A stretch of 64,000 bases of DNA, from the IMG/VR virus record IMGVR_UViG_2799112265_000001, positions 32,001-96,000 of that record. One strand, written 5' to 3'. This document shows, piece after piece, positions 1 to 64,000 of this stretch. The DNA comes from a virus (lineage: Duplodnaviria; Caudoviricetes). Position numbers and translations under genes: made by a program. The notes under the pieces are model-generated. The model did not search any database. It saw nothing but the letters and a program-made list of their open reading frames with translations, and had not been told where the DNA came from. How positions within the stretch are numbered: the stretch's first letter is position 1; each line of letters begins with the position of its first letter.

Positions 1-61
1 CGCTGGCGGTTGCTCTCCGCCAACAAGAAGAACAGTACACCATCCGGAAACGTGCTGGCAA
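1..61 (-). promoter_or_regulatory. AGAGCAA leader module copy 1 with class I promoter; target gene lies left of the window
   Basis: Minus strand TTGCCA-N18-TACTGT then GTTGGCGG-AGAGCAA-CCGCCAGC. Confidence 0.85.
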
Positions 62-103
62 GTAGGGGTCTGAGCCCCGAGGAAGCCCAGACCCCACGGC
101 CCG

Positions 104-1195
104 TCAGGCGGCGAGCGCGTACCGGCCACGCAGCAAACTCAGGCGCCCCACGTACATGGCGGCCGAGTACCGGCTGATCTCCCGGCCGATCGCCGTACCC
201 GCCGGGGGCCTGGCGGCCGGCCCGTACTTCGCGTCCAGCTCGGCCGCACGCCGGATGATCTCCGCCATCGACAAGCCGTGCTTGAAGTCGGCCCCCACGA
301 CCACCTCGGTCCGGGCGTAGGCGGCCGCGAGCTCCGGCACCTGCCGCGCCCCGTTGATCAAGTCGTTGTTGCAGCCCAGCACGCAGAACACGCACGACAG
401 GCGCCGGTTACCCCAGTCGTACGCCGGGTGGTACGGCAGACCCGACACGGCTATCTCCCGCCACACGGCCGCGTCGCTCCACGAGTGGATCGGCCGCCAG
501 GTGGTGATGTGCCGCTTCCCGTTGCTCGCCCCGCGGTCGATCTCCACCTCGGCGAGCTGCGCACGCTGGCTGCTCTCCGCCGCGCGCTGCCCGATGCACG
601 CCAGGATGCGCACCGGACGCCCCAGGTGCGCCAGCTCGGCCGTGAGCCGCGTGTACAGCCTGCGGATCGGGCCGCGCTTCACATCCGAGGTGCACCAGCG
701 CGCTTGACTCGACGGCCACGCCGGCGCCACCTCCGCCGTCGCGGGGTCCTCGCCACGCTCGACGGCTTCCCGCTCGGCCTTCGCCTTCAGCTTCCCGTAG
801 CGGATCTCGACCCGGTCGAGGAGATCGGCGCCCTCGGCCTGAACGACCTCGAACCGCTGCACCCCGAGCAAGCGGGCCTGCTCGGCGGCCAGCTCCCGCG
901 TGCCGGCCCACTCGACCCGGCCCAGATCCGCATGGACGACGATGACCTTGTGCAGCATCCCGAGGGCCTTCGCGCGCCGCACGACGTACGACGCCATGGC
1001 CTGACTGTCCTTACCTCCCGACGACGAGATGACTACCCGGTCCGCATCGCGGATCAGCTCGTCGGGGACGGTCGTCCACGGGGTGAGGGGCACGGACGCG
1101 TGCACGGTCTTCCGCCGCGTCGGCTTGGGCTTCGGAGGGACGGGCGGCTCCTCGGCCTGGACGGCGGGGAGGTCGAACAGCATGGCGGCCTGCAT
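104..1195 (-). CDS. PAPS reductase family protein (PP-loop)
   Basis: SSSGGKDS PP-loop, WCTSDVKRGP, GQRAAES, RPIHSWS and RLSCVFC motifs. Confidence 0.85.
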   Translation of the reverse strand: MQAAMLFDLPAVQAEEPPVPPKPKPTRRKTVHASVPLTPWTTVPDELIRDADRVVISSSGGKDSQAMASYVVRRAKALGMLHKVIVVHADLGRVEWAGTRELAAEQARLLGVQRFEVVQAEGADLLDRVEIRYGKLKAKAEREAVERGEDPATAEVAPAWPSSQARWCTSDVKRGPIRRLYTRLTAELAHLGRPVRILACIGQRAAESSQRAQLAEVEIDRGASNGKRHITTWRPIHSWSDAAVWREIAVSGLPYHPAYDWGNRRLSCVFCVLGCNNDLINGARQVPELAAAYARTEVVVGADFKHGLSMAEIIRRAAELDAKYGPAARPPAGTAIGREISRYSAAMYVGRLSLLRGRYALAA

Positions 1196-1272
1196 GGCGG
1201 AGTCCTCGGAGTGGGGCAGGGGCAGGGGCGCGGGGTGCGGGGCGCGGATCGGTGTCCGCGCCCCGCAAGAGG

Positions 1273-1515
1273 TCAGAACTCGTCGTAGACCGTGGTGTCG
1301 TTGACGGTGACGAGCAGCGGCACGGTGTCGCCGGACAGGAGACCCGCAGGGATGCCGTCGGTGTCCACGTGCACGGACACGACGAGCTGCCCGCGCTCGG
1401 CGTCGACGTAGAAGTGCACGGCCGCGCCCGCGACCCGAATGGCGGGGTGCTTTCCGTTGGGCTCCAGGGTGGCGGCGAGGTTCAGTTCACGGGCGACGGC
1501 GGGACTGACGTTCAC
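1273..1515 (-). CDS. hypothetical protein
   Basis: GAAAGG RBS, GTG start, co-oriented with neighbours. Confidence 0.7.
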   Translation of the reverse strand: MNVSPAVARELNLAATLEPNGKHPAIRVAGAAVHFYVDAERGQLVVSVHVDTDGIPAGLLSGDTVPLLVTVNDTTVYDEF

Positions 1516-1557
1516 GGATGGCGCCTTTCAGCGGTACGAGGTGCGGTGGATGGTGAG

Positions 1558-1583
1558 CCGGGGCGCGGTGCTGCGCCCCGGCG
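1558..1583. repeat. GGGGCGC...GCGCCCC intergenic hairpin family member
   Basis: CCGGGGCGCGGTGCTGCGCCCCGG; its reverse complement recurs at about 8043. Confidence 0.7.
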
Positions 1584-1594
1584 GGGTGGAGCTG

Positions 1595-2422
1595 CTACGC
1601 GGGGACCGTGGCGGGCCGGGGGTGACGGGCCAGCAGGACGGGGCCCTCCTTGTCGAGCCAGCGGGCGACCGCCCACGCGGTGACGGCGGACTCCTCGACG
1701 GGCGTCAGACCCTCCGGGGCACGGAACACCTGGCCCTCGAAGTCGTCGGCCGGGGTGTAGAGCTGCACGCTCCACGGCTCGTCATGCGCGGTCGCGGCCC
1801 GGTCGGCGTACTCGTCCGAGCTGATCACCAGCCGCAGACCCGCATCCGCATCGGCCAGGTCGTCGGTGCGGTCGACGGCCACCAGGACGTGCGAGGCGCC
1901 CGCGTAGCGCTGGAGGAAGGCGGGGACGCCGTACGCGCGGAGAGCGGCGCACAGCTTGTCTCCCTCGGACGGTCCGGCGATCTCGGCGGCGGCCAGAGCA
2001 GCGGCGAGCGGGTACCGGCCCTCGGCTCGGACGCCCGGCGGGGTGAGGATGATCCGGGTCAACCGCTCGACGTCGTTCGGGCAGCCCTCTCGGTACTCCT
2101 GCACTCCCCACCCGGCGGCCCAGAACAGCCCGGCCCAGTCGAGGAGGAGGTCCTCCCTCGTCTCGCGGAGCGCCTTGTAGTCGATGGCGGCGCCCGGCTC
2201 GGCCGCGTCCTGCACGAGGTAGTCCATGACCACCTCGCCGGAGCGGGCACGCGGGTCCAGGTAGGCGCCGGCCTCGATGCACTCGTGGTGCTCGTTGAAC
2301 ACGGCGAGCGGCCGGTCAGCCTCCGTCAGGACCGCGATGGCCGCCCGGACCTGGGGGGACTTCAGGCTCGCGGGGAGCGCGCCGGTCGTCCGGAGGGCGG
2401 ATGCGGGCGGGTTGAGCTGCAT
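1595..2422 (-). CDS. hypothetical protein (MQLNPPAS...)
   Basis: ATG directly after leader copy 2. Confidence 0.8.
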   Translation of the reverse strand: MQLNPPASALRTTGALPASLKSPQVRAAIAVLTEADRPLAVFNEHHECIEAGAYLDPRARSGEVVMDYLVQDAAEPGAAIDYKALRETREDLLLDWAGLFWAAGWGVQEYREGCPNDVERLTRIILTPPGVRAEGRYPLAAALAAAEIAGPSEGDKLCAALRAYGVPAFLQRYAGASHVLVAVDRTDDLADADAGLRLVISSDEYADRAATAHDEPWSVQLYTPADDFEGQVFRAPEGLTPVEESAVTAWAVARWLDKEGPVLLARHPRPATVPA

Positions 2423-2509
2423 GGGGTGTTCCTTCGATTCGGGGTTGGTGCCAGCGGTTGCTCTCCGCCAACAGGAAGAACAGTACACCATTCGGAAACG
2501 CGCTGACAG
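2423..2509 (-). promoter_or_regulatory. AGAGCAA leader module copy 2 with class I promoter
   Basis: TTCCGAATGGTGTACTGT; GTTGGCGG-AGAGCAA-CCGCTGGC; CCGAATCGAAGGAACACCCC-ATG. Confidence 0.9.
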
Positions 2510-2577
2510 GGGGAGTGCTGGGGAGTTTTCAGGGGTCGGGGCACGCCGTGACGCGCCCCGGCCGGTGAGGGAAGTGG

Positions 2578-3147
2578 CTAGCCGCGCGGGGCGGCGGGCT
2601 CCTCGACGGGGGCCTCCACAGCCCGGGTGACGAAGTCGTTGCCCTGGACGGTCCAGACGTCCTGCCGGTCGATGACCCCGCCGGACTTCCAGGTGCACAG
2701 GAACGACAGGGGGACGTGCCCGGCCTCGCGGACCTCGTCCATGTTCAGGACGGTCCCGGTCCACGAGTACACCGACCGGTCCGGGTGGCTGCCCCGGCCG
2801 AAGTCCAGGGATTCGAGACGGACGCGCATCCCGTCCTCGCGGACGATGTCGCCCTCGGTGAGTTCGCTGGACTTCTTGTAGACGAGCGTGGTGGCGGGGC
2901 GGACGTCGGCCAGCAGGGGGGCGTCGTTGTCGCCGTCCTCGAACTCGACACGGGCGATGACCTGTCCGGCGCCCGTCCATACGTCGCGCAGTCGGCCCCG
3001 ACCGCCCGGCACGAAGTAGGGGCCCTCGGGGGACTCGACCGTGCGGCCGTCGTACTCGACCAGCGCGCCGAGCTGGAGTCCGGACGCCTTGATGGCGGCC
3101 ATGACGTCCACCGGGGCGGAGGAGGGCGCGGGGGCGTTCTGGTTCAT
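2578..3147 (-). CDS. hypothetical protein
   Basis: GAAGGAG RBS, GC3-rich ORF. Confidence 0.8.
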   Translation of the reverse strand: MNQNAPAPSSAPVDVMAAIKASGLQLGALVEYDGRTVESPEGPYFVPGGRGRLRDVWTGAGQVIARVEFEDGDNDAPLLADVRPATTLVYKKSSELTEGDIVREDGMRVRLESLDFGRGSHPDRSVYSWTGTVLNMDEVREAGHVPLSFLCTWKSGGVIDRQDVWTVQGNDFVTRAVEAPVEEPAAPRG

Positions 3148-3247
3148 CGGTGGTGCTCCTTCGTGCGGGGCGCAGCAGATCGGGGGGGGAGAGTGCCGGG
3201 GCGCGGCGGATACGGTCGCGCCCCGGCGGGAGAGGTGACCGGACCGG

Positions 3248-3673
3248 TCAGATGACGTCGGTGACGTCGTAGAAGCTGGCCAGGCCGCGCGTGAACCGCT
3301 CCAGGGAGAGCGTCAGCGTGGGCTCGGCGAACTCGTCGCGGACGGCCTTCTCGTAGGACAGCTCGGCCAGGGCGAGGGTGCTGTGGTCGCTGGCCATGTG
3401 ACGGTGGATCGACCAGTAGTCGACGGCCCAGCGGAGCTTCTGCGTGACCGGGTCGATGTACTCGACGCACCGGATGATCAGGTCGGCGTGCCCGTCCGCG
3501 CCGTTGATGACGGACTCGCGGATCTTCTTGCCGCCCAGCAGGTTGAACACGAAGGCGTCGGCCTGCTCTCGGGGGGTGTCGGCGGACCCGTCGGTGTTCA
3601 CCACGGCGCGCATCGGCCCGTACTGGGCGTAGAGCTGCGCCTCGGGCTTGAGAGCCAGCAGGGCAGGGGTCAT
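3248..3673 (-). CDS. hypothetical protein (MTPALLALKP...)
   Basis: ATG after leader copy 3. Confidence 0.8.
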   Translation of the reverse strand: MTPALLALKPEAQLYAQYGPMRAVVNTDGSADTPREQADAFVFNLLGGKKIRESVINGADGHADLIIRCVEYIDPVTQKLRWAVDYWSIHRHMASDHSTLALAELSYEKAVRDEFAEPTLTLSLERFTRGLASFYDVTDVI

Positions 3674-3762
3674 CGGGGTGTCCCTTTCGCTTCGGCGGTG
3701 ACGTTGGCGGTTGCTCTCCGCCAACAAGAAGAACAGTACACCATTCGGAAACGTGCTGGCAA
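3674..3762 (-). promoter_or_regulatory. AGAGCAA leader module copy 3 with class I promoter
   Basis: TTGCCA-N18-TACTGT; GTTGGCGG-AGAGCAA-CCGCCAAC. Confidence 0.9.
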
Positions 3763-3832
3763 GGGGCCGATTCGAGGCACCTGTGGGGAACCGGGTCCCG
3801 CGCCCCTCCCCAGGGCACGGGACCCGGCATCC

Positions 3833-4657
3833 TCACGCGGCCGAAGCGAACACCCTCCGGCCGGCCGTCACCACCGGCCACACCACCACCGCGGCCCCAC
3901 CGTGCCGGCCGGACCGCTCCACCTCCGGGAACAGCTCCAACTGCGCCCCGACGAACGGCCGCTCCGCCCCCACACGCCCGGCCTCCACGGACACGACCCG
4001 CTCCGCCTCCTCCACGGCCTGCCGACCAGCCTCCGGCAGCATCCGCAGCAGCCACGCGGCCACCAGCCGCTCATCCACGGCCACCAGGTCCACACCGCCC
4101 CCCTCGGCCCACACCTCCCCGGCAACCGCCTCGTACTGCTCCCACAGCGGCCGGGACGCATCCCGCGCCGCCACGCCCCGCTCACCGGCCCCCAGACCGC
4201 GCACCAGCGCCCGCAGAACGTCCGCACGGAACACCCGGCCCCTCGTCCGCATGGTCGACGCGTCCTCCCACTCCAAGAACGCCTCGGCCGCTATGGAGCG
4301 CCTCCACTGGCCGAACACCCGCACCGCGCGCGTCGCCAGCGCCTCCACCTCGCCCAACACCCGCTCCAGCGCCACCAGGTACCCGGCCAGCGCCCGCGCC
4401 GACCCGACCACCGACAGGCGCCGCACGTCCTGCCACCCGTACCGCTCCCCGTTCCCCCAGTTCTCCTCGTACACCGACCAGCGCGGATTCACCCTCCACG
4501 GAGTCGACGCCTCCACCCCGTGCACGCCGGCCAGCGCCCACGCCACATCGTGATGCTGCTGCGCCCGCCCCTTCGACCCCGCCGGGAACACCAACTCCAC
4601 CGTGAACCGGCCCGGCGACCACTCGACAACGGACGGGACCTCGACATGAGCACTCAT
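3833..4657 (-). CDS. hypothetical protein with QLELF motif near the C-terminus
   Basis: GAGGT RBS before MSAHVEVP; G-rich codon bias differs from neighbours. Confidence 0.65.
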   Translation of the reverse strand: MSAHVEVPSVVEWSPGRFTVELVFPAGSKGRAQQHHDVAWALAGVHGVEASTPWRVNPRWSVYEENWGNGERYGWQDVRRLSVVGSARALAGYLVALERVLGEVEALATRAVRVFGQWRRSIAAEAFLEWEDASTMRTRGRVFRADVLRALVRGLGAGERGVAARDASRPLWEQYEAVAGEVWAEGGGVDLVAVDERLVAAWLLRMLPEAGRQAVEEAERVVSVEAGRVGAERPFVGAQLELFPEVERSGRHGGAAVVVWPVVTAGRRVFASAA

Positions 4658-4918
4658 GCGCTCGCTACCTCTCCAGATACGGCGGACACCCTCCGCCACG
4701 GGACCCGACCCGCTCCCACGCGGACCAGGCAGACAACGGCCCCCGCACCACACCCGGCACACCGCCGACACAAGCCCCGCCCGACAACACCCCCCAGGAA
4801 CGCCCTGGAAGAGGGCTGGGGGCTCGTTTACGGACTTGTTGGACCGTTCCATGCGCGCGTGTGTGCGAGGGGCTGTGGCGCCGCCCTGATGGCCTCGGGC
4901 GGCGCCACGGTGGTGGTG

Positions 4919-6346
4919 CTAGCGGCCGGCGTGCTCGGCGAGGGCCTCGCGGGCTGCTGCTGTGCGGAGCCGGTCGGCCTCGGCCGCGCGCTGCTCCTCG
5001 CTGAGCGGCTCCAGCCAGTAGGACGATTCGCCCGTGGTCGACTCCAGGTTCACGCCGCCGGCCTGGGCGCGGTAGCACTGCCAGTCTTCGCGTTCCGCCC
5101 ATGCGATCAGGTCGAGGGCGGCGGCCCTGTCGACGATCTCGGTACGGGGGTCGCGGCCGAACACGCGGAAGTGCTTCATCCAGTGCTCGCCCTCGCCGAG
5201 GAGGGCGGCTGCGTTCTCGGCGGCGCTGCGGATCAGGGCGGGCGCGGTGCCGAACACGGAGTCGAGGGAGGCGCGGGTGACCATCAGGTGCATGTCCGGC
5301 GGGAAGGTGCTGCCGGTGGTGCTCTCGTTGTGGCTGCGGAATGTCCAGGTGGGGCGGACCCAGGGCGCGCCGGGGCCGGCGTAGGCGGTGACGGTGGCGA
5401 CGGTGCGGGTCTGGCCCATGTGCGCGTGGATGACGTCCATGCCGGGGCGGATCATGTCGGCGCGGACGGGGAGCGCGGAGCCGTCGGCGACGGCGGCGAA
5501 CGTCTCGGCGTAGTAGGCGGCGAGTCCCGCGTCGATGTCGCCGGTCAGCTCGGCGTCCGTGGGGCGCTCGGCCGGGGCGGGGAACGTGTCGCCGGGGGTG
5601 GCGGGGCGCAGGTACACGGTCCGGCCGTCGCGGTAGACGATGTGGGCGGTCGACTTGCTTGCGGACATCCGCTTGACGGTGCGCTTCACCTGCGGCTGCA
5701 TCATCGCGGCGGTGATCTCGTCCAGGGCTTCACGGGTCGGAATGACCTCGGTGGGGCCGTCGTTGACGATCCGCACGTGCTGGCGCTCCTCGGCGGCCGG
5801 GGGGAGCGGGGCGTAGCGGCGGGTGTCGCAGTGGATGGCGCCCTGGTCGTCCTGGTGGATGAGGCGGCCCGCGCTGCGCCGGTTCTTCACGATGGTTCGG
5901 ACGTGGGTGGCGGGGATGCCCGCGTGGGCCTGGCGGCCGTCGACGTACACGGCGTGGGGGGCGTCGACGACGTCTTCGGGCAGGGGTGCGGTGTCGCGGG
6001 CGTGCTGGGCGGCGTCGCGGCCCAGCTGCTGTACGGCGGAGGTGATGGCGGCCAGGGTGCGCATCTTGCGGGAGGCGACGGCGCTGGACGCGACGGCGTC
6101 TTCGAGGCGGCCGCGGGCGCCCTTCCGCTTGGCGACGGTCCACAGCATGGTGACGGTCTCGTTCTGGAGGGCGCGGCCCAGCTCGGTTCCGGCGTAGGCG
6201 GCGGGGACGCGCATGCCGATGCGGACGACGTGGCTGGTGAGGGTGTCGCGGTCCTGGCTGGTCACGGTCACGGTGAGGTCGTGGGCGAGCGCGAGGGTGA
6301 CGATCTCGTCGGCGTTCTTGATGCCGGTACGGGGCTCAGCGGCCAT
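4919..6346 (-). CDS. hypothetical protein (MAAEPRTG..., 475 aa)
   Basis: ATG after leader copy 4; GC3-rich. Confidence 0.8.
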   Translation of the reverse strand: MAAEPRTGIKNADEIVTLALAHDLTVTVTSQDRDTLTSHVVRIGMRVPAAYAGTELGRALQNETVTMLWTVAKRKGARGRLEDAVASSAVASRKMRTLAAITSAVQQLGRDAAQHARDTAPLPEDVVDAPHAVYVDGRQAHAGIPATHVRTIVKNRRSAGRLIHQDDQGAIHCDTRRYAPLPPAAEERQHVRIVNDGPTEVIPTREALDEITAAMMQPQVKRTVKRMSASKSTAHIVYRDGRTVYLRPATPGDTFPAPAERPTDAELTGDIDAGLAAYYAETFAAVADGSALPVRADMIRPGMDVIHAHMGQTRTVATVTAYAGPGAPWVRPTWTFRSHNESTTGSTFPPDMHLMVTRASLDSVFGTAPALIRSAAENAAALLGEGEHWMKHFRVFGRDPRTEIVDRAAALDLIAWAEREDWQCYRAQAGGVNLESTTGESSYWLEPLSEEQRAAEADRLRTAAAREALAEHAGR

Positions 6347-6392
6347 GGGGTGTTCCTTCGTTCGGGGTGCGGCCCCGGTTGCTCTCCGGGGC
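6347..6392 (-). promoter_or_regulatory. AGAGCAA leader module copy 4 (no promoter box)
   Basis: GCCCCGG-AGAGCAA-CCGGGGC ... CCGAACGAAGGAACACCCC-ATG. Confidence 0.85.
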
Positions 6393-6492
6393 GGGGTGGG
6401 GCGGTGCGCCCTGCGCCTGACACCGGGGAGGGCCGGTGTGGGGGGCGGGGCGCACCGCCCGCCGTTGTGTGGGCGGGCGGTGCGGCGGGCGG

Positions 6493-6819
6493 TCAGCCGT
6501 CGGTGAGGATGCGGCGGGCGAGTCCGGCGGCCTGGGCGGCGCTGATGGCGTACACGATGACGAGGGCGGTGCCGGGGACGTCGAGGGTCTGGAGCTGGAA
6601 GTCGAGCGACTGGAGGTCGCGTTCCACGGGGTGGGACGCGGCGCGTTCGACGGCCAGGAGGTCGACGGTGAGATCCGGGTGGGCGGGCGTCCACCGGCAT
6701 CCGGTGTCGGCGAGGACGAAGTACTCCCCGGTGATCTTGCGGAGTTCCACGCGGTAGGCCGGGGCGCGGTCCATGTCTTCGGGGAGCGGCGGGGGCGTCT
6801 TGTCCAGGCTCACGGGCAC
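6493..6819 (-). CDS. hypothetical protein
   Basis: GTG after leader copy 5. Confidence 0.7.
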   Translation of the reverse strand: MPVSLDKTPPPLPEDMDRAPAYRVELRKITGEYFVLADTGCRWTPAHPDLTVDLLAVERAASHPVERDLQSLDFQLQTLDVPGTALVIVYAISAAQAAGLARRILTDG

Positions 6820-6910
6820 GGGTGTTCCTTCGTTCGGCGGTGTGGCCCGGTTGCTCTCCGGGCCCGGCGGGAAGCGCTCCCGCCGAGAAGAACAGTACAC
6901 CAGTCGGAAC
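6820..6910 (-). promoter_or_regulatory. AGAGCAA leader module copy 5 with class I promoter
   Basis: TTCCGACTGGTGTACTGT, an extra hairpin, then GGCCCGG-AGAGCAA-CCGGGCC. Confidence 0.85.
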
Positions 6911-6959
6911 GATGCGCAACACCCTTCACAGACCAATAAAGCTGCTCTGATCAGTCCCG

Positions 6960-7052
6960 TTCCGAGTGGTGTACTTTTCCGGTGTGGTCATGTACTGTCG
7001 TCATCAGTCGGGGAGAGCAACCCCGACAACCACCGCCGAACGAAGGAACACC
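6960..7052 (+). promoter_or_regulatory. AGAGCAA leader module copy 6, divergent from copy 5
   Basis: TTCCGAGTGGTGTAC box, TACTGT, GTCGGGG-AGAGCAA-CCCCGAC, CGAACGAAGGAACACC-ATG. Confidence 0.85.
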
Positions 7053-7523
7053 ATGCGTCTGCGTGCCCTCTTCACCTGTCCCGCCGCCCTCCTCGCCGCC
7101 GGACTCGCCACCGCCACCGTGGCCATCGCCGCAGTGGCCGGCATGACCCCCACCGCCGCCGCGCCCCACCCGGCCCGCACCACCACCATCGCCGCCCCCA
7201 CGGCCACCGCCGACACCGTCGCCACCTTCAACGACGGCTTCACCGACGGCCGCTCCGACGCCATCGGCGACGACAACCGGAACAACCGCGTGGAGCCCGG
7301 CGAGACCGGCTGGAGCTGCCGCACCACCCCCGCCGCCGACCTCGACCTCTGCCTCCAGGTCGCCGCCCAGCCCTCCTACTCCTGGCGCGCCCCCAGCGGC
7401 GCCACCATCGGCAACCCCAACGGCCGCGCCCTGATCGCCGACCTGGAGGTCAAGCCCGGCACCCCGCTGTGGACGGACACCCTGCGCGCCCTGCACGCCG
7501 ACTACACCGCGCACACCCGCTGA
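7053..7523 (+). CDS. putative secreted protein
   Basis: Basic then Ala-rich hydrophobic signal-like N-terminus. Confidence 0.75.
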   Translation: MRLRALFTCPAALLAAGLATATVAIAAVAGMTPTAAAPHPARTTTIAAPTATADTVATFNDGFTDGRSDAIGDDNRNNRVEPGETGWSCRTTPAADLDLCLQVAAQPSYSWRAPSGATIGNPNGRALIADLEVKPGTPLWTDTLRALHADYTAHTR

Positions 7524-7597
7524 CCCCACCGCCCACCAGCCGGGGCGCAGCCGCCGCGCCCCGGCCCCCTCCCCACCCCCACGAAAGGTGCCACCCC

Positions 7598-8026
7598 ATG
7601 GCCACGACGTTCGACCTCGACCCGTTCACGCGCCCGGTGCTGATGAGCGCCCGCCCGAACGACACGCACCCGTACGAGTACGACCCGGCCGCCGTGCGCA
7701 TCGTCCGCGCCGACCGCGTCCAGCACGGCGACGTGGTGCTCGGCGAGGTGTACGGCCACGACCCCGGCCACGCCGCCACGGTCAGCTACCTGCCGTACGG
7801 CTGCATCCCCTACGCCGCCCGGCCGCGCCCCATGGACCCCGCGTGCCCCTGCGAGCTGTGCCAGCAGCACCGTTCCGACCCGTTCACCTACCTCACGGAG
7901 CCGGTCGCGCTCACCGTGTGGCCGCGCGACGAACTCGACCTCGACCCGGTGTGCCAGTTGAACAACGCCGACGAGCTGGTGATGGTCATCCCCGCCCACC
8001 GGCTCCCCGAGCGCCCCGTCGCCTGA
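7598..8026 (+). CDS. hypothetical protein (CxCxxC)
   Basis: GAAAGG RBS, MATTFDLDPF. Confidence 0.75.
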   Translation: MATTFDLDPFTRPVLMSARPNDTHPYEYDPAAVRIVRADRVQHGDVVLGEVYGHDPGHAATVSYLPYGCIPYAARPRPMDPACPCELCQQHRSDPFTYLTEPVALTVWPRDELDLDPVCQLNNADELVMVIPAHRLPERPVA

Positions 8027-8041
8027 CCCTCCCTCGCCCTC

Positions 8042-8067
8042 GCCGGGGCGCAGCACCGCGCCCCGGC
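8042..8067. repeat. GGGGCGC...GCGCCCC intergenic hairpin family member
   Basis: GCCGGGGCGCAGCACCGCGCCCCGGC; relatives near 1235, 3195, 7540, 8538, 9470, 13481, 21715. Confidence 0.7.
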
Positions 8068-8095
8068 CCCCTCCCCCCCTGAAAGGCGCCCCCGC

Positions 8096-8527
8096 GTGTC
8101 CGTCCTGCCCCGCAGCACCCCCGCCCGCGTCCGCGACAGCCTCACCGCCGCACTGGCCGGCACTGCCGTTGAACTCACCGGGCCCGCCCCCCGCTCCGCC
8201 ATCACCTTCCTCGCCAGCTACCGGGGCGCGCAGTGGAAGGTCACGTACATGGGGCTCGGCAACCTGTGGGGCGTGACCGGCCCGGCCGGGTCCGGTACTG
8301 AGCACTCCGTCCCCCGGTTCACGGACGAGATCGCCGCCACCATCACCGCGCCGTGGCCGCAGCCGGAGAAGGCGCCCGCCGACCCGCACCCCGGCGTCCC
8401 GCGCACCCACCTCGGCGTCGACGTGCCCGAGCTGGTCCGCGCCCAGTGGAAGACTCCGCTCGGCGACGGATGGCGCCTCGGGGTGCGCTGCGCCGTGGGC
8501 AAGCTCCCCGACACCCGCCCCCGCTAG
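8096..8527 (+). CDS. hypothetical protein
   Basis: GAAAGG RBS, GTG start. Confidence 0.7.
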   Translation: MSVLPRSTPARVRDSLTAALAGTAVELTGPAPRSAITFLASYRGAQWKVTYMGLGNLWGVTGPAGSGTEHSVPRFTDEIAATITAPWPQPEKAPADPHPGVPRTHLGVDVPELVRAQWKTPLGDGWRLGVRCAVGKLPDTRPR

Positions 8528-8605
8528 AACCGCCCCCAGGGGCGCAGCACAGCCCCGCTGCGCCCCGCCCCGCCCGTACGACCACCTCAGGACTGGAGAA
8601 CCCCT

Positions 8606-8842
8606 GTGGCTGCTTCTGGCGCCCCCCTGTACCGCGACTGGACCGCGATGCGTCCCGCCGACTTCGACCAGGAAAGGCCGGCCGAGCCGGAGCGCCTGAT
8701 GGATGTGCGGCGGCCGGTGCTCGCCGAGCCGGACAAGTGCGGGACGGAGGCCCTGTTCGGGCAGGCCCCGCCGCCGCGCCGGAACCGGCAGGAGCGGCGC
8801 GGCGCCAGTGCGCCCGGTACGGGGGCCGAGACCCTGTTCTGA
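8606..8842 (+). CDS. small hypothetical protein with EALF and ETLF motifs
   Basis: GGAGA RBS, GTG start. Confidence 0.6.
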   Translation: MAASGAPLYRDWTAMRPADFDQERPAEPERLMDVRRPVLAEPDKCGTEALFGQAPPPRRNRQERRGASAPGTGAETLF

Positions 8843-8918
8843 CCGGTGCGCCGGGGGGCGGGATGTCCGGGCGTGAGTGGGTCGGCCAGGGAGCCTGAAA
8901 TTAGTTCCCCTGGCCGCC

Positions 8919-9007
8919 TTGCCAGCGCGTTTCCGAATGGTGTACTGTTTTTCTTGTTGGCGGAGAGCAACCGCCAACACCACCGCCGAACGAACGGAAC
9001 ACCCGCC
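8919..9007 (+). promoter_or_regulatory. AGAGCAA leader module copy 7 with class I promoter
   Basis: TTGCCA-N18-TACTGT; GTTGGCGG-AGAGCAA-CCGCCAAC. Confidence 0.9.
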
Positions 9008-9442
9008 ATGGCCTCCACCCGTGCCCGCGCCGCCGCCGCCGAACTCCGCAACCGCGCCCGCGCCGCCCGCGAACTCCGCACCGCCACCAAGGCCGTGGCC
9101 ACCGGCACCGCCTCCGCCTCCAACCACCTGATGGCGGGCGGCGTCACCCCCCTGGTCGCCCACAACTACGCGGCCACCCTCACCCGCAAGACCAAGAGCA
9201 TCGGCCGGACCCCGCTCGCCAGCCGCACCATCAAGAAGCGCCCCGGCAAGAAGGGCCTCACGGTCTCCCGCACCGGCGACCTCGCCCGCATGAAGCGGCA
9301 CCGCGTCGTCCCCGTCGCCCTCTGGACCCTCGAAGACCTCCGCGCCCTCGCCCTCTCCGGCTTCCGCCCGAAGAACACGCAGGTGGCCGACTTCCTCGCC
9401 GCGCTCGCCCTCGGCCGCCCCGCCGCCCGCGCCGCCGCCTGA
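9008..9442 (+). CDS. very basic hypothetical protein, possibly nucleic-acid binding
   Basis: Arg/Lys-rich 144 aa ORF after leader copy 7. Confidence 0.8.
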   Translation: MASTRARAAAAELRNRARAARELRTATKAVATGTASASNHLMAGGVTPLVAHNYAATLTRKTKSIGRTPLASRTIKKRPGKKGLTVSRTGDLARMKRHRVVPVALWTLEDLRALALSGFRPKNTQVADFLAALALGRPAARAAA

Positions 9443-9564
9443 CCGACCCTCAGACCGGCCCTCAGACCGGCCGGGGCGCAGCCCCCTCCCCCCTGCTGCG
9501 CCCCGGCCCCCCGGACACCACCACACCCGCGCCCCAGCGCGCCCTCGAACGGAGCCACCACGCC

Positions 9565-10098
9565 ATGAGCACCGCCCTCGCCCCGCTGCCCAACGCCCTC
9601 GCCGCCGCCCACCGCGCCCGCACCATCGCCGACTCGATCCGCGAGCAGCCCAACCACGACGCCGCGCTCCCGCAGCTCCTCACCGCCGCCGCCGACGTGT
9701 TCGCCACCGAGCCGCCCCAGGTGTTCGACGGAACCACCGTCACCAACACCGTCCCCGCCGACGCCATGTTCGCGCTCTGGAAGGCCGACGAGATCGCCGC
9801 CGAGACCCCCAGCAGCGGCCTCCCCGAGAACTTCACGGACTACGTGCTCGCCCCCGTCTTCCGCCGCCCCCTGCCCTTCCCCGACGCCGTCCACGCCCGC
9901 AGCGCCCAGCTCGCCCGCCAGCAGCACGTCTTGCGGGACCGGCTCACCTCGGTACACGAGACGCTCAACGCCCACCCGCTCGACACCAGCGACCGCACCA
10001 CGCACCTGATCCGTACCGCGCTCGCCCTCCACGCCGGGCTCGCCCACCTGGCCGACGTCATCCGGCTGGACAACACGCGCCCCTGCTACCGCCGCTGA
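9565..10098 (+). CDS. hypothetical protein
   Basis: GGAG RBS, GC3-rich. Confidence 0.75.
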   Translation: MSTALAPLPNALAAAHRARTIADSIREQPNHDAALPQLLTAAADVFATEPPQVFDGTTVTNTVPADAMFALWKADEIAAETPSSGLPENFTDYVLAPVFRRPLPFPDAVHARSAQLARQQHVLRDRLTSVHETLNAHPLDTSDRTTHLIRTALALHAGLAHLADVIRLDNTRPCYRR

Positions 10099-10119
10099 CC
10101 CACCCCCAGCCGGGCGGGC

Positions 10120-10200
10120 GTAGCAACCCGCGCCCGCCCGGCGTTCCCCCCGGTGAGAGCAACACCGGGACCCACCCCGAACCGAAGGAACACCCGCACC
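10120..10200 (+). promoter_or_regulatory. AGAGCAA leader module copy 8 behind a class II-like promoter
   Basis: GTAGC-N17-CGTT then CCCGGTG-AGAGCAA-CACCGGG ... CCGAACCGAAGGAACACCC. Confidence 0.85.
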
Positions 10201-10995
10201 ATGAGCACCGGCACCAGCCCGTACGTGTACAACCCCGCCCCCGGCACCGAGTACCCGTTCAGCATCAGCGACATCGCCCGCGCCGCCCGCACCCTGCTCG
10301 GCCCCCGATGGCTTGCCGAGTCCGGCCACTGGGGCACCACCGGCACCCTCTCCGCCGCCTACACCGCCGACTTCACGCTGAGCATCGACAGCGAGGGAGA
10401 CCTCTGCATCGACTTCACCCGGTACACGGAAGACGGCTTCCCCGAGACGCCCGAGCTGCCCGAAGGCGTCGAGGACATGGACGGCGGCGTGTACCTCCCT
10501 GTCGCGTGCAGCGTCGACGGCCTGGACGAGCTGGCCGGCATAGTCGCCGCCGCGATCCGAGCCGTGACCGGCTGCCCGCCCTACACGCTCGCCGAGATCA
10601 CTGCCCCGGCCGAGCTGGACTTGCTCCCCACCGTCGACGTGATCGCGGTACGCGACGCCGCCGAGAACGTCCTCCAGCGGCGCGGGGAGGAAGCGCTCCC
10701 CGGCATGGTTCACGCCGCCGTCCGTAAGTTCCTCGCCGACCAGCCGGACGCCCGCCCGCTGGGCGTCCGGTTCACCACTAAGTGCTACGACGACGGCTTC
10801 TTCTGGGACTTGGGGGACGCCCTCGTGAGCTTCCCGGACGGCACCTTCCGTGAGGTCGACTTGACGGGACGGGACGACGACCTGAAGGCGCTGAACGGCG
10901 CCCTGATCGATCACGCCAAGTGGGCCGGGGAGGTCGGCCCCGGCAGCACGCTCACCGTGCAGTTCGACCCGCCCGCGCTGGTCGCCGCGCTCTAG
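10201..10995 (+). CDS. acidic hypothetical protein
   Basis: ATG after leader copy 8. Confidence 0.8.
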   Translation: MSTGTSPYVYNPAPGTEYPFSISDIARAARTLLGPRWLAESGHWGTTGTLSAAYTADFTLSIDSEGDLCIDFTRYTEDGFPETPELPEGVEDMDGGVYLPVACSVDGLDELAGIVAAAIRAVTGCPPYTLAEITAPAELDLLPTVDVIAVRDAAENVLQRRGEEALPGMVHAAVRKFLADQPDARPLGVRFTTKCYDDGFFWDLGDALVSFPDGTFREVDLTGRDDDLKALNGALIDHAKWAGEVGPGSTLTVQFDPPALVAAL

Positions 10996-11094
10996 CCCCC
11001 CGCCCCCGTCCGGGGCCCCGTACGCCACCGCGCGCCGGGCCCGGCCGGGGGAGCCTCACCCCGACGCCCTACCGCACGAAGGACACGCCCGACC

Positions 11095-11565
11095 ATGAGC
11101 ACCGCCCCCTCCGTCTTCACCCTTCCCGACATCCTCGCCGCCCTGCACGCCGGGGTGGAGCTGACCGCCGACGAGTCCGGACTCGACTTCCTCGACGGCC
11201 GGTTCACCTGGCCGTACGCCGCGACCCTCGCCCGCCTCGACAACCCCGACACCACCTGGTCCCAGGTGAGCGACCGGCACGACAAGCTGCGCCAGCTCTG
11301 GTCGGCCGGCACGGACCTCCCGGACACCGACGACGACGCCCGGACGTACACCCGCGAGCAGGTGAGCACGGCCGTGAACTGGGCCGTGGACGAGGCCGCC
11401 GACATCAACCATCTGGGCGGCTGCGCCGACGACGTGGACAACTTCCTCGTCAACGCCGTCCTGACCCTGCTGGACGACCCCGACGCCGCATTCACCGACG
11501 TGGTCGACGAGTGCTACGGCGAAGACCCGGACCTTGTGTCCCGGTGGCTCCACGACGCCGCCTGA
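11095..11565 (+). CDS. acidic hypothetical protein
   Basis: GAAGGA RBS; Asp/Glu-rich. Confidence 0.8.
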   Translation: MSTAPSVFTLPDILAALHAGVELTADESGLDFLDGRFTWPYAATLARLDNPDTTWSQVSDRHDKLRQLWSAGTDLPDTDDDARTYTREQVSTAVNWAVDEAADINHLGGCADDVDNFLVNAVLTLLDDPDAAFTDVVDECYGEDPDLVSRWLHDAA

Positions 11566-11652
11566 CCTGCCGCCACCCTCGCCCGCAGCTTGGGGCGGTT
11601 CCGCCCCGAGCTGCGCCCCCTGGGACGCAAGCAGCGTCCCGCTGGCCCCATA

Positions 11653-11702
11653 CGGCCGGAGAGCAACCGGCCGCCGTAACCCGAATCGAAGGAACACCCG
11701 CG
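11653..11702 (+). promoter_or_regulatory. AGAGCAA leader module copy 9
   Basis: CGGCCGG-AGAGCAA-CCGGCCG ... CCGAATCGAAGGAACACCC. Confidence 0.85.
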
Positions 11703-12536
11703 ATGAACACCCTCGCCGTTGCCCACGCCGCCGCCGCCACGGCCCTCGCGCAGCTCCTGCCCGCACGCCGTGGCGTCGCCTGGCAGCCCGGCCCCGCCGC
11801 CTTCCCCGTGCACCCCGACGCGCCGACCACCCGGCTCACCCAGCACGACCGCACCCTGATCGTCGCCGAGCACCAGGGCGCCATCGAGGTCTGGGCGGGC
11901 GAGCCGCAGACCGTGTTCTGCCGCCCGGCCGCCGTGGTCGACGCCAGCACCCCGGACGCCGTCGCCGTCCTGGCCGCCGAGGTACTGCGCAGCGTGCTCC
12001 CCGCCCTCGACAACGAGGCGGCCCGCTACACCGGCCCCAACCACGACCACAAGCAGGTGGTCCGCGCCAAGGAGCGGGCCCTCATAGAGCTGGGCTACCT
12101 GCTGCGCGACCTGGGCGCGGCCGACCTGGCGGGCCGCCAGCACATCGACGGGCCCGGCCTGCACTGGAAGACCAGCGAGGGCGCGGAGTGGGACGTGCTG
12201 TCCCTCGGATACCAGGGCACGTTCACCGTGGCGTACAACGGGCCGATCAGCGGCCTGCACGGGCTGCTGCCGTACCTGCTGCGCCCCACCCCGGGTGACG
12301 GCCACACCGACACGGGCAGCGCCTTCACACGCCACCTGGGCGCCCGATTCCCGCAGTTGGCCCCCGTCGACGCCCACGAGGTGGACTTCGGCCGCATCGA
12401 CACCCCCGGTGGATACATCGCGCTGCCGTCCCTCGACGTGTGCCCGGACCACGCCGACGACTCCACGCGGGTCGCCTCGCAGATCGCCCACGTCGGTATC
12501 GACCTGCTGCTGGCCGCCGCCTCCGCGCTCGTCTGA
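11703..12536 (+). CDS. hypothetical protein, paralogue of 12606..13469
   Basis: ATG after leader copy 9; shared LLPAR, VLPA.D.E, DTP.G and G.DLL blocks. Confidence 0.8.
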   Translation: MNTLAVAHAAAATALAQLLPARRGVAWQPGPAAFPVHPDAPTTRLTQHDRTLIVAEHQGAIEVWAGEPQTVFCRPAAVVDASTPDAVAVLAAEVLRSVLPALDNEAARYTGPNHDHKQVVRAKERALIELGYLLRDLGAADLAGRQHIDGPGLHWKTSEGAEWDVLSLGYQGTFTVAYNGPISGLHGLLPYLLRPTPGDGHTDTGSAFTRHLGARFPQLAPVDAHEVDFGRIDTPGGYIALPSLDVCPDHADDSTRVASQIAHVGIDLLLAAASALV

Positions 12537-12605
12537 CCGTCCCGCCGCCGCCCGCCGCGCCCCTGCCCGTCCGGGGGGCGCGGCACCCCGAGAGGAACCC
12601 GCCTG

Positions 12606-13469
12606 ATGACCACCAGCACCCCGGCCGGCCCGACGACCCCGGCCTCCGTACCGCCGTGCCCCGCGCTCACCCTCGCCGACCGGGTCGCCGCGCTGCTGCC
12701 CGCCCGTGACGGCGAACTCTGGGCCGTGCAGCCCTACCGGGCATGGTGGACGGTCCAGCCCGCCGCCCGCCTCGTCCAGGGCGGCCGAGCCCTGATCCTG
12801 TCCTGGCACCCGTGGAGCACCGGCGTGGCCTGGCAGCTCCCCGACCGGGAGCCGTACCAGCCCGACGCCAAGACCGACGAGATCGGCGCCCGGCATGTTG
12901 CCGACGTGCTGCTGCGCCACGTGCTGCCCGCCGTGGACGACGAGCTGGCCGGCCGGGACACCCGCGATGGCGCCGAGGTACGCCGCGAGCGCCTCGCCCG
13001 CATCGGACACGTCATGCGGAGGCAGGGTGTGGCCACCCTCGAACAGGCGGGCCCGTTGGAGTCCGCCGCGCACTGCACGTGGGGGACACCGTCCGGACTG
13101 CGGTACACGCTCACCCTGTTCGGCACCAACCCCGCCGGGCACCTCACCGTGGAAGGCCCCGTCGCGGCCGTGGAGGCGACGCTCGCCACGTTCCTGCCCG
13201 CCCGGCAGGACAAGACCCCTCGGATACCGCTGCGCCACGTACGGGGCCGTATGCAGCGCCGCATGGCCGCGTTCCTCGCCCGGCACACCGACGTGGAGCA
13301 GGTCGACTCCGGGGCGCTCGCCTTCGGCAGCGGGGACACCCCGTACGGGTTCGTCGCCACCCCCACCGACCCGGTCGCCCGCGTCCGGGACACCAGCCCC
13401 GTCACGGTGGAGCTCCACGGCCTGGGCGCCGACCTCCTCGCCTACCTCGCCCCCCAGCTCACCCGCTGA
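12606..13469 (+). CDS. hypothetical protein, paralogue of 11703..12536
   Basis: GAGGA RBS; colinear similarity. Confidence 0.8.
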   Translation: MTTSTPAGPTTPASVPPCPALTLADRVAALLPARDGELWAVQPYRAWWTVQPAARLVQGGRALILSWHPWSTGVAWQLPDREPYQPDAKTDEIGARHVADVLLRHVLPAVDDELAGRDTRDGAEVRRERLARIGHVMRRQGVATLEQAGPLESAAHCTWGTPSGLRYTLTLFGTNPAGHLTVEGPVAAVEATLATFLPARQDKTPRIPLRHVRGRMQRRMAAFLARHTDVEQVDSGALAFGSGDTPYGFVATPTDPVARVRDTSPVTVELHGLGADLLAYLAPQLTR

Positions 13470-13540
13470 CCCACCCCCTGGTGCGCCCCGTACGGCCCTC
13501 ACCGCCGTGCGGGGCGCACCGTCCCGGAAGGACTCAACCC

Positions 13541-14017
13541 GTGCCCCTGAACAAGGCCACCGTCTCCGCGTTCGATGACGCGCTCGCCAAGCTGGCCACC
13601 GCCGCGCGCGCCCTGATCCCGATGATCGCCGAGACGCTGCACGCCCAGTTCCCCACCGGCGCCTACCTCGTACTCACCCGCTCCAAGGACCCCGGCCACG
13701 CCGACGACGTGCTCTTCCTGAACTCGGTACGCGACGCCAGCGGTGGCATCGTCTGCTGGCTCGACCCGTCCGGGGGCGCCCTCGACCCGCTCCCGGCCGT
13801 CCCCCCGGAGATCGCCGCCCGGTGGGGGGACAGTGACCCCCGGAGTCAGCGGGACCTCCTCGACCTGCTCCAGGCCGTCGACGCCGTCGACCGGTACACG
13901 TTCTTCGACTGGCTGCCCGATGAGGCGCGGCGCCCCGGCGAGAGCGACTACCGGGAGCCGATCGGGGTTCCCCTGCCGTGCCAGTGCCGAGTCAGCGGGG
14001 AGTGTGCGCCGTGCTGA
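13541..14017 (+). CDS. hypothetical protein
   Basis: GAAGGA RBS, GTG start. Confidence 0.7.
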   Translation: MPLNKATVSAFDDALAKLATAARALIPMIAETLHAQFPTGAYLVLTRSKDPGHADDVLFLNSVRDASGGIVCWLDPSGGALDPLPAVPPEIAARWGDSDPRSQRDLLDLLQAVDAVDRYTFFDWLPDEARRPGESDYREPIGVPLPCQCRVSGECAPC

Positions 14018-14394
14018 AGCCCGCCGCCACGGAGCAGCTCGCCGAGCTGGCCGGCCACCTGGCCACCGCCCCGTCCGGCTCCATCGCCACGGCGATCGAC
14101 GCCGCCGAGGTCCGCGCGGAGACGATGCGCGGACGGCACACCGATGAGGCGTTCGGCCGGTACTGCCGGTCCGCGCTGCCGCTGATCCTGCGCCGCCTGC
14201 TGGACGCGGAGTCCCAGCTCGCCGCGCTCCGTGCCCAGTCCGCCCGGCATGTGGCGGCGGCCGATCTCGGGGACGAGCCGTCCCCGGCCGAGCTGCTCGA
14301 CGGGTACCGGCGCGCCGGGGTCGACCTGGCGGAGGAGATCGAGGAGGCGCGGGCCGAGCTGGAGGCGGAGGCTTACGCCTTTGCCCTTTCATGA
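14011..14394 (+). CDS. hypothetical protein
   Basis: GGGAG RBS, overlaps upstream stop. Confidence 0.65.
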   Translation: MLKPAATEQLAELAGHLATAPSGSIATAIDAAEVRAETMRGRHTDEAFGRYCRSALPLILRRLLDAESQLAALRAQSARHVAAADLGDEPSPAELLDGYRRAGVDLAEEIEEARAELEAEAYAFALS

Positions 14395-14437
14395 CCAGCG
14401 CCCCGCGCCCTGTGCCGAGCTGGCCGGGGCGCGGGGT

Positions 14438-14463
14438 GTAACAGGTCGGGCCGAACCGGCGTT
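14438..14463 (+). promoter_or_regulatory. class II (ECF-sigma-like) promoter
   Basis: GTAACAG-N15-CGTT. Confidence 0.7.
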
Positions 14464-14518
14464 CCCCTTCACGATCACCTGATCGCCGCCGTCCTCGCCG
14501 GAAGTGAGACCCGTACCG

Positions 14519-14986
14519 ATGTCTAACCGTCATGACTCCCGTAGCCCGATCGCCCTCGTCCTCGCCGGAACCCTCGCCCTCGTCATCGGGGTCGGCATCA
14601 TCATGGGCGTCATCGCTGGCTCGAAGGCGTTCGGCCGCTACCAGAGCATGTCCGACGCGAAGAACGAGGCGCAGATAGCCCTGGTCCACGCCCGGAACAA
14701 GGTCACCGTGACCGAGATCGAGATCCGGAACCAGAACCAGCGCATCCAGGTCACGAAGCAGAAGGCGCAGATCCGGTACGAGGAGGCCGTCGGCCTGCGC
14801 CACGCCCAGGACGAGGTGGCCAAGACCCTGACCCCGCTGTACGTGCAGATGGAGTACGCGCGGGCCCTGGAGGAGATCGCCAAGTCGGGCAAGAACAACA
14901 GCGTGGTGTACATCCCGACCGGTGAGGGTGGCGTGCCGCTGGTGTCCGGCGTGGCCGGCCAGCCGCAGGTCTCGCCCCGCAAGTAG
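14519..14986 (+). CDS. membrane-anchored coiled-coil protein with SPFH/band-7-like tail
   Basis: One N-terminal TM helix, coiled coil, C-terminal VVYIPTGEGGVPL. Confidence 0.75.
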   Translation: MSNRHDSRSPIALVLAGTLALVIGVGIIMGVIAGSKAFGRYQSMSDAKNEAQIALVHARNKVTVTEIEIRNQNQRIQVTKQKAQIRYEEAVGLRHAQDEVAKTLTPLYVQMEYARALEEIAKSGKNNSVVYIPTGEGGVPLVSGVAGQPQVSPRK

Positions 14987-15032
14987 GTTCGCGGCACCCA
15001 CGCTTCGGGCGGACCCGCCCGAAGCGTGGGGT

Positions 15033-15058
15033 GTAACAGGTTCGGTCAGGCGGCCGTT
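15033..15058 (+). promoter_or_regulatory. class II promoter
   Basis: GTAACAG-N15-CGTT. Confidence 0.7.
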
Positions 15059-15123
15059 CCCCACTGCACCAGGTGCGGTCGGGGAGCGGCCGCCACACGT
15101 TTGCCCGCCGAGGAGCCGTCCGC

Positions 15124-15825
15124 ATGTCCCGTCACTCCCGCAAGAAGCCCACCCAGCACGACCGCGTCCACCGGCACGCCGCGCTCGACCTGCTGCTGCC
15201 CCGGCTGGAGGCCGGCCGCCTCACCGCCGAGGAGGCGAAGCTCCTGGCCGCGTACGTCCGCGAGGAGGTCCGGCTCGGGACGAAGGCCCGCAAGTCCCTG
15301 ACGCGTACGAACCGGCGGCTGGCTGAGCACAGGGAGGCCGCGGACACGGCGATACGCGAGGCGGAGCAGCGCGCGGCCGAGCTGGAGAAGAGGCTGACCG
15401 AGGCGGAGGCCGTCAGGAACCAGGGCAGGTACCGGCATGTGTCCGCCCCGGCGGGCGTGGAGCAGGAACGTCTGGATGCGCGGCGTGGCTCGGCCCGGTG
15501 GATGATCGCGCAGCCCTCCCTGACGGTGGCCGACGGGATGAAGCTGCGCGAGCACTTCGACGCCGAGGCCGCCGAGCGGGACGGGTTCCGCTCGATGCTG
15601 TGGCAGGTGCTCGGCCTGCTGACCCCGGTATACGTGAACGGCAAGACGGCCTTCTTCGAGTGCAGGAACCCGGTGAAGCCGGATGCCGTGCGGTACTGGG
15701 AGGCGGCGCTGGGGCTGGGGGACGGGCAGTCGCGTTGGGCGCCGCCACTGGCTGACCACGCCGGCCTGACGAACAAGATGGCGAACGAGTACGGCGCACT
15801 CGCCCGCAAGCTGTGGGCCTCCTGA
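15124..15825 (+). CDS. coiled-coil hypothetical protein; C-terminus homologous to 26009..26608
   Basis: GAGGAG RBS; ends WAPPLADHAGLTNKMANEYGALARKLWAS. Confidence 0.75.
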   Translation: MSRHSRKKPTQHDRVHRHAALDLLLPRLEAGRLTAEEAKLLAAYVREEVRLGTKARKSLTRTNRRLAEHREAADTAIREAEQRAAELEKRLTEAEAVRNQGRYRHVSAPAGVEQERLDARRGSARWMIAQPSLTVADGMKLREHFDAEAAERDGFRSMLWQVLGLLTPVYVNGKTAFFECRNPVKPDAVRYWEAALGLGDGQSRWAPPLADHAGLTNKMANEYGALARKLWAS

Positions 15826-15905
15826 CGGCTTCCCCGTCCTCAACCTGTCGGCCCCGGCGCCTGGTCGGGGCCGGCTCTCGTGTTGCCCCAGGTCGCACCG
15901 GGGAG
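15736..15905 (+). repeat. diverged duplication of 26516..26688 (gene end plus terminator-like hairpin)
   Basis: Shared TCCTGACGGCTT, CGGCCCCG..GTCGGGGCCGG and TCTCGTGTTGCCCCAGGTCG. Confidence 0.85.
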
Positions 15906-16005
15906 GGGGGCCGGTCTCTCGGCGACTCCCGCCGTGGCGACGCTCGGCTCCCAGCTCACGGCCGAAACCGCGCTCAAGCAATCAGCGCATCGCTGACCAG
16001 CCTCA

Positions 16006-16082
16006 TTCCGAATGGTGTACTATCGCGGTGTTGGTGGAGAGCAACCACCAGCACCACCGCGAAACGAAGGAACACCCGCCCG
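16006..16082 (+). promoter_or_regulatory. AGAGCAA leader module copy 10 with class I box
   Basis: TTCCGAATGGTGTACTAT; GTGTTGGTGG-AGAGCAA-CCACCAGCAC; CGAAACGAAGGAACACCC. Confidence 0.9.
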
Positions 16083-17423
16083 ATGAGGACTCTCCCGGCC
16101 AAGGTCCAGACCGCCGTCCATGTCGCCACGCTCACCCGCAAGGCCGGTCTGCCCATCCCGGCGGAAGTCCTCACCGTCCTCGACGAAGCCGCCGCCCCGT
16201 TCCCCGGCCGCTGGCTCCTCGACCCTCTCCCCGGCGACCCCATCCGCGTGGTCGAGCTGTTCGCCGGCCCCGGCGGCTGGTCCGAAGGCATCGCCGCCGT
16301 CCTCGGCGTCAACGTCGACGCGGTCGGCATCGACATCTCCAAGGACGCCTGCGCCACCGCCCGCGCCGCCGGGCACCGTCGGATCTGCGCCGACATCACC
16401 ACCCTCGACCCCGAGCACTACGCGCTGCGCCACACGCGCGGCCTGATCGTCTCCCCGCCCTGCCCCTCGTTCTCCCCGGCCGGGAAGCACACCGGGCAGG
16501 AGGCGGCGAACATCCTCACCCTGTGCCGCGTCCTCGCCCAGTGCTCCGAGGCGGGCGGGTTCCTCCCCGGCAGCGAGCTGGACGACTGGTGCACGGGCTG
16601 CGCCGTGTGCGACGAGCTGGGCTACCACGACGGCTACGCCCCCCGCTCCGGCCTCTCCTGGAACGACCTGCGCGCCCAGCTCGCCCCGCTCACCGACGCC
16701 CGTATCGGCCTCATGGCGGAAGTCCTGTTCTGGGCGTTCGGCCTTCAGGCGTCGGGCGCGCCGCTGGAGTTCGTCGCCATGGAGCAGTCGGCCCGCCTGC
16801 CCGAGCAGATCCTCAACGACCTCCGCCTGGAACTGTGCGGCGGGCAGGGCGAAGGCGAGTGGGCCGCCGCCACCTGGGGCGTCCTGGAGGCCTCCCAGTT
16901 CGGTCTCGCCTCCCGCCGCGAGCGCGTGTTCTTCCTCGCCACCCGCCGCTACGTCTCGCTACCCACCCCCGACCCGGAGACCCTCCCCACCTCCATGGCC
17001 GACGCCCTCGGCTGGGAGGAGGGCGAGCGGATCAACACCCGTGGCGTCCGGCCCGTCGACCCGAAGACCGGCCGCGCCAAGGGCGGCAACGAGTTCTCCG
17101 CCGACAAGCCGTCCAACTGCCTCACCGGCAAGGCCCGCACCTGGAAGCGCGTCAGCGACGGACTGCGCCTCACCATGCACGAGGCCGGACTCCTCGTCGG
17201 GTTCCGCCGCACCTACCCGTGGCAGGGGAGCCGCTCCAGCGCCTTCCAGCAGGCCGCCGACGTCGTCTCCCCGCTCATGGCCGCCCTCGTCCTCGGCGCC
17301 GCCCTCGGCGTCCGCCTCGGCAAGACCCTGGCGCGCGACTACCTCACCCAGCTCTACGCCATGGACGACATGCTCCGCCAGGACGACGACGCGCTCACCG
17401 ACGACTACGACCTCGCCACCTAA
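16083..17423 (+). CDS. DNA cytosine-5 methyltransferase (orphan)
   Basis: Motif I ELFAGPGG, motif IV SPPCPSFS, motif VIII SRRERVF. Confidence 0.9.
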   Translation: MRTLPAKVQTAVHVATLTRKAGLPIPAEVLTVLDEAAAPFPGRWLLDPLPGDPIRVVELFAGPGGWSEGIAAVLGVNVDAVGIDISKDACATARAAGHRRICADITTLDPEHYALRHTRGLIVSPPCPSFSPAGKHTGQEAANILTLCRVLAQCSEAGGFLPGSELDDWCTGCAVCDELGYHDGYAPRSGLSWNDLRAQLAPLTDARIGLMAEVLFWAFGLQASGAPLEFVAMEQSARLPEQILNDLRLELCGGQGEGEWAAATWGVLEASQFGLASRRERVFFLATRRYVSLPTPDPETLPTSMADALGWEEGERINTRGVRPVDPKTGRAKGGNEFSADKPSNCLTGKARTWKRVSDGLRLTMHEAGLLVGFRRTYPWQGSRSSAFQQAADVVSPLMAALVLGAALGVRLGKTLARDYLTQLYAMDDMLRQDDDALTDDYDLAT

Positions 17424-17542
17424 CCCCGCCCCGGCGCCCCGCCGCGCCCCGGCCTGCGGGGTGCGGCGCGGGCGCTTCGATGGCTGACAGCGGCTCTCCC
17501 CGGGGCGGACACCCCCTACCAGGCTCCCGAGGCCGGCGCGGA

Positions 17543-17752
17543 TCACGTCCACCGGTCCGGGCCCACCCCGCGCCAGTCGATCAACGGCGAGCGGGCCACC
17601 TCCTCGGGCTCCAGCTCCAGGCCCGCACGGCGAAGGAACTCGACCAGGTCCTCGATGCGGTAGGCCGTCCCGAGGATCTCCCCGTCGACCCGTACCCGCC
17701 GCCCGCCTGAAGGGGACGGCGGGTACACCACGACCCGCAACGTACCAGCCAC
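17543..17752 (-). CDS. small hypothetical protein
   Basis: VVVYPPSPSGGRRVRVDGEILGTAY...IDWRG resembles a common Streptomyces small-protein family (from memory). Confidence 0.65.
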   Translation of the reverse strand: MAGTLRVVVYPPSPSGGRRVRVDGEILGTAYRIEDLVEFLRRAGLELEPEEVARSPLIDWRGVGPDRWT

Positions 17753-17853
17753 CCGGCCAGGGTCCCCCGCCCGGTGAAGGGGCGCAGCACGGGCTACGCC
17801 GATCAGCCATACCGGCCGCCACGTAAGATGACCCCGGACAGGAAACGGGAACC

Positions 17854-18744
17854 ATGGCATACCTCTACGCCAGCGCCTCCATCCAGGTGCGGTACATGCA
17901 CGGCATCGGTCCTACCGCGCTGGCTCTCCTCGCGGACACCGTCACCCGCCACCTGGTGCAGAGGGAACGGTTCACTGTGCACCTCGACGGATGGTATCCG
18001 CCAAAGTCCAGACACTTTCGCTGGATGAACGACAAGGAGAACGACCGAACGGTCAAGTCTCTGGAGGACACCGTCCGGAACAGGTTCCCCGGGCCCTTCG
18101 GCATCGACGTCGTCCAGACCGCCAAGTCGAATCTCCTGATCAGGTTCGTCCCGCACGATGAGTGGCACCCAGAACCGGCCGCCGCTCCCGGCCCGCCCGT
18201 TCTCGCCACCTCTGATGCCTCCTACCGCGGCCCGCACCATGCCCGCGCGGGCATAGCCGTCAACGGCACGGCGACGACGATCGACCTCGCGCCCGCCGGA
18301 CATATTGACTCGAACGGATATGAATTCCTCGCTGTGTGCCTGGCCCTCCTCACGGCGGTTGGCGAACGCAGCCCGCTGACCGTACGCAGCGATTCGACCG
18401 AAGCGGTACGCGAAGGGCGGTTTCTCCGCGAGGGGCAGATGCCATCCTGGGTGTATCGGCATGGAAACGAAGTGGTGCAGCGAGTGGCCGCGTCAGCGAT
18501 GTCTGCCAGCAGGCTGCGACCCGTACGCATCGAGCATGTACCCCGCGAGAATGTGGCCGCCGCGCACTATGCCGCCTTCAGCGCTGCCGGCGAGTGCCCA
18601 ATGGCGATGCGAAGCTGGGCGACCCGGCAGGGGATGCCACTGTCCTGGGTTGACGCTCAACGTGGCCTGGACTCGCGCGCGCCATCTAAACCGGCGTTCG
18701 TAGAGCGAAGGACTGTTATTGCCGCCGGTCCGATCTGGGCTTGA
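17854..18744 (+). CDS. RNase H-like domain protein
   Basis: SDASY, NGYEFLAV, VRSDS and HVPREN.AAH match RNase HI catalytic spacing; lower GC. Confidence 0.7.
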   Translation: MAYLYASASIQVRYMHGIGPTALALLADTVTRHLVQRERFTVHLDGWYPPKSRHFRWMNDKENDRTVKSLEDTVRNRFPGPFGIDVVQTAKSNLLIRFVPHDEWHPEPAAAPGPPVLATSDASYRGPHHARAGIAVNGTATTIDLAPAGHIDSNGYEFLAVCLALLTAVGERSPLTVRSDSTEAVREGRFLREGQMPSWVYRHGNEVVQRVAASAMSASRLRPVRIEHVPRENVAAAHYAAFSAAGECPMAMRSWATRQGMPLSWVDAQRGLDSRAPSKPAFVERRTVIAAGPIWA

Positions 18745-18802
18745 GCACGAGGGGGCGCAGTACGGGCTCCGCCGACCCGGCCCGCCACCGGCACGTGCAG
18801 GC

Positions 18803-18828
18803 GTAACAGTGCGCGGCGCGCCCACGTT
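18803..18828 (+). promoter_or_regulatory. class II promoter
   Basis: GTAACAG-N15-CGTT, 9 nt before an ATG. Confidence 0.6.
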
Positions 18829-18837
18829 CCCCCGAGC

Positions 18838-19239
18838 ATGAGCGATGTCATCCCGGCCGGCCATGAAGTGGCTGCCGCCTTCAGCGAGGACCCCGGACTG
18901 CGAGCCTTCTCCGAGTCGCTCGCCTGCGTGCAGGTGAGCGCCTCCCTGGCCGTGAACGGCCGGGTGATCAGCTACGAGCAGTCCCTCCCGCTCCATGAGT
19001 GGCGGACCATCTCCGACGACCTGGCCTGGCGCGAAGGCTACGAGCGGCACATCCGGCGCTGCCTCGCCGAGGCCCTCGTGGACGCCCTGAACCCGCCCGT
19101 GGTCGTACGGGCGCCGGACCCGGTCGATGAGGCCGTAGCGCGCATCTCAGCCGGGTGCCGCCCGGACCATCTCCAGGACGCGGCCGCGGGCGGAGCCGGT
19201 GCAGCCCGTCAGCAGCCCGAACTAGGCTCGAAGGCGTGA
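18838..19239 (+). CDS. hypothetical protein
   Basis: ORF directly after class II promoter. Confidence 0.6.
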   Translation: MSDVIPAGHEVAAAFSEDPGLRAFSESLACVQVSASLAVNGRVISYEQSLPLHEWRTISDDLAWREGYERHIRRCLAEALVDALNPPVVVRAPDPVDEAVARISAGCRPDHLQDAAAGGAGAARQQPELGSKA

Positions 19240-19628
19240 CCACCGCCCCCGATGCGGACGCCGACGGCGCCCCGTTCGACCCGCACGCGTTCCCTTCCGA
19301 CCTGCGCAAGGCTCAGCGGAAGGTGGACGACCTGTTCGCCCGGCTCCACGCACTACAGAGCACGCTCCCGTGGTCCCGCGAGCCGCACCCCGGGTGGCCC
19401 GCCGTCGACGAGCGGGCCAGGAAACACCCAGGACGGCCCGCTACGCCCGGCTGGACGGCCGAGCAGGCCGCCGAGTACGACGGGCTGCGCGCCGAGCTGC
19501 GGGACGCTGCAGAAGCCGTACGCGGCCACGAGTGGTGGAGGGAGTGCTGGCGCGCCGGGGTACGGGATGCCGCGCTGGTCGACGCCCGCCAGGCCCTCAA
19601 GCACGCCCCGTCCCCCGAGGACGCCTGA
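19236..19628 (+). CDS. hypothetical protein
   Basis: GTGA overlap; FPSDL..AQ, LPWS.EP and TPGWT motifs. Confidence 0.7.
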   Translation: MTTAPDADADGAPFDPHAFPSDLRKAQRKVDDLFARLHALQSTLPWSREPHPGWPAVDERARKHPGRPATPGWTAEQAAEYDGLRAELRDAAEAVRGHEWWRECWRAGVRDAALVDARQALKHAPSPEDA

Positions 19629-19629
19629 C

Positions 19630-19977
19630 CTACCGCTCCCGGCGGGGCATGCTCCCCGCCTGGTCCCGCTCGAACGCCCTGGTGGGCTTCGCGCTGCGGC
19701 TGCCGTGCGCCATGCGCAGTCCCGGCTGCGGCCACTGGTACAGCCGGACCGTGATCGTGGTGTCTCCGAGGAGGTCCACCTCGACCTGGTAGCGGATCGT
19801 GCCGTCCGGCCACTCCTGCTTGGCGAGCACCGGGGCGTACCGCCAGCGGCCCGCCGACCACACGCCGAGCGCGGGCCGGTCCCCGGCCGGCCACGCCCAC
19901 ACCTCCGGTGCCGGGCCGTCGTCCGGGCGCCAGGGGCGGGACGGCTCGGGTTCGGGGACCGGCTCGGTGCTGCTCAC
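19630..19977 (-). CDS. hypothetical protein
   Basis: GGAGG RBS, GTGA-coupled to the upstream gene. Confidence 0.7.
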   Translation of the reverse strand: MSSTEPVPEPEPSRPWRPDDGPAPEVWAWPAGDRPALGVWSAGRWRYAPVLAKQEWPDGTIRYQVEVDLLGDTTITVRLYQWPQPGLRMAHGSRSAKPTRAFERDQAGSMPRRER

Positions 19978-20501
19978 CCCTCCGAGGGTAGGGGGCGGCC
20001 CTTCGTGACGCGGTCGGCGGGAGCCTCCCAGCGCAGTCGACCGACCTGGTCGACGCCGTGGGACTGCCGTGGACGGCTGGGGCAGTCCCAGCCCCTCCTC
20101 GGGGGGATCTGCGCCACGACCCGCCATCCGGCTCCGCGCAGGCTCGCCCCGCTCTCCCCGTCCTGCGTGTAGGTGATCAGCCGGGTGTAGCCGAGAGCTT
20201 GCGCTGCCCGCCAGGCCGCCCCGTACAGCAGAGAGTTCGCGTTGAAGGCGCCGTCCGTGGCCGTCCGGGTGACCTCCAGGGTCTGCCCGTCGTCGAGCAT
20301 CCGGGCCACCGGCCGGCCGACCATGGCGACCGCGCGCAGCATCGCCGTGTCGTCAGCGGCGCCGACGCAGAACACCGCCCCGGCCGGCGGCTTGTGGTGG
20401 CGGTGCCACTCGGCGACGAACGCCTTGGCGTCCTTCTGCTTGACCGGAACCAGGTGCAGTCTCGGGTGGCTCTCATGGCGGGCGGTACGGGGGCGGGGCA
20501 C
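19974..20501 (-). CDS. XF1762-family protein (Mom-like GNAT fold)
   Basis: WHRHHKPP, VGRPVAR.LDDG.TLEVTR, SLLYGAAWRAA and ITYT..GESGASLRGAGW. Confidence 0.85.
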   Translation of the reverse strand: MPRPRTARHESHPRLHLVPVKQKDAKAFVAEWHRHHKPPAGAVFCVGAADDTAMLRAVAMVGRPVARMLDDGQTLEVTRTATDGAFNANSLLYGAAWRAAQALGYTRLITYTQDGESGASLRGAGWRVVAQIPPRRGWDCPSRPRQSHGVDQVGRLRWEAPADRVTKGRPLPSEG

Positions 20502-20587
20502 AGCGGGTCTCCACGTGGCGGTCGGCGGCGCCGTGCTGCGCCTCCGGGGGACCGCACACCGTGAGTCCCCGGAGCGCCTTACGTCTG

Positions 20588-20672
20588 GATCACATCTCCG
20601 CTTGGGACGTGATGAGTTGAGATGTGATCAGTTGCGGGGCCGGGGTGTAACAGGTCGGGCCGGGCTGGCGTT
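20588..20672 (+). promoter_or_regulatory. 11-bp inverted repeat plus class II promoter
   Basis: GATCACATCTC-N20-GAGATGTGATC; GTAACAG-N15-CGTT at 20647. Confidence 0.65.
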
Positions 20673-20727
20673 CCCCTGATCAGCACGGCCGAGAGGCGGC
20701 CGTCATCCCGCCCGGAAGGCCCGCTCC

Positions 20728-21135
20728 GTGTCCCAGTCGCTCTCCCACAGCCCCCGCCGCGGCCCCGGCCCGCTCACGGTCGTCATGCTCGCCCTGGTTG
20801 TGTTCTTCGCCGTGATGGTGACCGCCTGCACCAGCCAGGCCGGCACCGACGACCACGACGGCACCCCCGTCTGCCGGGCCACGCACACCTCGACGGGCGA
20901 CTACGTCCCGGCGGGACTGCGGCCGTGCACCCTGTACGGCTCCAGCCACTACTCCGGTGACACCGGGCACTACTCCGGCAGCTCCAGTCACGGCAGTACC
21001 AGCCGGACGGGAAGCGGCGTGAAGAAGCCCGCCCGGCCCGCCGCTCCGAAGCCGAAGGCGCCGTCGCTGGTGAAGCCGCCCACCATGCCGAAGCCCGCGG
21101 CCGCGCCGCCCCGGGTCTCCCTCTCCAAGCGGTGA
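20728..21135 (+). CDS. putative lipoprotein
   Basis: Hydrophobic stretch and VTAC lipobox; Pro/Lys-rich tail. Confidence 0.7.
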   Translation: MSQSLSHSPRRGPGPLTVVMLALVVFFAVMVTACTSQAGTDDHDGTPVCRATHTSTGDYVPAGLRPCTLYGSSHYSGDTGHYSGSSSHGSTSRTGSGVKKPARPAAPKPKAPSLVKPPTMPKPAAAPPRVSLSKR

Positions 21136-21269
21136 CCAGGCCCGGCCCGCGAGACGAGCCAGCGCCCTTCACTGTCCGAGCGGCGGGCTTCGTCGAGCCC
21201 ATCCGGGACACAAGCCGGCCGAGCCCGTCATGGTCCGCTCGACCTTGCTCCCGCACTGAAGGAACCTCC

Positions 21270-21698
21270 GTGGCCGACACCTCCCTCTTGAAGTCCAACG
21301 AGGCACCCTGCGCGTCCTCCTGCCAGTCCGGCGAGCTGCTCGCCCGGCTGAACCACTGCATTTCCCTCCACGCCCTGTTGGCCGGACTGATCTCCCTCAA
21401 CCTCGTTCTGACCTTGATCGGTATCGGGGTCGGGATCAGCCTGCGCGACCAGGTCGAGGCGCAGCCCCAGCCGAAGCCCACCGCGACCGCCCACCCGTCG
21501 CCGGGCGCCACGACGCCGACAGCGCCCAGCCCGGAGCCGACCCCGCAGCCCAGCGGCAGCTGCAACATGTTCGACCCCGAGTGCTCCGACGGCGTGTCAG
21601 CCGGTTCGACCGGCGGAACCGGCCCGACGTCCGGGAGCACGGACGGCACGATCTTCGGCGGCCAGACCGGCGGCGCGGACGGAGGAAGCGGCACGTAG
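21270..21698 (+). CDS. single-TM membrane protein with Pro-rich linker
   Basis: GAAGGA RBS, GTG; class III promoter at 21205. Confidence 0.65.
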   Translation: MADTSLLKSNEAPCASSCQSGELLARLNHCISLHALLAGLISLNLVLTLIGIGVGISLRDQVEAQPQPKPTATAHPSPGATTPTAPSPEPTPQPSGSCNMFDPECSDGVSAGSTGGTGPTSGSTDGTIFGGQTGGADGGSGT

Positions 21699-21775
21699 CC
21701 CCCCCTCGCACACCACTGCGCCCCGGCCGGACGACTCCCCGGCCGGGGCGCAGTGCGTTCCGGAAGCGCGGACGG

Positions 21776-21973
21776 TCATCGGCGGCTGGAGCACCACCGG
21801 TGCCCGCAGTCGATGAGCCGCCGGTCCGGGGCTGGCAGACCACCGATACCAGCCGGGGGGAGCGCCGGGGCCGGGATGCCCAGTTCCCATTCCAGGGACC
21901 AGATCCGGCGCGGGTCGGCAGTGTCGTGGGTATCGCAACGCCGAACGAGACGGCGCAGCAGGGTCTCAAGCAT
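21776..21973 (-). CDS. possible small protein
   Basis: MLETLLRRLV...; weak support. Confidence 0.35.
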   Translation of the reverse strand: MLETLLRRLVRRCDTHDTADPRRIWSLEWELGIPAPALPPAGIGGLPAPDRRLIDCGHRWCSSRR

Positions 21974-22122
21974 GGCCGTGTTGTAGCAGGTCACGGGTGC
22001 TACGCCCCAGGGCCTATCGGACGCAAGCACTCCGGTTCGTGCAGGGTGCATCCGCTTTGCCCGTGGCGCGCTCCCGAGGCTGCCACCACGGCGGCCGCGC
22101 GCCGCCGGCGGAAGGGAGCTGC

Positions 22123-22602
22123 GTGCAGCCGCACGTCATACGAGCGCTTCACGACTGGCGCATGGCCTGGGCCGACCATGAGAGTGCCGCACAGGACGCG
22201 TTCACCGCGGCGTTCCCGGCGCTGAACACCTCCGACCCGCGATGCCAGTGCTTCGGCCCGACACTGCGCTGGGACGTCGACGGCGAGGGTACGGGGAAGG
22301 TGTGCCTGGACGGCCACGGGCGCGCCACCATGGCCTTCGAGAACGTCCCCAAGGCCGCGATCGGCAAGGCCATGACCGAGACCTGGGGGGCCGACTGGTT
22401 CGACGAGGGCCCCGGCGGGCTCGCGGCCGCCGAGCCCGGCCGCTACCACTACGAGGACGAGCAGACCTACGCGGAGTACGAGTTCGACGTGAAGGCGGAC
22501 GGCACCGTCGACCTCGACATCGCGTACGTGAAGGTCGACGACATCGTGGCCATGCTCGACGCCCTCGAGCGCGCCCTCGCCGAGCTGCGCTGCGCGGCCT
22601 AG
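22123..22602 (+). CDS. acidic hypothetical protein
   Basis: GGGAG RBS, GTG, GC3-rich. Confidence 0.75.
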   Translation: MQPHVIRALHDWRMAWADHESAAQDAFTAAFPALNTSDPRCQCFGPTLRWDVDGEGTGKVCLDGHGRATMAFENVPKAAIGKAMTETWGADWFDEGPGGLAAAEPGRYHYEDEQTYAEYEFDVKADGTVDLDIAYVKVDDIVAMLDALERALAELRCAA

Positions 22603-22607
22603 GCTGC

Positions 22608-22660
22608 GCGAGGTGAGGTGACGTGCCAGAGCGCTCTGGAACACGTCACCTCACCTCGCC
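22608..22660. repeat. long inverted repeat sharing 22 nt with the traB start region
   Basis: GCGAGGTGAGGTGACGTG ... CACGTCACCTCACCTCGC. Confidence 0.85.
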
Positions 22661-22665
22661 GCGCA

Positions 22666-22755
22666 TCATTCCTCGGAGCCGCCGCGCCCCCTGGCGATAA
22701 GCGCCGCAGCGACCATTCCCACCGTGGTGATTAAGGCCGCGATGATGGTGCTCAT
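22666..22755 (-). CDS. 29-aa hydrophobic peptide with a TTA codon
   Basis: GAAGGGGG RBS; MSTIIAALITTVGMVAAALIARGRGGSEE; not in the ORF track. Confidence 0.55.
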   Translation of the reverse strand: MSTIIAALITTVGMVAAALIARGRGGSEE

Positions 22756-23329
22756 TTTTCCCCCTTCGGTTGGGACGCCGTGGTGCGTCCGAAATCACGA
22801 TCGCACGTCCGCCGAAGGTCGCTGTCTAGCTCAACGCCGCTGGTGGGGAGGGGTGTCTACCCCGTCTTGGGGTGCGGGGCCGAAGGGGCGTTTTACAGGT
22901 CTGCGGCCGTTTCCGCGTAGGAATCCTGCGGGAAAAGCTGCTGCCGGGAACACCGGCGCGACGACCACCGGCAACACGTCCTCACCCGGTGCGCCAGGGG
23001 CTACCACTTTCTGAAGCTGATGCCTGGCACTTTTCCCCGCTCTCCCCTACCAGGTCCTACTAGACGGATTTCATCCCCGGCCGCGGGCGCCTACGTAGTT
23101 CGTACCAGGTGAAAGATCCGCCGCGAATTTCTGCGCGCAGCGCCGCGCGGGACGTACGGCGGGTCCGCCGGTTCCGGGGTTGTGCCCTTGCCGCCCTCGG
23201 TAGCCTGGCTCCCGGAGACCTCGCCGGACTCCCCCTCGTGGACCCGCAGTTGCGGGGATGCAGCCCGTTCCGGCCGGGCTGGTCACGCGCGCCTCGCGCC
23301 CCGCCCGCCACCGCTGAGGAGTCCCCCTG

Positions 23330-23926
23330 ATGCCCGAACAGCAGCACGCCCTGGTCGCCCCCGAGTGGGACGGCGGCGCGTTCGTCTTCACTCACACCTA
23401 CGGCAGCGGAATCTCCGTCTGGGCGCGGAACCTGGGCGCCGTCATCGCGGAAAGCCCCCGGCCCCGCGGTGTCGCCGCCCCGCTGTACGCCGGCACCATC
23501 GCCGACATGAAGGCCCTGGCGGACTTCGTGGCCGACTTCGTGGAGCACGCCACCGGCGACGAGGACGAGGGTCTGCGCCTCGGCCGTGTCCGCGACACCA
23601 AGCCCATCGTTCAGCGCACCCACAGCGACAGCCCGGCGAGCCGGATGCACTTCTCGTACCGCAGCATCCTGATGGACACCGTCGGGCCGTGGGACGGCGC
23701 CGCCGCCGAGCTGCTCCTCGCCCGCGTGCGGGGCGGGCACAGGGGGCACGTCGGGTTCTTCGCCACCGGCCTGCCCGAGTTCCCTGCCGACGCCCCCCTG
23801 GACGTCGTGCCCTACGGCCTGCCGAGGGCGGTCATCGACCGGGGCGCGGCCGCCGACCTTGCCGACTTTCTAAGCGAGCCGCCTGGCCGTGTGCTCCCCC
23901 GTGAGGTCGCCGATCGCTGTCGCTGA
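23330..23926 (+). CDS. hypothetical protein
   Basis: GAGGAG RBS. Confidence 0.75.
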   Translation: MPEQQHALVAPEWDGGAFVFTHTYGSGISVWARNLGAVIAESPRPRGVAAPLYAGTIADMKALADFVADFVEHATGDEDEGLRLGRVRDTKPIVQRTHSDSPASRMHFSYRSILMDTVGPWDGAAAELLLARVRGGHRGHVGFFATGLPEFPADAPLDVVPYGLPRAVIDRGAAADLADFLSEPPGRVLPREVADRCR

Positions 23927-24037
23927 CTCTGGGCGCGACGTAAGACGTCTAGGACGCACAGGGTCTCGCGTCCTCGCCGTTCATCAGGGTCCTCCGCGTG
24001 GCAGGCCCGGCGTGCGGGGGCGGGACGGAGAACCGCT

Positions 24038-24502
24038 GTGGATGAGCAGCAGCCGCCGATACGCGTCCTCCCTTGGTGTAACCGGCTGTACAAGGTCGGC
24101 CGCGCGAGGGTGCGGGTGTTGAAGGCGCCGCCGTTCGACGGCGACGGCATCACCGTGCGGGAATGGGAGTTGCTCGCGCTGCCCTACGAGGTCGGCTTCA
24201 TGCTGATCTCCCTTGCGCCTCACGCGGAGTTCGGCCGGCGGGGGGCTCGCGCCCCGGGAACGTGGAAGCGGCTCTGGAACATCGTGCGAGAGGACACCGG
24301 GCGCATCCACGAGTCCTACTGCCAGGGGCGACCGCGCTCCTGGTGTGGTGTCGCTCTCCGTATCCCCTGCCTCCACATCTGGCTGACGTGGCGTACACCG
24401 CGGCAGCGGGCCGCTCTGTACGCGCACGGGCAAGGGCCCTGCACGGTGTGCGGGGAGACCAGCGGTGGGTGGAAGAGGACGGTCGGCGGCGACGCGACGT
24501 AA
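24038..24502 (+). CDS. hypothetical Cys-containing protein
   Basis: GGAGA RBS, GTG. Confidence 0.6.
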   Translation: MDEQQPPIRVLPWCNRLYKVGRARVRVLKAPPFDGDGITVREWELLALPYEVGFMLISLAPHAEFGRRGARAPGTWKRLWNIVREDTGRIHESYCQGRPRSWCGVALRIPCLHIWLTWRTPRQRAALYAHGQGPCTVCGETSGGWKRTVGGDAT

Positions 24503-24604
24503 GCGGCGGCCGCCGCGCACTCTCCTCGCCTCGCCCCGGAAGCGGACTCCTGGGCCGCGCTCCCTGCGGCCCGGCGCGCCGGGGCAGGCAAGGAGAACGG
24601 CGCT

Positions 24605-24958
24605 GTGGCGCAACGAAAGACCGGCCCCACCGACGTGGTGAAGGTCATCGTCTACGACCGGGACGATGGCACATGCGTGCGCTGCGGGGCCCGGCATGAC
24701 CTGACGATCCACCACCGCGTGAACCGGGGTATGGGCGGCGCCCGCGAGGCGTGGATCAACCAGGCCCACAACCTCCTGACCGTGTGCACCACGTGCAACG
24801 GCTGGTTCGAGGACCACCCGCGCGAGTCGTACGCGGCCGGCTGGAAGGTTCGGCGGCCGCAGCTCCCCGGCGAGGTCGAGGTGCGCTACCCGGACGGCTG
24901 CTTCTACCGGCTCACCCCGGACGGGGTGCGCTCGACGACCGTGGCGGCCGCGCGGTGA
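24605..24958 (+). CDS. HNH endonuclease
   Basis: RDDGTCVRCG, IHHR and NLLTVCTTCN. Confidence 0.85.
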   Translation: MAQRKTGPTDVVKVIVYDRDDGTCVRCGARHDLTIHHRVNRGMGGAREAWINQAHNLLTVCTTCNGWFEDHPRESYAAGWKVRRPQLPGEVEVRYPDGCFYRLTPDGVRSTTVAAAR

Positions 24959-25053
24959 CCCGGCGCAGGCGCAGGCGCAGATGGATCTCGGACATGTTCG
25001 ACGCGGTGCTCGACGGGCTGATCGAAGCCCTGTTCTCTCGGGGGTGGAAGTGA
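24955..25053 (+). CDS. 32-aa Arg-rich peptide
   Basis: Coupled on both sides by GTGA and TGATG overlaps. Confidence 0.5.
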   Translation: MTRRRRRRRWISDMFDAVLDGLIEALFSRGWK

Positions 25054-25898
25054 TGTTGCGGAAGCAGTGCCCGGCGCGGGCGGAGAAGGTTCTGGCCGGC
25101 GACTTGCAGTGCCAGCGGGCCGCCCGGCATGTGGGGGAGCACAAGGCGTCACCGAGGGCGGATTCGGCGATGCATCATTCGTGGTCGGAGGGCGCTGACC
25201 GGTTCGGCTACCAGTGGCTGCCCGGCAACGTCCGGTTCCGCAAGCGAGAGTGCCAGGCCCTCGACAAGGTGTCGTACGGCCTGGGCGGGCTCGTCGTGCG
25301 GGTGCTCATGTCCGCAGCGCTCTGGGCGAGCGGGAACCCGGGCGCCGCCGCGGTGTTCTTCGTCTTGGACATGCTGCTGTCCGTACGGCGGCCGCACTTC
25401 GTGGACGTCGGCCGGTTCACCGTGGGCGTGTTCCTGGCGGTTCCTCGAAGCAACTGCGAGCCGTTCTTCTCGATCGGCTTCACCCGGCACGGGCCCGACG
25501 CGGGCGCGCCGGCGAACGGCCTGTCCATCGGGTTCGGCCGCGTCGTGCTCATGGCGTGCACGCTGCTCCCGCGAGCCGAGTGGAAGGTGTTCCGGGCGGA
25601 GCAGGCCGAGCGGCGGGCGCAGCGGAAGGGGCCCCGAAGGGCGCTCCGGGTCCGGCGTCGGCTGCGTCGGCTCGTGGTGGCGGGGCCGAGGTCGCTGCGG
25701 GTGGGTTCGTGGATGCTGTGGTCCGGGCGGATGCCCGGGACGACCATCGGGGTCGGGCAGATCACGGTGGCGGACAAGCCGTCCGACCTGCGGCTGACGC
25801 GGACCGAGGACTGGCGGGGACACACGGTGGTCCTGTTCGGGCGGGCGTTCGCAGTGCTGCGGAGCCGGCCGGTCGAGGTTCGGCAGCTTCGCACCTGA
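25053..25898 (+). CDS. hypothetical membrane-associated protein
   Basis: TGATG coupling; hydrophobic segments. Confidence 0.65.
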   Translation: MLRKQCPARAEKVLAGDLQCQRAARHVGEHKASPRADSAMHHSWSEGADRFGYQWLPGNVRFRKRECQALDKVSYGLGGLVVRVLMSAALWASGNPGAAAVFFVLDMLLSVRRPHFVDVGRFTVGVFLAVPRSNCEPFFSIGFTRHGPDAGAPANGLSIGFGRVVLMACTLLPRAEWKVFRAEQAERRAQRKGPRRALRVRRRLRRLVVAGPRSLRVGSWMLWSGRMPGTTIGVGQITVADKPSDLRLTRTEDWRGHTVVLFGRAFAVLRSRPVEVRQLRT

Positions 25899-26008
25899 GC
25901 ACCATCAACCTGGGTGGTGTACCATTCCGGGCGTGGTGCCGACATGGGGTTACCCCAGTCGGTGCTGGGCGCAACACCGCGCCACGTCTCCGCTCACGGA
26001 GCCCCGCC

Positions 26009-26608
26009 ATGCCCCGCATCGCCAACAGGCTGAACATCGAAGCTCCGGACTACGACGCTCTGCGCGAGAAGGCCGAGAGGGACGTCGTCCAGGCCCTGGA
26101 CCGGGTCGAGCGCCTGGACGACCGCGTCCAGCTGGCTGCAGAGATCATCCAGCAGGCCGACATCGAGATCGCCACCTACGCCGACACCCGTAACGAGCTG
26201 CTCGCCAGTCTCTACCTGCACGATCTGATCGAGGGCGCGCAGCTCAGCCAGATCGCCGGCGTCAACAAGAACGGGCTGCGCAGGCTGCTGGGGTACGCCG
26301 TGTACGGCTCCGCGGCGAGGAAGACGCTCCCGGCGTACATGAGCGACGCGGACATGAACGCGCTCGCCAAGCAGATGAACGTCCGCCACATCAAGAAGTC
26401 CCCGGGGAAGCAGCTCCTGGAGGCGTCCCTCGTCATCGAGGAGGCCAAGGCCCGCCGCAAGGCCGCCCTGCCCGTCTTCCGGAGGACGGCTCTCGAGCTG
26501 GTGGAGAAGCACGACTGGGCGGTGCACCAGGTCGCGGCTCACACCGGGCAGACGAACAAGTTGATGAGCGAACACCTCAAGTTCGCCCGCAAGGCCCGGA
26601 AGTCCTGA
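26009..26608 (+). CDS. putative DNA-binding protein with two HTH-like segments
   Basis: AQLSQIAGVNKNGLRRLL and VHQVAAHTGQTNKLMSEHL; upstream TGGTGTACCAT resembles the class I box. Confidence 0.7.
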   Translation: MPRIANRLNIEAPDYDALREKAERDVVQALDRVERLDDRVQLAAEIIQQADIEIATYADTRNELLASLYLHDLIEGAQLSQIAGVNKNGLRRLLGYAVYGSAARKTLPAYMSDADMNALAKQMNVRHIKKSPGKQLLEASLVIEEAKARRKAALPVFRRTALELVEKHDWAVHQVAAHTGQTNKLMSEHLKFARKARKS

Positions 26609-26688
26609 CGGCTTACCCGCCTCCAACTCGCCGGCCCCGACGCATAGTCGGGGCCGGTTCTCGTGTTGCCCCAGGTCGGACCGGGGAC
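26516..26688 (+). repeat. diverged duplication of 15736..15905
   Basis: See partner entry. Confidence 0.85.
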
Positions 26689-26951
26689 GGATTATCAGGC
26701 CCCGGTACCGGCGCCTGATAATCCGGCGCCGGTGAAACCTGCCACCGGAAAGCCGGGTCCCGGAGGATCAGGCGCCTTTAGTAACAAGATCAAGTAACAC
26801 AATGAAGTAGTTCCGATGCCTTCGCTTCGCTCAGGCATCGGCGGGCATCTCGTCTCGCTTCGTCTCCGCGCTCCGGCGCCGAAGCGGCGCACCACAAGCA
26901 GCAGCAGGGGAGAGGTGTCGCAAAATCCGGGCGGGTGACGTTCCACCAGAC

Positions 26952-27659
26952 ATGACGATGAACACCACGCCTCCGCAGAACCTCGCCCGCCACTTCTACG
27001 ACATCCATCGGGCCGACGTCGCCGATCAGGGCGGCCAGCTCCCGCACTGGTACCAGCTCCCGGCCGAGATCCAGGCCAACGTGCAGAAGGACGTGGACAA
27101 GTTCTGGACCGCGCTGCGCAACGCCGAGCAGGAGCAGCAGCAGGAGCGGGTCGAGCCGGAGGCGGTGCCGGACATCCGCGGAGTGCTGGAGAGCGCCGGA
27201 GCCGACCAGGCGGAAGGCCCGGAGAGCACCCCCTCGCCCGTCAACGCGTGCAACTGCCCCTCCTGCCTGCTGGAGGCCGTCCTGCGGATGCTGAACCCGC
27301 CGACCGAGGGTCCGCCCGCGCCGCCCGCCGAGCGGCGGGTCCGCCTGGTCCCGCTCGACGTCCGCCGCTGGGGTGTGACGCTGAGCGCCGACGAGGAGGA
27401 GAAGCTGGAGAAGCCCGCCCGGAGGGCGCGGCCAGCAGAGCTGGAGCTGATCGTCGCCCGTATCGACCCGGGCGTCCTCACCGGCGACGCCCCGGCCCCG
27501 CCGCCGATCATCGACTTCGGCACGCCGTGGATCACCGAGGCCGGCCTCGAACGAGCGTTCCGGGAGGAGATGCGGCGTGACCGGGAGCGGCAGCGCTGGG
27601 CCGCATGGGTCGGCGATTCCTTGAAGCGGCTCTCGACGGTGTCTGCGGGCACGGTGTAA
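26952..27659 (+). CDS. hypothetical protein
   Basis: GC3-rich ORF with CNCPSC. Confidence 0.7.
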   Translation: MTMNTTPPQNLARHFYDIHRADVADQGGQLPHWYQLPAEIQANVQKDVDKFWTALRNAEQEQQQERVEPEAVPDIRGVLESAGADQAEGPESTPSPVNACNCPSCLLEAVLRMLNPPTEGPPAPPAERRVRLVPLDVRRWGVTLSADEEEKLEKPARRARPAELELIVARIDPGVLTGDAPAPPPIIDFGTPWITEAGLERAFREEMRRDRERQRWAAWVGDSLKRLSTVSAGTV

Positions 27660-27900
27660 CAGAACCTGCCGCCCTGTCGTACTACAGGGTGAGGCCGGTT
27701 CCCCAACACCGGCCGCCTCTCGGGGTGACAGGCGCAAGCACCGCCTCCCTCCCCACACCGTGACGGCGCGCAGCCATCGCCCCGAGAGGCCCAGGCTTCC
27801 GGCCCGGACCGCCTCCCTGCACAGGGGGAGCGAGTCGTCTGCGGTCCCGCCGGAACACGCGGCCTGGCCACGGGTCTGGGCATGGACCCCAGGCCAGGCC

Positions 27901-27930
27901 GCGACACAAACCCCCCACGGACTGCACCTT
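27901..27930 (+). promoter_or_regulatory. class III (putative late, leaderless) promoter
   Basis: GCGACACAA-N15-CACCTT, 7 nt before the terminase ATG. Confidence 0.6.
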
Positions 27931-27937
27931 CCGGGCC

Positions 27938-29728
27938 ATGTCCCTACCGCAGTCCCCCGCCCGGCGGCGCGTGACGCCCTCCAGCGAGGCGCTGCGCAAA
28001 GCCCGCCAGCCCGGCGTCACCTCCAAGGACGCCGCGAACGTCGCCGACGTCCTGCTCCGCGCCCCCGCCAAGGCCCGCCGGCACGCCTTCAAGCACGACA
28101 TGGGCGGCCGTGAGCGGGCGTACGTCATGCGGGAGGTCGAGCGGGCCACCGGCTCCATGTACGGGCTGTGGGCGGACACCCCGTCCGGGTTCATCGAGGA
28201 CGTCCTCGGCGAAAGCATCTGGGGCAAGCAGCGGGAGATCGTCGACGCGGTCCCGTTCCACAAGCGGGTGGCCGTCCCCGCCGGATTCGGCGTCGGAAAA
28301 ACGTGGATCGCGGGCAGGCTCGTCGCCTGGGCCGGGTCCGTCAACGCCCCCGGCACCATGGTCATCGTCACCACCGCGACCCGGTTCCGGCAGGTCCGTA
28401 ACCAGCTCTGGCCCCACATCCGCAAGACGGTCGCCCGAGCCGGGTTGCCGGGCTACTGCGACACGACGCAGTGGAAGATGCCCGACCAGTGGGGCAACGA
28501 CGTTCTCGTGGCGTACGGCTTCACCGCGCCGGACAACGACGAAGCCGCAATGCAGGGCATACATGGGACCCCGAAGCTGCTGATCGTCGTCGACGAGGCC
28601 GGCGGCATCGCGCGCATGATCGGCGCAGGCACGAACAACCTCCTCACCGGTGACGCGCGGATGCTGGCGATCGGCAACCCCGCGATGGACGACCCGCGGT
28701 CCTGGTTCGAGACCCTGTGCGAGGAAGGCGACGACCCCGAGGAACCGTCCACCGTCACCATCCCCATCGCCACGTTCGACTCCCCGGCGATCACCCGCGA
28801 ACGCGTCCCGTTCTGCAACGACTGCCCCGACGGCGTACCCCGGCACTCCCTCGCCATCCACCTCCCCGACCAGGACTGGGTGGACCGCACCCTGCGCGAG
28901 TACGGCGAGGACCACCCGTACGTCATCGCCAAGGTGCACGCCAAGTTCCCGAAGGGCGGCGGCGGCCTGGCGATCCCCGTCACCTGGGTCGAGGACGCGC
29001 AGAACAACGACGACCCGACCGGACCCGGCTGGCACCGGATATGCGACCTCGGCCTCGAAGGCGAGACCGCCAAGCACACCGTGAAGGAAGGGGCCTGGGT
29101 CCGGTTGGGCGTCGACGTCGCCGCCGACGGCGGCGATGAGTTCACCATCTACCGGGTGGTCGGCGACGCCGTGGAGATGCGTCACGCCAGCTCCGGCACC
29201 GCCAACGACAACCAGGTGAAGGTCGCGGAGAAGGTGCTCGAGGAGATCCGCGCCGCGCAGCGCCTGGCGGATGCCCTGAAGTCCCCGCACCCCGTCCGCG
29301 TGAAGGTCGACAAGAACGGCATCGGCCACGGCGCGACCAGCATGCTGGAGGTCTGGGCCGACAACGGCACCCACCAGGCCCAGATCGTGGGCGTCATGGT
29401 GTCCGAGAGCCCCAGCCAGGACGACCCCGGCGCCGTGATGCGCCCGTACCGGAAACGGGACGAGATGTGGCTCGCCACCAGGGCGCTGCTGCAGCCGGAC
29501 CCGTCCACCGGCACCGGACGGCTCCGGCTCCGCGTCGACCGGCAGGCCGGCATCCAGCTCTCCACGCCCAAGCTCGGGTCGAACACCGCCGGGTACAGCA
29601 TCATCGAGTCGAAGAAGACGATGAAGGCCCGCGGCATGAAGTCCCCCGACCGTGCGGAGGCCGCGCTCCTCGCCCTGTACGAGCCCGATCCGATCAACCG
29701 CCGTCGCCGTCGCGGTCTGCTCAACTGA
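27938..29728 (+). CDS. terL: phage terminase large subunit
   Basis: Walker A GFGVGKT, Walker B IVVDEAGG, IGNP coupling motif, nuclease GVDVA and SPDRAEA. Confidence 0.92.
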   Translation: MSLPQSPARRRVTPSSEALRKARQPGVTSKDAANVADVLLRAPAKARRHAFKHDMGGRERAYVMREVERATGSMYGLWADTPSGFIEDVLGESIWGKQREIVDAVPFHKRVAVPAGFGVGKTWIAGRLVAWAGSVNAPGTMVIVTTATRFRQVRNQLWPHIRKTVARAGLPGYCDTTQWKMPDQWGNDVLVAYGFTAPDNDEAAMQGIHGTPKLLIVVDEAGGIARMIGAGTNNLLTGDARMLAIGNPAMDDPRSWFETLCEEGDDPEEPSTVTIPIATFDSPAITRERVPFCNDCPDGVPRHSLAIHLPDQDWVDRTLREYGEDHPYVIAKVHAKFPKGGGGLAIPVTWVEDAQNNDDPTGPGWHRICDLGLEGETAKHTVKEGAWVRLGVDVAADGGDEFTIYRVVGDAVEMRHASSGTANDNQVKVAEKVLEEIRAAQRLADALKSPHPVRVKVDKNGIGHGATSMLEVWADNGTHQAQIVGVMVSESPSQDDPGAVMRPYRKRDEMWLATRALLQPDPSTGTGRLRLRVDRQAGIQLSTPKLGSNTAGYSIIESKKTMKARGMKSPDRAEAALLALYEPDPINRRRRRGLLN

Positions 29729-29825
29729 CGGCGGCCGCCGCGCTACGATCACGCCACCCTGGGCACCGGCTGGTCCTCTCCCCGGCCCGTGCCCGAGGGC
29801 CTCGCACGACTTTCGGAGGGCACCT

Positions 29826-30539
29826 GTGTCACGTCGTACACGCCGTCACGGCAGCGGAGGCCGCACCGGGCAGCACTACAGCGCCACCCCGAACCTGCGG
29901 TCCTACAGCACCCCACCGGCCGGGCCGGTCACCATCACCCGCGCCGACGGCACCACGGACGTCGAGGCCCCGCAGAGGGCCGTGCGCAGCACCCCGCCCG
30001 CGCAGCGGCGGAAGAAGCCGCCGGCCGGGAAGAAGCCGAAGCCGCGTCTGATGCCCACGATGAAGCAGCTCCTCACCGTGGAGTGCACCGGCTGCGGCCG
30101 GCCGGTGGGGGAGCCGTGCACGATGCGGCAGGGGCACCGCGCCCGGGTTGAGCTGTACCGGGCGGTCAACGGGCAGAGCGACGCCACCCCCGATCAGGTG
30201 AAGGCCGCCGTGCAGAAGGGGGCCCAGGTCCGGGAGGAGAAGCTGGCCGCACGCCGTCGCCCCCCGACCGAGGCCGAGCGCGCCTCGCGGGCCGCCCAGT
30301 CCGAGGCCGCCAAGGAGAACAACCGGCGCAAGAGCAGCAACGGGAATCCTGGCTCCCCAACCAGGTCGGCGAACACCCGCGCGGTTCCGCCTGCGCTCGT
30401 CAAGGCCCGCGTCTGCCGCCGGTGCGGCGCAGCACCCGGCGAGTCGTGCAACGCTCGGTTGAAGGACGGCTCGGCCGCGTTCCACCAGGAGCGGGTGCAG
30501 GATGCCCGCCGCGACCTCCAGGCCGTGATCGACGGCTGA
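29826..30539 (+). CDS. basic protein with two phage-type zinc-finger repeats
   Basis: CTGCGRPVGEPC...HRAR and CRRCGAAPGESC...HQER. Confidence 0.75.
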   Translation: MSRRTRRHGSGGRTGQHYSATPNLRSYSTPPAGPVTITRADGTTDVEAPQRAVRSTPPAQRRKKPPAGKKPKPRLMPTMKQLLTVECTGCGRPVGEPCTMRQGHRARVELYRAVNGQSDATPDQVKAAVQKGAQVREEKLAARRRPPTEAERASRAAQSEAAKENNRRKSSNGNPGSPTRSANTRAVPPALVKARVCRRCGAAPGESCNARLKDGSAAFHQERVQDARRDLQAVIDG

Positions 30540-30615
30540 CCGGGCACGGGCGAGAACGAGCCCATCCTGGCCGCACCTCCACCCGGGCCGACCGGACAAG
30601 GCACACTCTTGTGTC

Positions 30616-31632
30616 ATGAGTTCGCCCGCCCACCGCCTCAACGCCGGCAGCGGCCGCCCCGACACGGCGGCCACGCTCACCGTCGTGCCCCCGCCCGCGA
30701 CCGCTGTCGTCGAGCTGGAGCAGGTTGTCGGCCGGCTCCGACGGCTGCACCGGGCCTCGCCGCGCTTCCTGTCCGCCGCCCGGCTGCAGCAGATCGAATG
30801 GGTGGCCGCCGAACTCACCACCGCGCTCCCGCTCGGCCTGTCCGAGACCGCCGGGGAATCCCTGGCCGCTCTCCTCGCCGAGGACGCCGTCGGCGCCTAC
30901 CTGGCCTACAGCCGCAGCGGCTTCCTGCGGACCATGCCCACCGTCTCCACCGACCCCACCAGCAGCGACGCCTCCGAACGCATCCGGATCTTCTGCCTGG
31001 ACCTGATCGCCCGCGAGGCCAAGGTCCCCTTCACGATCCCCCCGGCCCTCCCGCAGAAGCTCAGCCGGACCCGTCCGGACTTCGCCGACCTCATCACCAG
31101 CCACCTGGACGAGCTGGCCGAACGGCATCTCGTCGAGGGCGGCGAGGAGTGGGTGGAGTCGTTCTCCTCGGAGTCCCTGGTCCGGGGCCGCGCCATGTGG
31201 GCGGTCATGCGACGCCTCAAGCCCCGCATCGGGGAACTGGAGGTGATGGGGACGACCGACTGCGTCGCGGACGCCAGCGGGCTCTACACGGTGACCGTGA
31301 TCCGGATGCCCCAGGGCGGTAACCGCGGGGAGAGACCGGAAGCCGACACGGCCACCCTCGACGAGGCAGACAGCGCTCTGATGGGCGAGTGGCTGAAGCT
31401 GCGCACCGAGCTGATCACCCGACTGCGCGGCGGTGTCCCCGATCAGCTCTGGCTGGCCGTGCCGCCCGCCGCCGACTACGGCGTCCCCATCAACCGGCGC
31501 GGCATCAGCCGGTTCTACAAGAAGGTCGCCGACCAGATCCAGAGAAAGCAGGACGCCGCCGGCGTTCCCGAGGAAGACCTGATCCCCACCAGGTGGGAGA
31601 CGTTGCGGCGCGCCCTGGCCGCACCCGACTAG
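30616..31632 (+). CDS. degenerate tyrosine-recombinase-like protein
   Basis: PRIGEL, LWLAV, PINRRGI and TLRR resemble the integrase core; ends before the catalytic Tyr. Confidence 0.5.
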   Translation: MSSPAHRLNAGSGRPDTAATLTVVPPPATAVVELEQVVGRLRRLHRASPRFLSAARLQQIEWVAAELTTALPLGLSETAGESLAALLAEDAVGAYLAYSRSGFLRTMPTVSTDPTSSDASERIRIFCLDLIAREAKVPFTIPPALPQKLSRTRPDFADLITSHLDELAERHLVEGGEEWVESFSSESLVRGRAMWAVMRRLKPRIGELEVMGTTDCVADASGLYTVTVIRMPQGGNRGERPEADTATLDEADSALMGEWLKLRTELITRLRGGVPDQLWLAVPPAADYGVPINRRGISRFYKKVADQIQRKQDAAGVPEEDLIPTRWETLRRALAAPD

Positions 31633-31683
31633 GCGCGCCTGGAAGGCGCCTGAGCGCCCCCAGGACGCTGGTACGGTCCCCGC

Positions 31684-31899
31684 ATGGATATCGCCTGTCC
31701 CGCACCGCTCTTCGCGTCCCTCACGGCCGCTGAACGCGTCGAGGTGGAGCGGGCGGCGGCCGTCGCCGGGCAGCCGGTCGAGGAGTTCGTGCGGGCCGCC
31801 GTGCTGGACGCGGCCCGCGATCCGTTCCTCGCCGCCCTCGACCAGGCCGTCACTACTGTCGTCACCCGAGACCGGATTCAGCACGACTACGCCCGCTGA
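31684..31899 (+). CDS. DUF1778-like ribbon-helix-helix protein
   Basis: ERVEVERAAAVAGQPVEEFVRAAVLDAA. Confidence 0.6.
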   Translation: MDIACPAPLFASLTAAERVEVERAAAVAGQPVEEFVRAAVLDAARDPFLAALDQAVTTVVTRDRIQHDYAR

Positions 31900-31926
31900 G
31901 TCCTGTGGGGCCCGTAGGCTCCCACC

Positions 31927-32289
31927 ATGGCAGAACTGACCTCCCTCGCCGACGCCTACGACCTCGAACGCGTACGTGAGGCGCCCGCCAGGGGGCGCGA
32001 CGCCATGGCGCAGGTCGCCGCCTACGAGGAGCGGACGAAAACACACCCCGGCCGCAGGCACTGGTCGCTCGCCGACCAGAACGACCCGGGCGACACCGGC
32101 CCCGCCGAGGTCCTCGACGGCGACCTCGACCGGTGGAAGCGGCTCAAGAGCGGCCCAAACCGCGGCATGTGGCGCATGGTGGGCTTCCGGCCCGGCGACT
32201 ACGAGGCCCGCGCCGGCGAAGACCAGACCTGGCAGCAGCTCGCTTACCACTACGGCCCGCTCACCGAAGCCGACAGCGAGGGCCGATGA
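31927..32289 (+). CDS. hypothetical protein
   Basis: TAGGCT 7 nt before ATG (leaderless-type start). Confidence 0.7.
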   Translation: MAELTSLADAYDLERVREAPARGRDAMAQVAAYEERTKTHPGRRHWSLADQNDPGDTGPAEVLDGDLDRWKRLKSGPNRGMWRMVGFRPGDYEARAGEDQTWQQLAYHYGPLTEADSEGR

Positions 32290-32672
32290 ACAGGGACCGC
32301 ATCGACCAGGTGCTGGGCGCCGGATACGGCCGCCTGGCCGAGGCGCGGATGGGCGTGGAAGAGGCGTGCGCGGCAGTGGTCCAGATGGCCAAGGACGTGG
32401 ACGACTTCAGGCCGCTCGGTACCGACGAACTGCCCGCCGCCATCGCAGCACTGGAGTCCTCCGAATACGTCGACGAGGACGACGCCGGCGCCCGCTGGGT
32501 CTCCCGCGCCTTCACCGCCACCCCGGCCAGCGCACGGACCGCCGGATGGGCTGCGCTGGCGTTCACCGGCTCCATGATGATCCTGCGGGCTGCCCTGGCC
32601 GAAGTGGACGCGGCGCTCGCCGCCATCCACCTGCCAGGTCCGACCGCGCCCGGCGGCACCTTCTCCGCCTGA
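32286..32672 (+). CDS. hypothetical protein
   Basis: ATGA overlap. Confidence 0.7.
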   Translation: MNRDRIDQVLGAGYGRLAEARMGVEEACAAVVQMAKDVDDFRPLGTDELPAAIAALESSEYVDEDDAGARWVSRAFTATPASARTAGWAALAFTGSMMILRAALAEVDAALAAIHLPGPTAPGGTFSA

Positions 32673-32692
32673 CCCCTGAAAGGCTTCCGTCC

Positions 32693-33301
32693 GTGGCACT
32701 GGCCTGGAACGTCGACCGCCTGGTGGCCGTCGACGACGAGTACGACCGCGAGTACGCCGACTTCCGTGGCGGCTCCCGATACGAGACCTACCTGAAGAAG
32801 AACCAGAAGCGGTTCGCAGCGTCCCAGTGGGACGACGAGATGGACCCCGTGCGGTTTGCGATCGACGCCTGGGCGATCGCCACCGGGCCCATCCTGAGCC
32901 CCGGCTACGTCCGGTTCCGGCCAGACCTGTTCAGCATCGCCCTGCGCCGCGACGATTGGGACGGAGCCCTGTACGCGGAGATCGAGCTACCGCTCCAGCA
33001 GCACCACCTCACCGGCCCGCGCATCCCGTACGAGTGGAGGGACTGGGAGACGGCCCGGTTCCAGAACGGCGTTGACGAGAACTTCCGCAGCCTCGCAGAG
33101 CCCGAGACCGATGGCAGCGTGACCAAGGCCATCCTCACCACGACTCTCGTGCGCATCCCCGGCCGAGACTGGGCCCTGGTCACCCCGACCGCCCTTGAGG
33201 GCCCCACCTTCTACGAGGAGGCCCGCCGCGCCCTCGCCCTGGTTGCGGACCACCTCAACCGTGAGGCCGCCCCCATCATCACCTCCCTCCGTGCGGGATA
33301 G
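32693..33301 (+). CDS. hypothetical protein
   Basis: GC3-rich; start uncertain. Confidence 0.7.
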   Translation: MALAWNVDRLVAVDDEYDREYADFRGGSRYETYLKKNQKRFAASQWDDEMDPVRFAIDAWAIATGPILSPGYVRFRPDLFSIALRRDDWDGALYAEIELPLQQHHLTGPRIPYEWRDWETARFQNGVDENFRSLAEPETDGSVTKAILTTTLVRIPGRDWALVTPTALEGPTFYEEARRALALVADHLNREAAPIITSLRAG

Positions 33302-33311
33302 CCTGACTGCC

Positions 33312-34061
33312 ATGCCCTACATTCCTCGGCTCACCGCGGAGACCGTCCGCTGGCACTGGCATCCGGACGACCGGCGCAGCGAAGACACCGTCGAGGGCAT
33401 CTGCTGCGAGTTGGCCGAGCTGTTCCGGACCACGTGGCGCACGGTGAAGTCCCGCGCCGCCGACAACCGCGCGACGGACCCGGCCCTGCACCGCCTGATG
33501 GCCAACCTGCGCCTTACGGGCCTGGACGTGACGGCGGACGGGTGCGTGCTCTCCCTGTGGGTGTCCGGCCGGGGGAGTCACGACCTCCTGCACGCCCGCA
33601 CCGGGGAACGCATGACGGCCGCCCTGACCGAGGAAGCCCGTACCGAGGTGCGGGTCGCCGACTGTGACAGTCGCCTGCGATGGACGAACGGCATCCCCTG
33701 CTCCGAGCAGGCCCCCCTAGCACGACCCGTTCCGCCTGACCCGGAGGCCGTCCGCGCCTTCGAGGCCCACCTGGACGCCGTGGTGGAGGGCATCGTGGTG
33801 GAGGACGGCCCGCAGGCCGGCAGTGAGCGGCTGCTGCTCGCCCTGGAGCGCCGACTGGGGTTCCGCCCAGGCGCGTACTGGGGCATGCGCCCCGACGGCA
33901 TGGTCACCCTGCGCTGCGCGCCGGACGAGGCCCGCCGCCTGCTCGCCCTCGGCGTGCCCGCGAAGCCAAGCCTGGACGGGGGCTTCGGAGTGGTCGTCGC
34001 CTTCACGCTCACCGACCGACAGTGCCGTGAGTTCGCCGACGTGGTGGCGGCGCACTCCTAG
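33312..34061 (+). CDS. hypothetical protein
   Basis: TAGCCT 7 nt before ATG. Confidence 0.7.
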   Translation: MPYIPRLTAETVRWHWHPDDRRSEDTVEGICCELAELFRTTWRTVKSRAADNRATDPALHRLMANLRLTGLDVTADGCVLSLWVSGRGSHDLLHARTGERMTAALTEEARTEVRVADCDSRLRWTNGIPCSEQAPLARPVPPDPEAVRAFEAHLDAVVEGIVVEDGPQAGSERLLLALERRLGFRPGAYWGMRPDGMVTLRCAPDEARRLLALGVPAKPSLDGGFGVVVAFTLTDRQCREFADVVAAHS

Positions 34062-34359
34062 TCGAACCCCGACGGCGCGCCCGCGCGCGAGGGGGCGCAG
34101 AGGCGCGAGGCGCTACCTGATGTCGGCCGCTTTCGGTATGGTGCCAACTGCACGGCCACGCACAGGCCCAAGCCAGCCTCAGCCCATGACTGGGAGCGAT
34201 CTGAGGCGAAGGTGCCAGGACAGACGGTCCCAGCGCATCAGTGCGGAGCACCATCACCTCGTCTTCGACGACGTACCTCCGTATGCCCGCGCAGGTCCAC
34301 CGAGTTCTCCGCGTGCAACGGGTCATGGGTAACCGCTGCGCGCCACCGAGGAGAGACTC

Positions 34360-35415
34360 GTGGTCAAGAAGCACGGCAAGAAGCAGCGCGCGAAGCAGCG
34401 TTCGCGCCGTACCGGAGCGGCCCACGCGTCGGCGGCCGCCAACACCCTGCACAACCATCCCGAGCCGGACACCGGCCTGCTGGCGGGCATGATGCCCTAC
34501 GTGCCCGGTTGGGAAGCTGACGACGCATTGGCCACTCGGCTCGTCGCCGCGTGCTGGGCCGCCTGCATGCCATGCCAGAAGTCGATCGGGAAGCAGGTCG
34601 TCGCGCACCGGGCCACCCTCGCCGGACTCGCCGGCACCATGTTCCTCACCCAGCCGGACGCCGTCCGCACGCCCACCCCACTTACCGGGGGAGCCGCCCG
34701 AGAATGGATCGACCAGGCGCACGGCAAGGCGTTCACGGCCGGCGCAGAGACGGCACTTCGGGCGGTGCAGGAACTGGAGGAGACGGCGGCCGCCGATCTG
34801 CTCGATGCGACGCTCGACCTCTGGGCCATGTCGGGGACAAGCCGCCCCGGCATCGGCCTCGCCGACCGCCTCACGCAGGCACCACCGCGCCAGCGCCCCG
34901 CCGACCCCATGGACGCGTTCCGCAAGGCGGGGATCAACGTGGTGACGCTCGATGACCTTGACCTGGGTGACGTCGACGCCTACCACTTGGCCCCGAACTA
35001 CGGCGTGATGCCGATGAAGACGACCGGGCCGGACGGTCATCCGATGCCGATGCTCCTGCTGTACCCGGAAACCGAGGACGCGGGAATCGAAGACCTGGAG
35101 GCCCGCACCGACTGGGAGCACTGGGGCCTGCACGGGATGCCGCACATGGACCCGTTGTGGCGGGTGCGCGCCCGGATCGCCGACCGGTCCTTGCAGGGCC
35201 TCGTTCATGTCGGGCCGGACGGCGACGACGCCGTCGAGCTGTGGCGGGCGGCCGAGTCCGTGAGCCTCCCCGCGGCCTGGTGGGACCTGCTCGACCGCGT
35301 CCAGCACGTCCTGGTCGTCGGCCCGGTCCCCGAACCCGAGACCCCCGGTGCGCTGAAGGCCGAGGCCAACGCGGGCAGGCTGCTGGCTGTCGTCGCGCGT
35401 GTGGCGTTCGCCTGA
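34360..35415 (+). CDS. hypothetical protein with basic N-terminus and CxxC
   Basis: GAGGAGAG RBS; MVKKHGKKQRAKQRSRRTG. Confidence 0.8.
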   Translation: MVKKHGKKQRAKQRSRRTGAAHASAAANTLHNHPEPDTGLLAGMMPYVPGWEADDALATRLVAACWAACMPCQKSIGKQVVAHRATLAGLAGTMFLTQPDAVRTPTPLTGGAAREWIDQAHGKAFTAGAETALRAVQELEETAAADLLDATLDLWAMSGTSRPGIGLADRLTQAPPRQRPADPMDAFRKAGINVVTLDDLDLGDVDAYHLAPNYGVMPMKTTGPDGHPMPMLLLYPETEDAGIEDLEARTDWEHWGLHGMPHMDPLWRVRARIADRSLQGLVHVGPDGDDAVELWRAAESVSLPAAWWDLLDRVQHVLVVGPVPEPETPGALKAEANAGRLLAVVARVAFA

Positions 35416-35660
35416 TGGCCGCCGGAACCCGGCGCCCGCGCCGCGACCGTGACGACCGCCAGGAGGACCGGGAGACGCTGCCCGGCATCGCCGAGGTGCG
35501 GCTTCGCGCCGACGAGAACACCGCGAAGGTCGTGATGGACGTCCTGCGCGCCAACTTCACGGTCACCCGAGCACGCGACTATCCCGGTGACCGCTGGTAC
35601 TTCGCTCTCGACACCGGCAACACCGCCCTGGACCTCGATGGACCGGAGACCCCCTCATGA
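35415..35660 (+). CDS. hypothetical protein
   Basis: TGATG coupling. Confidence 0.7.
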   Translation: MAAGTRRPRRDRDDRQEDRETLPGIAEVRLRADENTAKVVMDVLRANFTVTRARDYPGDRWYFALDTGNTALDLDGPETPS

Positions 35661-36091
35661 CGCCGTTCTTCCAGTTCGCGGCAGCCCGGATCACGCCGTA
35701 CACCGCCGCCGGTCAGCCGTCCGACGAATACCTCGACCTGTCCGTGCACGGACTCGCCCTCGTCGTCGCCGACGCCGACGCCCACGGCGGCGAGAGGTAC
35801 ATCCTCCGCCTGGCCGACGAGAAACTGCCGGTCCTCCCGCCCACCTCGGAGCGCGGCTACGACCTGCTGCTGTGGGACCCCTGCATGCCCGCGCGGCTGC
35901 CCCGATACAAGGAGGCGTGGCTGCATCGGGTGACCCTGTCCCCCGCCCCTCCCGGCCCTGGCTACGTCAGCTTGGCCGGCCCCGCCTGGGGCCGCACCTT
36001 CCACCTCGAAACGGAGCCTCCCGTCCCGTTCGCCACCACCGCGCCGCCGGGCCTGGAAGTTCTGACCCACGACCTGCCCGAAGGGAACTGA
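35657..36091 (+). CDS. hypothetical protein
   Basis: ATGA coupling. Confidence 0.7.
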   Translation: MTPFFQFAAARITPYTAAGQPSDEYLDLSVHGLALVVADADAHGGERYILRLADEKLPVLPPTSERGYDLLLWDPCMPARLPRYKEAWLHRVTLSPAPPGPGYVSLAGPAWGRTFHLETEPPVPFATTAPPGLEVLTHDLPEGN

Positions 36092-36093
36092 CC

Positions 36094-36798
36094 ATGAGCG
36101 ACGAGCTGTACGAGACCCCCGCCGAGGCGGACACCAGCGACCTGCGGGCAGGCAAGCGGATCACGGTCACCGAGGCCGCCGTGGAGCTGGCGGCGATCGA
36201 CCTGCGCCTCCGCCAACTGGCCCGTGCCCTGGAAACCCCGGAGACGCCGGTCGAACTGGACTCGCTCATCGAGAGCCTGCGCGGCCATGCCGGAAGCCAC
36301 CGTGGGCAGGCCGAGCGCATGGCTCGCCTCGCCCGGATCGTGGACGGCGGCATCCCGCTCGCCAAGCACTTCCCCCACCGCGGCGAGGGATGGGGCGCGG
36401 CCGCGCGGGACAGCGACCGCGAGGACTTCGGTGGCCCTGCGATCATTCCCACCGAGAATCAGCTCGACCTGCTCGCCCGGGAGGGGGCCCGCCTAGTCAA
36501 GAAGGGCGAGGAGACCACCACCTTCCCGGAGGCGATGAAGGGCGTCGGGCTGGGCTGGGAGTCCAAGGCCGCCAGTGCGCGGCGCCGCCGCGAGCGGGAC
36601 GCCGAGGTCGACAAGCAGGTGCTGCGCACGAAGTGCGAGACCCCGACGTGCCAGGCGGGCGACGGGGAACCGTGCCGTACGAAGCACGGCCGGATCTCCG
36701 AGCAGCCGCACACCGGCCGTCTCCGCGAGGCCGAGGCCACCGTCGACGCCCGACTCGGCTACCTCGGAGACAACCCGGTAGCCGTCCTGGACGCCTGA
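36094..36798 (+). CDS. protein with a C-terminal phage-type zinc finger
   Basis: CETPTCQAGDGEPC...PHTGR. Confidence 0.75.
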   Translation: MSDELYETPAEADTSDLRAGKRITVTEAAVELAAIDLRLRQLARALETPETPVELDSLIESLRGHAGSHRGQAERMARLARIVDGGIPLAKHFPHRGEGWGAAARDSDREDFGGPAIIPTENQLDLLAREGARLVKKGEETTTFPEAMKGVGLGWESKAASARRRRERDAEVDKQVLRTKCETPTCQAGDGEPCRTKHGRISEQPHTGRLREAEATVDARLGYLGDNPVAVLDA

Positions 36799-36804
36799 CG
36801 CCGA

Positions 36805-36834
36805 CAAGGCCCGCACGTTGCCGTGCGGGCCTTG
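36805..36834. terminator. bidirectional terminator hairpin
   Basis: CAAGGCCCGCACG-TTGC-CGTGCGGGCCTTG between convergent genes. Confidence 0.75.
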
Positions 36835-36845
36835 CGCGAGTCTGC

Positions 36846-38012
36846 CTACGCCGAGGGTTCCTGGGCGTCCGGGTCGTAGATCGGGACCTTGGCGAACCGG
36901 TTCCGGTTGGCGTCCTTGGCCGCGCGCACGTAGATCCGGGGCATGCGAGAGCCCCGCCGCCAGCGGCCGGCGTCCTCCAGCTCCTCCTCGGTGGCGTTGT
37001 TCATACCGAGGTCGGTGGCCCCGCCGGCACGCAGGCTGTGGGAGGACACGGGCCGCCCGTCCGTCACCAGTCCGGCGGCCTTGAACCACAACTTCACACG
37101 CTCGTTGACGGTCTGCGGGCGCAGGTAGTCACCGCGCTTGGTGGCCGTCTTGGCGCGGGTCTCCGACGAGGCGACCTTGCCGCTCCGCTTGACCTCCCGG
37201 AACAGCGGGCCGCTGGTGATGCCCTGCTGCTGGAGGTAGCCGAGCCAGCGGCGCAGCCGGAACACCAGCCGCAGGTCCGTCCGGTCGTGCAGCACGATCG
37301 TCTGCTCGTCGTCGTGCGTCTTGTCCTCGGCCAGCCAGACGATCACCCGGTCGTCCAGGATGGTGAGGTCTTCAATGTCGAAGTCGACGTCCTCAACGCT
37401 TCGCCCGAGGAACTGGTACCCGAAGGCCATCATCGCCGAGTCCCGCCAGGCGATCGGCCGGTCGGCCGCGTCGGCCTTGGCCAGCATCGGCATGAGGTAC
37501 GCCAGCGTGATCGGGAAGGCTTCCTTGCGGCGCAGCGCCCGCTTGTTCTTCTTCCGGTACTGCACCATCAGGGACTTGAAGATGCTCTTGTCGGGCCGCT
37601 TCCCCGGCGGCATCGACGTCATGATCAGCGACATGTAGTTGTTGATCGTGGTGACCTTGAGCTGCTTGCGCATCAGGTGGCGGCCGTACTCGGTGTACGT
37701 CGCCGTGGTGCACGGCTTCGCCACTCGCCCCTCCTGCGCGCACCACGCCTCGAACAGGCGCATGGCCGTACGCCGCGGCGGCGACTCCTCCTCCCGCGCC
37801 TTCTTGATCGCCTCGGCGGTCTCCTCGCTGACGTGCAGATCCCGCTCGCTGTACGTCACACCCGGCGTGTCGGTGGTCGGGATCTCCTCGCCGGGGAACA
37901 GCACGGTGTGCGCGTCGACGAGCGGCCGCGGCGCCGGTTCCTCGATGACCGCCAGGGCGCCGCCGTCGTCGACGATCTCGGCGGTGACGATCTCCTCATC
38001 GTCCGGGGTCAC
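36846..38012 (-). CDS. tyrosine recombinase (Cre-like)
   Basis: RDSAMM...GRSVE, DKTH, HSLRAGGAT and GRW...PRIY give a complete R-K-H-R-W-Y set. Confidence 0.92.
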   Translation of the reverse strand: MTPDDEEIVTAEIVDDGGALAVIEEPAPRPLVDAHTVLFPGEEIPTTDTPGVTYSERDLHVSEETAEAIKKAREEESPPRRTAMRLFEAWCAQEGRVAKPCTTATYTEYGRHLMRKQLKVTTINNYMSLIMTSMPPGKRPDKSIFKSLMVQYRKKNKRALRRKEAFPITLAYLMPMLAKADAADRPIAWRDSAMMAFGYQFLGRSVEDVDFDIEDLTILDDRVIVWLAEDKTHDDEQTIVLHDRTDLRLVFRLRRWLGYLQQQGITSGPLFREVKRSGKVASSETRAKTATKRGDYLRPQTVNERVKLWFKAAGLVTDGRPVSSHSLRAGGATDLGMNNATEEELEDAGRWRRGSRMPRIYVRAAKDANRNRFAKVPIYDPDAQEPSA

Positions 38013-38377
38013 GCTTCCGCCCACTGAACTTGGAGGATGGACTGCCCCTCCATGACCCGGAAGGCGTGGCCGCAGGGCGTGAGGGTGAGGAGGCGCCCGG
38101 CGATCTGATGACCGGGCCACAGGCTCCGCGGTCCGTCGAGGATGGGGGCGTAGGCGACGATGTTGTCCTGGGCCATCGCCGTGGTGGTCTCCTGGCACTG
38201 GGGGCACCATGCCTCGGTTACCGGCCCGTCCTTGATGCCTACGGCCTTTACGGGGCCGGGCAGGTCCGGCGCCTGCTCATAGCGGAAGACCAGATCCTCG
38301 TCCGCCGAAAGCTCCAGCCCAGGCAGCACCATCGGCAGGTCGCTCGCGCGTCGTTCCACCGTCACCGGTCTCTCCAC
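38009..38377 (-). CDS. hypothetical protein (CxxC, PCGH)
   Basis: Coupled to the recombinase start. Confidence 0.65.
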   Translation of the reverse strand: MERPVTVERRASDLPMVLPGLELSADEDLVFRYEQAPDLPGPVKAVGIKDGPVTEAWCPQCQETTTAMAQDNIVAYAPILDGPRSLWPGHQIAGRLLTLTPCGHAFRVMEGQSILQVQWAEA

Positions 38378-38913
38378 TTCCAGCAGTCGGGGGTGCAGTC
38401 CTTCGGCAGGTGGTACTTCGCCGGCTGGCCGGACAGCAGTTGGCCAGCGTCATAGTGGACGCCCGCCTTCTCCAGCTCGGCGACCTTCGGTGACTGCCAG
38501 AAGTGCCCGCCGCCGTGCCCCTCCGATGCCGTCCAACCTCGAGGGATCTTCTTGGTGCAGGGGTGCCCGGTGTCGTCCGACGGGATGGGGCACGGCATGG
38601 TGCCGTCGGAGACCGGCTCGGGGAAGTCGGTGTGGCTGCTCCACTGGCCGGCGATGTTCTTCAGCTCCCACCACGCGTCTTTGGCCTCGTACCGGTCCCG
38701 GCGCTGCCATGCGTCGGTGAACCTCTGGTGCGCGCACTGCGCAGTCTTCAGGTCCTCCTGGTAATCCCCGACGGCAGACCCGCTGTCGGCCGTTGGGTAG
38801 CCCGTGCGCAGGTCGTCGGCGAGCCGGTCGGCGATGAAGGTGTACCAGGCGAGGGCGGACTCCACGGTGTAGAGGGGGTGCGGGGTGCGGGCGGTCTTCT
38901 CGGTTTCGGTCAC
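38362..38913 (-). CDS. hypothetical protein
   Basis: Operon overlap. Confidence 0.7.
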   Translation of the reverse strand: MTETEKTARTPHPLYTVESALAWYTFIADRLADDLRTGYPTADSGSAVGDYQEDLKTAQCAHQRFTDAWQRRDRYEAKDAWWELKNIAGQWSSHTDFPEPVSDGTMPCPIPSDDTGHPCTKKIPRGWTASEGHGGGHFWQSPKVAELEKAGVHYDAGQLLSGQPAKYHLPKDCTPDCWKWRDR

Positions 38914-39209
38914 TTCAGTCCCCCCGTGCTCGTCTGCACCCCGGGGTCTACGGGGGAGCGGCCTTCGGCGACCTGGTGCAGGTAGAGGCTCAGCCAGCGG
39001 CGGGCCTCCTCCTTGCCCATCGGCGGGCCGCCCATGCTGAACTCCGCGAGCGCGTGGAGGATGACGGCCTCGACGGCGTACGGCTCCCGGTTACGGATGT
39101 CCTCGAGGACGTTGCCTGTCTGGATGGCGCCGGAGGGGATCTGTCCTGCGGTGATCGCGTCAGCGGGGATGGGGTGCGGACCTGCCGGGTCGTGCATCGG
39201 ATGGTTCAC
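38910..39209 (-). CDS. hypothetical protein
   Basis: GTGA overlaps. Confidence 0.65.
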   Translation of the reverse strand: MNHPMHDPAGPHPIPADAITAGQIPSGAIQTGNVLEDIRNREPYAVEAVILHALAEFSMGGPPMGKEEARRWLSLYLHQVAEGRSPVDPGVQTSTGGLK

Positions 39210-39688
39210 GGGTTCCTACCGGGGCGGTTGATGGTAATAGGGCAGAGCATCGCGTAGAGCTGGCTTCGGAGCGCAGCGTCGGAGCAGCCGACCGGGTCGG
39301 CGAAGTCCCCGGCGAGCGCGATGAACATCCCGAGCTTGCGGGCTTCCTTCCGCCACCTGGGGGAGCTGTTCAGCGTGCCGCTGTAGAACGCCTCACCGGC
39401 GGAGTTGGACATGGTCAGCTCGTCGGTGGCGACGTCGAGGACGGCGGACCAGCCAGGCGCCGGGTCGGCCCAGCCTGCGAAGTCGTCGAGCAGCGCCCAG
39501 CCGCCGGTGCGCAGGCCCTCAAGGTACGGGTCGGGGCCGCGGCCGCCGTCTGTGCCGAACGTCTCCACCCGATGGGTGGCGGCGAACACGACCCGCGGCA
39601 CGCTGTCCCGGTCGTCCATCCACGCCTGCATGTCGAGCGCGACGGGCGGCCCGCTCAGGTCCACGCTGTACATGGTGTTCGGGTCCAT
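39206..39688 (-). CDS. hypothetical protein
   Basis: GGAGG RBS. Confidence 0.7.
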   Translation of the reverse strand: MDPNTMYSVDLSGPPVALDMQAWMDDRDSVPRVVFAATHRVETFGTDGGRGPDPYLEGLRTGGWALLDDFAGWADPAPGWSAVLDVATDELTMSNSAGEAFYSGTLNSSPRWRKEARKLGMFIALAGDFADPVGCSDAALRSQLYAMLCPITINRPGRNP

Positions 39689-39691
39689 GAG

Positions 39692-39946
39692 TCACGCCTC
39701 CCGGCAGTACGCGAAGTGGATGCCAGGAGCGCGTAGCGCAGGCGGCAGTAGGGACTCCGTCACCTCGTGTTCAACGGCCTGCAAGTCACCGAGAACGCGA
39801 GCTTCGCCCGCCTCGCGGTCGGCGCGCGCGGCGAGGTAGAGGGAGTCGAGAGCCTGGCCCAGCGGGTCGTCCTCGACGAGCCCAAAGGCCGCGAGCACGC
39901 TTTTGCGGGTCCGCTCCGCGAGCGTCTGGGCCTCAGCCACGATCAT
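39692..39946 (-). CDS. hypothetical protein
   Basis: Fills the operon gap; start uncertain. Confidence 0.5.
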   Translation of the reverse strand: MIVAEAQTLAERTRKSVLAAFGLVEDDPLGQALDSLYLAARADREAGEARVLGDLQAVEHEVTESLLPPALRAPGIHFAYCREA

Positions 39947-40157
39947 CTCCAGAAACGACGTCCACGTGGGTGAGGGCGATGCACGCGCCGTGCCCCTCGA
40001 CCCAGACCACATCGGTGTGGCCCCCGAGGACTTCGGCGCGGCTGCGTGTCTTCGTGACGAGCCGTTCATCGTTCGGGTGGTCCTCGGGCCGGCAGCCGGG
40101 GTAGGCGATGACGGGGGTCCCGATCGGGTACAGCTTGTTCCACTGCTCAGCGTTCAT
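39933..40157 (-). CDS. small phage-type protein
   Basis: WNKLYPIGTPV...TKTRSRAEVLGGHTDVVWVEG. Confidence 0.75.
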   Translation of the reverse strand: MNAEQWNKLYPIGTPVIAYPGCRPEDHPNDERLVTKTRSRAEVLGGHTDVVWVEGHGACIALTHVDVVSGDDRG

Positions 40158-40558
40158 GCCTGTGGCGCCCACGGCCGGTTCACCCCTCTAGCGTCGGCGT
40201 TCAGCTTCAACGAGTTGACTTCCCTGAGGGCAAAGTCCAGGAGGTGCACCGTCGCATTCCGCTCGTCCGCCGGTTCCTGGAGGGCAAGTTCGTGGACCAG
40301 GCTCAGGAGGTAGCCGACCCCGTTGTGTTCCTTGCTGTAGAGCAGGACGCGGCGCGTGCTGTCGGTCGGGAGCTTGGTCGGCAGGTGGCCGATGTTGTGA
40401 TCGGCCAGCTTCTTCTCGACGCCCTCCATGACGCGGGCGCCGGCCTTCTGCGCGCCGGCAAAGCGCACCAAGTCCTCGACGTTGCGCGCCTCGTACCCGG
40501 CCCATCTCACCCTCTGGGCCAGGACCTCCCAGTCGTCCATGTCTTCCCATCGCTTCAC
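40154..40558 (-). CDS. hypothetical protein
   Basis: First gene of the leftward operon. Confidence 0.65.
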   Translation of the reverse strand: MKRWEDMDDWEVLAQRVRWAGYEARNVEDLVRFAGAQKAGARVMEGVEKKLADHNIGHLPTKLPTDSTRRVLLYSKEHNGVGYLLSLVHELALQEPADERNATVHLLDFALREVNSLKLNADARGVNRPWAPQA

Positions 40559-40610
40559 GGCCCTGCGTACCCCGCCCTCGTGTGGTGGTTCTGACGTGCC
40601 GCCAACTTTA

Positions 40611-40636
40611 CCGACAACAATTGAATTTGTTGTCGG
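40611..40636. promoter_or_regulatory. AT-rich perfect inverted repeat (operator or recombination site)
   Basis: CCGACAACAA-TTGAAT-TTGTTGTCGG between divergent genes. Confidence 0.7.
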
Positions 40637-40655
40637 CTACTCGCCAGTAACCTCG

Positions 40656-40719
40656 TATGGTGTTCCCCGAGGCGGAGAGCAACCGCCTCACCTCACCCCG
40701 AACCGAAGGAACACCCGCC
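40656..40719 (+). promoter_or_regulatory. AGAGCAA leader module copy 11
   Basis: TATGGT-N7-GAGGCGG-AGAGCAA-CCGCCTC ... CCGAACCGAAGGAACACCC. Confidence 0.85.
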
Positions 40720-40995
40720 ATGCCGAAGCCGGTCAAGACCGTCGCCTACGCCCTCGGCCTCCTGGCCCTCGCCCACCCCGCGATCGTTCCGCCCGTTCTC
40801 CACGCGCTCGCCTTCGCGGCCGGCCTCGGCGCCGCCGCCGCGCTCTGGGTCCTCGCACACCTCGCGCTCACCCTCACGGTCGCCGCCGGCGTTCTCCTCG
40901 CGCAGTTCCTGCCCGGCCAACTCGGTGCCGCCGCTCGCTGGTTCGGGCGCGCCTGGGATACGTCGATCGACGCGATCCTGCCCCGTACGATCTGA
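40720..40995 (+). CDS. small membrane protein
   Basis: Two to three hydrophobic helices. Confidence 0.75.
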   Translation: MPKPVKTVAYALGLLALAHPAIVPPVLHALAFAAGLGAAAALWVLAHLALTLTVAAGVLLAQFLPGQLGAAARWFGRAWDTSIDAILPRTI

Positions 40996-41031
40996 CCCTC
41001 ACCCCCATCACGCCCCGAGAGGAACACCACG

Positions 41032-41142
41032 ATGGCAGCGCTGCGCGGAGGCGACGGCAAGGTCATGGACTTCGTCAACCTGCTGGGGATCTTCTCCCCC
41101 GCGTGGCTCGTGGCCGTGCTGGTGATCCGCCACTGGCACTAG
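41032..41142 (+). CDS. 36-aa hydrophobic peptide
   Basis: GAGAGGAACACC RBS; MAALRGGDGKVMDFVNLLGIFSPAWLVAVLVIRHWH; not in the ORF track. Confidence 0.5.
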   Translation: MAALRGGDGKVMDFVNLLGIFSPAWLVAVLVIRHWH

Positions 41143-41242
41143 TCGAACAGTTCGATTCTTCGCTGAGAACGATTTTGCGCTCAGCCCCCTCGCGCGGCAC
41201 CAACACCGCGCGACCGTAAAACGCCCCCTGTGGCACCCCTTC

Positions 41243-41291
41243 GCGGCGTAGAGCAACCGCCGCAGCCCACCCCGAATCGAAGGAACACCCC
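41243..41291 (+). promoter_or_regulatory. AGAGCAA leader module copy 12
   Basis: GCGGCG-T-AGAGCAA-C-CGCCGC ... CCGAATCGAAGGAACACCCC-ATG. Confidence 0.85.
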
Positions 41292-42203
41292 ATGAGGCGA
41301 AGCCTCGGCATCCCCCTGCGCCAAAATCCGGAGCCCGAACCCGCCTACGGCCTGTACCAGCAGATCCGAGTCGACGCCGAGTCCCGGAGCCGGGGCTTCC
41401 TCGGACCCGACGACCTTCGCCGGTTCGAGGAGGTCGCCTCCCGGCGCGGGGGAGACTGGTGCACCGCTGTCCTCGGCTACAGCTTCCCCGGCATTCACTA
41501 CGTCTCCAGCACCGACGGTTGGCACCTGGTGCACGCCGACGAACTCGGCATCGACCCGCCCCTGCCCGCCCCCGTCGTCCAGGCCCGCGAGGAGACCGCC
41601 GCCCGCGATCGGAAGCGGCAGCAGCAGGAGGCCGAGCGCCGCGACCGTGAGCGCCGACAGTGGGACGCCCTCGTAGCCGCCGCCGGGGTGGAGATCACCG
41701 TGCGGGCCAACACCCGGCACACCGGAGTCGGTGGGGCGCTGCGGCACGCCGTGCCCAACGCCGAGCTGGTGTCCGGCCGCTCACGCCGCCACCTGCCCGG
41801 CCGAGGGCTGTGCGAGACGCCCGGCCGCGCAGACCCGCTGCACCTGAGCGACCCCGTCGACGACCCTGCGAACTGCCGGCGCTGCCTCACCTACATGGAG
41901 CAGGTCCGCGCGCTGGACGCACCCGCCCCGCCCACGGCCGCCGAGCGGCGACTCCTGCAACTGGTCCGCGACGGAGCCGTGTTCACCTTCCACGTCGCGC
42001 GCCGCCCCGCCACCATCCGGGACACCAGCCAGCGCAGCAAGGGCGCCTGGGGACACCTCGGCCGGAAGGTCGACGCCGCCATGCTCAAGCTGGAGGCCAA
42101 GGGCTGGGTGAGCAAGGAGCAGACGTACAGCGCGACGCAAGACGGTCACCGCGGCGACCGTTGGCGGCTGACCGACACCGGTACCGCCGCCCTGGAGGGC
42201 TGA
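41292..42203 (+). CDS. hypothetical protein with H..C..CxxC Zn site and C-terminal winged-helix-like end
   Basis: LRHAV, GLCET, NCRRC; KLEAKGWV...WRLTDTG. Confidence 0.75.
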   Translation: MRRSLGIPLRQNPEPEPAYGLYQQIRVDAESRSRGFLGPDDLRRFEEVASRRGGDWCTAVLGYSFPGIHYVSSTDGWHLVHADELGIDPPLPAPVVQAREETAARDRKRQQQEAERRDRERRQWDALVAAAGVEITVRANTRHTGVGGALRHAVPNAELVSGRSRRHLPGRGLCETPGRADPLHLSDPVDDPANCRRCLTYMEQVRALDAPAPPTAAERRLLQLVRDGAVFTFHVARRPATIRDTSQRSKGAWGHLGRKVDAAMLKLEAKGWVSKEQTYSATQDGHRGDRWRLTDTGTAALEG

Positions 42204-42208
42204 CCCCG

Positions 42209-42799
42209 ATGGTTGCCCGGATGACCGCAGCCCAGTACAAAGCCCTGCTTGCCAGCCGTCAGGCCGGGAAGGGCGCCCCGGCGGCCGCGCCGAAGAAGAA
42301 GCCGGCCACCAAGAAGCCCGCCGCCGACCCCGGCCCGCCCTCCGTGCCCGAGCCGCCCGCACTGGAGCCCCTCCTCGCGGGCCTGTCCGGAGTCGGGCGC
42401 ACCTGGAGCATCCTCATGCCGTACGCGGAGAAGATGCTCGACAGCAACCAGCGGCTGCACTGGCGGCCCGAGCACGCCATCCGGCAGCAACTCCGCACCG
42501 ACGCCGTGCAGATGGCACGCGTGCACCGCCTGCCCCGGCTGGAGCGCGCGGCGATCTTCTACGTCCTGCACCCCCGATCCATCCGGCGGTCCCGCGACCC
42601 TGGGAACTGGGCGCCGACCGCGAAGGCGTACGTCGACGGACTGGTGACCCCGAACCCTCACCAGCCGCGCGAGCGCCACCTCCTCCCGGACGACGACCAC
42701 GAGCACCTCCTCGGCCCCTTCCCCGCGATGGGCGCCCCGGTCAGCACCGGCTACGCCCGCATGACCCTGGTCATCACCGAACTCATCACACCTGCCTGA
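42209..42799 (+). CDS. RusA-like Holliday junction resolvase
   Basis: RDPGNW.PTAKAYVDGLV...LPDDD. Confidence 0.75.
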   Translation: MVARMTAAQYKALLASRQAGKGAPAAAPKKKPATKKPAADPGPPSVPEPPALEPLLAGLSGVGRTWSILMPYAEKMLDSNQRLHWRPEHAIRQQLRTDAVQMARVHRLPRLERAAIFYVLHPRSIRRSRDPGNWAPTAKAYVDGLVTPNPHQPRERHLLPDDDHEHLLGPFPAMGAPVSTGYARMTLVITELITPA

Positions 42800-42819
42800 C
42801 CTGCCCAAACGCGGAAAAC

Positions 42820-42845
42820 GTAACAGGTACAGGCGTTCTGTCGTA
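42820..42845 (+). promoter_or_regulatory. class II promoter
   Basis: GTAACAG-N15-CGTA. Confidence 0.6.
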
Positions 42846-42901
42846 CTGAAGGGTGAGGGCCTTCGCGGCCCTTCCCGCACTGCACAAGGAGATGCCCCTC
42901 C

Positions 42902-43537
42902 GTGAGCACCACCCCGCCCGTCAAGCTGTCGTCCCTCCAGGTCTACGAGGCCAACGGCACGCCCGTCCCGCACGTCGACCCCCGCGAGCAGATGCTCAAG
43001 GTGGCCGCCGCGGCGTTCACCCGTTCCGGTACCTACATGGACCCCGACGTGGTGGACAGCCACCTGCTGGAGATCGCCGACAAGGCGGCCTGCTCGCTGC
43101 TGCGCGACCGCTGGCGCGACGACTTCCCCGTGGCCGCGTACAGCGAACTCCTCGCCACCATCGCCGCGTTCCGGGAAGTCCTCGGACTCGACCCGACCCC
43201 CACCGGCGTGGAGGTCTTCAACTGGGCGGCCCTGCAGAAGCGACTCGCCATGCAGAAGATCGACGGTCAGCACCAGCAGTACCTGGTCCAGTTCCGCAAC
43301 GGCCCCTTCAAGGGCGCGATCATGCCGTTCCACGGGCCGACCGGCCAGGGGCCGGTCAAGACGCTCACGCTGCCCATCGCCTGGGGCGACTCGACCGAGC
43401 GCGGCCGGGGCACCGCCATCTACGTCCGCAGCGGCGACGCCAACGACCAGCACCTCTGGCCGTACAAGCTGGGCAACCAGGTCCCCGAGGACGCCCGTCC
43501 CCACATCGCCGTCGTCTCGGCCCGGAAGGACGTGTGA
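42902..43537 (+). CDS. hypothetical protein
   Basis: AAGGAG RBS; head of a coupled operon. Confidence 0.8.
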   Translation: MSTTPPVKLSSLQVYEANGTPVPHVDPREQMLKVAAAAFTRSGTYMDPDVVDSHLLEIADKAACSLLRDRWRDDFPVAAYSELLATIAAFREVLGLDPTPTGVEVFNWAALQKRLAMQKIDGQHQQYLVQFRNGPFKGAIMPFHGPTGQGPVKTLTLPIAWGDSTERGRGTAIYVRSGDANDQHLWPYKLGNQVPEDARPHIAVVSARKDV

Positions 43538-43935
43538 TGACCACCCCCACCCCCCTCCCGCCTCGCAAGGTCGTCCTCGGGTCGGCTGTTCGTCTTCTTG
43601 AAGGGCCGCCCCTCCAAGACGGCTCCCCTGCGCACGAGTTCTGCCTCATGCGCCTGCCGCAGCAGGACAAGACCTACTTCCCCATCGACGAAATCAGCGC
43701 GACGACGTCCGGACTGGTCAACTACCCCGACCTCCGCGACCTTCTCGACGGCGTCGACCACCTCAGCCACCGTCCCGTAGTTGAGGGCCCGCAGAACCAG
43801 GTCGAATGCCCCGAGTGCCATCGCCGGGAGACCGACACCGACTACTACATATCGCAGCAGCAGCTCGTCATTGACCTGCGGTGTCACGGCTTCATCGTGG
43901 TCAACCCCCCGCGTCCGGCGGAGGGAACCGCCTGA
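43537..43935 (+). CDS. hypothetical protein (CxxC)
   Basis: TGATG coupling. Confidence 0.7.
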   Translation: MTTPTPLPPRKVVLGSAVRLLEGPPLQDGSPAHEFCLMRLPQQDKTYFPIDEISATTSGLVNYPDLRDLLDGVDHLSHRPVVEGPQNQVECPECHRRETDTDYYISQQQLVIDLRCHGFIVVNPPRPAEGTA

Positions 43936-44174
43936 TGGCCGCCCTGTCCGTCGTGATCCCCTCCCCGGCCGCGGACGCCGCGCACGACGCTGCGCACGAG
44001 ACGCTCGCCCGGTTCCGGCACGGCGCCTACTCGGTGCCGTGCGACACCTGCCGCGCCCCGGCCGGGACGCTGTGCCGGTCCCGGCGTGCGGTGTGCACTC
44101 AGCGCCGCGCGGCGTACCGGGAGCGGCAGCAGGCCGTCACGCTGGTTCCGCTCCTCGTCGGGCGTGCCCGATGA
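43935..44174 (+). CDS. small phage-type zinc-finger protein
   Basis: VPCDTCRAPAGTLC. Confidence 0.7.
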   Translation: MAALSVVIPSPAADAAHDAAHETLARFRHGAYSVPCDTCRAPAGTLCRSRRAVCTQRRAAYRERQQAVTLVPLLVGRAR

Positions 44175-44497
44175 GCGCGGTCGCGGCCGCCATGCCGGCC
44201 GACTGCTATGCCTCCCTGTACGACGAGCAGCTCGTCCACATCCTGCTCCAGGGCAATGCGGCCGAGGGGCTCACCATGCAGGCCGGGTTCCCCCTCTACC
44301 CGGCGCCCGCCGTGGGCCGGCCGGTCGAGGTCCGCTGGTCGATTCCTTGCCCGGCGTGCGGGGAGGGCCGCCTGTCTCGACGGTGGCTTCCCACCGTGTC
44401 GGAGCGGCTGATGGTCGGCTCCGACTGCATGCGGCACGTCTTCCTCGTCGTCGTGCCCGACTGGCTACGCCCGGCGTGGCCGGGGAGCGAGCTGTGA
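44171..44497 (+). CDS. hypothetical protein (CxxC)
   Basis: ATGA coupling. Confidence 0.65.
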   Translation: MSAVAAAMPADCYASLYDEQLVHILLQGNAAEGLTMQAGFPLYPAPAVGRPVEVRWSIPCPACGEGRLSRRWLPTVSERLMVGSDCMRHVFLVVVPDWLRPAWPGSEL

Positions 44498-45150
44498 GTG
44501 CCCTCGCGGTGGAGACCGCGGCCGTCCCCGAGTGGGACAGCCGCCTGGTCGTACGCGCCGCCGGACGCCCCGATCTCCACATCGGTGCCGCCGGGACCGT
44601 GGCCCCGCGGGTGCCGATGTTCACCGTGGCGCTGGAGTGCCAGCCGGACGTCGACCAGGCGCCCGGCGTCCGGCCGTGGACCGGCCCGGTCACCGAACGC
44701 GCCATCTGCCCGGCCTGCCTGCGCGCGCTGCGCGGCGAACCCGAACCGGTGAAGCCCGCCCGGGTCCCCGCCGGGGTCCTCGAGGAACTGCCGCAGCCGG
44801 AGCCCGACCGGGCCGGCCGACACCTGTGGGCGGTTCCCGCCCCGCAGACCTACGCCGAGGCGCCGCTGCCGGCCGAACACGCCGGCCGCCGCATCACCTG
44901 GTCGGCGTGGAAGCCCACCCCGGTCCTCAGCCGCTACGACCCGGCGTGCGAGTGGTGCGGCGACACCGAGCACGGCGAGATGACCAGCGGCCGCCAGGGC
45001 AACCCGCTCTCGGCCACCAACCCGCTGCGCAGGTTCCTCGCCTACCGGTGCACCGCCTGCCAGCTGATGACCGCCTACGAGCAGACCGGCACCGACCTCA
45101 CGGTCATCGCCCACTTCAAGTCCCATGCCCCGAAGGACTGCAACCGATGA
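44494..45150 (+). CDS. Cys-rich hypothetical protein
   Basis: GTGA coupling, three CxxC. Confidence 0.7.
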   Translation: MSALAVETAAVPEWDSRLVVRAAGRPDLHIGAAGTVAPRVPMFTVALECQPDVDQAPGVRPWTGPVTERAICPACLRALRGEPEPVKPARVPAGVLEELPQPEPDRAGRHLWAVPAPQTYAEAPLPAEHAGRRITWSAWKPTPVLSRYDPACEWCGDTEHGEMTSGRQGNPLSATNPLRRFLAYRCTACQLMTAYEQTGTDLTVIAHFKSHAPKDCNR

Positions 45151-45431
45151 GCACCGCCACCGTCGCACCCCCGTCGACCAGCGCCGAGCTGGAGCAGCGT
45201 CTCGCCCTGATCGCCTGCGGCGAGAACTCCTGGCCCGGTAAGACCCGCGCCTGCGACGACCACCTGAAGAAGTCGTCGACCTGGCTGCGGATCACCTCCA
45301 CCGGGGCCGTCGACGCCCTCGCCGCGGCGATATGCGGCTCCGGGCACCGGCACAACCGGTCGTGCCAGCCGTGCACGGAGAAGGCCGTGCGGTGCGTCAG
45401 CGTCTACAACGCGTGGAGGGCGAGCCAGTGA
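45147..45431 (+). CDS. Cys-rich hypothetical protein with an internal duplication
   Basis: LALIACG..ACDDH and LAAAICG..SCQPC. Confidence 0.7.
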   Translation: MSTATVAPPSTSAELEQRLALIACGENSWPGKTRACDDHLKKSSTWLRITSTGAVDALAAAICGSGHRHNRSCQPCTEKAVRCVSVYNAWRASQ

Positions 45432-45886
45432 CGACCGCAACCGCGCTCGCGCCGGCCGTCATCTTCGACGTCGACGGCACCCTCTGCGACGTGTCCGACA
45501 TCCGCCACCTGACCAAGGGGCCGGGCGGGTTCACCGCGTTCCACGCGGCCAGCATCAACTGCCCGCCCCACCAGGACGTCGTCGACGCCGCCCGCCAGGC
45601 CCGCGCCGAGGGCCTGGCCGTGCTCATCATGACCGGCCGGGACCGCCGCTGGGAGCGGCTGACGTCCATGTGGCTGGCCATGCACGACGTGCCCTCCGAT
45701 GGCCTGTGGATGCGCGGCCGGGGTGACTACCGGCCCGACTACGTCATCAAGAGGGAGCTGCTGCGCTCCGCCCGGAACCGCTACCAGGTGGTGCGGGCCT
45801 GGGACGACAACCCGAACGTGATCCGGCTGTGGGAACAGGAGGGCATCCCCGTCACGGTGGTGCCCGGCTGGGAGGACGAGACGTGA
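45428..45886 (+). CDS. HAD-family phosphatase (phage polynucleotide 3'-phosphatase-like)
   Basis: IFDVDGTL, MTGR, MRGRGDYRPD..IK and WDDNP. Confidence 0.88.
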   Translation: MTTATALAPAVIFDVDGTLCDVSDIRHLTKGPGGFTAFHAASINCPPHQDVVDAARQARAEGLAVLIMTGRDRRWERLTSMWLAMHDVPSDGLWMRGRGDYRPDYVIKRELLRSARNRYQVVRAWDDNPNVIRLWEQEGIPVTVVPGWEDET

Positions 45887-46341
45887 CAGAGCACCTGACC
45901 CTCAGCGGCAGCGCCGTCGTCGGGCCCCTGGCGGTGAGCGCTGACGCCATCGGATGTGCGGCCATCGACCCGCCGCCGCCGAGCATCTCCATACCCGGCG
46001 TCGGAGGGCGCCCGCTGGTCACGATCCACCCCGGCGGCCGACTGGAGTTCGGCGACGGCTACAGGCCGGACGAGGCGGCCCAGGCGTTCTGGGAGGCCGT
46101 GCAGCGCTTCACCCCGCCGCCGATGACCTACACGTTCGGCGCGCCGCTCGCGGCCCGGATCGACGCCGAGCTGAAGCACGGCAACAAGGCCATGGAGCTG
46201 CTGCGGCAGTCCCTACGCGTCCACTCTGCGGTCCACGCGGAGAGCGTCGTCGGCCACCAGTACGGGGCGGTGCCGGATTGCGCCTTGTGCGACCACGCCG
46301 CCGCCATCCGGGAGTTCTTCCAGAAGGGCACCACTCTGTGA
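45883..46341 (+). CDS. hypothetical protein
   Basis: GTGA coupling. Confidence 0.7.
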   Translation: MTEHLTLSGSAVVGPLAVSADAIGCAAIDPPPPSISIPGVGGRPLVTIHPGGRLEFGDGYRPDEAAQAFWEAVQRFTPPPMTYTFGAPLAARIDAELKHGNKAMELLRQSLRVHSAVHAESVVGHQYGAVPDCALCDHAAAIREFFQKGTTL

Positions 46342-46793
46342 CCGCGATCGAGAGCGGAGAGGTCTCCTGCATCGCCTGCACCGCAACCGTCGTGCACGCT
46401 CTTCAGGGCATCGTGCGGTGCGCCCTGCCAGTCGGGCACTATGACGCGGCGAACGTGCCGGACTGGGGCAAGGCAGATCCGAACGGGTGGCACCAGTCTG
46501 CGCCTGTCCGCGACGGCACCTGGGTCACCTGGGCCGACACGACGATCGGGGCGACGCCGCACGGCCATCCACTGGCACCAGCGACGGAGCAGTCGACGCA
46601 GGCCGTCCGCTTCATCTGCCCGACGTGCGGCCCGACGGCTGTGGAGGCACACCCCGACCTCGCCGTCGTTCTGCGGTGCTCCAACTGCAAGGAGCACCTG
46701 GCCCACGGCTCCCTCGCGCCCACCAAGAGCCGTGTGGCCCAGAGCCACGACCACCTTCGCGCCGCTCTCGCCGCCATGGAGGCTCAGCAGTGA
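46338..46793 (+). CDS. Cys-rich hypothetical protein
   Basis: GTGA coupling. Confidence 0.65.
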   Translation: MTAIESGEVSCIACTATVVHALQGIVRCALPVGHYDAANVPDWGKADPNGWHQSAPVRDGTWVTWADTTIGATPHGHPLAPATEQSTQAVRFICPTCGPTAVEAHPDLAVVLRCSNCKEHLAHGSLAPTKSRVAQSHDHLRAALAAMEAQQ

Positions 46794-47290
46794 AAGCCCA
46801 CCTTGCAGCGAGTCCGCCCGGGTCCGCCGGACTCACGGCGCCATGCGCGCAGCACCCCGCGGCCCCCGTCATCGGCGGCCTGTGCGGGGGCTGCACCCAG
46901 TACCCGGTAGATATGCGTCCGTCCCCTGCCGGTGCTCGCGTGTTCCTGGCCCCAGTCGATGCTGACCCCGCAGACCCCAGCGCCTGGAAGGAGATCGGCT
47001 ACGTCACCGACTCCTCCTTCACGGAGACGCCCGAGTGGGACACGGCTGACCCGTACCCGTTCGCTCACCTGAAGATTTCGCCGTTCACCGCCTCGGTTTC
47101 GATGAGCCGGTGCCGCGTCTTCCACCCGTGGATCTACCCGCCGTGCGTTGATGCTGTGGCCGCGATCGAGAAGCGGGCCGTTCGCTGGCGGGCCGCCGCC
47201 ATCCTCGCGGAGGCGCTCCACCGCCCGCTCTGGCCGTGCCCCCTCCCCTTCGCAGGCCGCAACGTCAGCGAGAGGCTGTGCTGTCGCTGA
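46790..47290 (+). CDS. hypothetical protein
   Basis: GTGA coupling. Confidence 0.6.
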   Translation: MKAHLAASPPGSAGLTAPCAQHPAAPVIGGLCGGCTQYPVDMRPSPAGARVFLAPVDADPADPSAWKEIGYVTDSSFTETPEWDTADPYPFAHLKISPFTASVSMSRCRVFHPWIYPPCVDAVAAIEKRAVRWRAAAILAEALHRPLWPCPLPFAGRNVSERLCCR

Positions 47291-47373
47291 GATCAATCAT
47301 TCTCGGCGACAACTTCCAATCTCCGTGAAAGACCGGCACAATGAGGGCTGACGGTCAATCAGGGGGGAAGTTC

Positions 47374-47628
47374 ATGACGAACGATGTACCACGGGTCCTA
47401 CGGCTGACGTTCGAGTTCCACATCCCGCGCGGCCTGCGCACCAACATCCGCAACGACCGGCGGGAGAGCGCCGTAGCGTCGCTGATCTCGTCGGTGGAAG
47501 CACTCGCCCACCGGCTGTTCCCATGGGCGGACAGAATGACGGTCCGGCAGGAATGGTCCTACGCCTGGGTCGACAGGACCGAGACGATCACGCTGCCGGA
47601 GAACGACCTGAACACCCGCAAGCCGTAA
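47374..47628 (+). CDS. small hypothetical protein
   Basis: GGGGAAG RBS; lower GC. Confidence 0.6.
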   Translation: MTNDVPRVLRLTFEFHIPRGLRTNIRNDRRESAVASLISSVEALAHRLFPWADRMTVRQEWSYAWVDRTETITLPENDLNTRKP

Positions 47629-47662
47629 CACAACTGAACACCTGGCCCACCAGCCAGACCCC

Positions 47663-47743
47663 GTCGGCGGAGAGCAACCGCCGGCACCACCGCGAATCGA
47701 AGGAACACCCGCGATGCCCTCTCGCTCCGGCGAGGTGAGGTGA
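47663..47743 (+). promoter_or_regulatory. AGAGCAA leader module copy 13 with a 9-codon uORF (MPSRSGEVR)
   Basis: GTCGGCGG-AGAGCAA-CCGCCGGC ... CGAATCGAAGGAACACCCGCG-ATG at 47714, stop at 47743. Confidence 0.85.
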
Positions 47744-47744
47744 C

Positions 47745-49715
47745 GTGTTCATACCGGACTCCGATCACCTCACCTCATCCGCGACCAGCTCCCCGCACGG
47801 CCGGACCCGCCGCGCGGCCGCCGCGATCTGCCGCCTGTGCGGGCGCCTGCGCTACGAACTCGCTCCGGCCGCCGCCACGGTCGGCATGACCTGCCTGGGC
47901 TGGCTCCACCACCTCGCCGGCGTGAACACCGCCTCCTACATCGGGTACGGCCTCGGGATCGCCGCCACCAGCGCGCTCACCGCGGGCGGCCTCAAGTTCA
48001 AAAGCGCCCCCGCCGCCTCCATCGGCATGGTGGGCACCGGCAGTCTCATCAACACCACCATCGGCGCGGCCACCGGCCCCTCCGTGCCCTCCCTGATCGC
48101 CTCCGGTGTCGTCACCCTGGCCGCGTACGCCACGTACCTGCCGTGGCTGATCAAGACCCGGCACGACCGCATCAACCTCCAGATCAAGGCCGCGAAGACC
48201 GGCCCGCTCCCGGACGGCATGGGCGTCAACGTCGGCATGCCCGGCGTCATGGGGGACACCGAGGAGGAGACCGCGCTCCGCCGCGCCCTTGTCGCCCTCG
48301 GAACCCCCGCCGTGGACGTCTCCCGGCTCCGGTTCAGCGACACCGGCTGGCACGCCGTGGTGACGCTCCCGCCCGGCAAGAACACCTCGGCCGAGGCCAT
48401 CAAGGCCCGGCGGCAACAGCTCGAAGCCAACCTCGGCCTGCCGGGCAAGCTGCACCTGGCCGAGGGCGCCCAGGCCAACGAGCTGCTGGTGTTCATGCAG
48501 ACTTTCGACCCGCTCGCCGAGACGGTGCCGTGGCCGGGCCCGTCTATCCCCTCGATCGAGCAGCCGCTGCCCATCGGGGTGTACCCCGACGGCACCGAGA
48601 CGTTCCTCGACCTGGTCGCCGGGCACGTCCTCATCGCGGGCGGCACCGACATGGGCAAGTCGACCGTCATCAACTGCATCATCGGGAACCTGGTCGCCTG
48701 CGCCGACGCCGAGATCCTCGGTATCGACATGAAGCCGGGCGCCCTTGAGCTGGGCCCGTGGCGGCGGAACATGCTCGCCCTGGCCGACGGCGCCGATGCG
48801 GCCCGCCAGGTTCTCACCATGTTCAAGGCGGAGATGCACCGCCGAGGGAAGTACCTGGCGTCTCTGCGCGGCCCGAACGGCGAGCCCGTCCGGAAGTGGA
48901 CGTCCGAGCACGGCCCGTACTGGGTCCTCGTCATCGACGAGCTGGCCGAGCTGCTGCGCCAGGCCCCGGACGTGGCCGCCGAGCTGGTCACCATCAACCA
49001 GGTGGCCCGCGCCATGGGCATGCGCGTCATCTCCGCGACCCAGTCGCCCAGCGAGCAGGCGTTCGGCGGGAAGGGTACCGACGCCCGCCAGCAGTACAGC
49101 ACCCGCATCGGGCTGCCCATGTTCGAGCCCGAGCCCATCAACATGGTGTTCGGCCGGGGCGCGTACGGGCAGGGCTGGCGCCTGGACTGGCTCTACCTCC
49201 CCGGCAAGTACATGGTGATGTCCCGCCGGTACACCACGCCCCGCGAGGGCCGCGGCTACTACGTGAGCGACGCCGACATCGTGGCCGTCTCCACCGAGCA
49301 CGCCCGGTACGACGAGACGCTGGTCCAGGAAGCGCGGCCGCACCCGGAGCCCGACCCGGAGCCCCCGAGGCCGCCCGGCGGGGGAGGCCCGCGCGGCGGC
49401 CGGCCGACGCTGCGCGCCGTGCCGACGTTCCCGGACGGCTCCCGCATCCCCGACAACCGGCTGCCGCTGTGGCAGGCCCTGGAGAAGGCCGGACCCGAGG
49501 GCCTGACCAAACCCGAGGCGGTCCGGCACGGCATCTGCAACCACCACACGTCCATCGCCCCCTACCTGGCGCAGTGGGCCGCCCAGGGATGGGTCGAGGA
49601 GGACGGCAAGCGGGACCGGGCGATCGTCTACGTCCTCACCGCCGCCCAGCACTCACCCGCCCCCGAGGCGCCCGCCACCGACGAGGAGAACCCCGCATGT
49701 CCCGCGAGCCTGTGA
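47745..49715 (+). CDS. traB: FtsK/SpoIIIE-family conjugative DNA translocase (TraB-like)
   Basis: N-terminal TMs, Walker A GGTDMGKS, Walker B VIDELAEL, ATQSP, C-terminal wHTH-like region. Confidence 0.9.
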   Translation: MFIPDSDHLTSSATSSPHGRTRRAAAAICRLCGRLRYELAPAAATVGMTCLGWLHHLAGVNTASYIGYGLGIAATSALTAGGLKFKSAPAASIGMVGTGSLINTTIGAATGPSVPSLIASGVVTLAAYATYLPWLIKTRHDRINLQIKAAKTGPLPDGMGVNVGMPGVMGDTEEETALRRALVALGTPAVDVSRLRFSDTGWHAVVTLPPGKNTSAEAIKARRQQLEANLGLPGKLHLAEGAQANELLVFMQTFDPLAETVPWPGPSIPSIEQPLPIGVYPDGTETFLDLVAGHVLIAGGTDMGKSTVINCIIGNLVACADAEILGIDMKPGALELGPWRRNMLALADGADAARQVLTMFKAEMHRRGKYLASLRGPNGEPVRKWTSEHGPYWVLVIDELAELLRQAPDVAAELVTINQVARAMGMRVISATQSPSEQAFGGKGTDARQQYSTRIGLPMFEPEPINMVFGRGAYGQGWRLDWLYLPGKYMVMSRRYTTPREGRGYYVSDADIVAVSTEHARYDETLVQEARPHPEPDPEPPRPPGGGGPRGGRPTLRAVPTFPDGSRIPDNRLPLWQALEKAGPEGLTKPEAVRHGICNHHTSIAPYLAQWAAQGWVEEDGKRDRAIVYVLTAAQHSPAPEAPATDEENPACPASL

Positions 49716-50008
49716 TCCCCACGAGCGTCTACCAGCCCATGGCCACGCACTACCCGGTGGAGGAGTACCAGGCGCAGCACTGCCAGTGCGGGCACTCCCA
49801 CAGCCAGGCGCCGGTGCAGAACATCACCATCAAGCAGGCCGACCCGTGGCTGCGCTACATCGGGGTGGGCTTCGCCGGGGCCGGGATCGGCTTGCTCGTC
49901 TTTGCCAGCATCGTGGCGACGCTCATCGCGGCCGGCGCGTGCGCACTGTGCGTCGCCGTGGCCACCTGGGCGCTGCGCGGCCTGTTCAACGGCAAGAAGG
50001 CGTCCTAG
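49697..50008 (+). CDS. SpdD-like plasmid spread membrane protein
   Basis: CxC then a long Ala/Val hydrophobic tail, directly after traB. Confidence 0.65.
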   Translation: MSREPVIPTSVYQPMATHYPVEEYQAQHCQCGHSHSQAPVQNITIKQADPWLRYIGVGFAGAGIGLLVFASIVATLIAAGACALCVAVATWALRGLFNGKKAS

Positions 50009-50088
50009 GCCCACAGCACTTAACCGACTCACTGCGTGAAGGGCAGGGGGCGCGTTCGCCCCCTGCCCGCTGACGAGAGGAACTGACG

Positions 50089-50403
50089 GTGCTGGAAGTC
50101 CGGATGACCGAGCACGCGGCGCACTTCAACCTGATCGACGAGACTGGCCAGATCGGCTCGGTGTTCTTCGCGGAGGCCGACGGAGAGGACCCGGCCGGGG
50201 GCTGGTACGCCGCCGTCAGCCGGTCCCAGTTCCCCGGCGCAGAGTGGCAGAGCGGCCCCCACCCCACCGCGCCGCTGGCGGTCGCGGCCGCATACCCCTT
50301 GCAAGCTCAACTGCGGGAGGAGCGGAAGAAGCTCGCCCACTGGCATCGGGTGAACCGCACACGGCTGATCAGCACGCCCATGGGCGGCAAGCCGCGCGGG
50401 TAA
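50089..50403 (+). CDS. hypothetical protein
   Basis: GAGGA RBS. Confidence 0.6.
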   Translation: MLEVRMTEHAAHFNLIDETGQIGSVFFAEADGEDPAGGWYAAVSRSQFPGAEWQSGPHPTAPLAVAAAYPLQAQLREERKKLAHWHRVNRTRLISTPMGGKPRG

Positions 50404-50476
50404 CTCCCGGCGCGACAGGGGCCCGTGTCGGCCGTTCGTGCGATGATCACCGGCTATGGGGAGATACACGTGGGGG

Positions 50477-50899
50477 ATGAAGGCCAGCATGCTGGTCCTG
50501 ACCGTGGCGGCCGCGAGCGGCTGCGGCACGTCGGAGAAGGCAGAGCAGCCGGTGGCAGCGAAGCCGAAGACGGTGAGCGTGGCGGCCGCCACCGAAGACT
50601 TCAAGGCCGCCGTGGACAAGTTCGACACGGACGGCGGGTGCCTGGAACAGGCCCCGGGGACGTGCTGGTCGGAGATGACCGCGGTGATGGAGCCCGCCCG
50701 GACCCTGCGGAAGGCGATGAACGCCGACAAGACGGTGGGCCCCGACTTCTGGACCGGTGCGTACGCCTTGATCAACACCATGGAGAAGGGCATCGCGGTC
50801 GGAGAGGACAAGGGCGCCGGCACCTTCTCCAACCGGCCAGACGTCCTCGGCTCCGCGCACCACTTGGCCGACTGGCTGGACGAGCACCCGCTCAGTTGA
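50477..50899 (+). CDS. putative lipoprotein
   Basis: MKASMLVLTVAAASGC lipobox. Confidence 0.75.
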   Translation: MKASMLVLTVAAASGCGTSEKAEQPVAAKPKTVSVAAATEDFKAAVDKFDTDGGCLEQAPGTCWSEMTAVMEPARTLRKAMNADKTVGPDFWTGAYALINTMEKGIAVGEDKGAGTFSNRPDVLGSAHHLADWLDEHPLS

Positions 50900-50917
50900 G
50901 GTAGCGGTAAGACCGCG

Positions 50918-50946
50918 AGAGCCCCGACCTGTGTGGTCGGGGCTCT
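50918..50946. terminator. terminator hairpin overlapping the last mini-array repeat
   Basis: AGAGCCCCGACC-TGTGT-GGTCGGGGCTCT. Confidence 0.75.
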
Positions 50947-51066
50947 GCCCCGCCAGCGCGGGGGCGACCCGTCGGTGAGACGGGAGAGCGGAACATCCCC
51001 GCGAGGGCGGGGTCAACCACTCCATGAAACAGAGGAGCGGATCATCCCCGCGCACGCGGGGGACCA
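50940..51066 (-). CRISPR. cas-less type I-E-like mini-array: three degenerate 29-nt repeats, two 20-nt spacers
   Basis: Repeats TGGTCCCCCGCGTGCGCGGGGATGATCCG (51066-51038), GTTGACCCCGCCCTCGCGGGGATGTTCCG (51017-50989), GTCGCCCCCGCGCTGGCGGGGCAGAGCCC (50968-50940); period exactly 49. Confidence 0.75.
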
Positions 51067-51108
51067 ACACCCCCACTATGGCACGTCGGGCTGCTCGTTG
51101 GGTCGGTT

Positions 51109-51465
51109 TCAAAACCCGCGCTTCACGGGCAAGGGTCGAGTGCCTCTGCAGCGCACATCACGACAGCGCAGCAGCATCTCGCCCTCTTCGGCATTCCACG
51201 CCCCTCGCTCGGTCATGTTCGAGGCTCCGCACGATGGGCAACAGCGGCGCGGGTTGACGTGAGAGACGGGAAACTTGACCTGAAAGTCCCGGTTTCTATC
51301 GCAAAGCTCGTGATGTGGGTGCTTGGTACCATAGACGCGATTATTGGTACATGGCACGCAGCAACTGATTCCTGCGGCGGTCCATCTTCCACACCAGCAT
51401 GATTCGACTTCGAGTCCCATTGCGTTCAGCTGGACTTTCCGGCTCTTCTGCGGCTCAGGGTTCAC
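51109..51465 (-). CDS. Cys-rich low-GC hypothetical protein
   Basis: AGGAG RBS, 11 Cys, immediately upstream of the mini-array. Confidence 0.5.
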   Translation of the reverse strand: MNPEPQKSRKVQLNAMGLEVESCWCGRWTAAGISCCVPCTNNRVYGTKHPHHELCDRNRDFQVKFPVSHVNPRRCCPSCGASNMTERGAWNAEEGEMLLRCRDVRCRGTRPLPVKRGF

Positions 51466-51474
51466 GGGGAACTC

Positions 51475-52038
51475 CTACGCTCCGAGCGGGTCGCGCAGCA
51501 TCGTGGCGAAGACCGGGGAGTCGTCAAAGGGCTGCTGCTCACCGATCTTCCGATACCCCCAGGACTCGTAGACCGCCTTGAGGCGGCCGCCGGACAGCTC
51601 CGGGTTGACCAGGAGGGTTACGCGCTGCTCCTGCCTCTGAGACAGGAGTTCCTCGTGAAGAGCCCGAGCGGCGCCCTGACCGTGCGCGCCACGCCATTTC
51701 CGGCGGACGAGGATCTCGTTCAACGCGAGGGTGCGCTCCCCATCCTCCCGAACGTAGTCAGCCGGGTGATCGTGGCGTTCGTTGTCCCACCACTTGGTGT
51801 CGGCGCCGAGAGGAACGGCGAAGACGTACCCGATGGGTTCCTCCTCGCCCGAGTAGGCCACGACGGCCTCCCAGCCGGGGCGCGAGGCGTACATGGTGAG
51901 CCGTTCATCGAACCGTTCGGGGTGGTAGAAGGGCTGGTTCAGCAGCCCGAACTCCCCGCGGACCTCGATGTGGATGTCGAGGATGAGATCGCGGACAGAG
52001 TCGACATCTGCCGTTCGGCGGTAGGTCGTGCCGTTCAT
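51475..52038 (-). CDS. GNAT acetyltransferase
   Basis: LNEILVRRKWRG...G.ARALH and YESWGYRKIG; ATGA-coupled to the regulator. Confidence 0.85.
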   Translation of the reverse strand: MNGTTYRRTADVDSVRDLILDIHIEVRGEFGLLNQPFYHPERFDERLTMYASRPGWEAVVAYSGEEEPIGYVFAVPLGADTKWWDNERHDHPADYVREDGERTLALNEILVRRKWRGAHGQGAARALHEELLSQRQEQRVTLLVNPELSGGRLKAVYESWGYRKIGEQQPFDDSPVFATMLRDPLGA

Positions 52039-53300
52039 GCGGCTTCCCTTCGGTGTTCCAGCCATGCCGTGGTGTCCGAGCTGGTCGGAGCGATGGATGT
52101 GAGGCGCCGGGTGAAGTCGTTCAGGAGGACGTGCACGCGGCCGTGGCGGGCCATGTCGGCTGGGATCTTCCGTGCGGAGGCGACGGCGGTCTCGACTTCG
52201 CGCTGCCCGAGCTGGGCCAGGGCGAGGTTGGCGTAGGTCAGGGACCGGTTGCGCTCGAGGTCGGGGCGGAGTTTCCCGAGGCAGCGGTGTGCGTGCCGTT
52301 CAGCGTCTTCACAGCGGCCGAGCCGCAGGTAGGCGAAGGTGGCCAGGCTGTCGAGTTCGGCCTGGTCGTAGAAGGCCATCCACGGGGGACGGTGCTTGGA
52401 CCGGTCGGCTCGTTCGTAAGCGCTCTGGGCGAGCTTGATGGCCCGGACGGCTCCCCGCTCGTCTGCCATGTCGGCGTGGAAGGTGGCCAGCCGGGCGAGC
52501 GCCAGGGAGGCGTACAGGGGGTCGGCGCGAGTGATGGGGGTGGAGCGGGCGGCTTCGCCTGCGGCGACGGCGTCGGCGTGGCGGCCGAGGTGCCGGTACA
52601 TGATGCCCGCGTGCCCCCACACCCGGTACAGGATGGCGTGGTTGTTCGCCAGTCCAGCGAGGGTCACGGCCCGGTTGAGGTAGGGCTCGGCTTCGTCCAG
52701 GCGGCGGCCGTCGATGGCGGCCCACATGGCGCTGGCCGTGAACGCGGCCGCGACGGAGTAGCACTCCGACCGGATGCGGCTGGAGGCGATGTGCTGGTTG
52801 GGTAGGTCGGCGCTTTCCTCGGCGAGCGCGGCCGCGTGCTGCTGGAGCTGCCGGGTGCCTCCGTACCGGTTGTCCATGCTGACGAGGGCGGCGAGTTTCG
52901 CGTTCAGCCGGTCGACGTCGGTGGAACCCAGGCGGCGTTGGTTGGCGGAGGGGGCGGTGAGCGAGGCGCCGGCGGCAGTGGCCGCGGCGAGGAATGTGCG
53001 TCGGAACAACGGATCGTCCTCAAGAGATGAGAGGGAGAGCCCTGGGGTCTTAGTTCCCCGAGGAACGAACCCTAGCTCTAGGGGAGTTCGGCCGGTAACC
53101 GCCTGTAAGGCGATGCGAAGTGCGGTGTTCGGCCAGCGGACCTCGCCGCTGAGCAGCTTGTAGACGTGGCGGTCGTGGATGGTGCCGTACCGGCCGGTGA
53201 GGTCGTGAAGTGTCTTGTTGACCAGCTTCACCAGCTCTTCGACTTTCACGCCGTGCTCGCGCATCCACGCCGTGAGAGCCTCGTTCCGCGTCCCCGTCAT
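52035..53300 (-). CDS. XRE-like HTH plus TPR-like transcriptional regulator
   Basis: RNEALTAWM...GEVRWP...ELGF N-domain, RRTFL linker, RPPWMAFYDQAEL. Confidence 0.85.
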   Translation of the reverse strand: MTGTRNEALTAWMREHGVKVEELVKLVNKTLHDLTGRYGTIHDRHVYKLLSGEVRWPNTALRIALQAVTGRTPLELGFVPRGTKTPGLSLSSLEDDPLFRRTFLAAATAAGASLTAPSANQRRLGSTDVDRLNAKLAALVSMDNRYGGTRQLQQHAAALAEESADLPNQHIASSRIRSECYSVAAAFTASAMWAAIDGRRLDEAEPYLNRAVTLAGLANNHAILYRVWGHAGIMYRHLGRHADAVAAGEAARSTPITRADPLYASLALARLATFHADMADERGAVRAIKLAQSAYERADRSKHRPPWMAFYDQAELDSLATFAYLRLGRCEDAERHAHRCLGKLRPDLERNRSLTYANLALAQLGQREVETAVASARKIPADMARHGRVHVLLNDFTRRLTSIAPTSSDTTAWLEHRREAA

Positions 53301-53457
53301 GACAGAACGTTAGGACTTGACCGCCCTGCGATAGGTAAAGCGGGAGTCAAAATGGCAGGGCGACTGCTCGTAACTTCCGCCCCAGATGGCATTACTGACG
53401 CCCCCTCGGCAGCGGTTACCTACCTCGTAAGACGACCGCGACCGAGGAGGTAGTGCA

Positions 53458-54042
53458 GTGACGGGGCCCCTGCCGCACACCGCGCGCCACGTACGGCCGC
53501 CGATGCCGGCCGAGGAGCGCCAAGCCCTCGAAGCCGCCTGGAACTGGCTGCTCCGGGCGGCCGACAGCCAGCGCGTTGCCGAGCGCGAGTGGGAGCCCGG
53601 CCACGGTGGGCGGACCCTGCTCAGGGCCGGGAAGACCTTCGACGTTCTCCGCGTCACCTACCGCGCGCTCGGCGTGCGTCTGCCCGACCGCGCGGGCGGC
53701 CGTCCGCTCCCGGTCCCCCGGCCGGACCTCCTCGGCAGGCTGGCCGAGCTGGGCATCACCGGCATGGTCTACCGGACCGATTACCGCCCCTACCTGTACT
53801 TCCTGGTCCCGCCGGGCACCGACCGGACCTGGCCCAAGCCCCGCCTCCTGCGCGACCAGGTGGAGTGCGTGGGTGGTTCGTACGCCGACGTGCACCTGGT
53901 GGGTGTGCCGAGCCCGCTGTGCACCGAGGGACCGCATCTCCACTGGGTGCGCCCGTTCGGGCCCGGCGGCCCCGCGGAGTGGCTCGCCGATCCCGAGCAC
54001 CTGCACCAGGTGCTGCTGGAGCGGGCGGAGGCGACCGTATGA
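53458..54042 (+). CDS. hypothetical protein (prim-pol-like motifs)
   Basis: AGKTFDVLRV, LYFLVPPGT; divergent from the regulator. Confidence 0.75.
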   Translation: MTGPLPHTARHVRPPMPAEERQALEAAWNWLLRAADSQRVAEREWEPGHGGRTLLRAGKTFDVLRVTYRALGVRLPDRAGGRPLPVPRPDLLGRLAELGITGMVYRTDYRPYLYFLVPPGTDRTWPKPRLLRDQVECVGGSYADVHLVGVPSPLCTEGPHLHWVRPFGPGGPAEWLADPEHLHQVLLERAEATV

Positions 54043-54530
54043 GGTACCGCCAGGCCGACCCTCGGGAGCTGGAGTTCCGCCCGTGGTTGACGCGCGCCCC
54101 CGAGGTCCGGCTCGTACCGACCGCTGAGAGCCGTCTCGAATCGGTGCGCCGCACCTGCTACGCCGACGTCCTGGACCGGATCGGGGGCAGCCGACCCGTG
54201 CGGGTGGCCATCTACCTCCGGGCTGCCGGCGGACTCGACACCGACTACTGGGGGCACACCCTCGCCACGCTCGCCACGGCCCGCGGTTGGCGTGTCAGCG
54301 GTCGTAGGTTCACCGACGCGGCCGGCGCCTCCTTCTTCCCCGAGTTCGAGAGCGCCTGCCAGTACGCCCGGCAGGGCTACGTCGACGGCATCCTCACCAT
54401 CCGCCGGACCAGCGTGCCGCTGGACGACGAGACGTACGAGGACCGGGTGAACCGGCTGAGGGAGCACACCACGTTCCTCGCGTTCCTCCAGCAGGTCGAT
54501 CCCACGAGCGGTGGGGGTGCGGCGTGGTGA
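54039..54530 (+). CDS. hypothetical protein resembling a serine-recombinase N-domain
   Basis: VAIYLR, ARGW.V...FTD; no evident catalytic Ser. Confidence 0.6.
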   Translation: MRYRQADPRELEFRPWLTRAPEVRLVPTAESRLESVRRTCYADVLDRIGGSRPVRVAIYLRAAGGLDTDYWGHTLATLATARGWRVSGRRFTDAAGASFFPEFESACQYARQGYVDGILTIRRTSVPLDDETYEDRVNRLREHTTFLAFLQQVDPTSGGGAAW

Positions 54531-55147
54531 CGATGCCCTACGTCCTGCCCCGCACCGGTGAACTCGGGAAGCGCGAGCCGGTCATCGTGACCCCGGCCGG
54601 CGTCCGCTACGCCGACCCGGCGCTGACTGAGACCTGGCGCGACCTCGACGGCGTGCTCTGGGAGGTACGCGAGGGTGCTCCCACGGGCCCGCCCGCGTAC
54701 ACCGCCGAGCTGCACCCGGTCCGGCAGCCCGAGGCCATGGACGGTCTGCTGTGTGCGGGCTGCCGTGAGCCCGCCGACCGGGGCCCGGACGGAATGCTGT
54801 GGCTGCTGCCCCTGCTCGGCGCCGCCCCGGACACCCGCTGGGAGGGCGTACGGACGGCGATCCCGCCGATGTGCGCCACCTGCGCCGAGCTGGCCCCCAC
54901 CGTGTGCCCGGTGCTCGGCGACGGCCACGTGGAACTCCGCGTACGGGAGGCCGGCCCCATCGGCGTACGCGGCACCCGCCACCCCCGGCCCGGCGAGCCC
55001 GGCGACCCCGACCCCGACGCCCTGGTCCTCTACGACTCCCCGGACCTGCCGTTCGTCGTCGCCCGCCAGGCCATCCGCGAGCTACGCCGCACCACCGTGG
55101 TCCGCATCTCCAAGCCGTCCGTCACCCCGCAGGAGCACCGTTGCTGA
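54527..55147 (+). CDS. Cys-containing hypothetical protein
   Basis: HPVRQ..AM..LLCAGC and PPMC..CA...CP. Confidence 0.75.
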   Translation: MTMPYVLPRTGELGKREPVIVTPAGVRYADPALTETWRDLDGVLWEVREGAPTGPPAYTAELHPVRQPEAMDGLLCAGCREPADRGPDGMLWLLPLLGAAPDTRWEGVRTAIPPMCATCAELAPTVCPVLGDGHVELRVREAGPIGVRGTRHPRPGEPGDPDPDALVLYDSPDLPFVVARQAIRELRRTTVVRISKPSVTPQEHRC

Positions 55148-55617
55148 CCGCCGACTCCCTGAGTCCCCTGGAACTGCTGCGTCTCCACAGTCTCGTCACC
55201 TACGAGTTCAGCGTCGACCTGCATCATCCGGACGCACTGAGGGGCCGCATCTGCGTGTGGTGCCACACGCCGGAGCCGACCGGGCCGCAACTGGATTACG
55301 TATTCGTTGACGGCGAGGACCCCCGAGGGTGCCGCGCCTGCTACTCCACCCGCCTGGCGTATGTGCTGACCTGGGACAACTGGGCTGCGCACGTCGACAT
55401 CTGTCCGGCCTGCACACTGGGCTGGCCCTGCTTCATGGGGCGCCGCCGCCGTGTCGAGCATGAGCGGACTTTGCCGGGCGTGAAAAGGATGCTGTGGTGC
55501 TTCCGCTGCGCCGATCCCATGCAGACCAACCGACGTGTCGCCGCACAGAGGCGGCACGAGCAGTACGGCCCGCGCATGGGCTACGTCCATGCCTCCCACA
55601 TGCCCCTCCCGTCTTAA
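55141..55617 (+). CDS. Cys-rich hypothetical protein
   Basis: AGGAG RBS, TTG start, several CxxC. Confidence 0.6.
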   Translation: MLTADSLSPLELLRLHSLVTYEFSVDLHHPDALRGRICVWCHTPEPTGPQLDYVFVDGEDPRGCRACYSTRLAYVLTWDNWAAHVDICPACTLGWPCFMGRRRRVEHERTLPGVKRMLWCFRCADPMQTNRRVAAQRRHEQYGPRMGYVHASHMPLPS

Positions 55618-55708
55618 CCACAGGCCCCTGCTCGGCGGCCGGGATGTCACTTGCTCGGTCGTCGGGCAGGCAGCAAGGCACCATCCCTTCAAGGAGAGGA
55701 AGCCGCAC

Positions 55709-56287
55709 ATGTCCCAGACCGGCATGCCTGCCGTGGAGACCGTCGCGGTCGCCGCGCAGCAGATCGTGGACCGCATCAAGGGCGACCCCGAGTTCGGCGC
55801 GTTCGAGGCGGCGTCGCTGGAGTACGGCGAGGACTGGCAGTGCTTCACCGGGTTTCCGGTGGTCAGCCTGTGGAAGCTGGAGACGGACGCCGCACCGCTG
55901 TTCGAGGAGGGTCTGCGCGCCCTCGCGCTGAAGGCCGCGGTGTACGCGGCCACCGGCGACGACAAGGTGGCGGAGGTCGCCATCGCTGTGCCGGTGGACG
56001 AGATGACCCACGCGATGCTCGCTCAGACGCAGTTGTTCGCGCGGATCGCGGTCCGGTGCGGGGTCGGCATCATCCACCAGACGGACCAGGAGCACACCGA
56101 CTACCGCTCGGGCGGGTACACCTACGACTGCTACCGGGCGGCGTGGGGTGAGCCCCCGGCCCGCTACTGGCTGGACCACGAGGAGGTGGAGCGGCGCCGT
56201 GACGTCCTGGCCGGCCGGTACGAGAGCATCGGCGTGGGACGTTCCGGCCGGGAGCACAGCATCGACTTCGCCACGGTCGCGGCCTAG
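55709..56287 (+). CDS. hypothetical protein
   Basis: GGAGAGGA RBS; PVDEMTHAML and YRAAWGEPP..YW. Confidence 0.8.
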   Translation: MSQTGMPAVETVAVAAQQIVDRIKGDPEFGAFEAASLEYGEDWQCFTGFPVVSLWKLETDAAPLFEEGLRALALKAAVYAATGDDKVAEVAIAVPVDEMTHAMLAQTQLFARIAVRCGVGIIHQTDQEHTDYRSGGYTYDCYRAAWGEPPARYWLDHEEVERRRDVLAGRYESIGVGRSGREHSIDFATVAA

Positions 56288-56691
56288 CCGAGAGCGGCGC
56301 GCAGCACCGCCGTGATGTCGATGCCGGGGTCTGAGGCGAGCAGGAGTTCCGTCGCCTGCCGGATCACGTCGTCGCACACCTCCGGTGGTGCCGCGTCGAG
56401 CATGGAACGCACCCACGCGGGGACCTCGTCGGCCTGTACCGGCGGCGGGGTCTCCCAGGGCAGAGGCAGGCCATCGCTGGCGTATGGGGCGGCGGGGAGG
56501 CCGACCCGGTCGGGGTGCACGCACACGGGAACGCCTGCGGCCGTGAACCGGTGTCCGGTCTTCGGGTCGAAGGGGCAGTCGCGGGAAGGGCGTGCGAGGA
56601 CGTCGAACCCGCCGCCCGGCAACTGGTTCGAGGGGCACACGTCGCACACCGGCCGGCCGCCCCGCGCGAACGGCTCCACGCGTCCCGTCAT
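56284..56691 (-). CDS. hypothetical protein
   Basis: GGAGG RBS; convergent with 55709..56287. Confidence 0.7.
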   Translation of the reverse strand: MTGRVEPFARGGRPVCDVCPSNQLPGGGFDVLARPSRDCPFDPKTGHRFTAAGVPVCVHPDRVGLPAAPYASDGLPLPWETPPPVQADEVPAWVRSMLDAAPPEVCDDVIRQATELLLASDPGIDITAVLRAALG

Positions 56692-56842
56692 CGTCCCGCC
56701 TCCCGTCGTACTGGGGGTGCACGGTAGCGGAGTTCCACCCGGCTTCGTGGCCCCTCCTCACGGCCCGTCCGCGCACTCAAACCCCGCGGCGCACGGGGCG
56801 CAGTTCACCACCACACCAGAGGGAAAGTAGGGGAGGCACGGC

Positions 56843-57169
56843 ATGGCTGAACATGAGGAGCCGTTGGAGGACTGGGCCGCCCGGCGGGACGCACGCCGCC
56901 CCCGCTTCGGGGAGCGCCGCCCGGCGCCTCTCGGGGACGAGCAGCGGGGCGCGCACGTCGACCCGGACGCCCCGCGCGGTGTCGAAGTGTGGGACGGGCA
57001 GGACTGGGTGCCGTCCGGGGCGGCAGAGGACTACGAAGCGGCGGCCGCCGAGACCGGCGGTGACACCACGGTGCGAGCCGAGCGGGTGCCGCTGCCCGCG
57101 TTCGGACGTCTCCCGACGATGCCCAAGCCATACCGGCCGACCATCCCCGTCCACCGCCCGCACTCCTGA
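56843..57169 (+). CDS. DUF6087-like protein
   Basis: EEPLEDWAARR...HVDPDAPR..EVWDG; family recalled, not searched. Confidence 0.7.
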   Translation: MAEHEEPLEDWAARRDARRPRFGERRPAPLGDEQRGAHVDPDAPRGVEVWDGQDWVPSGAAEDYEAAAAETGGDTTVRAERVPLPAFGRLPTMPKPYRPTIPVHRPHS

Positions 57170-57249
57170 GCCTTCTGGGCTCACTCAATCGGCCCCGTCC
57201 GTGCGCTGAACCCCCGAGGCGCACGGGCGGGGCTTCTCCGTTGCAGGGT

Positions 57250-57274
57250 GTAACAGATCGTTCCGGGTGACGTT
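57250..57274 (+). promoter_or_regulatory. class II promoter
   Basis: GTAACAG-N14-CGTT. Confidence 0.55.
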
Positions 57275-57332
57275 TGGCATGTAGAGACTCGCGGTTTATG
57301 TCAATCCCCCAGCGCGGTTTCCGGAGGAAACG

Positions 57333-57842
57333 GTGTCGACAGCGATAGCCCCCCAGCAGGAGTCCCTCTTCGCGTGGCTCACGGACGAACCGGTGCCCTC
57401 CGTGCCGCAGGTGAAGGCCGAGCCCCTGCAGAAGACCGCTCCCCCGCCCGCGAAGCCTCCGACGGAGACGAAGAGGCCGGCCCGGAAGAAGAAGAAGGAC
57501 GACCTCTCGCACGTGTGGGTGGTGGCCGCCGAGGTCGAGGTGGAGCCGAAGATCGCCAAGATGGCCGACAGCAAGGGCAGCTTCAAGACCCCGGAGGGGA
57601 TGCGCGTCGACGCGCTGGACGTGTACTGCCGCGAGTGCCGCCGCCCGTACGACGAGGTCCGCGGCGAGGACTGCGCCGCCAAGATCGACAACAGGCACCT
57701 GATCGGCGGTGACCAGAGCGTGCGCGCGAAGCGGAAGCCGGCCCCCGCGCCCCCGAAGAACGCCCGCATCATCCCCGGTGGCCGCATCAACCGGCGGGGA
57801 GTCGACGCCTACATGAGCGGGGTGTCTCGCCCGCCGCGCTGA
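57333..57842 (+). CDS. basic hypothetical protein (QESLF, CxxC..C..H)
   Basis: GGAGGA RBS. Confidence 0.8.
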   Translation: MSTAIAPQQESLFAWLTDEPVPSVPQVKAEPLQKTAPPPAKPPTETKRPARKKKKDDLSHVWVVAAEVEVEPKIAKMADSKGSFKTPEGMRVDALDVYCRECRRPYDEVRGEDCAAKIDNRHLIGGDQSVRAKRKPAPAPPKNARIIPGGRINRRGVDAYMSGVSRPPR

Positions 57843-57883
57843 CCACGCGACACTAACGCCGGCCGCGCCCCACTGTGCGCGGC

Positions 57884-58264
57884 GTGACTACTGAGCGAAC
57901 CTCTTGGGCGCTAGCGCGCGAAGCCGTCGGCCTGGTCCTCACCGCGTTCGGCGTCCTCGGCGTCCTCGTGGCGCTGGGCCAGGTCCACTGGAGTGCGGCC
58001 CTCGCCGCGATAGCCGTCCTGTTCATCCTGGCGGGCGTCTTCCTGCGGCCCGACCCCAGCTTCCCCCGCTGGACGCACATGCTGCGGGGCGTGCTCGGTG
58101 TCACCGGCTACCTCGGGCTCATCGTCTGCGCGTTCAACCTGTCCGTCCCACTCGGGTGGATCGCGGTGTTCACCGGGGTCGGCATCGTCGGCCTGCTGAT
58201 GGCCTCCCCCCGCGACACCGCCCCCGAGAGCGGCGCCGCTGACCAGGGCGAGGGGGCCGCCTGA
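57884..58264 (+). CDS. 4-TM membrane protein coupled to the portal gene
   Basis: Class III promoter GCGACACTA-N15-CACTGT at 57847; TGATG overlap with portal. Confidence 0.75.
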   Translation: MTTERTSWALAREAVGLVLTAFGVLGVLVALGQVHWSAALAAIAVLFILAGVFLRPDPSFPRWTHMLRGVLGVTGYLGLIVCAFNLSVPLGWIAVFTGVGIVGLLMASPRDTAPESGAADQGEGAA

Positions 58265-60714
58265 TGCCCCGCCATCTGCTCCCCGCCTGGCGCGGCCTGT
58301 TCGTCCCCCGTACCGCCGCAGCCGCCGCCCCGCTCGCCCCGGCCGAGACCAAGGACCTCTCCTTCACGGGCAGCTACGCGTCCGTGACGTACGCCGGTGT
58401 CACCAACGTGTGGGGCACTCCCGGCCGCGCGGACGGCTGGGACCTCGAACGAGTCATCATCGAGGGCTACGAGCGCAGCATCTGGACCTTCAAGGCCGTT
58501 GAGGCGATCAGCAAGCACGCCGGCTCGTTGCCCATCCAGATCGGCCGAGGCGGCGACGAAAGCCGCTTCGCAGAGACCCTCGACTCCCACCCGCTCCTCA
58601 AGCTGCTCAACAAGAAGGCCAACCCCTTGGAGAGCGGCGACGTCTTCAAGAAGCGGCTCTCCGCGCAGCTCCTGCTCAGCAAGAAGGGCGTCTTCATCGA
58701 GAAGACGTACTCCCGCGCGCGCATCCTCGTACGGCTCGATCTGCTCCCGCCGGACCGAGTGCGGATCATCCCGGACGACGAGAACGACGACTACGTCAAG
58801 CACTTCGAGTTCACGGACTACCGCGGCCGGGTCCGCATCCTGCTGCCCAAGCACGTCATCTGGATTCGGGACCCGCACCCGTACGACCCGTTCAGCGGTG
58901 TCACCCCGCTGGAGGCCGCCGGACTGTCCGTCGACCTGGACGTGAAGGCCCGCACCTACAACATCAGCTTCATCGACCGAGACGCCCGCCCGTCCGGCAT
59001 CGTCGGCATCGACCTCGAAGGCGTCGCCGATCAGGAGATCGACCGCATCCAGCGCCGCTTCGCGCCCGGCGCCCACCAGGCCGGTGAACTCGCGCTCGTC
59101 GGCACCGGGAAGGGCGGCATCACCTACGTCGACACCTCCACCCGGCCGCGCGACATGGCCTACGAGACGATGTCGAACATCTGCAAGGGCGAGATCCTCG
59201 CCGCGTTCGGCGTGCCGGAGAGCGTCGTCGGCAACGCCTCCGAGCGGACGTACGCCAACGCCGACCGCGAGGAGTGGACGTTCTGGGACCACACCGAGCT
59301 GCCGCACCTGAACCTGATCGCGTCCGGGTTCGACGACGACCTGGACGACGAGTGGGTGGTCCGGTTCGACACCCAGCGCGTGCAGGCCCTGGAGTACCCC
59401 CGCCGCGCCGCCCGCGAGGAAGCCCGCAAGGAGTTCGAGGCCGGGCTCATCAGCGTCGACGAGTACCGGGACGTGGCGAGGAAGCCCAGGTTCAACACCG
59501 CACAGTCTCGCGCCCTGTGGATCAGCCCGCAGAAGGCACCCATCGCCGCGAACGACGCCGACGCCGCCACGCTCGGCCTCACCCAGGGCGGCCCGGGCGC
59601 GCCCGGCGCCACCCCCACCGGCGCACCCCTGCCCGACGGCGCCCCGGCCGGCAACGCGGCCGCCGACGTCGCCGCCGCCAGCAGCGCCCCAGCCAGCGTC
59701 GGGGACGCGGCCGCCGACGTCGCCGCCGCACGCGCGCAGCAGCCGCCCGCCGGCGCGACGGGCCGTGCTGCCGACGCCGTAGAGGCAGCCCGCGCCGCCA
59801 GCGCTGGCATCGGCCCCGGTAACGCGGCCGCCGACGTCGCCGCCGCCAGCAGCTCCCAGAGCACGCTCCGGCCCGGCCCGGCCGCCGCCGACGTCACCCT
59901 CGCACGCGAGTCCAAGGCGCTGCCACAGAGCCCGCAGCGCACCGGGTCCGAGGTCACCGAAGACGACTTCGACACCCTCGCCGCCGCCGTCACCGCCGCG
60001 CTCAGCCCGCTGCTGGAGCAGCAGGAGGGCGTCATCATCGCCCGGCTCCGCGCCCCGAAGACGCGCAAGCACACCCGGTTCTGGCAGCCCGAGTACGAGC
60101 ACGACACCCGAGGCGGCGACGCCGACCTGGACCAGGACCGCGTGGTCTCCGCCGAGCGTTGGGCCACGGAGGCCATGACCGCACTGGCGCCGATCCTTCA
60201 GCAGGCTGCCGTCGAGACCGCCCGCAAGGTAGGCCGCGCCCTCACGGGCACGGACACGGTCACCCCGGCCGCCGCCGCGGCCGCCATAGCCAGCGCCGCG
60301 TACGCCGGCCAGGCCGTGACCGCGTTCCTCGCCGACCTCGCCGACGTGCTTCAGGGTGCCCAGCAGGGCCCCGTGACCCTGGACGGCCTGATCGACGCCG
60401 TGGGCGGCCACTACGAGGCGGCCAAGCCCGCCCTGATCGAGCGGGTCGCAGAGAGCTGCGCCGTGGCCACCATCAACGGGGCAGCCGACGCCGCCGCCGA
60501 GAACGCCGGACCCGGAGTCGTCCGCACCTGGGTCACCCGGGGCGACGACCGCGTACGGCCCGCCCACAAGGCCCTCAGCGGCAAGACGCTACCCGTCGGC
60601 ACCCCGTACACCGTCGACGGAGCCAGCCTCCGCTACCCCGGCGACCCGTTCGCCCCGCTCGGCCTGACCATCAACTGCCGTTGCCGTCTGCGCTACACCA
60701 CCGAAGAGGAGTAA
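58264..60714 (+). CDS. phage portal protein fused to a MuF-like minor head domain
   Basis: HPLLKLL..ANP, GVTPLEAA, ILAAFGVP...TYAN; C-terminal WVTRGDDRVRPAH...YPGDP...INCRC. Confidence 0.92.
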   Translation: MPRHLLPAWRGLFVPRTAAAAAPLAPAETKDLSFTGSYASVTYAGVTNVWGTPGRADGWDLERVIIEGYERSIWTFKAVEAISKHAGSLPIQIGRGGDESRFAETLDSHPLLKLLNKKANPLESGDVFKKRLSAQLLLSKKGVFIEKTYSRARILVRLDLLPPDRVRIIPDDENDDYVKHFEFTDYRGRVRILLPKHVIWIRDPHPYDPFSGVTPLEAAGLSVDLDVKARTYNISFIDRDARPSGIVGIDLEGVADQEIDRIQRRFAPGAHQAGELALVGTGKGGITYVDTSTRPRDMAYETMSNICKGEILAAFGVPESVVGNASERTYANADREEWTFWDHTELPHLNLIASGFDDDLDDEWVVRFDTQRVQALEYPRRAAREEARKEFEAGLISVDEYRDVARKPRFNTAQSRALWISPQKAPIAANDADAATLGLTQGGPGAPGATPTGAPLPDGAPAGNAAADVAAASSAPASVGDAAADVAAARAQQPPAGATGRAADAVEAARAASAGIGPGNAAADVAAASSSQSTLRPGPAAADVTLARESKALPQSPQRTGSEVTEDDFDTLAAAVTAALSPLLEQQEGVIIARLRAPKTRKHTRFWQPEYEHDTRGGDADLDQDRVVSAERWATEAMTALAPILQQAAVETARKVGRALTGTDTVTPAAAAAAIASAAYAGQAVTAFLADLADVLQGAQQGPVTLDGLIDAVGGHYEAAKPALIERVAESCAVATINGAADAAAENAGPGVVRTWVTRGDDRVRPAHKALSGKTLPVGTPYTVDGASLRYPGDPFAPLGLTINCRCRLRYTTEEE
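59650..59898 (+). repeat. five AAAD[VA]-type peptide repeats in the portal-MuF linker
   Basis: GNAAADVAAASS twice, with AACGCGGCCGCCGACGTCGCCGCCGCCAGCAGC repeated. Confidence 0.8.
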
Positions 60715-60720
60715 CCCGCC

Positions 60721-60933
60721 ATGTGGGCAGCCATCTGGATCGCCTGGGGCGTGACCTTCGCCGTCGTTGAGGGCCTCGCCCTGACCAACAGACGCGACGG
60801 AGACACCCTTTCCGAGAACACCCGACGCCTCTTCCGGACCCGGACCAGCAAGGTGGGCAGAGCCATCTTCGCGGTCGCCTGGATCGGCTTCTCCGGCTGG
60901 TTCGCCCTGCACATCCTCACCGAGACGATGTGA
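60721..60933 (+). CDS. small 2-TM membrane protein
   Basis: GAGGAG RBS; GDTLSE motif between the TMs. Confidence 0.75.
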   Translation: MWAAIWIAWGVTFAVVEGLALTNRRDGDTLSENTRRLFRTRTSKVGRAIFAVAWIGFSGWFALHILTETM

Positions 60934-60980
60934 CAGGGACCGAAGGGACCCAAGAACTGACAGCCGCTCACCCTCGCGCC

Positions 60981-61994
60981 ATGCCAGAAACCAAATCAGC
61001 AGCCTGGAACGCCGCGCTCCACCCGCGAGACCGCTTCGGCCGGTTCATCGAGACCGGGGCGATCGTCTCCCTGTGGAGCACGCCCGGTCTCTTCCGTGTG
61101 CGGCGCCCCCTGGGCGGGAGCAGGGTCTCCGTCGAGCCCGTGTTCGGCGGGGAGCCCCGTACCGTGGCTGCGGACCGGGTGCAGGTCATCCCAGCTCTTT
61201 CACCCGCGTCCGCGCTGGAGCGGGAGCACGCCGGGCTGAACAACATCGTCACCTCGCCGAACACCGCGGAGGAGGTGGCCAAGGCCGTTGACCGGGCGCG
61301 GAAGGCCATCGCCAAGGTGCACGGCGTGCCCGACGTCGTCCCGGTCCTCCCGGTCATCACCCAGGTGGACCGTGCCGGGAAACTGCCCGCTGCCGGCGAG
61401 TACCTGGTCAGTCCCTCACCCGGGGGTGCGGCGGAGCCGGTCAGCCTGTTCATAAGCCCCACCGGTGTGCAGCCCGCGCTGACGGCTGTTCACGAAATCG
61501 GGCACGTGCTCGACCATCTGCTGCTCGGCGCCGGCCGGGACTGGTTCGCCACCAGCGGGCGCGGCGAACCGGTGCACGTCGACGACGACCTGACCGACTG
61601 GTGGGCTGCCGTGGAGCGCAGCAAGCCGTACCAGTTGCTGCGGCTCATGCAGCTCCGGCTACGGAACAAGGACACGGTGCACTGGTCGGTGATCAGGCAT
61701 CCGTCGACGGGCGAGGAACGCCCGGTCTCCGTCACCCGCGGGGAGGTGGACTACTACGTCAGCCCCCGGGAGATGTTCGCCCGCGCCTACGCCCAGTGGA
61801 TCGCGCTGCGGAGCGGTGATCCGGTCCTTCTCCAGCTGCTGAAGAACGACATCGAGCGCGGCTTCGGCAACATCATCAGCGGCTTGAGCGGTTGGTACCC
61901 TCGCCAGTGGCCCGAGGAGGACTTCGCCGAGATCGCCGCCGAACTCGATGCGATCTTCGCGGCCAGGGGACTGCTCAAGGGGGCCCAGTCATGA
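60981..61994 (+). CDS. HPRD-domain protein with zincin-like (HExxH) / LPD1-like domain
   Basis: WNAALHPRDRFGRFIETG; VHEIGHVLD; YYVSPREMFARAYAQWI. Confidence 0.8.
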   Translation: MPETKSAAWNAALHPRDRFGRFIETGAIVSLWSTPGLFRVRRPLGGSRVSVEPVFGGEPRTVAADRVQVIPALSPASALEREHAGLNNIVTSPNTAEEVAKAVDRARKAIAKVHGVPDVVPVLPVITQVDRAGKLPAAGEYLVSPSPGGAAEPVSLFISPTGVQPALTAVHEIGHVLDHLLLGAGRDWFATSGRGEPVHVDDDLTDWWAAVERSKPYQLLRLMQLRLRNKDTVHWSVIRHPSTGEERPVSVTRGEVDYYVSPREMFARAYAQWIALRSGDPVLLQLLKNDIERGFGNIISGLSGWYPRQWPEEDFAEIAAELDAIFAARGLLKGAQS

Positions 61995-62158
61995 TCAAGC
62001 CGGAGCTGCTGGACGAGTTGATCGCCGAGCACGGCGTGGACGCCTACAAGGTGGCGGCGGAGATCCTCGAAGCGGACGAGAAGAGCTGGCCGGCGCTTCC
62101 GCCCGGCGACTACACCATGGATGAGGCCGACTTCGGGTTCCCCCCGGTCCCTTCCTGA
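61991..62158 (+). CDS. 55-aa acidic protein
   Basis: ATGA-coupled to the HExxH gene. Confidence 0.6.
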   Translation: MIKPELLDELIAEHGVDAYKVAAEILEADEKSWPALPPGDYTMDEADFGFPPVPS

Positions 62159-62214
62159 TCCGGCGCGGCCCGTAGGCCGCGACATAAGCAGCGCGCGGTG
62201 TGCAGTGTCCGCGC

Positions 62215-64000
62215 ATGCTGAATCGTCCCACTGCACAGGCCCTGTCGTCCGACCTGAGCGACGGCCTCGAAGCCAAGGCCACGCGCCGCCCGTGGAACCC
62301 TGCCCTGCACCCGCGCGACAGTAAGGGCAGGTTCATTGAGACCGGCGGCGTGGTGCGACTGTGGGGTGGCAAGCTCGCCCGCGTCGTCCGCGCGCTCCCG
62401 CACGACCGCATCCTCGTCCAGGACCAGAGCGGCCCGAACCAGTTCAATGGCGAGCGGCGCACCAGCAGCGCCAAGTGGGTGACCATGGTCGCCCGCCCGG
62501 ACGGCAGCGCACCCACCGGCGACGAGAAGAAGGTTGCTGAGGAGGACGAGCGCCGCCAGGTCGACCCGCGCCGCGGTAACGGCGTGGTCCACGACGATGG
62601 CGGCGACCCGGACACCCCCGACGACCCGCACCACGTTGACGACCAGGGCCAGCCTCTCGGGGACGACCACGGTGACGGCCCGGACGCCGGCGACGACCAG
62701 CCCGAGTCGGCCGACGCCGCGCACCCGGTCAACGTTCGCGCGCTGCCCAACCAGCGGTATGCGGACGGGGCCCGCTACGCCGACACCGCGGCGGTCCGCG
62801 AGCACTTCCTCCAGCTCGCCGAGCAGCCCAGCACCCAGCCCGGCATGGCCGCCTTCCTCCGCTCGGTCGCACACGACGACGACCTGCACGTCACCCCGTC
62901 CGGCCGTCTGGCCATCCTCCGCAACAGCGACGGCCGCTGGAACCTGACCGCCACCGGCACCGGGCAGCGCATGGACGACGCCGGCGACTTCGCCACCGTC
63001 CAGGACGCCACCCGCTTCGCCGAGCACCTGGAGGACGAAGTCCGGGCCTCGAACGGCAAGCCGTTCGACTTTTCCGACCCCTCCCTCGACCAGGCCGCCC
63101 GCACATGGCGCTCCGAATGGAACGAGAACGTGCAGGCCGCCATCGTGCGGGCCCGCACCGAGTTCTCCGCCGAGCAGGCTGCACCCCAGCAAGACCCGAA
63201 GACCCCGCATCCGGACGCGCCCGGCGGACAGGTCACCCTCAGCCCTGACGAGGTGTCGCAGTCCCTCGACGCCGTTCGCCCCGAGGGCTCCAGGGCCCCG
63301 TCGACGATGACGGACGCGGAACTCCGTGACGAGATCGTGGACCTGATGGGCCGCGAGATGGAGAACGGCGGGGAACTGTCCGGCCCCGACCGCACCCGCA
63401 TGCGCGTCCTGGAGGCCGAGGAGGCCCGCCGCGCCGGCCGGGCACCGAAGCAGGACAGCGCGAAGCCGAAACCCGCCGTCGACGAGGGTGGCCTCTTCGA
63501 CATCGACCAGCCGGTTACCGCCCAGCCCAGCCGGGCCGCCGACCCGAACAACCCCGACGACCAGCCCGACGACGAGCTGGGCACCCCGGACATGTTCGCC
63601 GACCACGAGGGACGCGACACCGCCGGACTGCGTGCGGCCGAGATCCGCAGCGCCGCCGAGCTGGAGGTCGGCGACCGCTACGCCGACGCGGACGGCAACG
63701 TGCACACCGTGGCGGAAAAGCCGGTGCGCACTCCGCGCGGCCGCACCCGCCTGGTCACCGACGACGGCCAGGAGCGGCTCTACACCGCCGACGCCGAGGT
63801 ACGCCTCCAGCCCAAGGACGAGACCACCCCGAACGGCACGCCGAACAGCCCGGACATCGCCCCGGAACCCACCCCGGACGAGATCCCGCCCGTGCCGATC
63901 GGTGAGCAGCGGCCGGCGGACATGGACGACGCCGCCCTCCAGGCCGAGATCGACGCCATGGAGGAGTGGCGGCAGCGGCACATAGTGCCCGGCGGCGAAG
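62215..64000 (+). CDS. N-terminal part of a very large acidic HPRD-domain protein (runs off the window)
   Basis: MLNRPTAQ...LEAKATRRPWNPALHPRDSKGRFIETGG; no stop seen to 64000; absent from the ORF track. Confidence 0.85.
   Translation, partial: MLNRPTAQALSSDLSDGLEAKATRRPWNPALHPRDSKGRFIETGGVVRLWGGKLARVVRALPHDRILVQDQSGPNQFNGERRTSSAKWVTMVARPDGSAPTGDEKKVAEEDERRQVDPRRGNGVVHDDGGDPDTPDDPHHVDDQGQPLGDDHGDGPDAGDDQPESADAAHPVNVRALPNQRYADGARYADTAAVREHFLQLAEQPSTQPGMAAFLRSVAHDDDLHVTPSGRLAILRNSDGRWNLTATGTGQRMDDAGDFATVQDATRFAEHLEDEVRASNGKPFDFSDPSLDQAARTWRSEWNENVQAAIVRARTEFSAEQAAPQQDPKTPHPDAPGGQVTLSPDEVSQSLDAVRPEGSRAPSTMTDAELRDEIVDLMGREMENGGELSGPDRTRMRVLEAEEARRAGRAPKQDSAKPKPAVDEGGLFDIDQPVTAQPSRAADPNNPDDQPDDELGTPDMFADHEGRDTAGLRAAEIRSAAELEVGDRYADADGNVHTVAEKPVRTPRGRTRLVTDDGQERLYTADAEVRLQPKDETTPNGTPNSPDIAPEPTPDEIPPVPIGEQRPADMDDAALQAEIDAMEEWRQRHIVPGGE

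Follow-up and report, generated by a model that had tools for sequence, protein, structure and literature searches.

An uncatalogued AGAGCAA leader hairpin ahead of about nineteen non-structural genes of a Streptomyces phage-plasmid

Several described RNA elements invite comparison with the leader analysed here. The put RNA of phage HK022 is a cis-acting antiterminator that binds RNA polymerase without a phage protein, and it forms a two-stem structure of about 70 nt that is present in two copies per genome. Stabiliser stem-loops at the 5′ end are known from bacteria and phages, for instance in the E. coli ompA leader and the early RNA stabiliser of Bacillus phage SP82; these are single cases and need no specific loop sequence. 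Lambda nut sites pair a boxA with a boxB hairpin, which is read through the arginine-rich motif of the N protein. A GNRNA pentaloop is the form that N prefers (PMC12027372). The start-associated sequences (SAS) of cluster K mycobacteriophages are described as multi-copy (11-19 per genome), oriented, and located at translation starts (PMC3203893).

We analysed a window of 64,000 nucleotides from a Streptomyces virus record of 131,782 bp, in which it spans positions 32001-96000. Its leader resembles lambda nut in being a small hairpin of phage RNA whose loop is fixed and which lies near the early transcript start. The invariant GAGCA fits the GNRNA rule (PMC12027372), and the genes nearby include one for a conserved phage protein whose N-terminal helix is arginine-rich. 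In contrast to nut, the leader has no boxA, its loop of 6-7 nt carries an additional A on the 5′ side and lacks a closing U-A pair, its stem sequence is free, each of its 19 copies per genome is tied to a ribosome-binding site (RBS), and the sequence of its candidate protein shows no relation to any Pfam family. With no room for boxA and 19 copies against one or two per operon, the leader departs from two defining features of nut sites and does not qualify as one.

The sequence-only reading of this DNA had noted a loose likeness to the cluster K sequences, which stands for the layout but not for the detail. As with SAS (PMC3203893), the motif is oriented, comes in 11-19 copies per genome and sits at the starts of some non-structural genes in a temperate actinobacteriophage; there is an inverted repeat just upstream, and the same gene families are tagged across genomes. 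However, the 13-bp SAS itself does not occur here: at 3 mismatches there are 17 matches versus 29 expected. A hairpin accompanies every leader copy, against about half of the SAS copies, and, whereas the 17-bp arms of extended SAS (ESAS) have a consensus and the spacer varies (PMC3203893), the leader arms covary around a fixed loop. Assignment of the leader to SAS/ESAS therefore failed.

The leader is also, like put, a promoter-proximal structured RNA of phage early transcripts, and independence from a phage protein would fit the identical loop found across phages, but it consists of one hairpin of 21-29 nt in about 19 copies tied to RBSs. It shares with the ompA and SP82 stabilisers a hairpin at the very 5′ end of the mRNA (predicted for the leader) followed by an accessible RBS; unlike them, it is a 19-copy family with an invariant loop.

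A covarying hairpin with a fixed loop

AGAGCAA occurs at 10, 2458, 3711, 6379 and 6851 on the minus strand of the window and at 7014, 8964, 10156, 11660, 16038, 40676, 41250 and 47671 on the plus strand. All thirteen hairpins described earlier were thus found, against a mean of 2.17 and a maximum of 5 sites in dinucleotide-preserving shuffles of the window (0/100 reach 13). The figure of thirteen applies to the window and not to the genome, which holds 19 copies, all oriented like the next gene. Every one of the 13 window sites is flanked by inverted repeats that give hairpins with GC-rich stems of 7-11 bp; a stem of at least 7 bp around a 7-nt loop is found at only 0.2% of genome positions (530/263,464). 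The features, in window coordinates, are as follows.

1..25, minus: leader copy 1, hairpin only; loop 10-16, 9-bp stem; RBS block and ATG beyond the left edge (genome 31975)
32..49, minus: promoter-like box TTCCGGATGGTGTACTGT of copy 1; -10-like TACTGT ends 6 nt before the stem
2420..2473, minus: leader copy 2; hairpin 2449-2473, loop 2458-2464, 9 bp including 3 G-U; block GAAGGAACACC; ATG 2420-2422
1595-2422, minus: gene led by copy 2; 275 aa, no family
2480..2497, minus: promoter-like box of copy 2
3671..3726, minus: leader copy 3; hairpin 3702-3726, loop 3711-3717; block AAAGGGACACC; ATG 3671-3673
3248-3673, minus: gene led by copy 3; 141 aa, family led in 6/6 genomes
3733..3750, minus: promoter-like box of copy 3
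6344..6392, minus: leader copy 4; hairpin 6372-6392, loop 6379-6385, 7 bp; block; ATG 6344-6346; no box promoter
4919-6346, minus: gene led by copy 4; 475 aa
6817..6864, minus: leader copy 5; hairpin 6844-6864, loop 6851-6857; block; GTG 6817-6819; extra hairpin between box and hairpin
6493-6819, minus: gene led by copy 5; 108 aa
6892..6909, minus: promoter-like box of copy 5, divergent from the copy 6 box
6960..6977, plus: promoter-like box 5′ of copy 6; 8 nt separate a second TACTGT hexamer from the stem
7007..7055, plus: leader copy 6; hairpin 7007-7027, loop 7014-7020; block; ATG 7053-7055
7053-7523, plus: gene led by copy 6; 156 aa, hydrophobic N-terminus
8931..8948, plus: promoter-like box of copy 7; TTGCCA upstream; TACTGT ends 6 nt before the stem
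8955..9010, plus: leader copy 7; hairpin 8955-8979, loop 8964-8970, 9 bp; block AACGGAACACC; ATG 9008-9010
9008..9442, plus: gene led by copy 7; very basic 144-aa protein, arginine-rich N-terminal helix
10149..10203, plus: leader copy 8; hairpin 10149-10169, loop 10156-10162; block; ATG 10201-10203; directly 3′ of a 13-bp GC hairpin; no box
11653..11705, plus: leader copy 9; hairpin 11653-11673, loop 11660-11666; block; ATG 11703-11705
11703-12536, plus: gene led by copy 9; family led in 6/6 genomes
16006..16023, plus: promoter-like box of copy 10; -10-like TACTAT
16027..16085, plus: leader copy 10; hairpin 16027-16055, loop 16038-16044, 11 bp; block; ATG 16083-16085
16083-17423, plus: gene led by copy 10; C-5 cytosine DNA methyltransferase
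40669..40722, plus: leader copy 11; hairpin 40669-40689, loop 40676-40682; block; ATG 40720-40722; 7 nt after a TATGGT hexamer
ATG 40720-40722, plus: gene led by copy 11; 91 aa, hydrophobic
41243..41294, plus: leader copy 12; hairpin 41243-41263, loop 41250-41256; closing pair a U-C mismatch; block; ATG 41292-41294
ATG 41292-41294, plus: gene led by copy 12; 303 aa, family led in 6/6 genomes
47663..47743, plus: leader copy 13; hairpin 47663-47685, loop 47671-47677; block; ATG 47714; 9-codon upstream ORF ending 47743
GTG 47745, plus: FtsK/SpoIIIE-like gene directly after the upstream ORF of copy 13

Among the 17 exact-loop copies of the whole genome, standard pairs occupy 118 of the 119 cells of the 7-bp core, double compensatory changes occur at six of the seven core pairs, and the covariation score is 0.748 versus 0.174 in shuffles (0/500 reach it), while sliding the 3′ partner out of register lowers core pairing to 28-54%. 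The stem thus does change its sequence and keep its pairing, as had been proposed, and its mismatches are indeed mostly G-U, the non-Watson-Crick cells of the core being nine G-U and one U-C. Across six genomes, 63 model matches are 90.0% paired versus 60.5% when shuffled (0/500 shuffles reach the observed value). All of these statistics overcount independent events, since the copies are related to each other as paralogues and orthologues. On the sense strand, G-U outnumbers A-C by 43 to 11 (binomial p 1.4e-5) among 93 copies that were picked in six genomes by a rule blind to both mismatch classes; this points to sense-strand RNA.

AGAGC forms the first five loop bases in all 96 curated copies from the six genomes, the whole loop being AGAGCAA in 45 and AGAGCA in 40, so that the claim of an unvarying AGAGCAA is correct for the 13 window sites and too narrow for the family. 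The two closing G-C pairs are nearly fixed (58/59 distinct rows), and the 3′ linker and the promoter box vary from genome to genome while AGAGC stays. Given the covarying stems, the invariant asymmetric loop, the G-U excess, and the constant orientation toward the downstream gene, the element is structured on the sense strand, most simply as RNA.

Promoter-like sequences, linker and ribosome-binding site

The TTCCGnnTGGTGTACnnT box precedes seven of the 13 window copies. The gap between the -10 hexamer and the first paired base measures 6 nt in four of them, 8 nt in another and 3 nt in a sixth; in the remaining copy (loop 6851), a second hairpin lies between the box and the leader hairpin. The copy with its loop at 40676 has a TATGGT hexamer 7 nt upstream, and in relatives the hairpin is also found behind TAGAGT-type and TGTCAC-N17-CGTT-type sequences, in agreement with the earlier observation that it follows closely on several different promoter-like sequences. 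In the whole genome, five copies have a -10-like hexamer whose end lies 6 nt upstream of the stem, and in another four this distance is 3-12 nt. A promoter-like box lies directly ahead of 10 of the 19 copies; the other nine have none, and several of these are directly 3′ of a GC hairpin and may thus be internal to transcripts. About 60 nt of near-identical promoter and hairpin are common to five genome copies. Transcription starts are predictions from the promoter-like hexamers; a scan of window positions 1-18000 for E. coli-type promoters gave no sites.

On the 3′ side of the stem, a G-poor linker with CGAA, predicted to be unpaired, leads to a strong Shine-Dalgarno block (GAAGGAACACC in the source genome), and the start codon follows 22-33 nt after the stem, or 31-39 nt from the loop. 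All 12 complete window copies were confirmed to have the block, with up to 3 substitutions, and a start codon (ATG or GTG) 31-38 nt past the loop; the block and ATG of copy 1, which is cut off at the window edge, were found in the full genome. Hairpins accompany 14 of the 17 block matches with at most one mismatch. In one long-leader copy, the hairpin still adjoins the promoter and the RBS block is about 110 nt away. The mean predicted unpaired probability at -16..+3 is 0.58 in 17 led genes versus 0.44 in 131 other called genes, whose starts are rough calls (Mann-Whitney p 4e-6). In the host 16S rRNA, complements to the loop are no more frequent than expected, UGCUCU being absent and GCUCU occurring once versus about 1.5 expected.

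Carriers, led genes and a candidate reader

The carrier is a family of temperate Streptomyces phage-plasmids of ~125-130 kb that is related to phage Gilgamesh. The stem-AGAGCA(A)-stem core is also present in this isolated phage, other IMG/VR records, ~125-kb Streptomyces contigs and circular plasmids, of which those of 125-130 kb have 7, 10 and 13 model matches; a 180-kb plasmid with only one gene common to the element has none. When five whole Streptomyces genomes were scanned with the model (150 of about 5,000-9,000 first-look candidates scored per genome), significant matches were almost exclusively on the element (9/10, 11/12, 7/7 and 7/10), the fifth genome having two weak matches only. 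An Rfam search was run with the leader element and returned no matching family, and a literature search found no description of the hairpin. We regard the AGAGCAA leader as an uncatalogued putative control tag ahead of about nineteen non-structural genes of a Streptomyces phage-plasmid.

The leader marks a conserved gene set, as had been suggested: three gene families are led in 6/6 genomes and five in 5/6, and the gene of the basic protein (the 9008..9442 family) is led in 6/6, its window member sitting behind a box promoter and hairpin of its own. This 144-aa protein had been named as a candidate binder. It is indeed conserved and very basic, and R14, R16, R18 and R21 of its arginine-rich N-terminal helix are invariant in 21 homologues; these features are its only link to RNA. 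Searches with it gave no Pfam or PHROG match, no PDB fold match and nothing in the protein atlas. Two subfamilies accompany identical loops, with no matching change between loop and protein. Thus, the protein is speculatively a candidate reader of the hairpin and nothing more, and it could equally well bind DNA. The second candidate binder (26009..26608) has no family match, and known RNA-binding families do not appear among the 25 listed of 40 Pfam families for the 117 non-structural ORFs searched.

Possible functions of the leader

The reading that we tentatively favour from the sequence comparisons, with somewhat less than even confidence, is that the element is a 5′-terminal mRNA tag read by one conserved, probably phage-encoded, factor. 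The hairpin would begin at, or within a few bases of, the predicted transcription start behind at least three types of promoter-like sequence, which would place it at the extreme 5′ end of the mRNA. As the loop is constant while stems, linkers and promoter boxes drift, the loop and its closing pairs would be read by a single conserved trans-acting factor, most likely encoded by the phage. By binding the hairpin of about 15-19 non-structural transcripts, it might set their post-transcriptional fate, that is, stability against 5′-end-dependent decay and use of the adjacent open RBS, and the whole leader-bearing gene set would be co-regulated by one protein.

Nut-like processive antitermination is a less probable alternative. 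The nascent hairpin would load a phage protein in the style of lambda N, or bind RNA polymerase directly in the style of HK022 put, and transcription would then pass the GC-rich hairpins behind almost every gene of the two early arms. Hairpins of about -25 to -40 kcal/mol do lie 3′ of nearly every gene at genome 24-50 kb, where many downstream genes have no promoter of their own, but they lack U tracts, and canonical terminators number 3 versus 3.1 expected. The protein with the arginine-rich helix is encoded in 6/6 genomes. A polymerase-binding RNA would explain the identical loop in all six; the leader is, however, a single hairpin, unlike the two-stem put RNA. The pentaloop preferred by N fits the invariant GAGCA, which nevertheless sits within a loop of 6 or 7 nt and lacks the closing U-A pair that N requires (PMC12027372). 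Furthermore, the stem begins 3-12 nt downstream of the -10-like hexamer and so leaves no space for a boxA on its 5′ side. A single site per operon would suffice where there are 19 copies, often one per gene with its own promoter, and the mechanism does not need so tight a spacing between loop and start codon (31-39 nt).

About as probable as antitermination is a leader that acts purely in cis without a dedicated reader: the 5′ stem-loop would block 5′-end-dependent RNases and, together with the G-poor linker, hold a strong RBS open, as an insulating high-expression 5′-UTR cassette spread by duplication. The hairpin's predicted position at the 5′ end, the more open RBS of led genes, the near confinement of the RBS block to the hairpin, and the ~60 nt repeated in five copies, which look like duplication, would all suit such a cassette. 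Nevertheless, a stabilising stem is indifferent to its loop, whereas all 96 curated copies, drawn from six genomes with diverged stems, linkers and promoter boxes, keep AGAGC, and the two closing G-C pairs are nearly fixed; neutral drift would alter the loop at least as fast as the stem.

Recognition of the loop by a phage or host endoribonuclease, which would cut polycistronic early transcripts 5′ of the led genes and leave a hairpin-protected 5′ end, seems quite improbable. The stem-loop junction carries GGAG, reminiscent of the target of T4 RegB, and cuts at the several box-less copies that have a GC hairpin on one side and the next RBS on the other would turn a long transcript into stable monocistronic units. 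However, processing would be unnecessary for the 10/19 copies directly behind a promoter-like box, most box-less copies are preceded by other promoter-like sequences in relatives, and no nuclease family is prominent among the 25 listed of 40 Pfam families.

A signal in the DNA itself, whether an operator bound by a dimeric DNA-binding protein, a cruciform, or a single-strand hairpin with a role in replication, transfer or recombination, is highly implausible: the inverted repeat does lie in intergenic DNA, and the copies of the two early arms face outward from a shared centre near genome 38.9 kb, but variable arms around a fixed asymmetric centre are the opposite of a dimer operator, the excess of G-T over A-C on the sense strand (43 versus 11) makes the structure strand-specific, and orientation tracks the gene and not genome position, the copies at 72-80 kb and 130 kb pointing with their genes.

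The hairpin cassette and its structure

The leader, in which a hairpin with an AGAGCA(A) loop is followed by a linker and a ribosome-binding block before a start codon, is a real, strongly supported and uncatalogued structured element. The window holds 13 AGAGCAA sites exactly where the sequence-only reading had placed them; 100 shuffles averaged 2.17 and never exceeded 5. Every one of the 13 sites is the loop of an inverted repeat that runs in the same direction as the next gene. The count of thirteen copies thus stands for the window, while the full genome has 19 leader copies: 17 of its 19 AGAGCAA sites are loops of such hairpins, one lies in a looser hairpin in a coding region, one has no hairpin, and two variant copies have one loop base changed (AGAGCGA at genome 13870 and AGAGCAG at genome 130383). 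Eighteen of the 19 copies lie at 2-80 kb of the genome and the remaining one precedes the last gene; the virion module (genome ~90-129 kb) has no leader copy.

An ATG or GTG 31-39 nt past the loop, together with a GAAGGAACACC-like block, is found in 16 of the 17 exact-loop copies and likewise in both variants. Since 14 of the 17 block matches in the genome (at most one mismatch) sit behind a hairpin, hairpin and ribosome-binding block form one cassette.

The stem had been described as covarying, and the computed covariation bears this out, with a score of 0.748 for the 17 copies against 0.174 in shuffles, none of 500 shuffles scoring as high. In the 7-bp core of the 17 gap-free aligned copies, 118 of 119 cells are standard pairs and both sides change at six of the seven pairs, and shifting the 3′ partner by 1-3 columns lowers pairing from 90% to 28-54%. 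With a covariance model made from them, the 17 copies score 30-41 bits, and the next match in the genome reaches 16 bits.

The observation that mismatches are mostly G-U also holds, as the non-Watson-Crick core cells of the 17 copies are nine G-U and one U-C. The strand comparison used every AGAGCA loop of six genomes whose stem has five or more Watson-Crick pairs out of seven, a criterion neutral between G-U and A-C. The 93 copies contain 43 G-U against 11 A-C (binomial p 1.4e-5, a generous value because related copies are not independent). This excess of G-U makes the structure sense-strand-specific, as expected of an RNA, and speaks against a double-strand operator or cruciform; a signal acting at the DNA level is therefore highly improbable.

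The coding-region AGAGCAA at genome 18591 (L002:18580-18611, plus strand) is flanked by AGAGGGG ... CCCCTCT around a 10-nt loop. Its model score is 16 bits, it lacks a ribosome-binding block, and it is probably a chance occurrence.

Elements that carry the motif

The window covers bases 32001-96000 of an IMG/VR virus record that is 131,782 bases long. The record is rated 100% complete with direct terminal repeats (a 95-bp repeat was found), and its G+C content is 69-75%. Among isolated phages its sole near match is Gilgamesh (MN234216, 129 kb, host S. lividans), with 83% identity in the terminase and integrase region; the two have in common the layout of the virion module and two divergent small-gene arms. 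A scan with the cassette pattern brought up five more IMG/VR records of 84-126 kb, with 6, 10, 6, 10 and 6 covariance-model matches (E up to 0.01). When one genome per prokaryote species was scanned with the exact pattern, 18 stretches were found, 14 of them in Streptomyces and several on 125-128 kb contigs; the other four (Eubacterium, two Alphaproteobacteria MAGs and Saccharibacteria) have a single match each and were taken as chance.

Model searches of five whole Streptomyces genomes, in which 150 of ~5,000-9,000 first-look candidates per genome were scored, found the matches clustered on the element. A 125.6-kb contig had 9 of the 10 matches in one genome and a 128-kb contig 11 of 12 in another; a third genome had all 7 on a single contig, and a fourth 7 of 10 within 120 kb of chromosome. 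The fifth genome had two weak matches. Three circular PLSDB plasmids of 125-130 kb gave 13, 7 and 10 model matches, and a 180-kb linear plasmid that has only the PAPS-reductase gene in common with the element gave none. Because the matches sit on a phage, on ~125-kb contigs, on plasmids and in a chromosomal cluster, the motif belongs to a Gilgamesh-like phage family that also occurs as plasmids and integrated prophages; as part of the host's own repertoire it was not found in the genomes searched.

The element type itself is seen in four forms. Gilgamesh is an isolated phage, complete Streptomyces genomes have the element as circular plasmids of 125-130 kb, other examples are ~125-kb contigs that stand alone, and one Streptomyces genome has a cluster in its chromosome at 8.39-8.51 Mb. 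The Pfam inventory of the 117 non-structural ORFs includes ParA, SSB, an ECF-type sigma factor, DpdA, a C-5 DNA methylase, FtsK/SpoIIIE and integrase, among others. Given the four forms and the encoded ParA, integrase and FtsK/SpoIIIE-like translocase, the element is a phage-plasmid that may also integrate. The non-structural part also encodes DpdA (E 4e-78) and a PAPS-reductase-like protein, which with the C-5 DNA methylase suggest that the element modifies its own DNA through a 7-deazaguanine-type modification and methylation.

Most led genes (those behind a leader) have no family. A family could be assigned to a C-5 DNA methyltransferase, to a DUF2958 protein and to the FtsK/SpoIIIE-like translocase, whose gene comes after a short upstream ORF. 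When the downstream proteins were clustered by blastp, three families proved to be led in six of six genomes and five in five of six. A basic protein is also led in all six and splits into two clusters of four and two. The led gene set is thus conserved.

Variation among genomes and position in the transcript

Copies from six complete or near-complete genomes were picked by hand where a hairpin was accompanied by a downstream ribosome-binding site or a conserved long leader. This curated set has 96 copies: 19 from this genome, 18 from G004, 17 from the G008 contig, 16 each from Gilgamesh and the G010 contig and 10 from G001. The loop had been called an invariant AGAGCAA, and this is correct for AGAGC, which is fixed in 96 of 96, and not for the full 7-mer: the loop is AGAGCAA in 45 copies, AGAGCA in 40, AGAGCAC in 5 and some other form in 6. 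In Gilgamesh the AGAGCAA 7-mer is not enriched, yet there are ~16 AGAGC hairpin copies, mostly with the 6-nt loop AGAGCA. The five IMG/VR relatives, too, often have the six-base loop (AGAGCA) and occasionally AGAGCTA, AGAGCTT, AGAGCGA or AGAGCAG. The hairpin closes with GG...CC in 72 of the 96 curated copies, and in 69 all seven core pairs are standard. A MAFFT alignment of the 96 hairpins set the gap between 6- and 7-nt loops at the 3′ end, and pairs were counted instead on a model-based alignment of 63 matches (59 distinct rows); there, 90.0% of cells pair, compared with 60.5% after shuffling, and none of 500 shuffles attained the score. Being fitted to the model, this alignment favours pairing.

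The 3′ linker differs between genomes and not within them: this genome has CACCGCCGAACGAAGGAACACC, Gilgamesh and G008 have ACCACGAAGnGAGGAACACC, G004 and G010 have CCAACCAACGAAGCGAGGAACACC, and G001 has GTCCCGAACGAAGGAACACC. The box in the promoter-like sequence upstream of some copies reads TTCCGAATGG here, TTTCCCTTGG or similar elsewhere and GTCTCATTGC in a third group, and all box types are then followed by TGTACTGT or TGTACTAT. The stems vary from copy to copy, so that only the loop and two closing pairs are constant. A constant loop amid varying stems, linkers and boxes is what selection for loop recognition by a conserved partner would be expected to leave; drift after duplication would not give this pattern.

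In this genome, 10 of the 19 leader copies lie behind a box. Between the end of the -10-like TACTGT and the first paired base there are 6 nt in five copies and 3, 8 and 12 nt in three more; in one of the remaining two the hexamer overlaps the outer stem, and in the other an extra hairpin intervenes. Other copies, here or in relatives, have a TATGGT or TAGAGT hexamer 7-10 nt upstream, or a TGTCAC-N17-CGTT-like sequence ~3 nt upstream. Because it lies so close behind several promoter-like hexamers, the hairpin is predicted to be the extreme 5′ end of the transcripts. A scan of window positions 1-18000 for E. coli-type sigma-70 promoters returned no sites.

Boxes in the window with TTCCGnnTGG before TGTACTGT
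32-49: box
2480-2497: box
3733-3750: box
6892-6909: box
6960-6977: box
8931-8948: box
16006-16023: box

This TTCCGnnTGG box differs between related genomes, and the -10-like part and the hairpin are unchanged. By analogy with immunity groups, the box looks like an operator of phage-specific specificity.

One copy, at genome 7076 (minus strand), keeps the promoter-hairpin junction and has its ribosome-binding block ~110 nt downstream, an arrangement that ties the hairpin to the predicted start of the transcript and the block to the start of translation. In this long leader (L002:6930-7096, minus strand, outside the window), the ~110 nt after the hairpin are near-invariant in six genomes, contain CCTGGGCCTAGGTGTAACAAA and are followed by a further hairpin and the block; downstream of the leader comes a module whose Gilgamesh counterpart codes for HTH proteins and AAA ATPases. 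RNAalifold found 43 pairs in the leader, just one of them with a double change. The leader may form a structured RNA of its own or be bound by a protein.

Around the start codon (-16..+3), the predicted unpaired probability averages 0.58 in 17 led genes against 0.44 in 131 other called genes, the starts of which are rough calls (Mann-Whitney p 4e-6). U-tract terminators number 3, about what chance predicts (3.1). In the divergent arms (genome 24-50 kb), nearly all genes have a GC-rich hairpin behind them, at about -25 to -40 kcal/mol and with no U tract. A second hairpin family, CGGGGCGC-loop-GCGCCCCG, is placed after a stop codon and ahead of the next ribosome-binding site, with five exact matches against 0.03 expected. 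It is one of the kinds of GC hairpin that stand behind nearly all early-arm genes, and it too has no U tract.

Exact matches to CGGGGCGC-loop-GCGCCCCG (window coordinates)
1238-1265: hairpin
1559-1580: hairpin
3197-3225: hairpin
7541-7563: hairpin
8044-8065: hairpin

Comparison with known systems and a candidate reader

The Rfam search that the sequence-only reading had proposed returned no match at gathering score in the whole window (Rfam 15); at E up to 5 over window 1-17500 it gave four chance-level matches (E 1.7-3.8), none of them on a leader copy. No description of the motif was found in the literature searched, supplementary files aside, and AGAGCAA together with Streptomyces appeared there only in primer sequences. 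The leader is a member of no described family and, judged by its resemblances, appears to work most like a protein-read phage leader hairpin.

Among such hairpins, nut sites of the lambda type have a linear boxA a few bases 5′ of the hairpin, which is bound by a small phage protein with an arginine-rich motif, and they occur at one or two sites per genome, at the heads of early operons and upstream of terminators. The suggestion that the leader is a site of this kind failed on both boxA and copy number. In the box-promoter copies there is no space for a transcribed boxA ahead of the hairpin, since 3-12 nt separate the -10-like hexamer from the stem and one copy has the hexamer overlapped by the outer stem pairs; the conserved linear stretch lies instead 3′ of the hairpin, where it includes the Shine-Dalgarno block. 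In contrast to the one or two nut sites, there are 19 copies here and 10-18 in each of five relatives, often with their own promoter-like box. The loop bears a partial resemblance: PMC12027372 gives the lambda N/boxB rule as a GNRNA pentaloop closed by a U-A pair, and GAGCA (G-N-R-N-A), found in 92 of the 96 curated loops, fits GNRNA, but the loop here has 6 or 7 nt, carries one more A on its 5′ side and lacks the closing U-A pair. Nut- or put-like antitermination is, on this evidence, unlikely.

A likeness to the start-associated sequences of cluster K mycobacteriophages had also been suggested, and by their description (PMC3203893) it survives in the layout and not in the SAS sequence or the ESAS conservation pattern. 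Both systems come in many copies that run with the genes, stay within the non-structural part and recur in the same gene families. The SAS is a 13-bp GGGATAGGAGCCC at translation starts, whereas the block here is GAAGGAACACC, and a search for the 13-mer gave 17 matches, all at three mismatches and none closer, against a mean of 29.5 in shuffles. In the ESAS the inverted-repeat arms, 17 bp long, follow a sequence consensus and the spacer between them varies (PMC3203893); here the pattern is reversed, as the arms vary with compensation and the loop is invariant.

The interpretation that we tentatively prefer, and regard as possible rather than probable, is that the hairpin would be a 5′-terminal RNA tag of a non-structural gene set, read by one conserved, probably phage-encoded factor. 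A stabiliser and insulator acting purely in cis would need no such factor, and the stem of a 5′-terminal stabiliser starts within a few nucleotides of the mRNA 5′ end, a position that is predicted here from the spacing to the -10-like hexamers; set beside the constancy of the loop, this explanation seems doubtful. That the hairpin is a processing signal is more improbable still.

For a tag read by a phage-encoded factor, a candidate reader had been named in the 144-aa, very basic protein encoded at window 9008-9442 (plus strand). Each of the six genomes encodes an orthologue at the corresponding position, always behind box and hairpin. Its 25 database relatives are all from Streptomyces, many on 124-131 kb contigs, and those named are hypothetical; homologues occur only in these elements, a related-loci search returned just two close relatives, and tblastn against PLSDB gave no match. 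R14, R16, R18 and R21 are invariant in 21 aligned sequences, and an AlphaFold2 model (pLDDT 72) shows a long helix spanning residues 4-32 near the N terminus, then a basic, disordered middle part and finally three helices towards the C terminus. The protein has no Pfam or PHROG family, Foldseek found no match to the model in the PDB below E 3.8, and a protein atlas search gave unnamed clusters only. Since its two subfamilies accompany the same loops, there is no loop-protein co-variation to serve as support, and an N-like pairing of this protein with the GAGCA loop is attractive as a resemblance only. The second candidate, at window 26009-26608, gave together with nine neighbouring ORFs one weak HNH match, and the 25 of 40 Pfam families listed for the 117 non-structural ORFs include no recognisable RNA-binding family. 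Pairing of the loop with host 16S rRNA was also considered and is unsupported, since the rRNA has no UGCUCU and one GCUCU against ~1.5 expected.

The more specific proposal is that of a new RNA-protein licensing system of the N/boxB kind in actinobacteriophages, in which a small arginine-rich protein of the 9008-9442 family would read the GNRNA-like AGAGCA hairpin at the 5′ end of ~15-19 early and maintenance transcripts, switching the whole set on by antitermination or by translational and stability control; we consider it rather unlikely. If a sister lineage with a ACGAGCGA loop were real, lineage-matched pairs of reader and hairpin would be natural orthogonal RNA-protein switches for Streptomyces. 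A scan of viral contigs for such a sister motif was too unspecific (117 single-match stretches), and the GAGCGA...AGGA pattern was not enriched in three plasmids.

Whatever its mechanism, the motif is a well-defined and strongly covarying cis-regulatory RNA with ~100 examples, absent from Rfam and undescribed in the literature searched, and it marks a conserved non-structural gene set in a Streptomyces phage-plasmid family that is widespread. Because one member, Gilgamesh, has been isolated as a phage and can be grown on S. lividans, the question of a loop reader is directly testable. A dedicated reader, if one exists, would be a new case of global post-transcriptional or antitermination control in actinobacteriophages and might illuminate the still unexplained SAS and ESAS motifs. 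The cassette of 5′ hairpin, open linker and strong ribosome-binding site is, in addition, a ready expression part for Streptomyces engineering.

A further observation concerns the FtsK/SpoIIIE-like (TraB-like) gene, which is preceded at window 47714-47747 by a short upstream ORF directly after the leader. In four relatives (L001:8900-9053, L081, L090 and L101) this ORF has 17-18 codons, reading MPSRTA...SR before the stop, and three codons past the stop come an in-frame GTG and a long conserved frame. Here the upstream ORF has 9 codons, and the long frame runs from the GTG at 47745 in a different frame. The upstream ORF is possibly a leader peptide or a means of translational coupling.

What the first reader, a model, noticed from the sequence alone, without database searches (positions are those of the whole stretch)
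50918..51080. Cas-less type I-E mini-array with 20-nt spacers: candidate RNA anti-CRISPR or Cascade-hijacking guide
Seen on minus: three 29-nt units with the CCCCGC-N4-GCGGGG stem, the first two ending in ATGATCCG and ATGTTCCG handles, at an exact 49-nt period. A -10-like CATAGT lies upstream and a terminator overlaps repeat 3. Spacers CTCCTCTGTTTCATGGAGTG and CTCTCCCGTCTCACCGACGG share 12 of 20 positions. No cas gene is in the window. Established: I-E repeats are 29 nt with 32-nt spacers, each Cas7 covers 6 nt, and mobile elements encode repeat-derived RNA anti-CRISPRs and regulatory mini-arrays. Inference: 20 = 32 - 12, so the products would assemble a Cascade two Cas7 short, either sequestering host Cas proteins or repressing a promoter without cleavage. 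The differing repeats may suit different Cas6e variants.
Basis: partly seen in the sequence, partly recalled or inferred. Interest (0 to 1): 0.88.

Follow-up and report, generated by a model that had tools for sequence, protein, structure and literature searches.

The report
Phage RNA mimic of CRISPR regulator
A Streptomyces phage with no cas genes carries a tiny imitation CRISPR array whose two short guides resemble the RNAs that Streptomyces uses to throttle its own cas genes, so it most likely turns the host's CRISPR machinery against itself; this trick was described recently, so it is a new example and not a new kind.

Summary
On the minus strand at 50918-51080 there are three type I-E-like 29-nt repeats at an exact 49-nt period. 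Between them lie two 20-nt pseudo-spacers. A -10-like hexamer sits 8 nt upstream and a perfect 12-bp hairpin follows.

The window belongs to a complete 131.8-kb virus record. No CasE, Cas7e, Cse1 or Cas5 was found in it.

Short (20-21 nt) spacing is a recurrent, discrete class. I found 18 distinct pure short-period I-E mini-arrays in viral and actinobacterial contigs.

In 18 Streptomyces/Streptosporangium I-E loci I found host CreR-type mini-arrays. Their seed matches an AAN-flanked site about 25-45 bp upstream of cse1. The window's two pseudo-spacers match these seeds at 9/10 and 8/10 positions. Background rates among the phage's own 20-mers are 2.3e-4 and 2.5e-3. The two pseudo-spacers fall into two different host classes.

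No exact cognate host, RNA data or processing evidence was obtained.

Best reading: a two-guide Cracr array (Liu et al., bioRxiv 10.1101/2024.10.29.618823) that reprograms a shortened host Cascade to repress cas genes and compete with crRNAs. It is a new member of a known kind. The scan had already flagged the same kind in other Streptomyces phages.

The parts
51075..51080 (-). -10-like hexamer CATAGT with TGC just upstream (extended -10-like). It ends 8 nt before repeat 1, so the transcript would start about at repeat 1.
   Evidence: Sequence. A strict TANNNT in the same place occurs in 9 of 18 analogous mini-arrays against 1.7% of random positions. The window's own hexamer is the looser NANNNT form, and the consensus scan did not call it.
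51038..51066 (-). Repeat 1 (29 nt): 5-nt flank, I-E Cas6e-type stem-loop at 51061-51046, and the 8-nt 5'-handle ATGATCCG at 51045-51038.
51018..51037 (-). Pseudo-spacer 1 (20 nt), TGTTT-core class. Its seed (positions 1-5 and 7-11) matches host CreR RNAs and their cse1-upstream targets at 9 of 10 positions in five Streptomyces loci.
50989..51017 (-). Repeat 2 (29 nt): stem-loop at 51012-50997, handle ATGTTCCG at 50996-50989.
50969..50988 (-). Pseudo-spacer 2 (20 nt), CGTCT-core class. Best seed identity to a host CreR is 8 of 10 (L200). Positions 8-18 are identical to the CreR of L192.
   Evidence: positions 8-18 are my comparison of the output.
50940..50968 (-). Repeat 3: terminal repeat with an intact stem-loop at 50963-50948 and a degenerate handle.
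50918..50946 (.). Perfect 12-bp hairpin with a 5-nt loop, lying between the array and the convergent + strand gene. Probably a terminator that works in both directions.
   Evidence: I9; folded in the minimum-free-energy structure. It has no U-tract.
51109..51474 (-). About 370-nt lower-GC stretch between the GNAT-like gene and the array. It holds a 118-aa Cys-rich ORF of doubtful reality. This stretch and the array together are absent from the two related phage loci.
   Evidence: GC3 of 0.66 against 0.83-0.96 in neighbouring genes. No Pfam or PHROG hit. No homologue found. Homology to relatives ends at the GNAT gene.

Best explanation
This is a phage-borne, cas-less 'Cracr array': a small autonomous RNA gene that imitates the host's own cas-regulating crRNA-like RNAs (CreR).

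Proposed steps; all are inferred unless marked.

(1) Transcription starts at about repeat 1 from the CATAGT -10-like element and stops at the 12-bp hairpin.

(2) The host's Cas6e cuts at the base of each repeat hairpin. This gives two 49-nt RNAs, each with an 8-nt 5' handle, a 20-nt guide and a 21-nt 3' hairpin.

(3) Host Cas5e, Cas7e and Cse1 assemble on them into a Cascade with about two Cas7 fewer than normal.

(4) Through a 10-11-nt seed (positions 1-5 and 7-11), the complexes bind an AAG/AAT/AAC-flanked site about 25-45 bp upstream of cse1 (cas8e). That is the site used by the host's own CreR. The complementarity is too short for a full R-loop and Cas3 recruitment, so the complex represses the Cascade operon instead of cutting. 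The RNAs also compete with genuine crRNAs for Cas proteins.

(5) The two guides belong to two different seed classes of Streptomyces I-E loci, so one array covers two host variants.

Shown here: the anatomy, the absence of Cascade genes in the phage, the recurrence of the 20-21-nt class, the existence and geometry of host CreR/target pairs, and the seed resemblance.
For: Anatomy and non-random occurrence.

Phage context and absence of cas genes: the record is a complete virus with terminal repeats and lacks CasE, Cas7e, Cse1 and Cas5.

Recurrence in viral contigs: repeat pairs with the same handle fall into two periods, 61 nt and 49-50 nt. The short period occurs in L005, L009 (5 repeats), L013, L020, L021, L025 and L026.

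Recurrence in one genome per species: among spacers of 15-29 nt, 20 nt occurs 17 times and 21 nt 12 times, out of 50 matches.

Count of arrays: 18 distinct pure short-period arrays, 9 of them with TANNNT 4-14 nt upstream of repeat 1, against 1.7% of random positions.

Host side: Cse1 is present in 166 of 401 sampled Streptomyces genomes. In 124 cse1-upstream regions there are 18 CreR/target pairs with 0 seed mismatches, an AAN PAM, and the target 119-150 nt upstream on the same strand.

Seed resemblance: pseudo-spacer 1 reaches 9/10 seed identity with five of the 18 pairs and pseudo-spacer 2 reaches 8/10. Only 60 of 263,524 phage 20-mers reach 9/10, and 652 of 263,524 reach 8/10.

Mimics beside their cognate: two Streptomyces genomes carry, away from cse1, a second mini-array. 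In one its first 12 nt equal the genome's own CreR. In the other they differ only at the flipped positions 6 and 12 (G001: L044 versus L083; G002: L049 versus L081).

Other mobile elements: a Streptomyces linear plasmid (L247) and a prophage contig (L005/L060) carry 20-nt guides of the pseudo-spacer 1 class.

Host CreR guide lengths are quantised at 14, 20-21 and 32 nt.

Accessory status: the array is an insertion relative to two related phage loci.

Literature: Cracr RNAs and I-E Cracr arrays, viral guides mostly 17-21 nt, and complexes lacking two Cas7-family subunits (preprint sections read). Host I-E CreR with AAG PAM upstream of casA (passages). Viral mini-arrays copying host regulatory mini-arrays (section read).
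Against: No sampled host locus has a seed identical to either guide. Pseudo-spacer 1 differs at seed position 3 or 4 and pseudo-spacer 2 at two seed positions. Single seed mismatches are known to weaken I-E binding strongly (established knowledge, recalled).

In one search the raw number of sites with at most 1 seed mismatch to pseudo-spacer 1 (15) did not exceed the number for shuffled spacers (mean 11.8). For pseudo-spacer 2 it was lower (17 against a mean of 39.6). The signal lies in where the hits sit, not in their number.

The natural host of this phage is unknown. No RNA run holds the locus. Nothing shows transcription or Cas6e processing.

The -10 element is only NANNNT, and the hairpin has no U-tract.

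The two closest related loci lack the array, so conservation by descent could not be tested.

The sample is about 400 of a larger number of Streptomyces species, and only 120 of the Cse1 places were fetched.
Confidence: 0.68

Rival explanations
1. Pure decoy (Racr-like). The transcript is processed or simply bound by Cas6e, Cas5e and Cas7e and ties them up in short, useless complexes. The 20-nt inserts are spacers in the literal sense and guide nothing.
For: Intact Cas6e-type hairpins and canonical handles. The same phage has a second three-repeat mini-array outside the window (G000 about 24,950-25,066, minus strand). It has good hairpins but non-canonical handles, which looks more like a Cas6e decoy. 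No exact target was found. Racrs are described in PMC10651486 (listing and start of abstract only). The Cracr preprint itself reports competition with crRNAs.
Against: Both inserts resemble host CreR seeds far more than background 20-mers do. In other Streptomyces genomes the mobile copies match the resident CreR seed exactly. A decoy has no need for a conserved 5' half of the insert or a fixed 20-21-nt length.
Confidence: 0.15
2. A working mini-CRISPR aimed at something else. Candidates are a rival mobile element (inter-element conflict), a host gene, or the phage's own promoters (self-regulation through the host Cascade).
For: Viral mini-arrays that target other viruses are known (cited in the section read). 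Pseudo-spacer 2 matches a conserved OppC/DppC-like permease gene in two Streptomyces genomes at 18 and 19 of 20 positions.
Against: The permease sites are flanked by GTC, not an AAN PAM, and one such match is about what 401 genomes give by chance (my estimate). In the phage's own genome, pseudo-spacer 1 has no other site with at most 1 seed mismatch. Pseudo-spacer 2 has six such sites, none with an AAN PAM. The array with its spacers finds nothing in 50,697 phage records. 20-nt guides are not expected to license Cas3 (inference).
Confidence: 0.07
3. An inert remnant: a decayed end of a CRISPR array picked up from a host or plasmid, now serving at most as a hairpin terminator between convergent genes.
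For: Repeat 3 is degenerate and the three repeats differ from one another. Streptomyces plasmids carry full I-E arrays and cas3. Truncated 20-nt spacers also occur sporadically inside normal arrays (L039, L040). The related phages lack the element.
Against: The same promoter, short-array, hairpin architecture recurs in 18 distinct loci with a sharp 20-21-nt length mode. Handles and hairpins are intact in repeats 1 and 2. Both inserts resemble CreR seeds. Random decay would not produce that.
Confidence: 0.08

Closest known systems
Viral Cracr arrays (Cas-repressing RNA anti-CRISPRs), in particular the prophage CracrIE array of Salmonella enterica Se29 (Liu et al., bioRxiv 10.1101/2024.10.29.618823; sections 7, 8, 11 and 12 read)
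   Same: On a mobile element without cas genes. Type I-E repeat-like units with an 8-nt handle. Two short guides (24 and 21 nt there, 20 and 20 nt here). A degenerate last repeat. Guides that resemble host CreR seeds, and two guides aimed at different variants of one subtype.
   Different: The host clade is Streptomyces (Actinomycetota); the word Streptomyces occurs 0 times in the preprint's main text. No exact cognate CreR or promoter was found for either guide. There is no experimental evidence. No recognisable Acr gene lies beside it. The preprint's Table S2, which lists 219 candidates, could not be seen and may already hold this or similar elements.
Host CreR RNAs of type I-E loci (Liu et al., bioRxiv 10.1101/2023.03.10.532045, passages read; regulatory mini-arrays of Shmakov et al., PMC10120712, section 26 and passages read)
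   Same: The repeat-guide-repeat unit. Partial (seed-only) complementarity to an AAG-type PAM site upstream of casA/cse1. Positions 6 and 12 are free to vary.
   Different: CreR sits inside the cas locus beside its target. This element sits in a phage, has two guides, and has no target nearby. For the pseudo-spacer 1 class the host guide is 32 nt, while the phage copy is 20 nt.
Racrs, RNA anti-CRISPRs made of solitary repeat units (Camara-Wilpert et al., Nature 2023, PMC10651486; only the listing and start of the abstract seen)
   Same: Phage-encoded repeat mimics that exploit host Cas proteins.
   Different: Racrs are described as repeat units without a guide function. Here the inserts carry CreR-like seeds.
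Canonical type I-E CRISPR arrays
   Same: 29-nt repeats with the same stem and handle. The last repeat is degenerate.
   Different: 20-nt instead of 32-33-nt spacers, non-identical repeats, only two spacers, and no cas genes in the replicon.

Membership tests
Cracr array (viral crRNA-like regulatory anti-CRISPR RNA) | Encoded on a virus or plasmid, outside any CRISPR-cas locus | tested here: met
   The record is a complete virus of 131,782 bp. CasE, Cas7e, Cse1 and Cas5 profiles give 0 matches. Phage-type neighbours by PHROGs.
Cracr array (viral crRNA-like regulatory anti-CRISPR RNA) | crRNA-like unit: repeat-like hairpin, 5' handle, short guide, second repeat-like hairpin | tested here: met
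   two full units plus a terminal degenerate repeat.
Cracr array (viral crRNA-like regulatory anti-CRISPR RNA) | The guide shares at least 9 PAM-proximal nucleotides with a host CreR/CreA guide. This is the criterion used in the preprint. | tested here: inconclusive
   Pseudo-spacer 1 matches 10 of its first 11 nt (9 of 10 seed positions) with five host CreRs, but with one internal mismatch. Pseudo-spacer 2 matches 8 of 10 seed positions. No perfect run of 9 from position 1 was found in 124 host loci.
Cracr array (viral crRNA-like regulatory anti-CRISPR RNA) | Guide shorter than canonical spacers (viral guides mostly 17-21 nt) | tested here: met
   20 and 20 nt. Preprint passage.
Cracr array (viral crRNA-like regulatory anti-CRISPR RNA) | Cas-dependent maturation, repression of the cas promoter, and rescue of phage infection | not testable with these tools
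   This needs small-RNA sequencing, reporter assays and plaque assays. No RNA run holder was listed.
Racr (solitary repeat unit decoy) | Repeat mimic without a guide that matches a target or regulator | tested here: not met
   Both inserts resemble CreR seeds. The feature as stated is taken from the abstract listing and from recall.
Canonical type I-E CRISPR array | Spacers of about 32-33 nt between identical repeats, beside cas genes | tested here: not met
   Spacers are 20 nt. The repeats differ in flank, loop and handle. No cas genes were found.
Virus-borne mini-CRISPR for inter-virus conflict | Spacers match other viruses or plasmids | tested here: inconclusive
   The whole array finds no phage record. 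Plasmid hits lie in the repeats or are analogous mini-arrays. The 20-nt spacers alone could not be searched in the large collections.

The most novel reading that the evidence does not exclude
The phage runs a two-pronged RNA counter-defence. The first prong is this array, whose two shortened guides cover two distinct autoregulatory classes of Streptomyces I-E systems. One of these classes uses a full 32-nt CreR in the host, so the phage copy would build a smaller Cascade than the host's own regulator. That smaller Cascade might escape whatever reads Cascade length, such as Cas3 licensing, an Acr, or a CreR-linked safeguard. The second prong is the three-repeat array elsewhere in the genome, with non-canonical handles, acting as a Cas6e decoy. 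In addition, the 14 / 20-21 / 32-nt ladder of host CreR guides would mean that Streptomyces itself uses Cascades of three sizes as regulators.
Probability: 0.2. Interest if true: 0.62.

Novelty: new member of a known kind. Interest (0 to 1): 0.45.

Why it matters
RNA anti-CRISPRs that reprogram Cas proteins against their own promoter have been shown experimentally only in a few Proteobacteria and Firmicutes systems. This locus, together with the host CreR/target pairs found along the way, extends the scheme to Streptomyces. Type I-E systems were found there in 166 of 401 sampled species. Phage-plasmids and CRISPR tools also matter in Streptomyces for strain engineering.

It gives a concrete, testable pair of 49-nt RNAs. 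It suggests that one array can cover two host regulatory classes. It also points to a length ladder (14, 20-21, 32 nt) in natural regulatory guides, which could inform the design of non-cutting Cascade repressors.

It does not open a new category.

Tried and rejected
Rfam. No CRISPR-DR family matched. The only hit on the locus was 'anti-hemB' at 26.3 bits against a gathering score of 49.5, which is a chance match to three GC hairpins.

Sigma-70 and terminator scan. It found no promoter, and its two 'terminators' are weak 5-bp stems inside repeat 1. They were not used.

Direct search of the pseudo-spacer 2 seed in 401 Streptomyces genomes. It was too noisy: every genome matched and controls were also positive. 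The two perfect 17-mers lie in an ABC permease gene with a GTC flank, which I judge to be chance.

Strict CreR pattern search. 76 of 401 genomes matched, mostly in coding sequence; only a handful were CreR-like.

Combined seed-pair pattern. It redrew the same genome sample, recovered the positive control L187 and found no cognate. L235, L241 and L244 are not CreR loci.

Homology of the 370-nt upstream stretch to host cas loci. Only the repeats match.

118-aa Cys-rich ORF as an Acr or toxin candidate. It has no Pfam or PHROG hit, no homologue ('near' lengths only) and a GC3 of 0.66. I treat it as doubtful, not as excluded.

Hairpin-forming guides. The window's two guides fold better than shuffles (z of -1.8 and -3.1). 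Across 30 short guides, however, the mean z is only -0.7, and raw energies do not differ from the first 20 nt of ordinary spacers (Mann-Whitney p = 0.83). This is not a general feature.

Sequencing runs. No RNA holder was listed. One DNA run may be the source.

Related phages. Two loci share the regulator plus GNAT operon at 74-75% identity and lack the array, so conservation of the 20-nt spacing by descent could not be tested.

Structure, complex and atlas tools were not used because no protein is at issue.

Supplementary tables of the Cracr preprint (Tables S1 and S2) and of Shmakov et al. were closed. They may list this phage, Streptomyces CreRs or related arrays.

Full report
WHAT IS THERE.

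The window is bases 32,001-96,000 of a 131,782-bp virus record with terminal repeats, rated complete. Its GC content is about 71%. Its only relative among isolated phages is Streptomyces phage Gilgamesh, at 74% identity over an FtsK-like gene.

On the minus strand at 51080-50918 lies, in order:
- a CATAGT hexamer preceded by TGC;
- 8 nt later, three 29-nt type I-E-like repeats at an exact 49-nt period;
- two 20-nt inserts between the repeats;
- a perfect 12-bp hairpin that starts in the tail of repeat 3.

Repeats 1 and 2 carry the Cas6e-type stem CCCCGC-N4-GCGGGG and the handles ATGATCCG and ATGTTCCG. Repeat 3 keeps the stem but not the handle. The stem pattern occurs three times in 64 kb, all three here, against 0.12 expected.

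The element sits between convergent units. A + strand gene for a 147-aa lipoprotein-like protein ends at 50899. On the minus strand there is an HTH-TPR regulator (phrog_10886), then a GNAT-like gene (phrog_29377), then a roughly 370-nt lower-GC stretch with a doubtful 118-aa ORF.

The phage has no CasE, Cas7e, Cse1 or Cas5.

As RNA, the 171-nt stretch folds far better than shuffles (z = -4.96).

IS THE 20-NT SPACING MORE THAN AN ODDITY?

A scan of the viral collection for two I-E repeats with this handle, 10-40 nt apart, gave 28 loci. The periods are bimodal. Most are 61 nt, the ordinary value. A second class has 49-50 nt and occurs in L005, L009 (five repeats), L013, L020, L021, L025 and L026.

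The same scan, restricted to spacers of 15-29 nt, was run on one genome per bacterial species and gave 49 loci. Of its 50 matches, 20 nt occurs 17 times and 21 nt 12 times; every other length occurs at most 9 times.

After removing duplicates there are 18 distinct pure short-period mini-arrays. Nine of them have a TANNNT hexamer ending 4-14 nt before repeat 1, against 1.7% of random positions in the same loci. Several are followed at once by a GC hairpin with a T run; the downstream sequences are printed.

These are therefore small autonomous RNA genes of a recurrent design. They are not random array debris.

WHAT THE GUIDES RESEMBLE.

In three actinobacterial genomes that hold such a mini-array I located Cse1. 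In one (L045, the same place as L080) the mini-array lies about 160 bp upstream of cse1.

Reading the cse1-upstream regions showed a host mini-array in each. Its guide matches, at positions 1-5 and 7-11, a site with an AAG or AAT flank that lies about 25-45 bp before cse1. This is the architecture published for CreR.

I then found Cse1 in 166 of 401 sampled Streptomyces genomes. I fetched 120 upstream regions. From them I extracted, by rule, 18 CreR/target pairs with zero seed mismatches, an AAN flank and the target 119-150 nt upstream on the same strand. Positions 6 and 12 usually differ between guide and target, as expected for the flipped-out bases of a type I guide.

The host guides come in three lengths: about 14 nt (5 loci), 20-21 nt (7 loci) and 32 nt (6 loci). 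For L187 the script's regular expression mis-hit, and I read the length from the printed sequence.

Comparison with the window's guides:
- Pseudo-spacer 1 matches five of these pairs at 9 of 10 seed positions. These pairs form the TGTTT-core class, whose host guides are 32 nt.
- Pseudo-spacer 2 matches one pair at 8 of 10. That pair belongs to the CGTCT-core class, whose host guides are 20-21 nt. It also shares positions 8-18 with the CreR of L192.
- Among all 263,524 20-mers of the phage genome, 60 reach 9 of 10 and 652 reach 8 of 10.

So two sequences that were defined beforehand by the repeats both fall in the extreme tail.

INDEPENDENT SUPPORT FROM OTHER ELEMENTS.

Two Streptomyces genomes carry a second mini-array on a contig other than the cse1 contig.
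- In G001, the first 12 nt of the guide of L044 equal those of the genome's own CreR (L083).
- In G002, the guide of L049 differs from its own CreR (L081), within the first 13 nt, only at positions 6 and 12.

A prophage contig (L005, the same sequence as L060; that genome has no Cse1) and a 220-kb linear Streptomyces plasmid (L247) each carry a single 20-nt guide of the pseudo-spacer 1 class.

WHAT IT IS NOT.

- It does not regulate the phage itself. Pseudo-spacer 1 has no other site in the phage genome with at most one seed mismatch. Pseudo-spacer 2 has six such sites, none with an AAN flank.
- The array finds nothing among 50,697 phage records.
- A 19-of-20 match of pseudo-spacer 2 to a permease gene has the wrong flank and is about what chance gives.
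- The two closest related phage loci share the regulator plus GNAT operon, and homology stops at the end of the GNAT gene. The 370-nt stretch plus the array is therefore an accessory insertion.

LITERATURE.

The mechanism is in print as preprints.
- Shmakov et al. (PMC10120712; section 26 read) reported phage copies of host regulatory mini-arrays with identical seeds and truncated spacers.
- Liu et al. (bioRxiv 10.1101/2024.10.29.618823; outline, sections 7 and 8, and passages of sections 11, 12 and the discussion read) named them Cracr RNAs.
  - They list 219 candidates, including 20 type I-E arrays of two or three guides.
  - They show for a Salmonella prophage array (guides of 24 and 21 nt) Cas-dependent maturation, casA repression and rescue of T7.
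  - They report that viral guides are mostly 17-21 nt.
  - They report that I-F complexes on such RNAs lack two Cas7-family subunits.
- The word Streptomyces does not occur in the main text of that preprint, of the CreR preprint, or of Shmakov et al..
- A library search for Streptomyces together with Cracr, CreR, mini-array or anti-CRISPR found no paper on such elements in Streptomyces.
- The supplementary tables were closed and may contain them.
- Earlier notes of this scan describe the same kind of element in other Streptomyces phages and phage-plasmids. I did not use them as evidence.

WEAKNESSES.

- No exact cognate seed was found in the sample.
- The raw number of near-matches is not above that for shuffled spacers. 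The argument rests on where the matches lie and on the background test.
- The host is unknown and there are no RNA data.
- The promoter and terminator are inferred.
- The Cas7 count is inferred from type I-F data and from recalled E. coli work on shortened spacers.

VERDICT.

The element is best filed as a new, Streptomyces-phage member of the Cracr arrays, with two guides that correspond to two host CreR classes. Confidence is 0.68. Interest is moderate, because the kind is already described and the scan has met it before.

Noticed in passing
Outside the window: G000:C1 about 24,950-25,066, minus strand: A second three-repeat mini-array in the same phage. It has a TACGAT hexamer 7 nt upstream, I-E-type stems, spacers of 21 and 19 nt, and non-canonical 'handles' unlike ATGNTCCG. 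It may be a Cas6e decoy or a guide set for another subtype variant.
   Followed up: partly
Host loci L080, L081, L083, L183-L209 (cse1-upstream regions of Streptomyces and Streptosporangium): Host CreR-type mini-arrays sit 119-150 nt downstream of their AAN-flanked target, and the target lies about 25-45 bp before cse1. Guide lengths fall in 6-nt steps: about 14, 20-21 and 32 nt. I found no paper describing this for Streptomyces in the searches made.
   Followed up: partly
Loci L114, L115, L139, L145, L150, L152-L154, L159, L167, L176: A further set of seed-matched guide/site pairs with an AAC flank. They occur in loci where Cse1 lies in a very long open frame (1,500-1,800 aa, probably Cas3-Cse1 fusions) or beside arrays. 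They look like another CreR class but were not examined.
   Followed up: no
window 51109-51465 (-): A 118-aa Cys-rich ORF in a lower-GC stretch between the GNAT-like gene and the array. GC3 is 0.66, and it has no Pfam, PHROG or database relatives. It is either a non-coding leader or an orphan small protein, and it is absent from the two related phage loci.
   Followed up: partly
window 51018-51037 and 50969-50988; also L005, L025, L044, L067: In the Streptomyces-type short guides the 3' half tends to pair with the seed (z of -1.8 to -3.4 against shuffles). This does not hold across all 30 short guides, and no explanation was found.
   Followed up: partly
L248 (NZ_CP109244.1) and L249 (NZ_CP108552.1): Large Streptomyces plasmids of 172 kb and 130 kb carry ordinary type I-E arrays with a 61-nt period. 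L249 has cas3 beside the array, so plasmid-borne I-E systems are possible targets or sources of such mimics.
   Followed up: no
L087 and L096 (Streptomyces genomes G345 and G398): Pseudo-spacer 2 matches a conserved OppC/DppC-like ABC permease gene at 18 and 19 of 20 positions, with a GTC flank. I judge this to be chance.
   Followed up: partly
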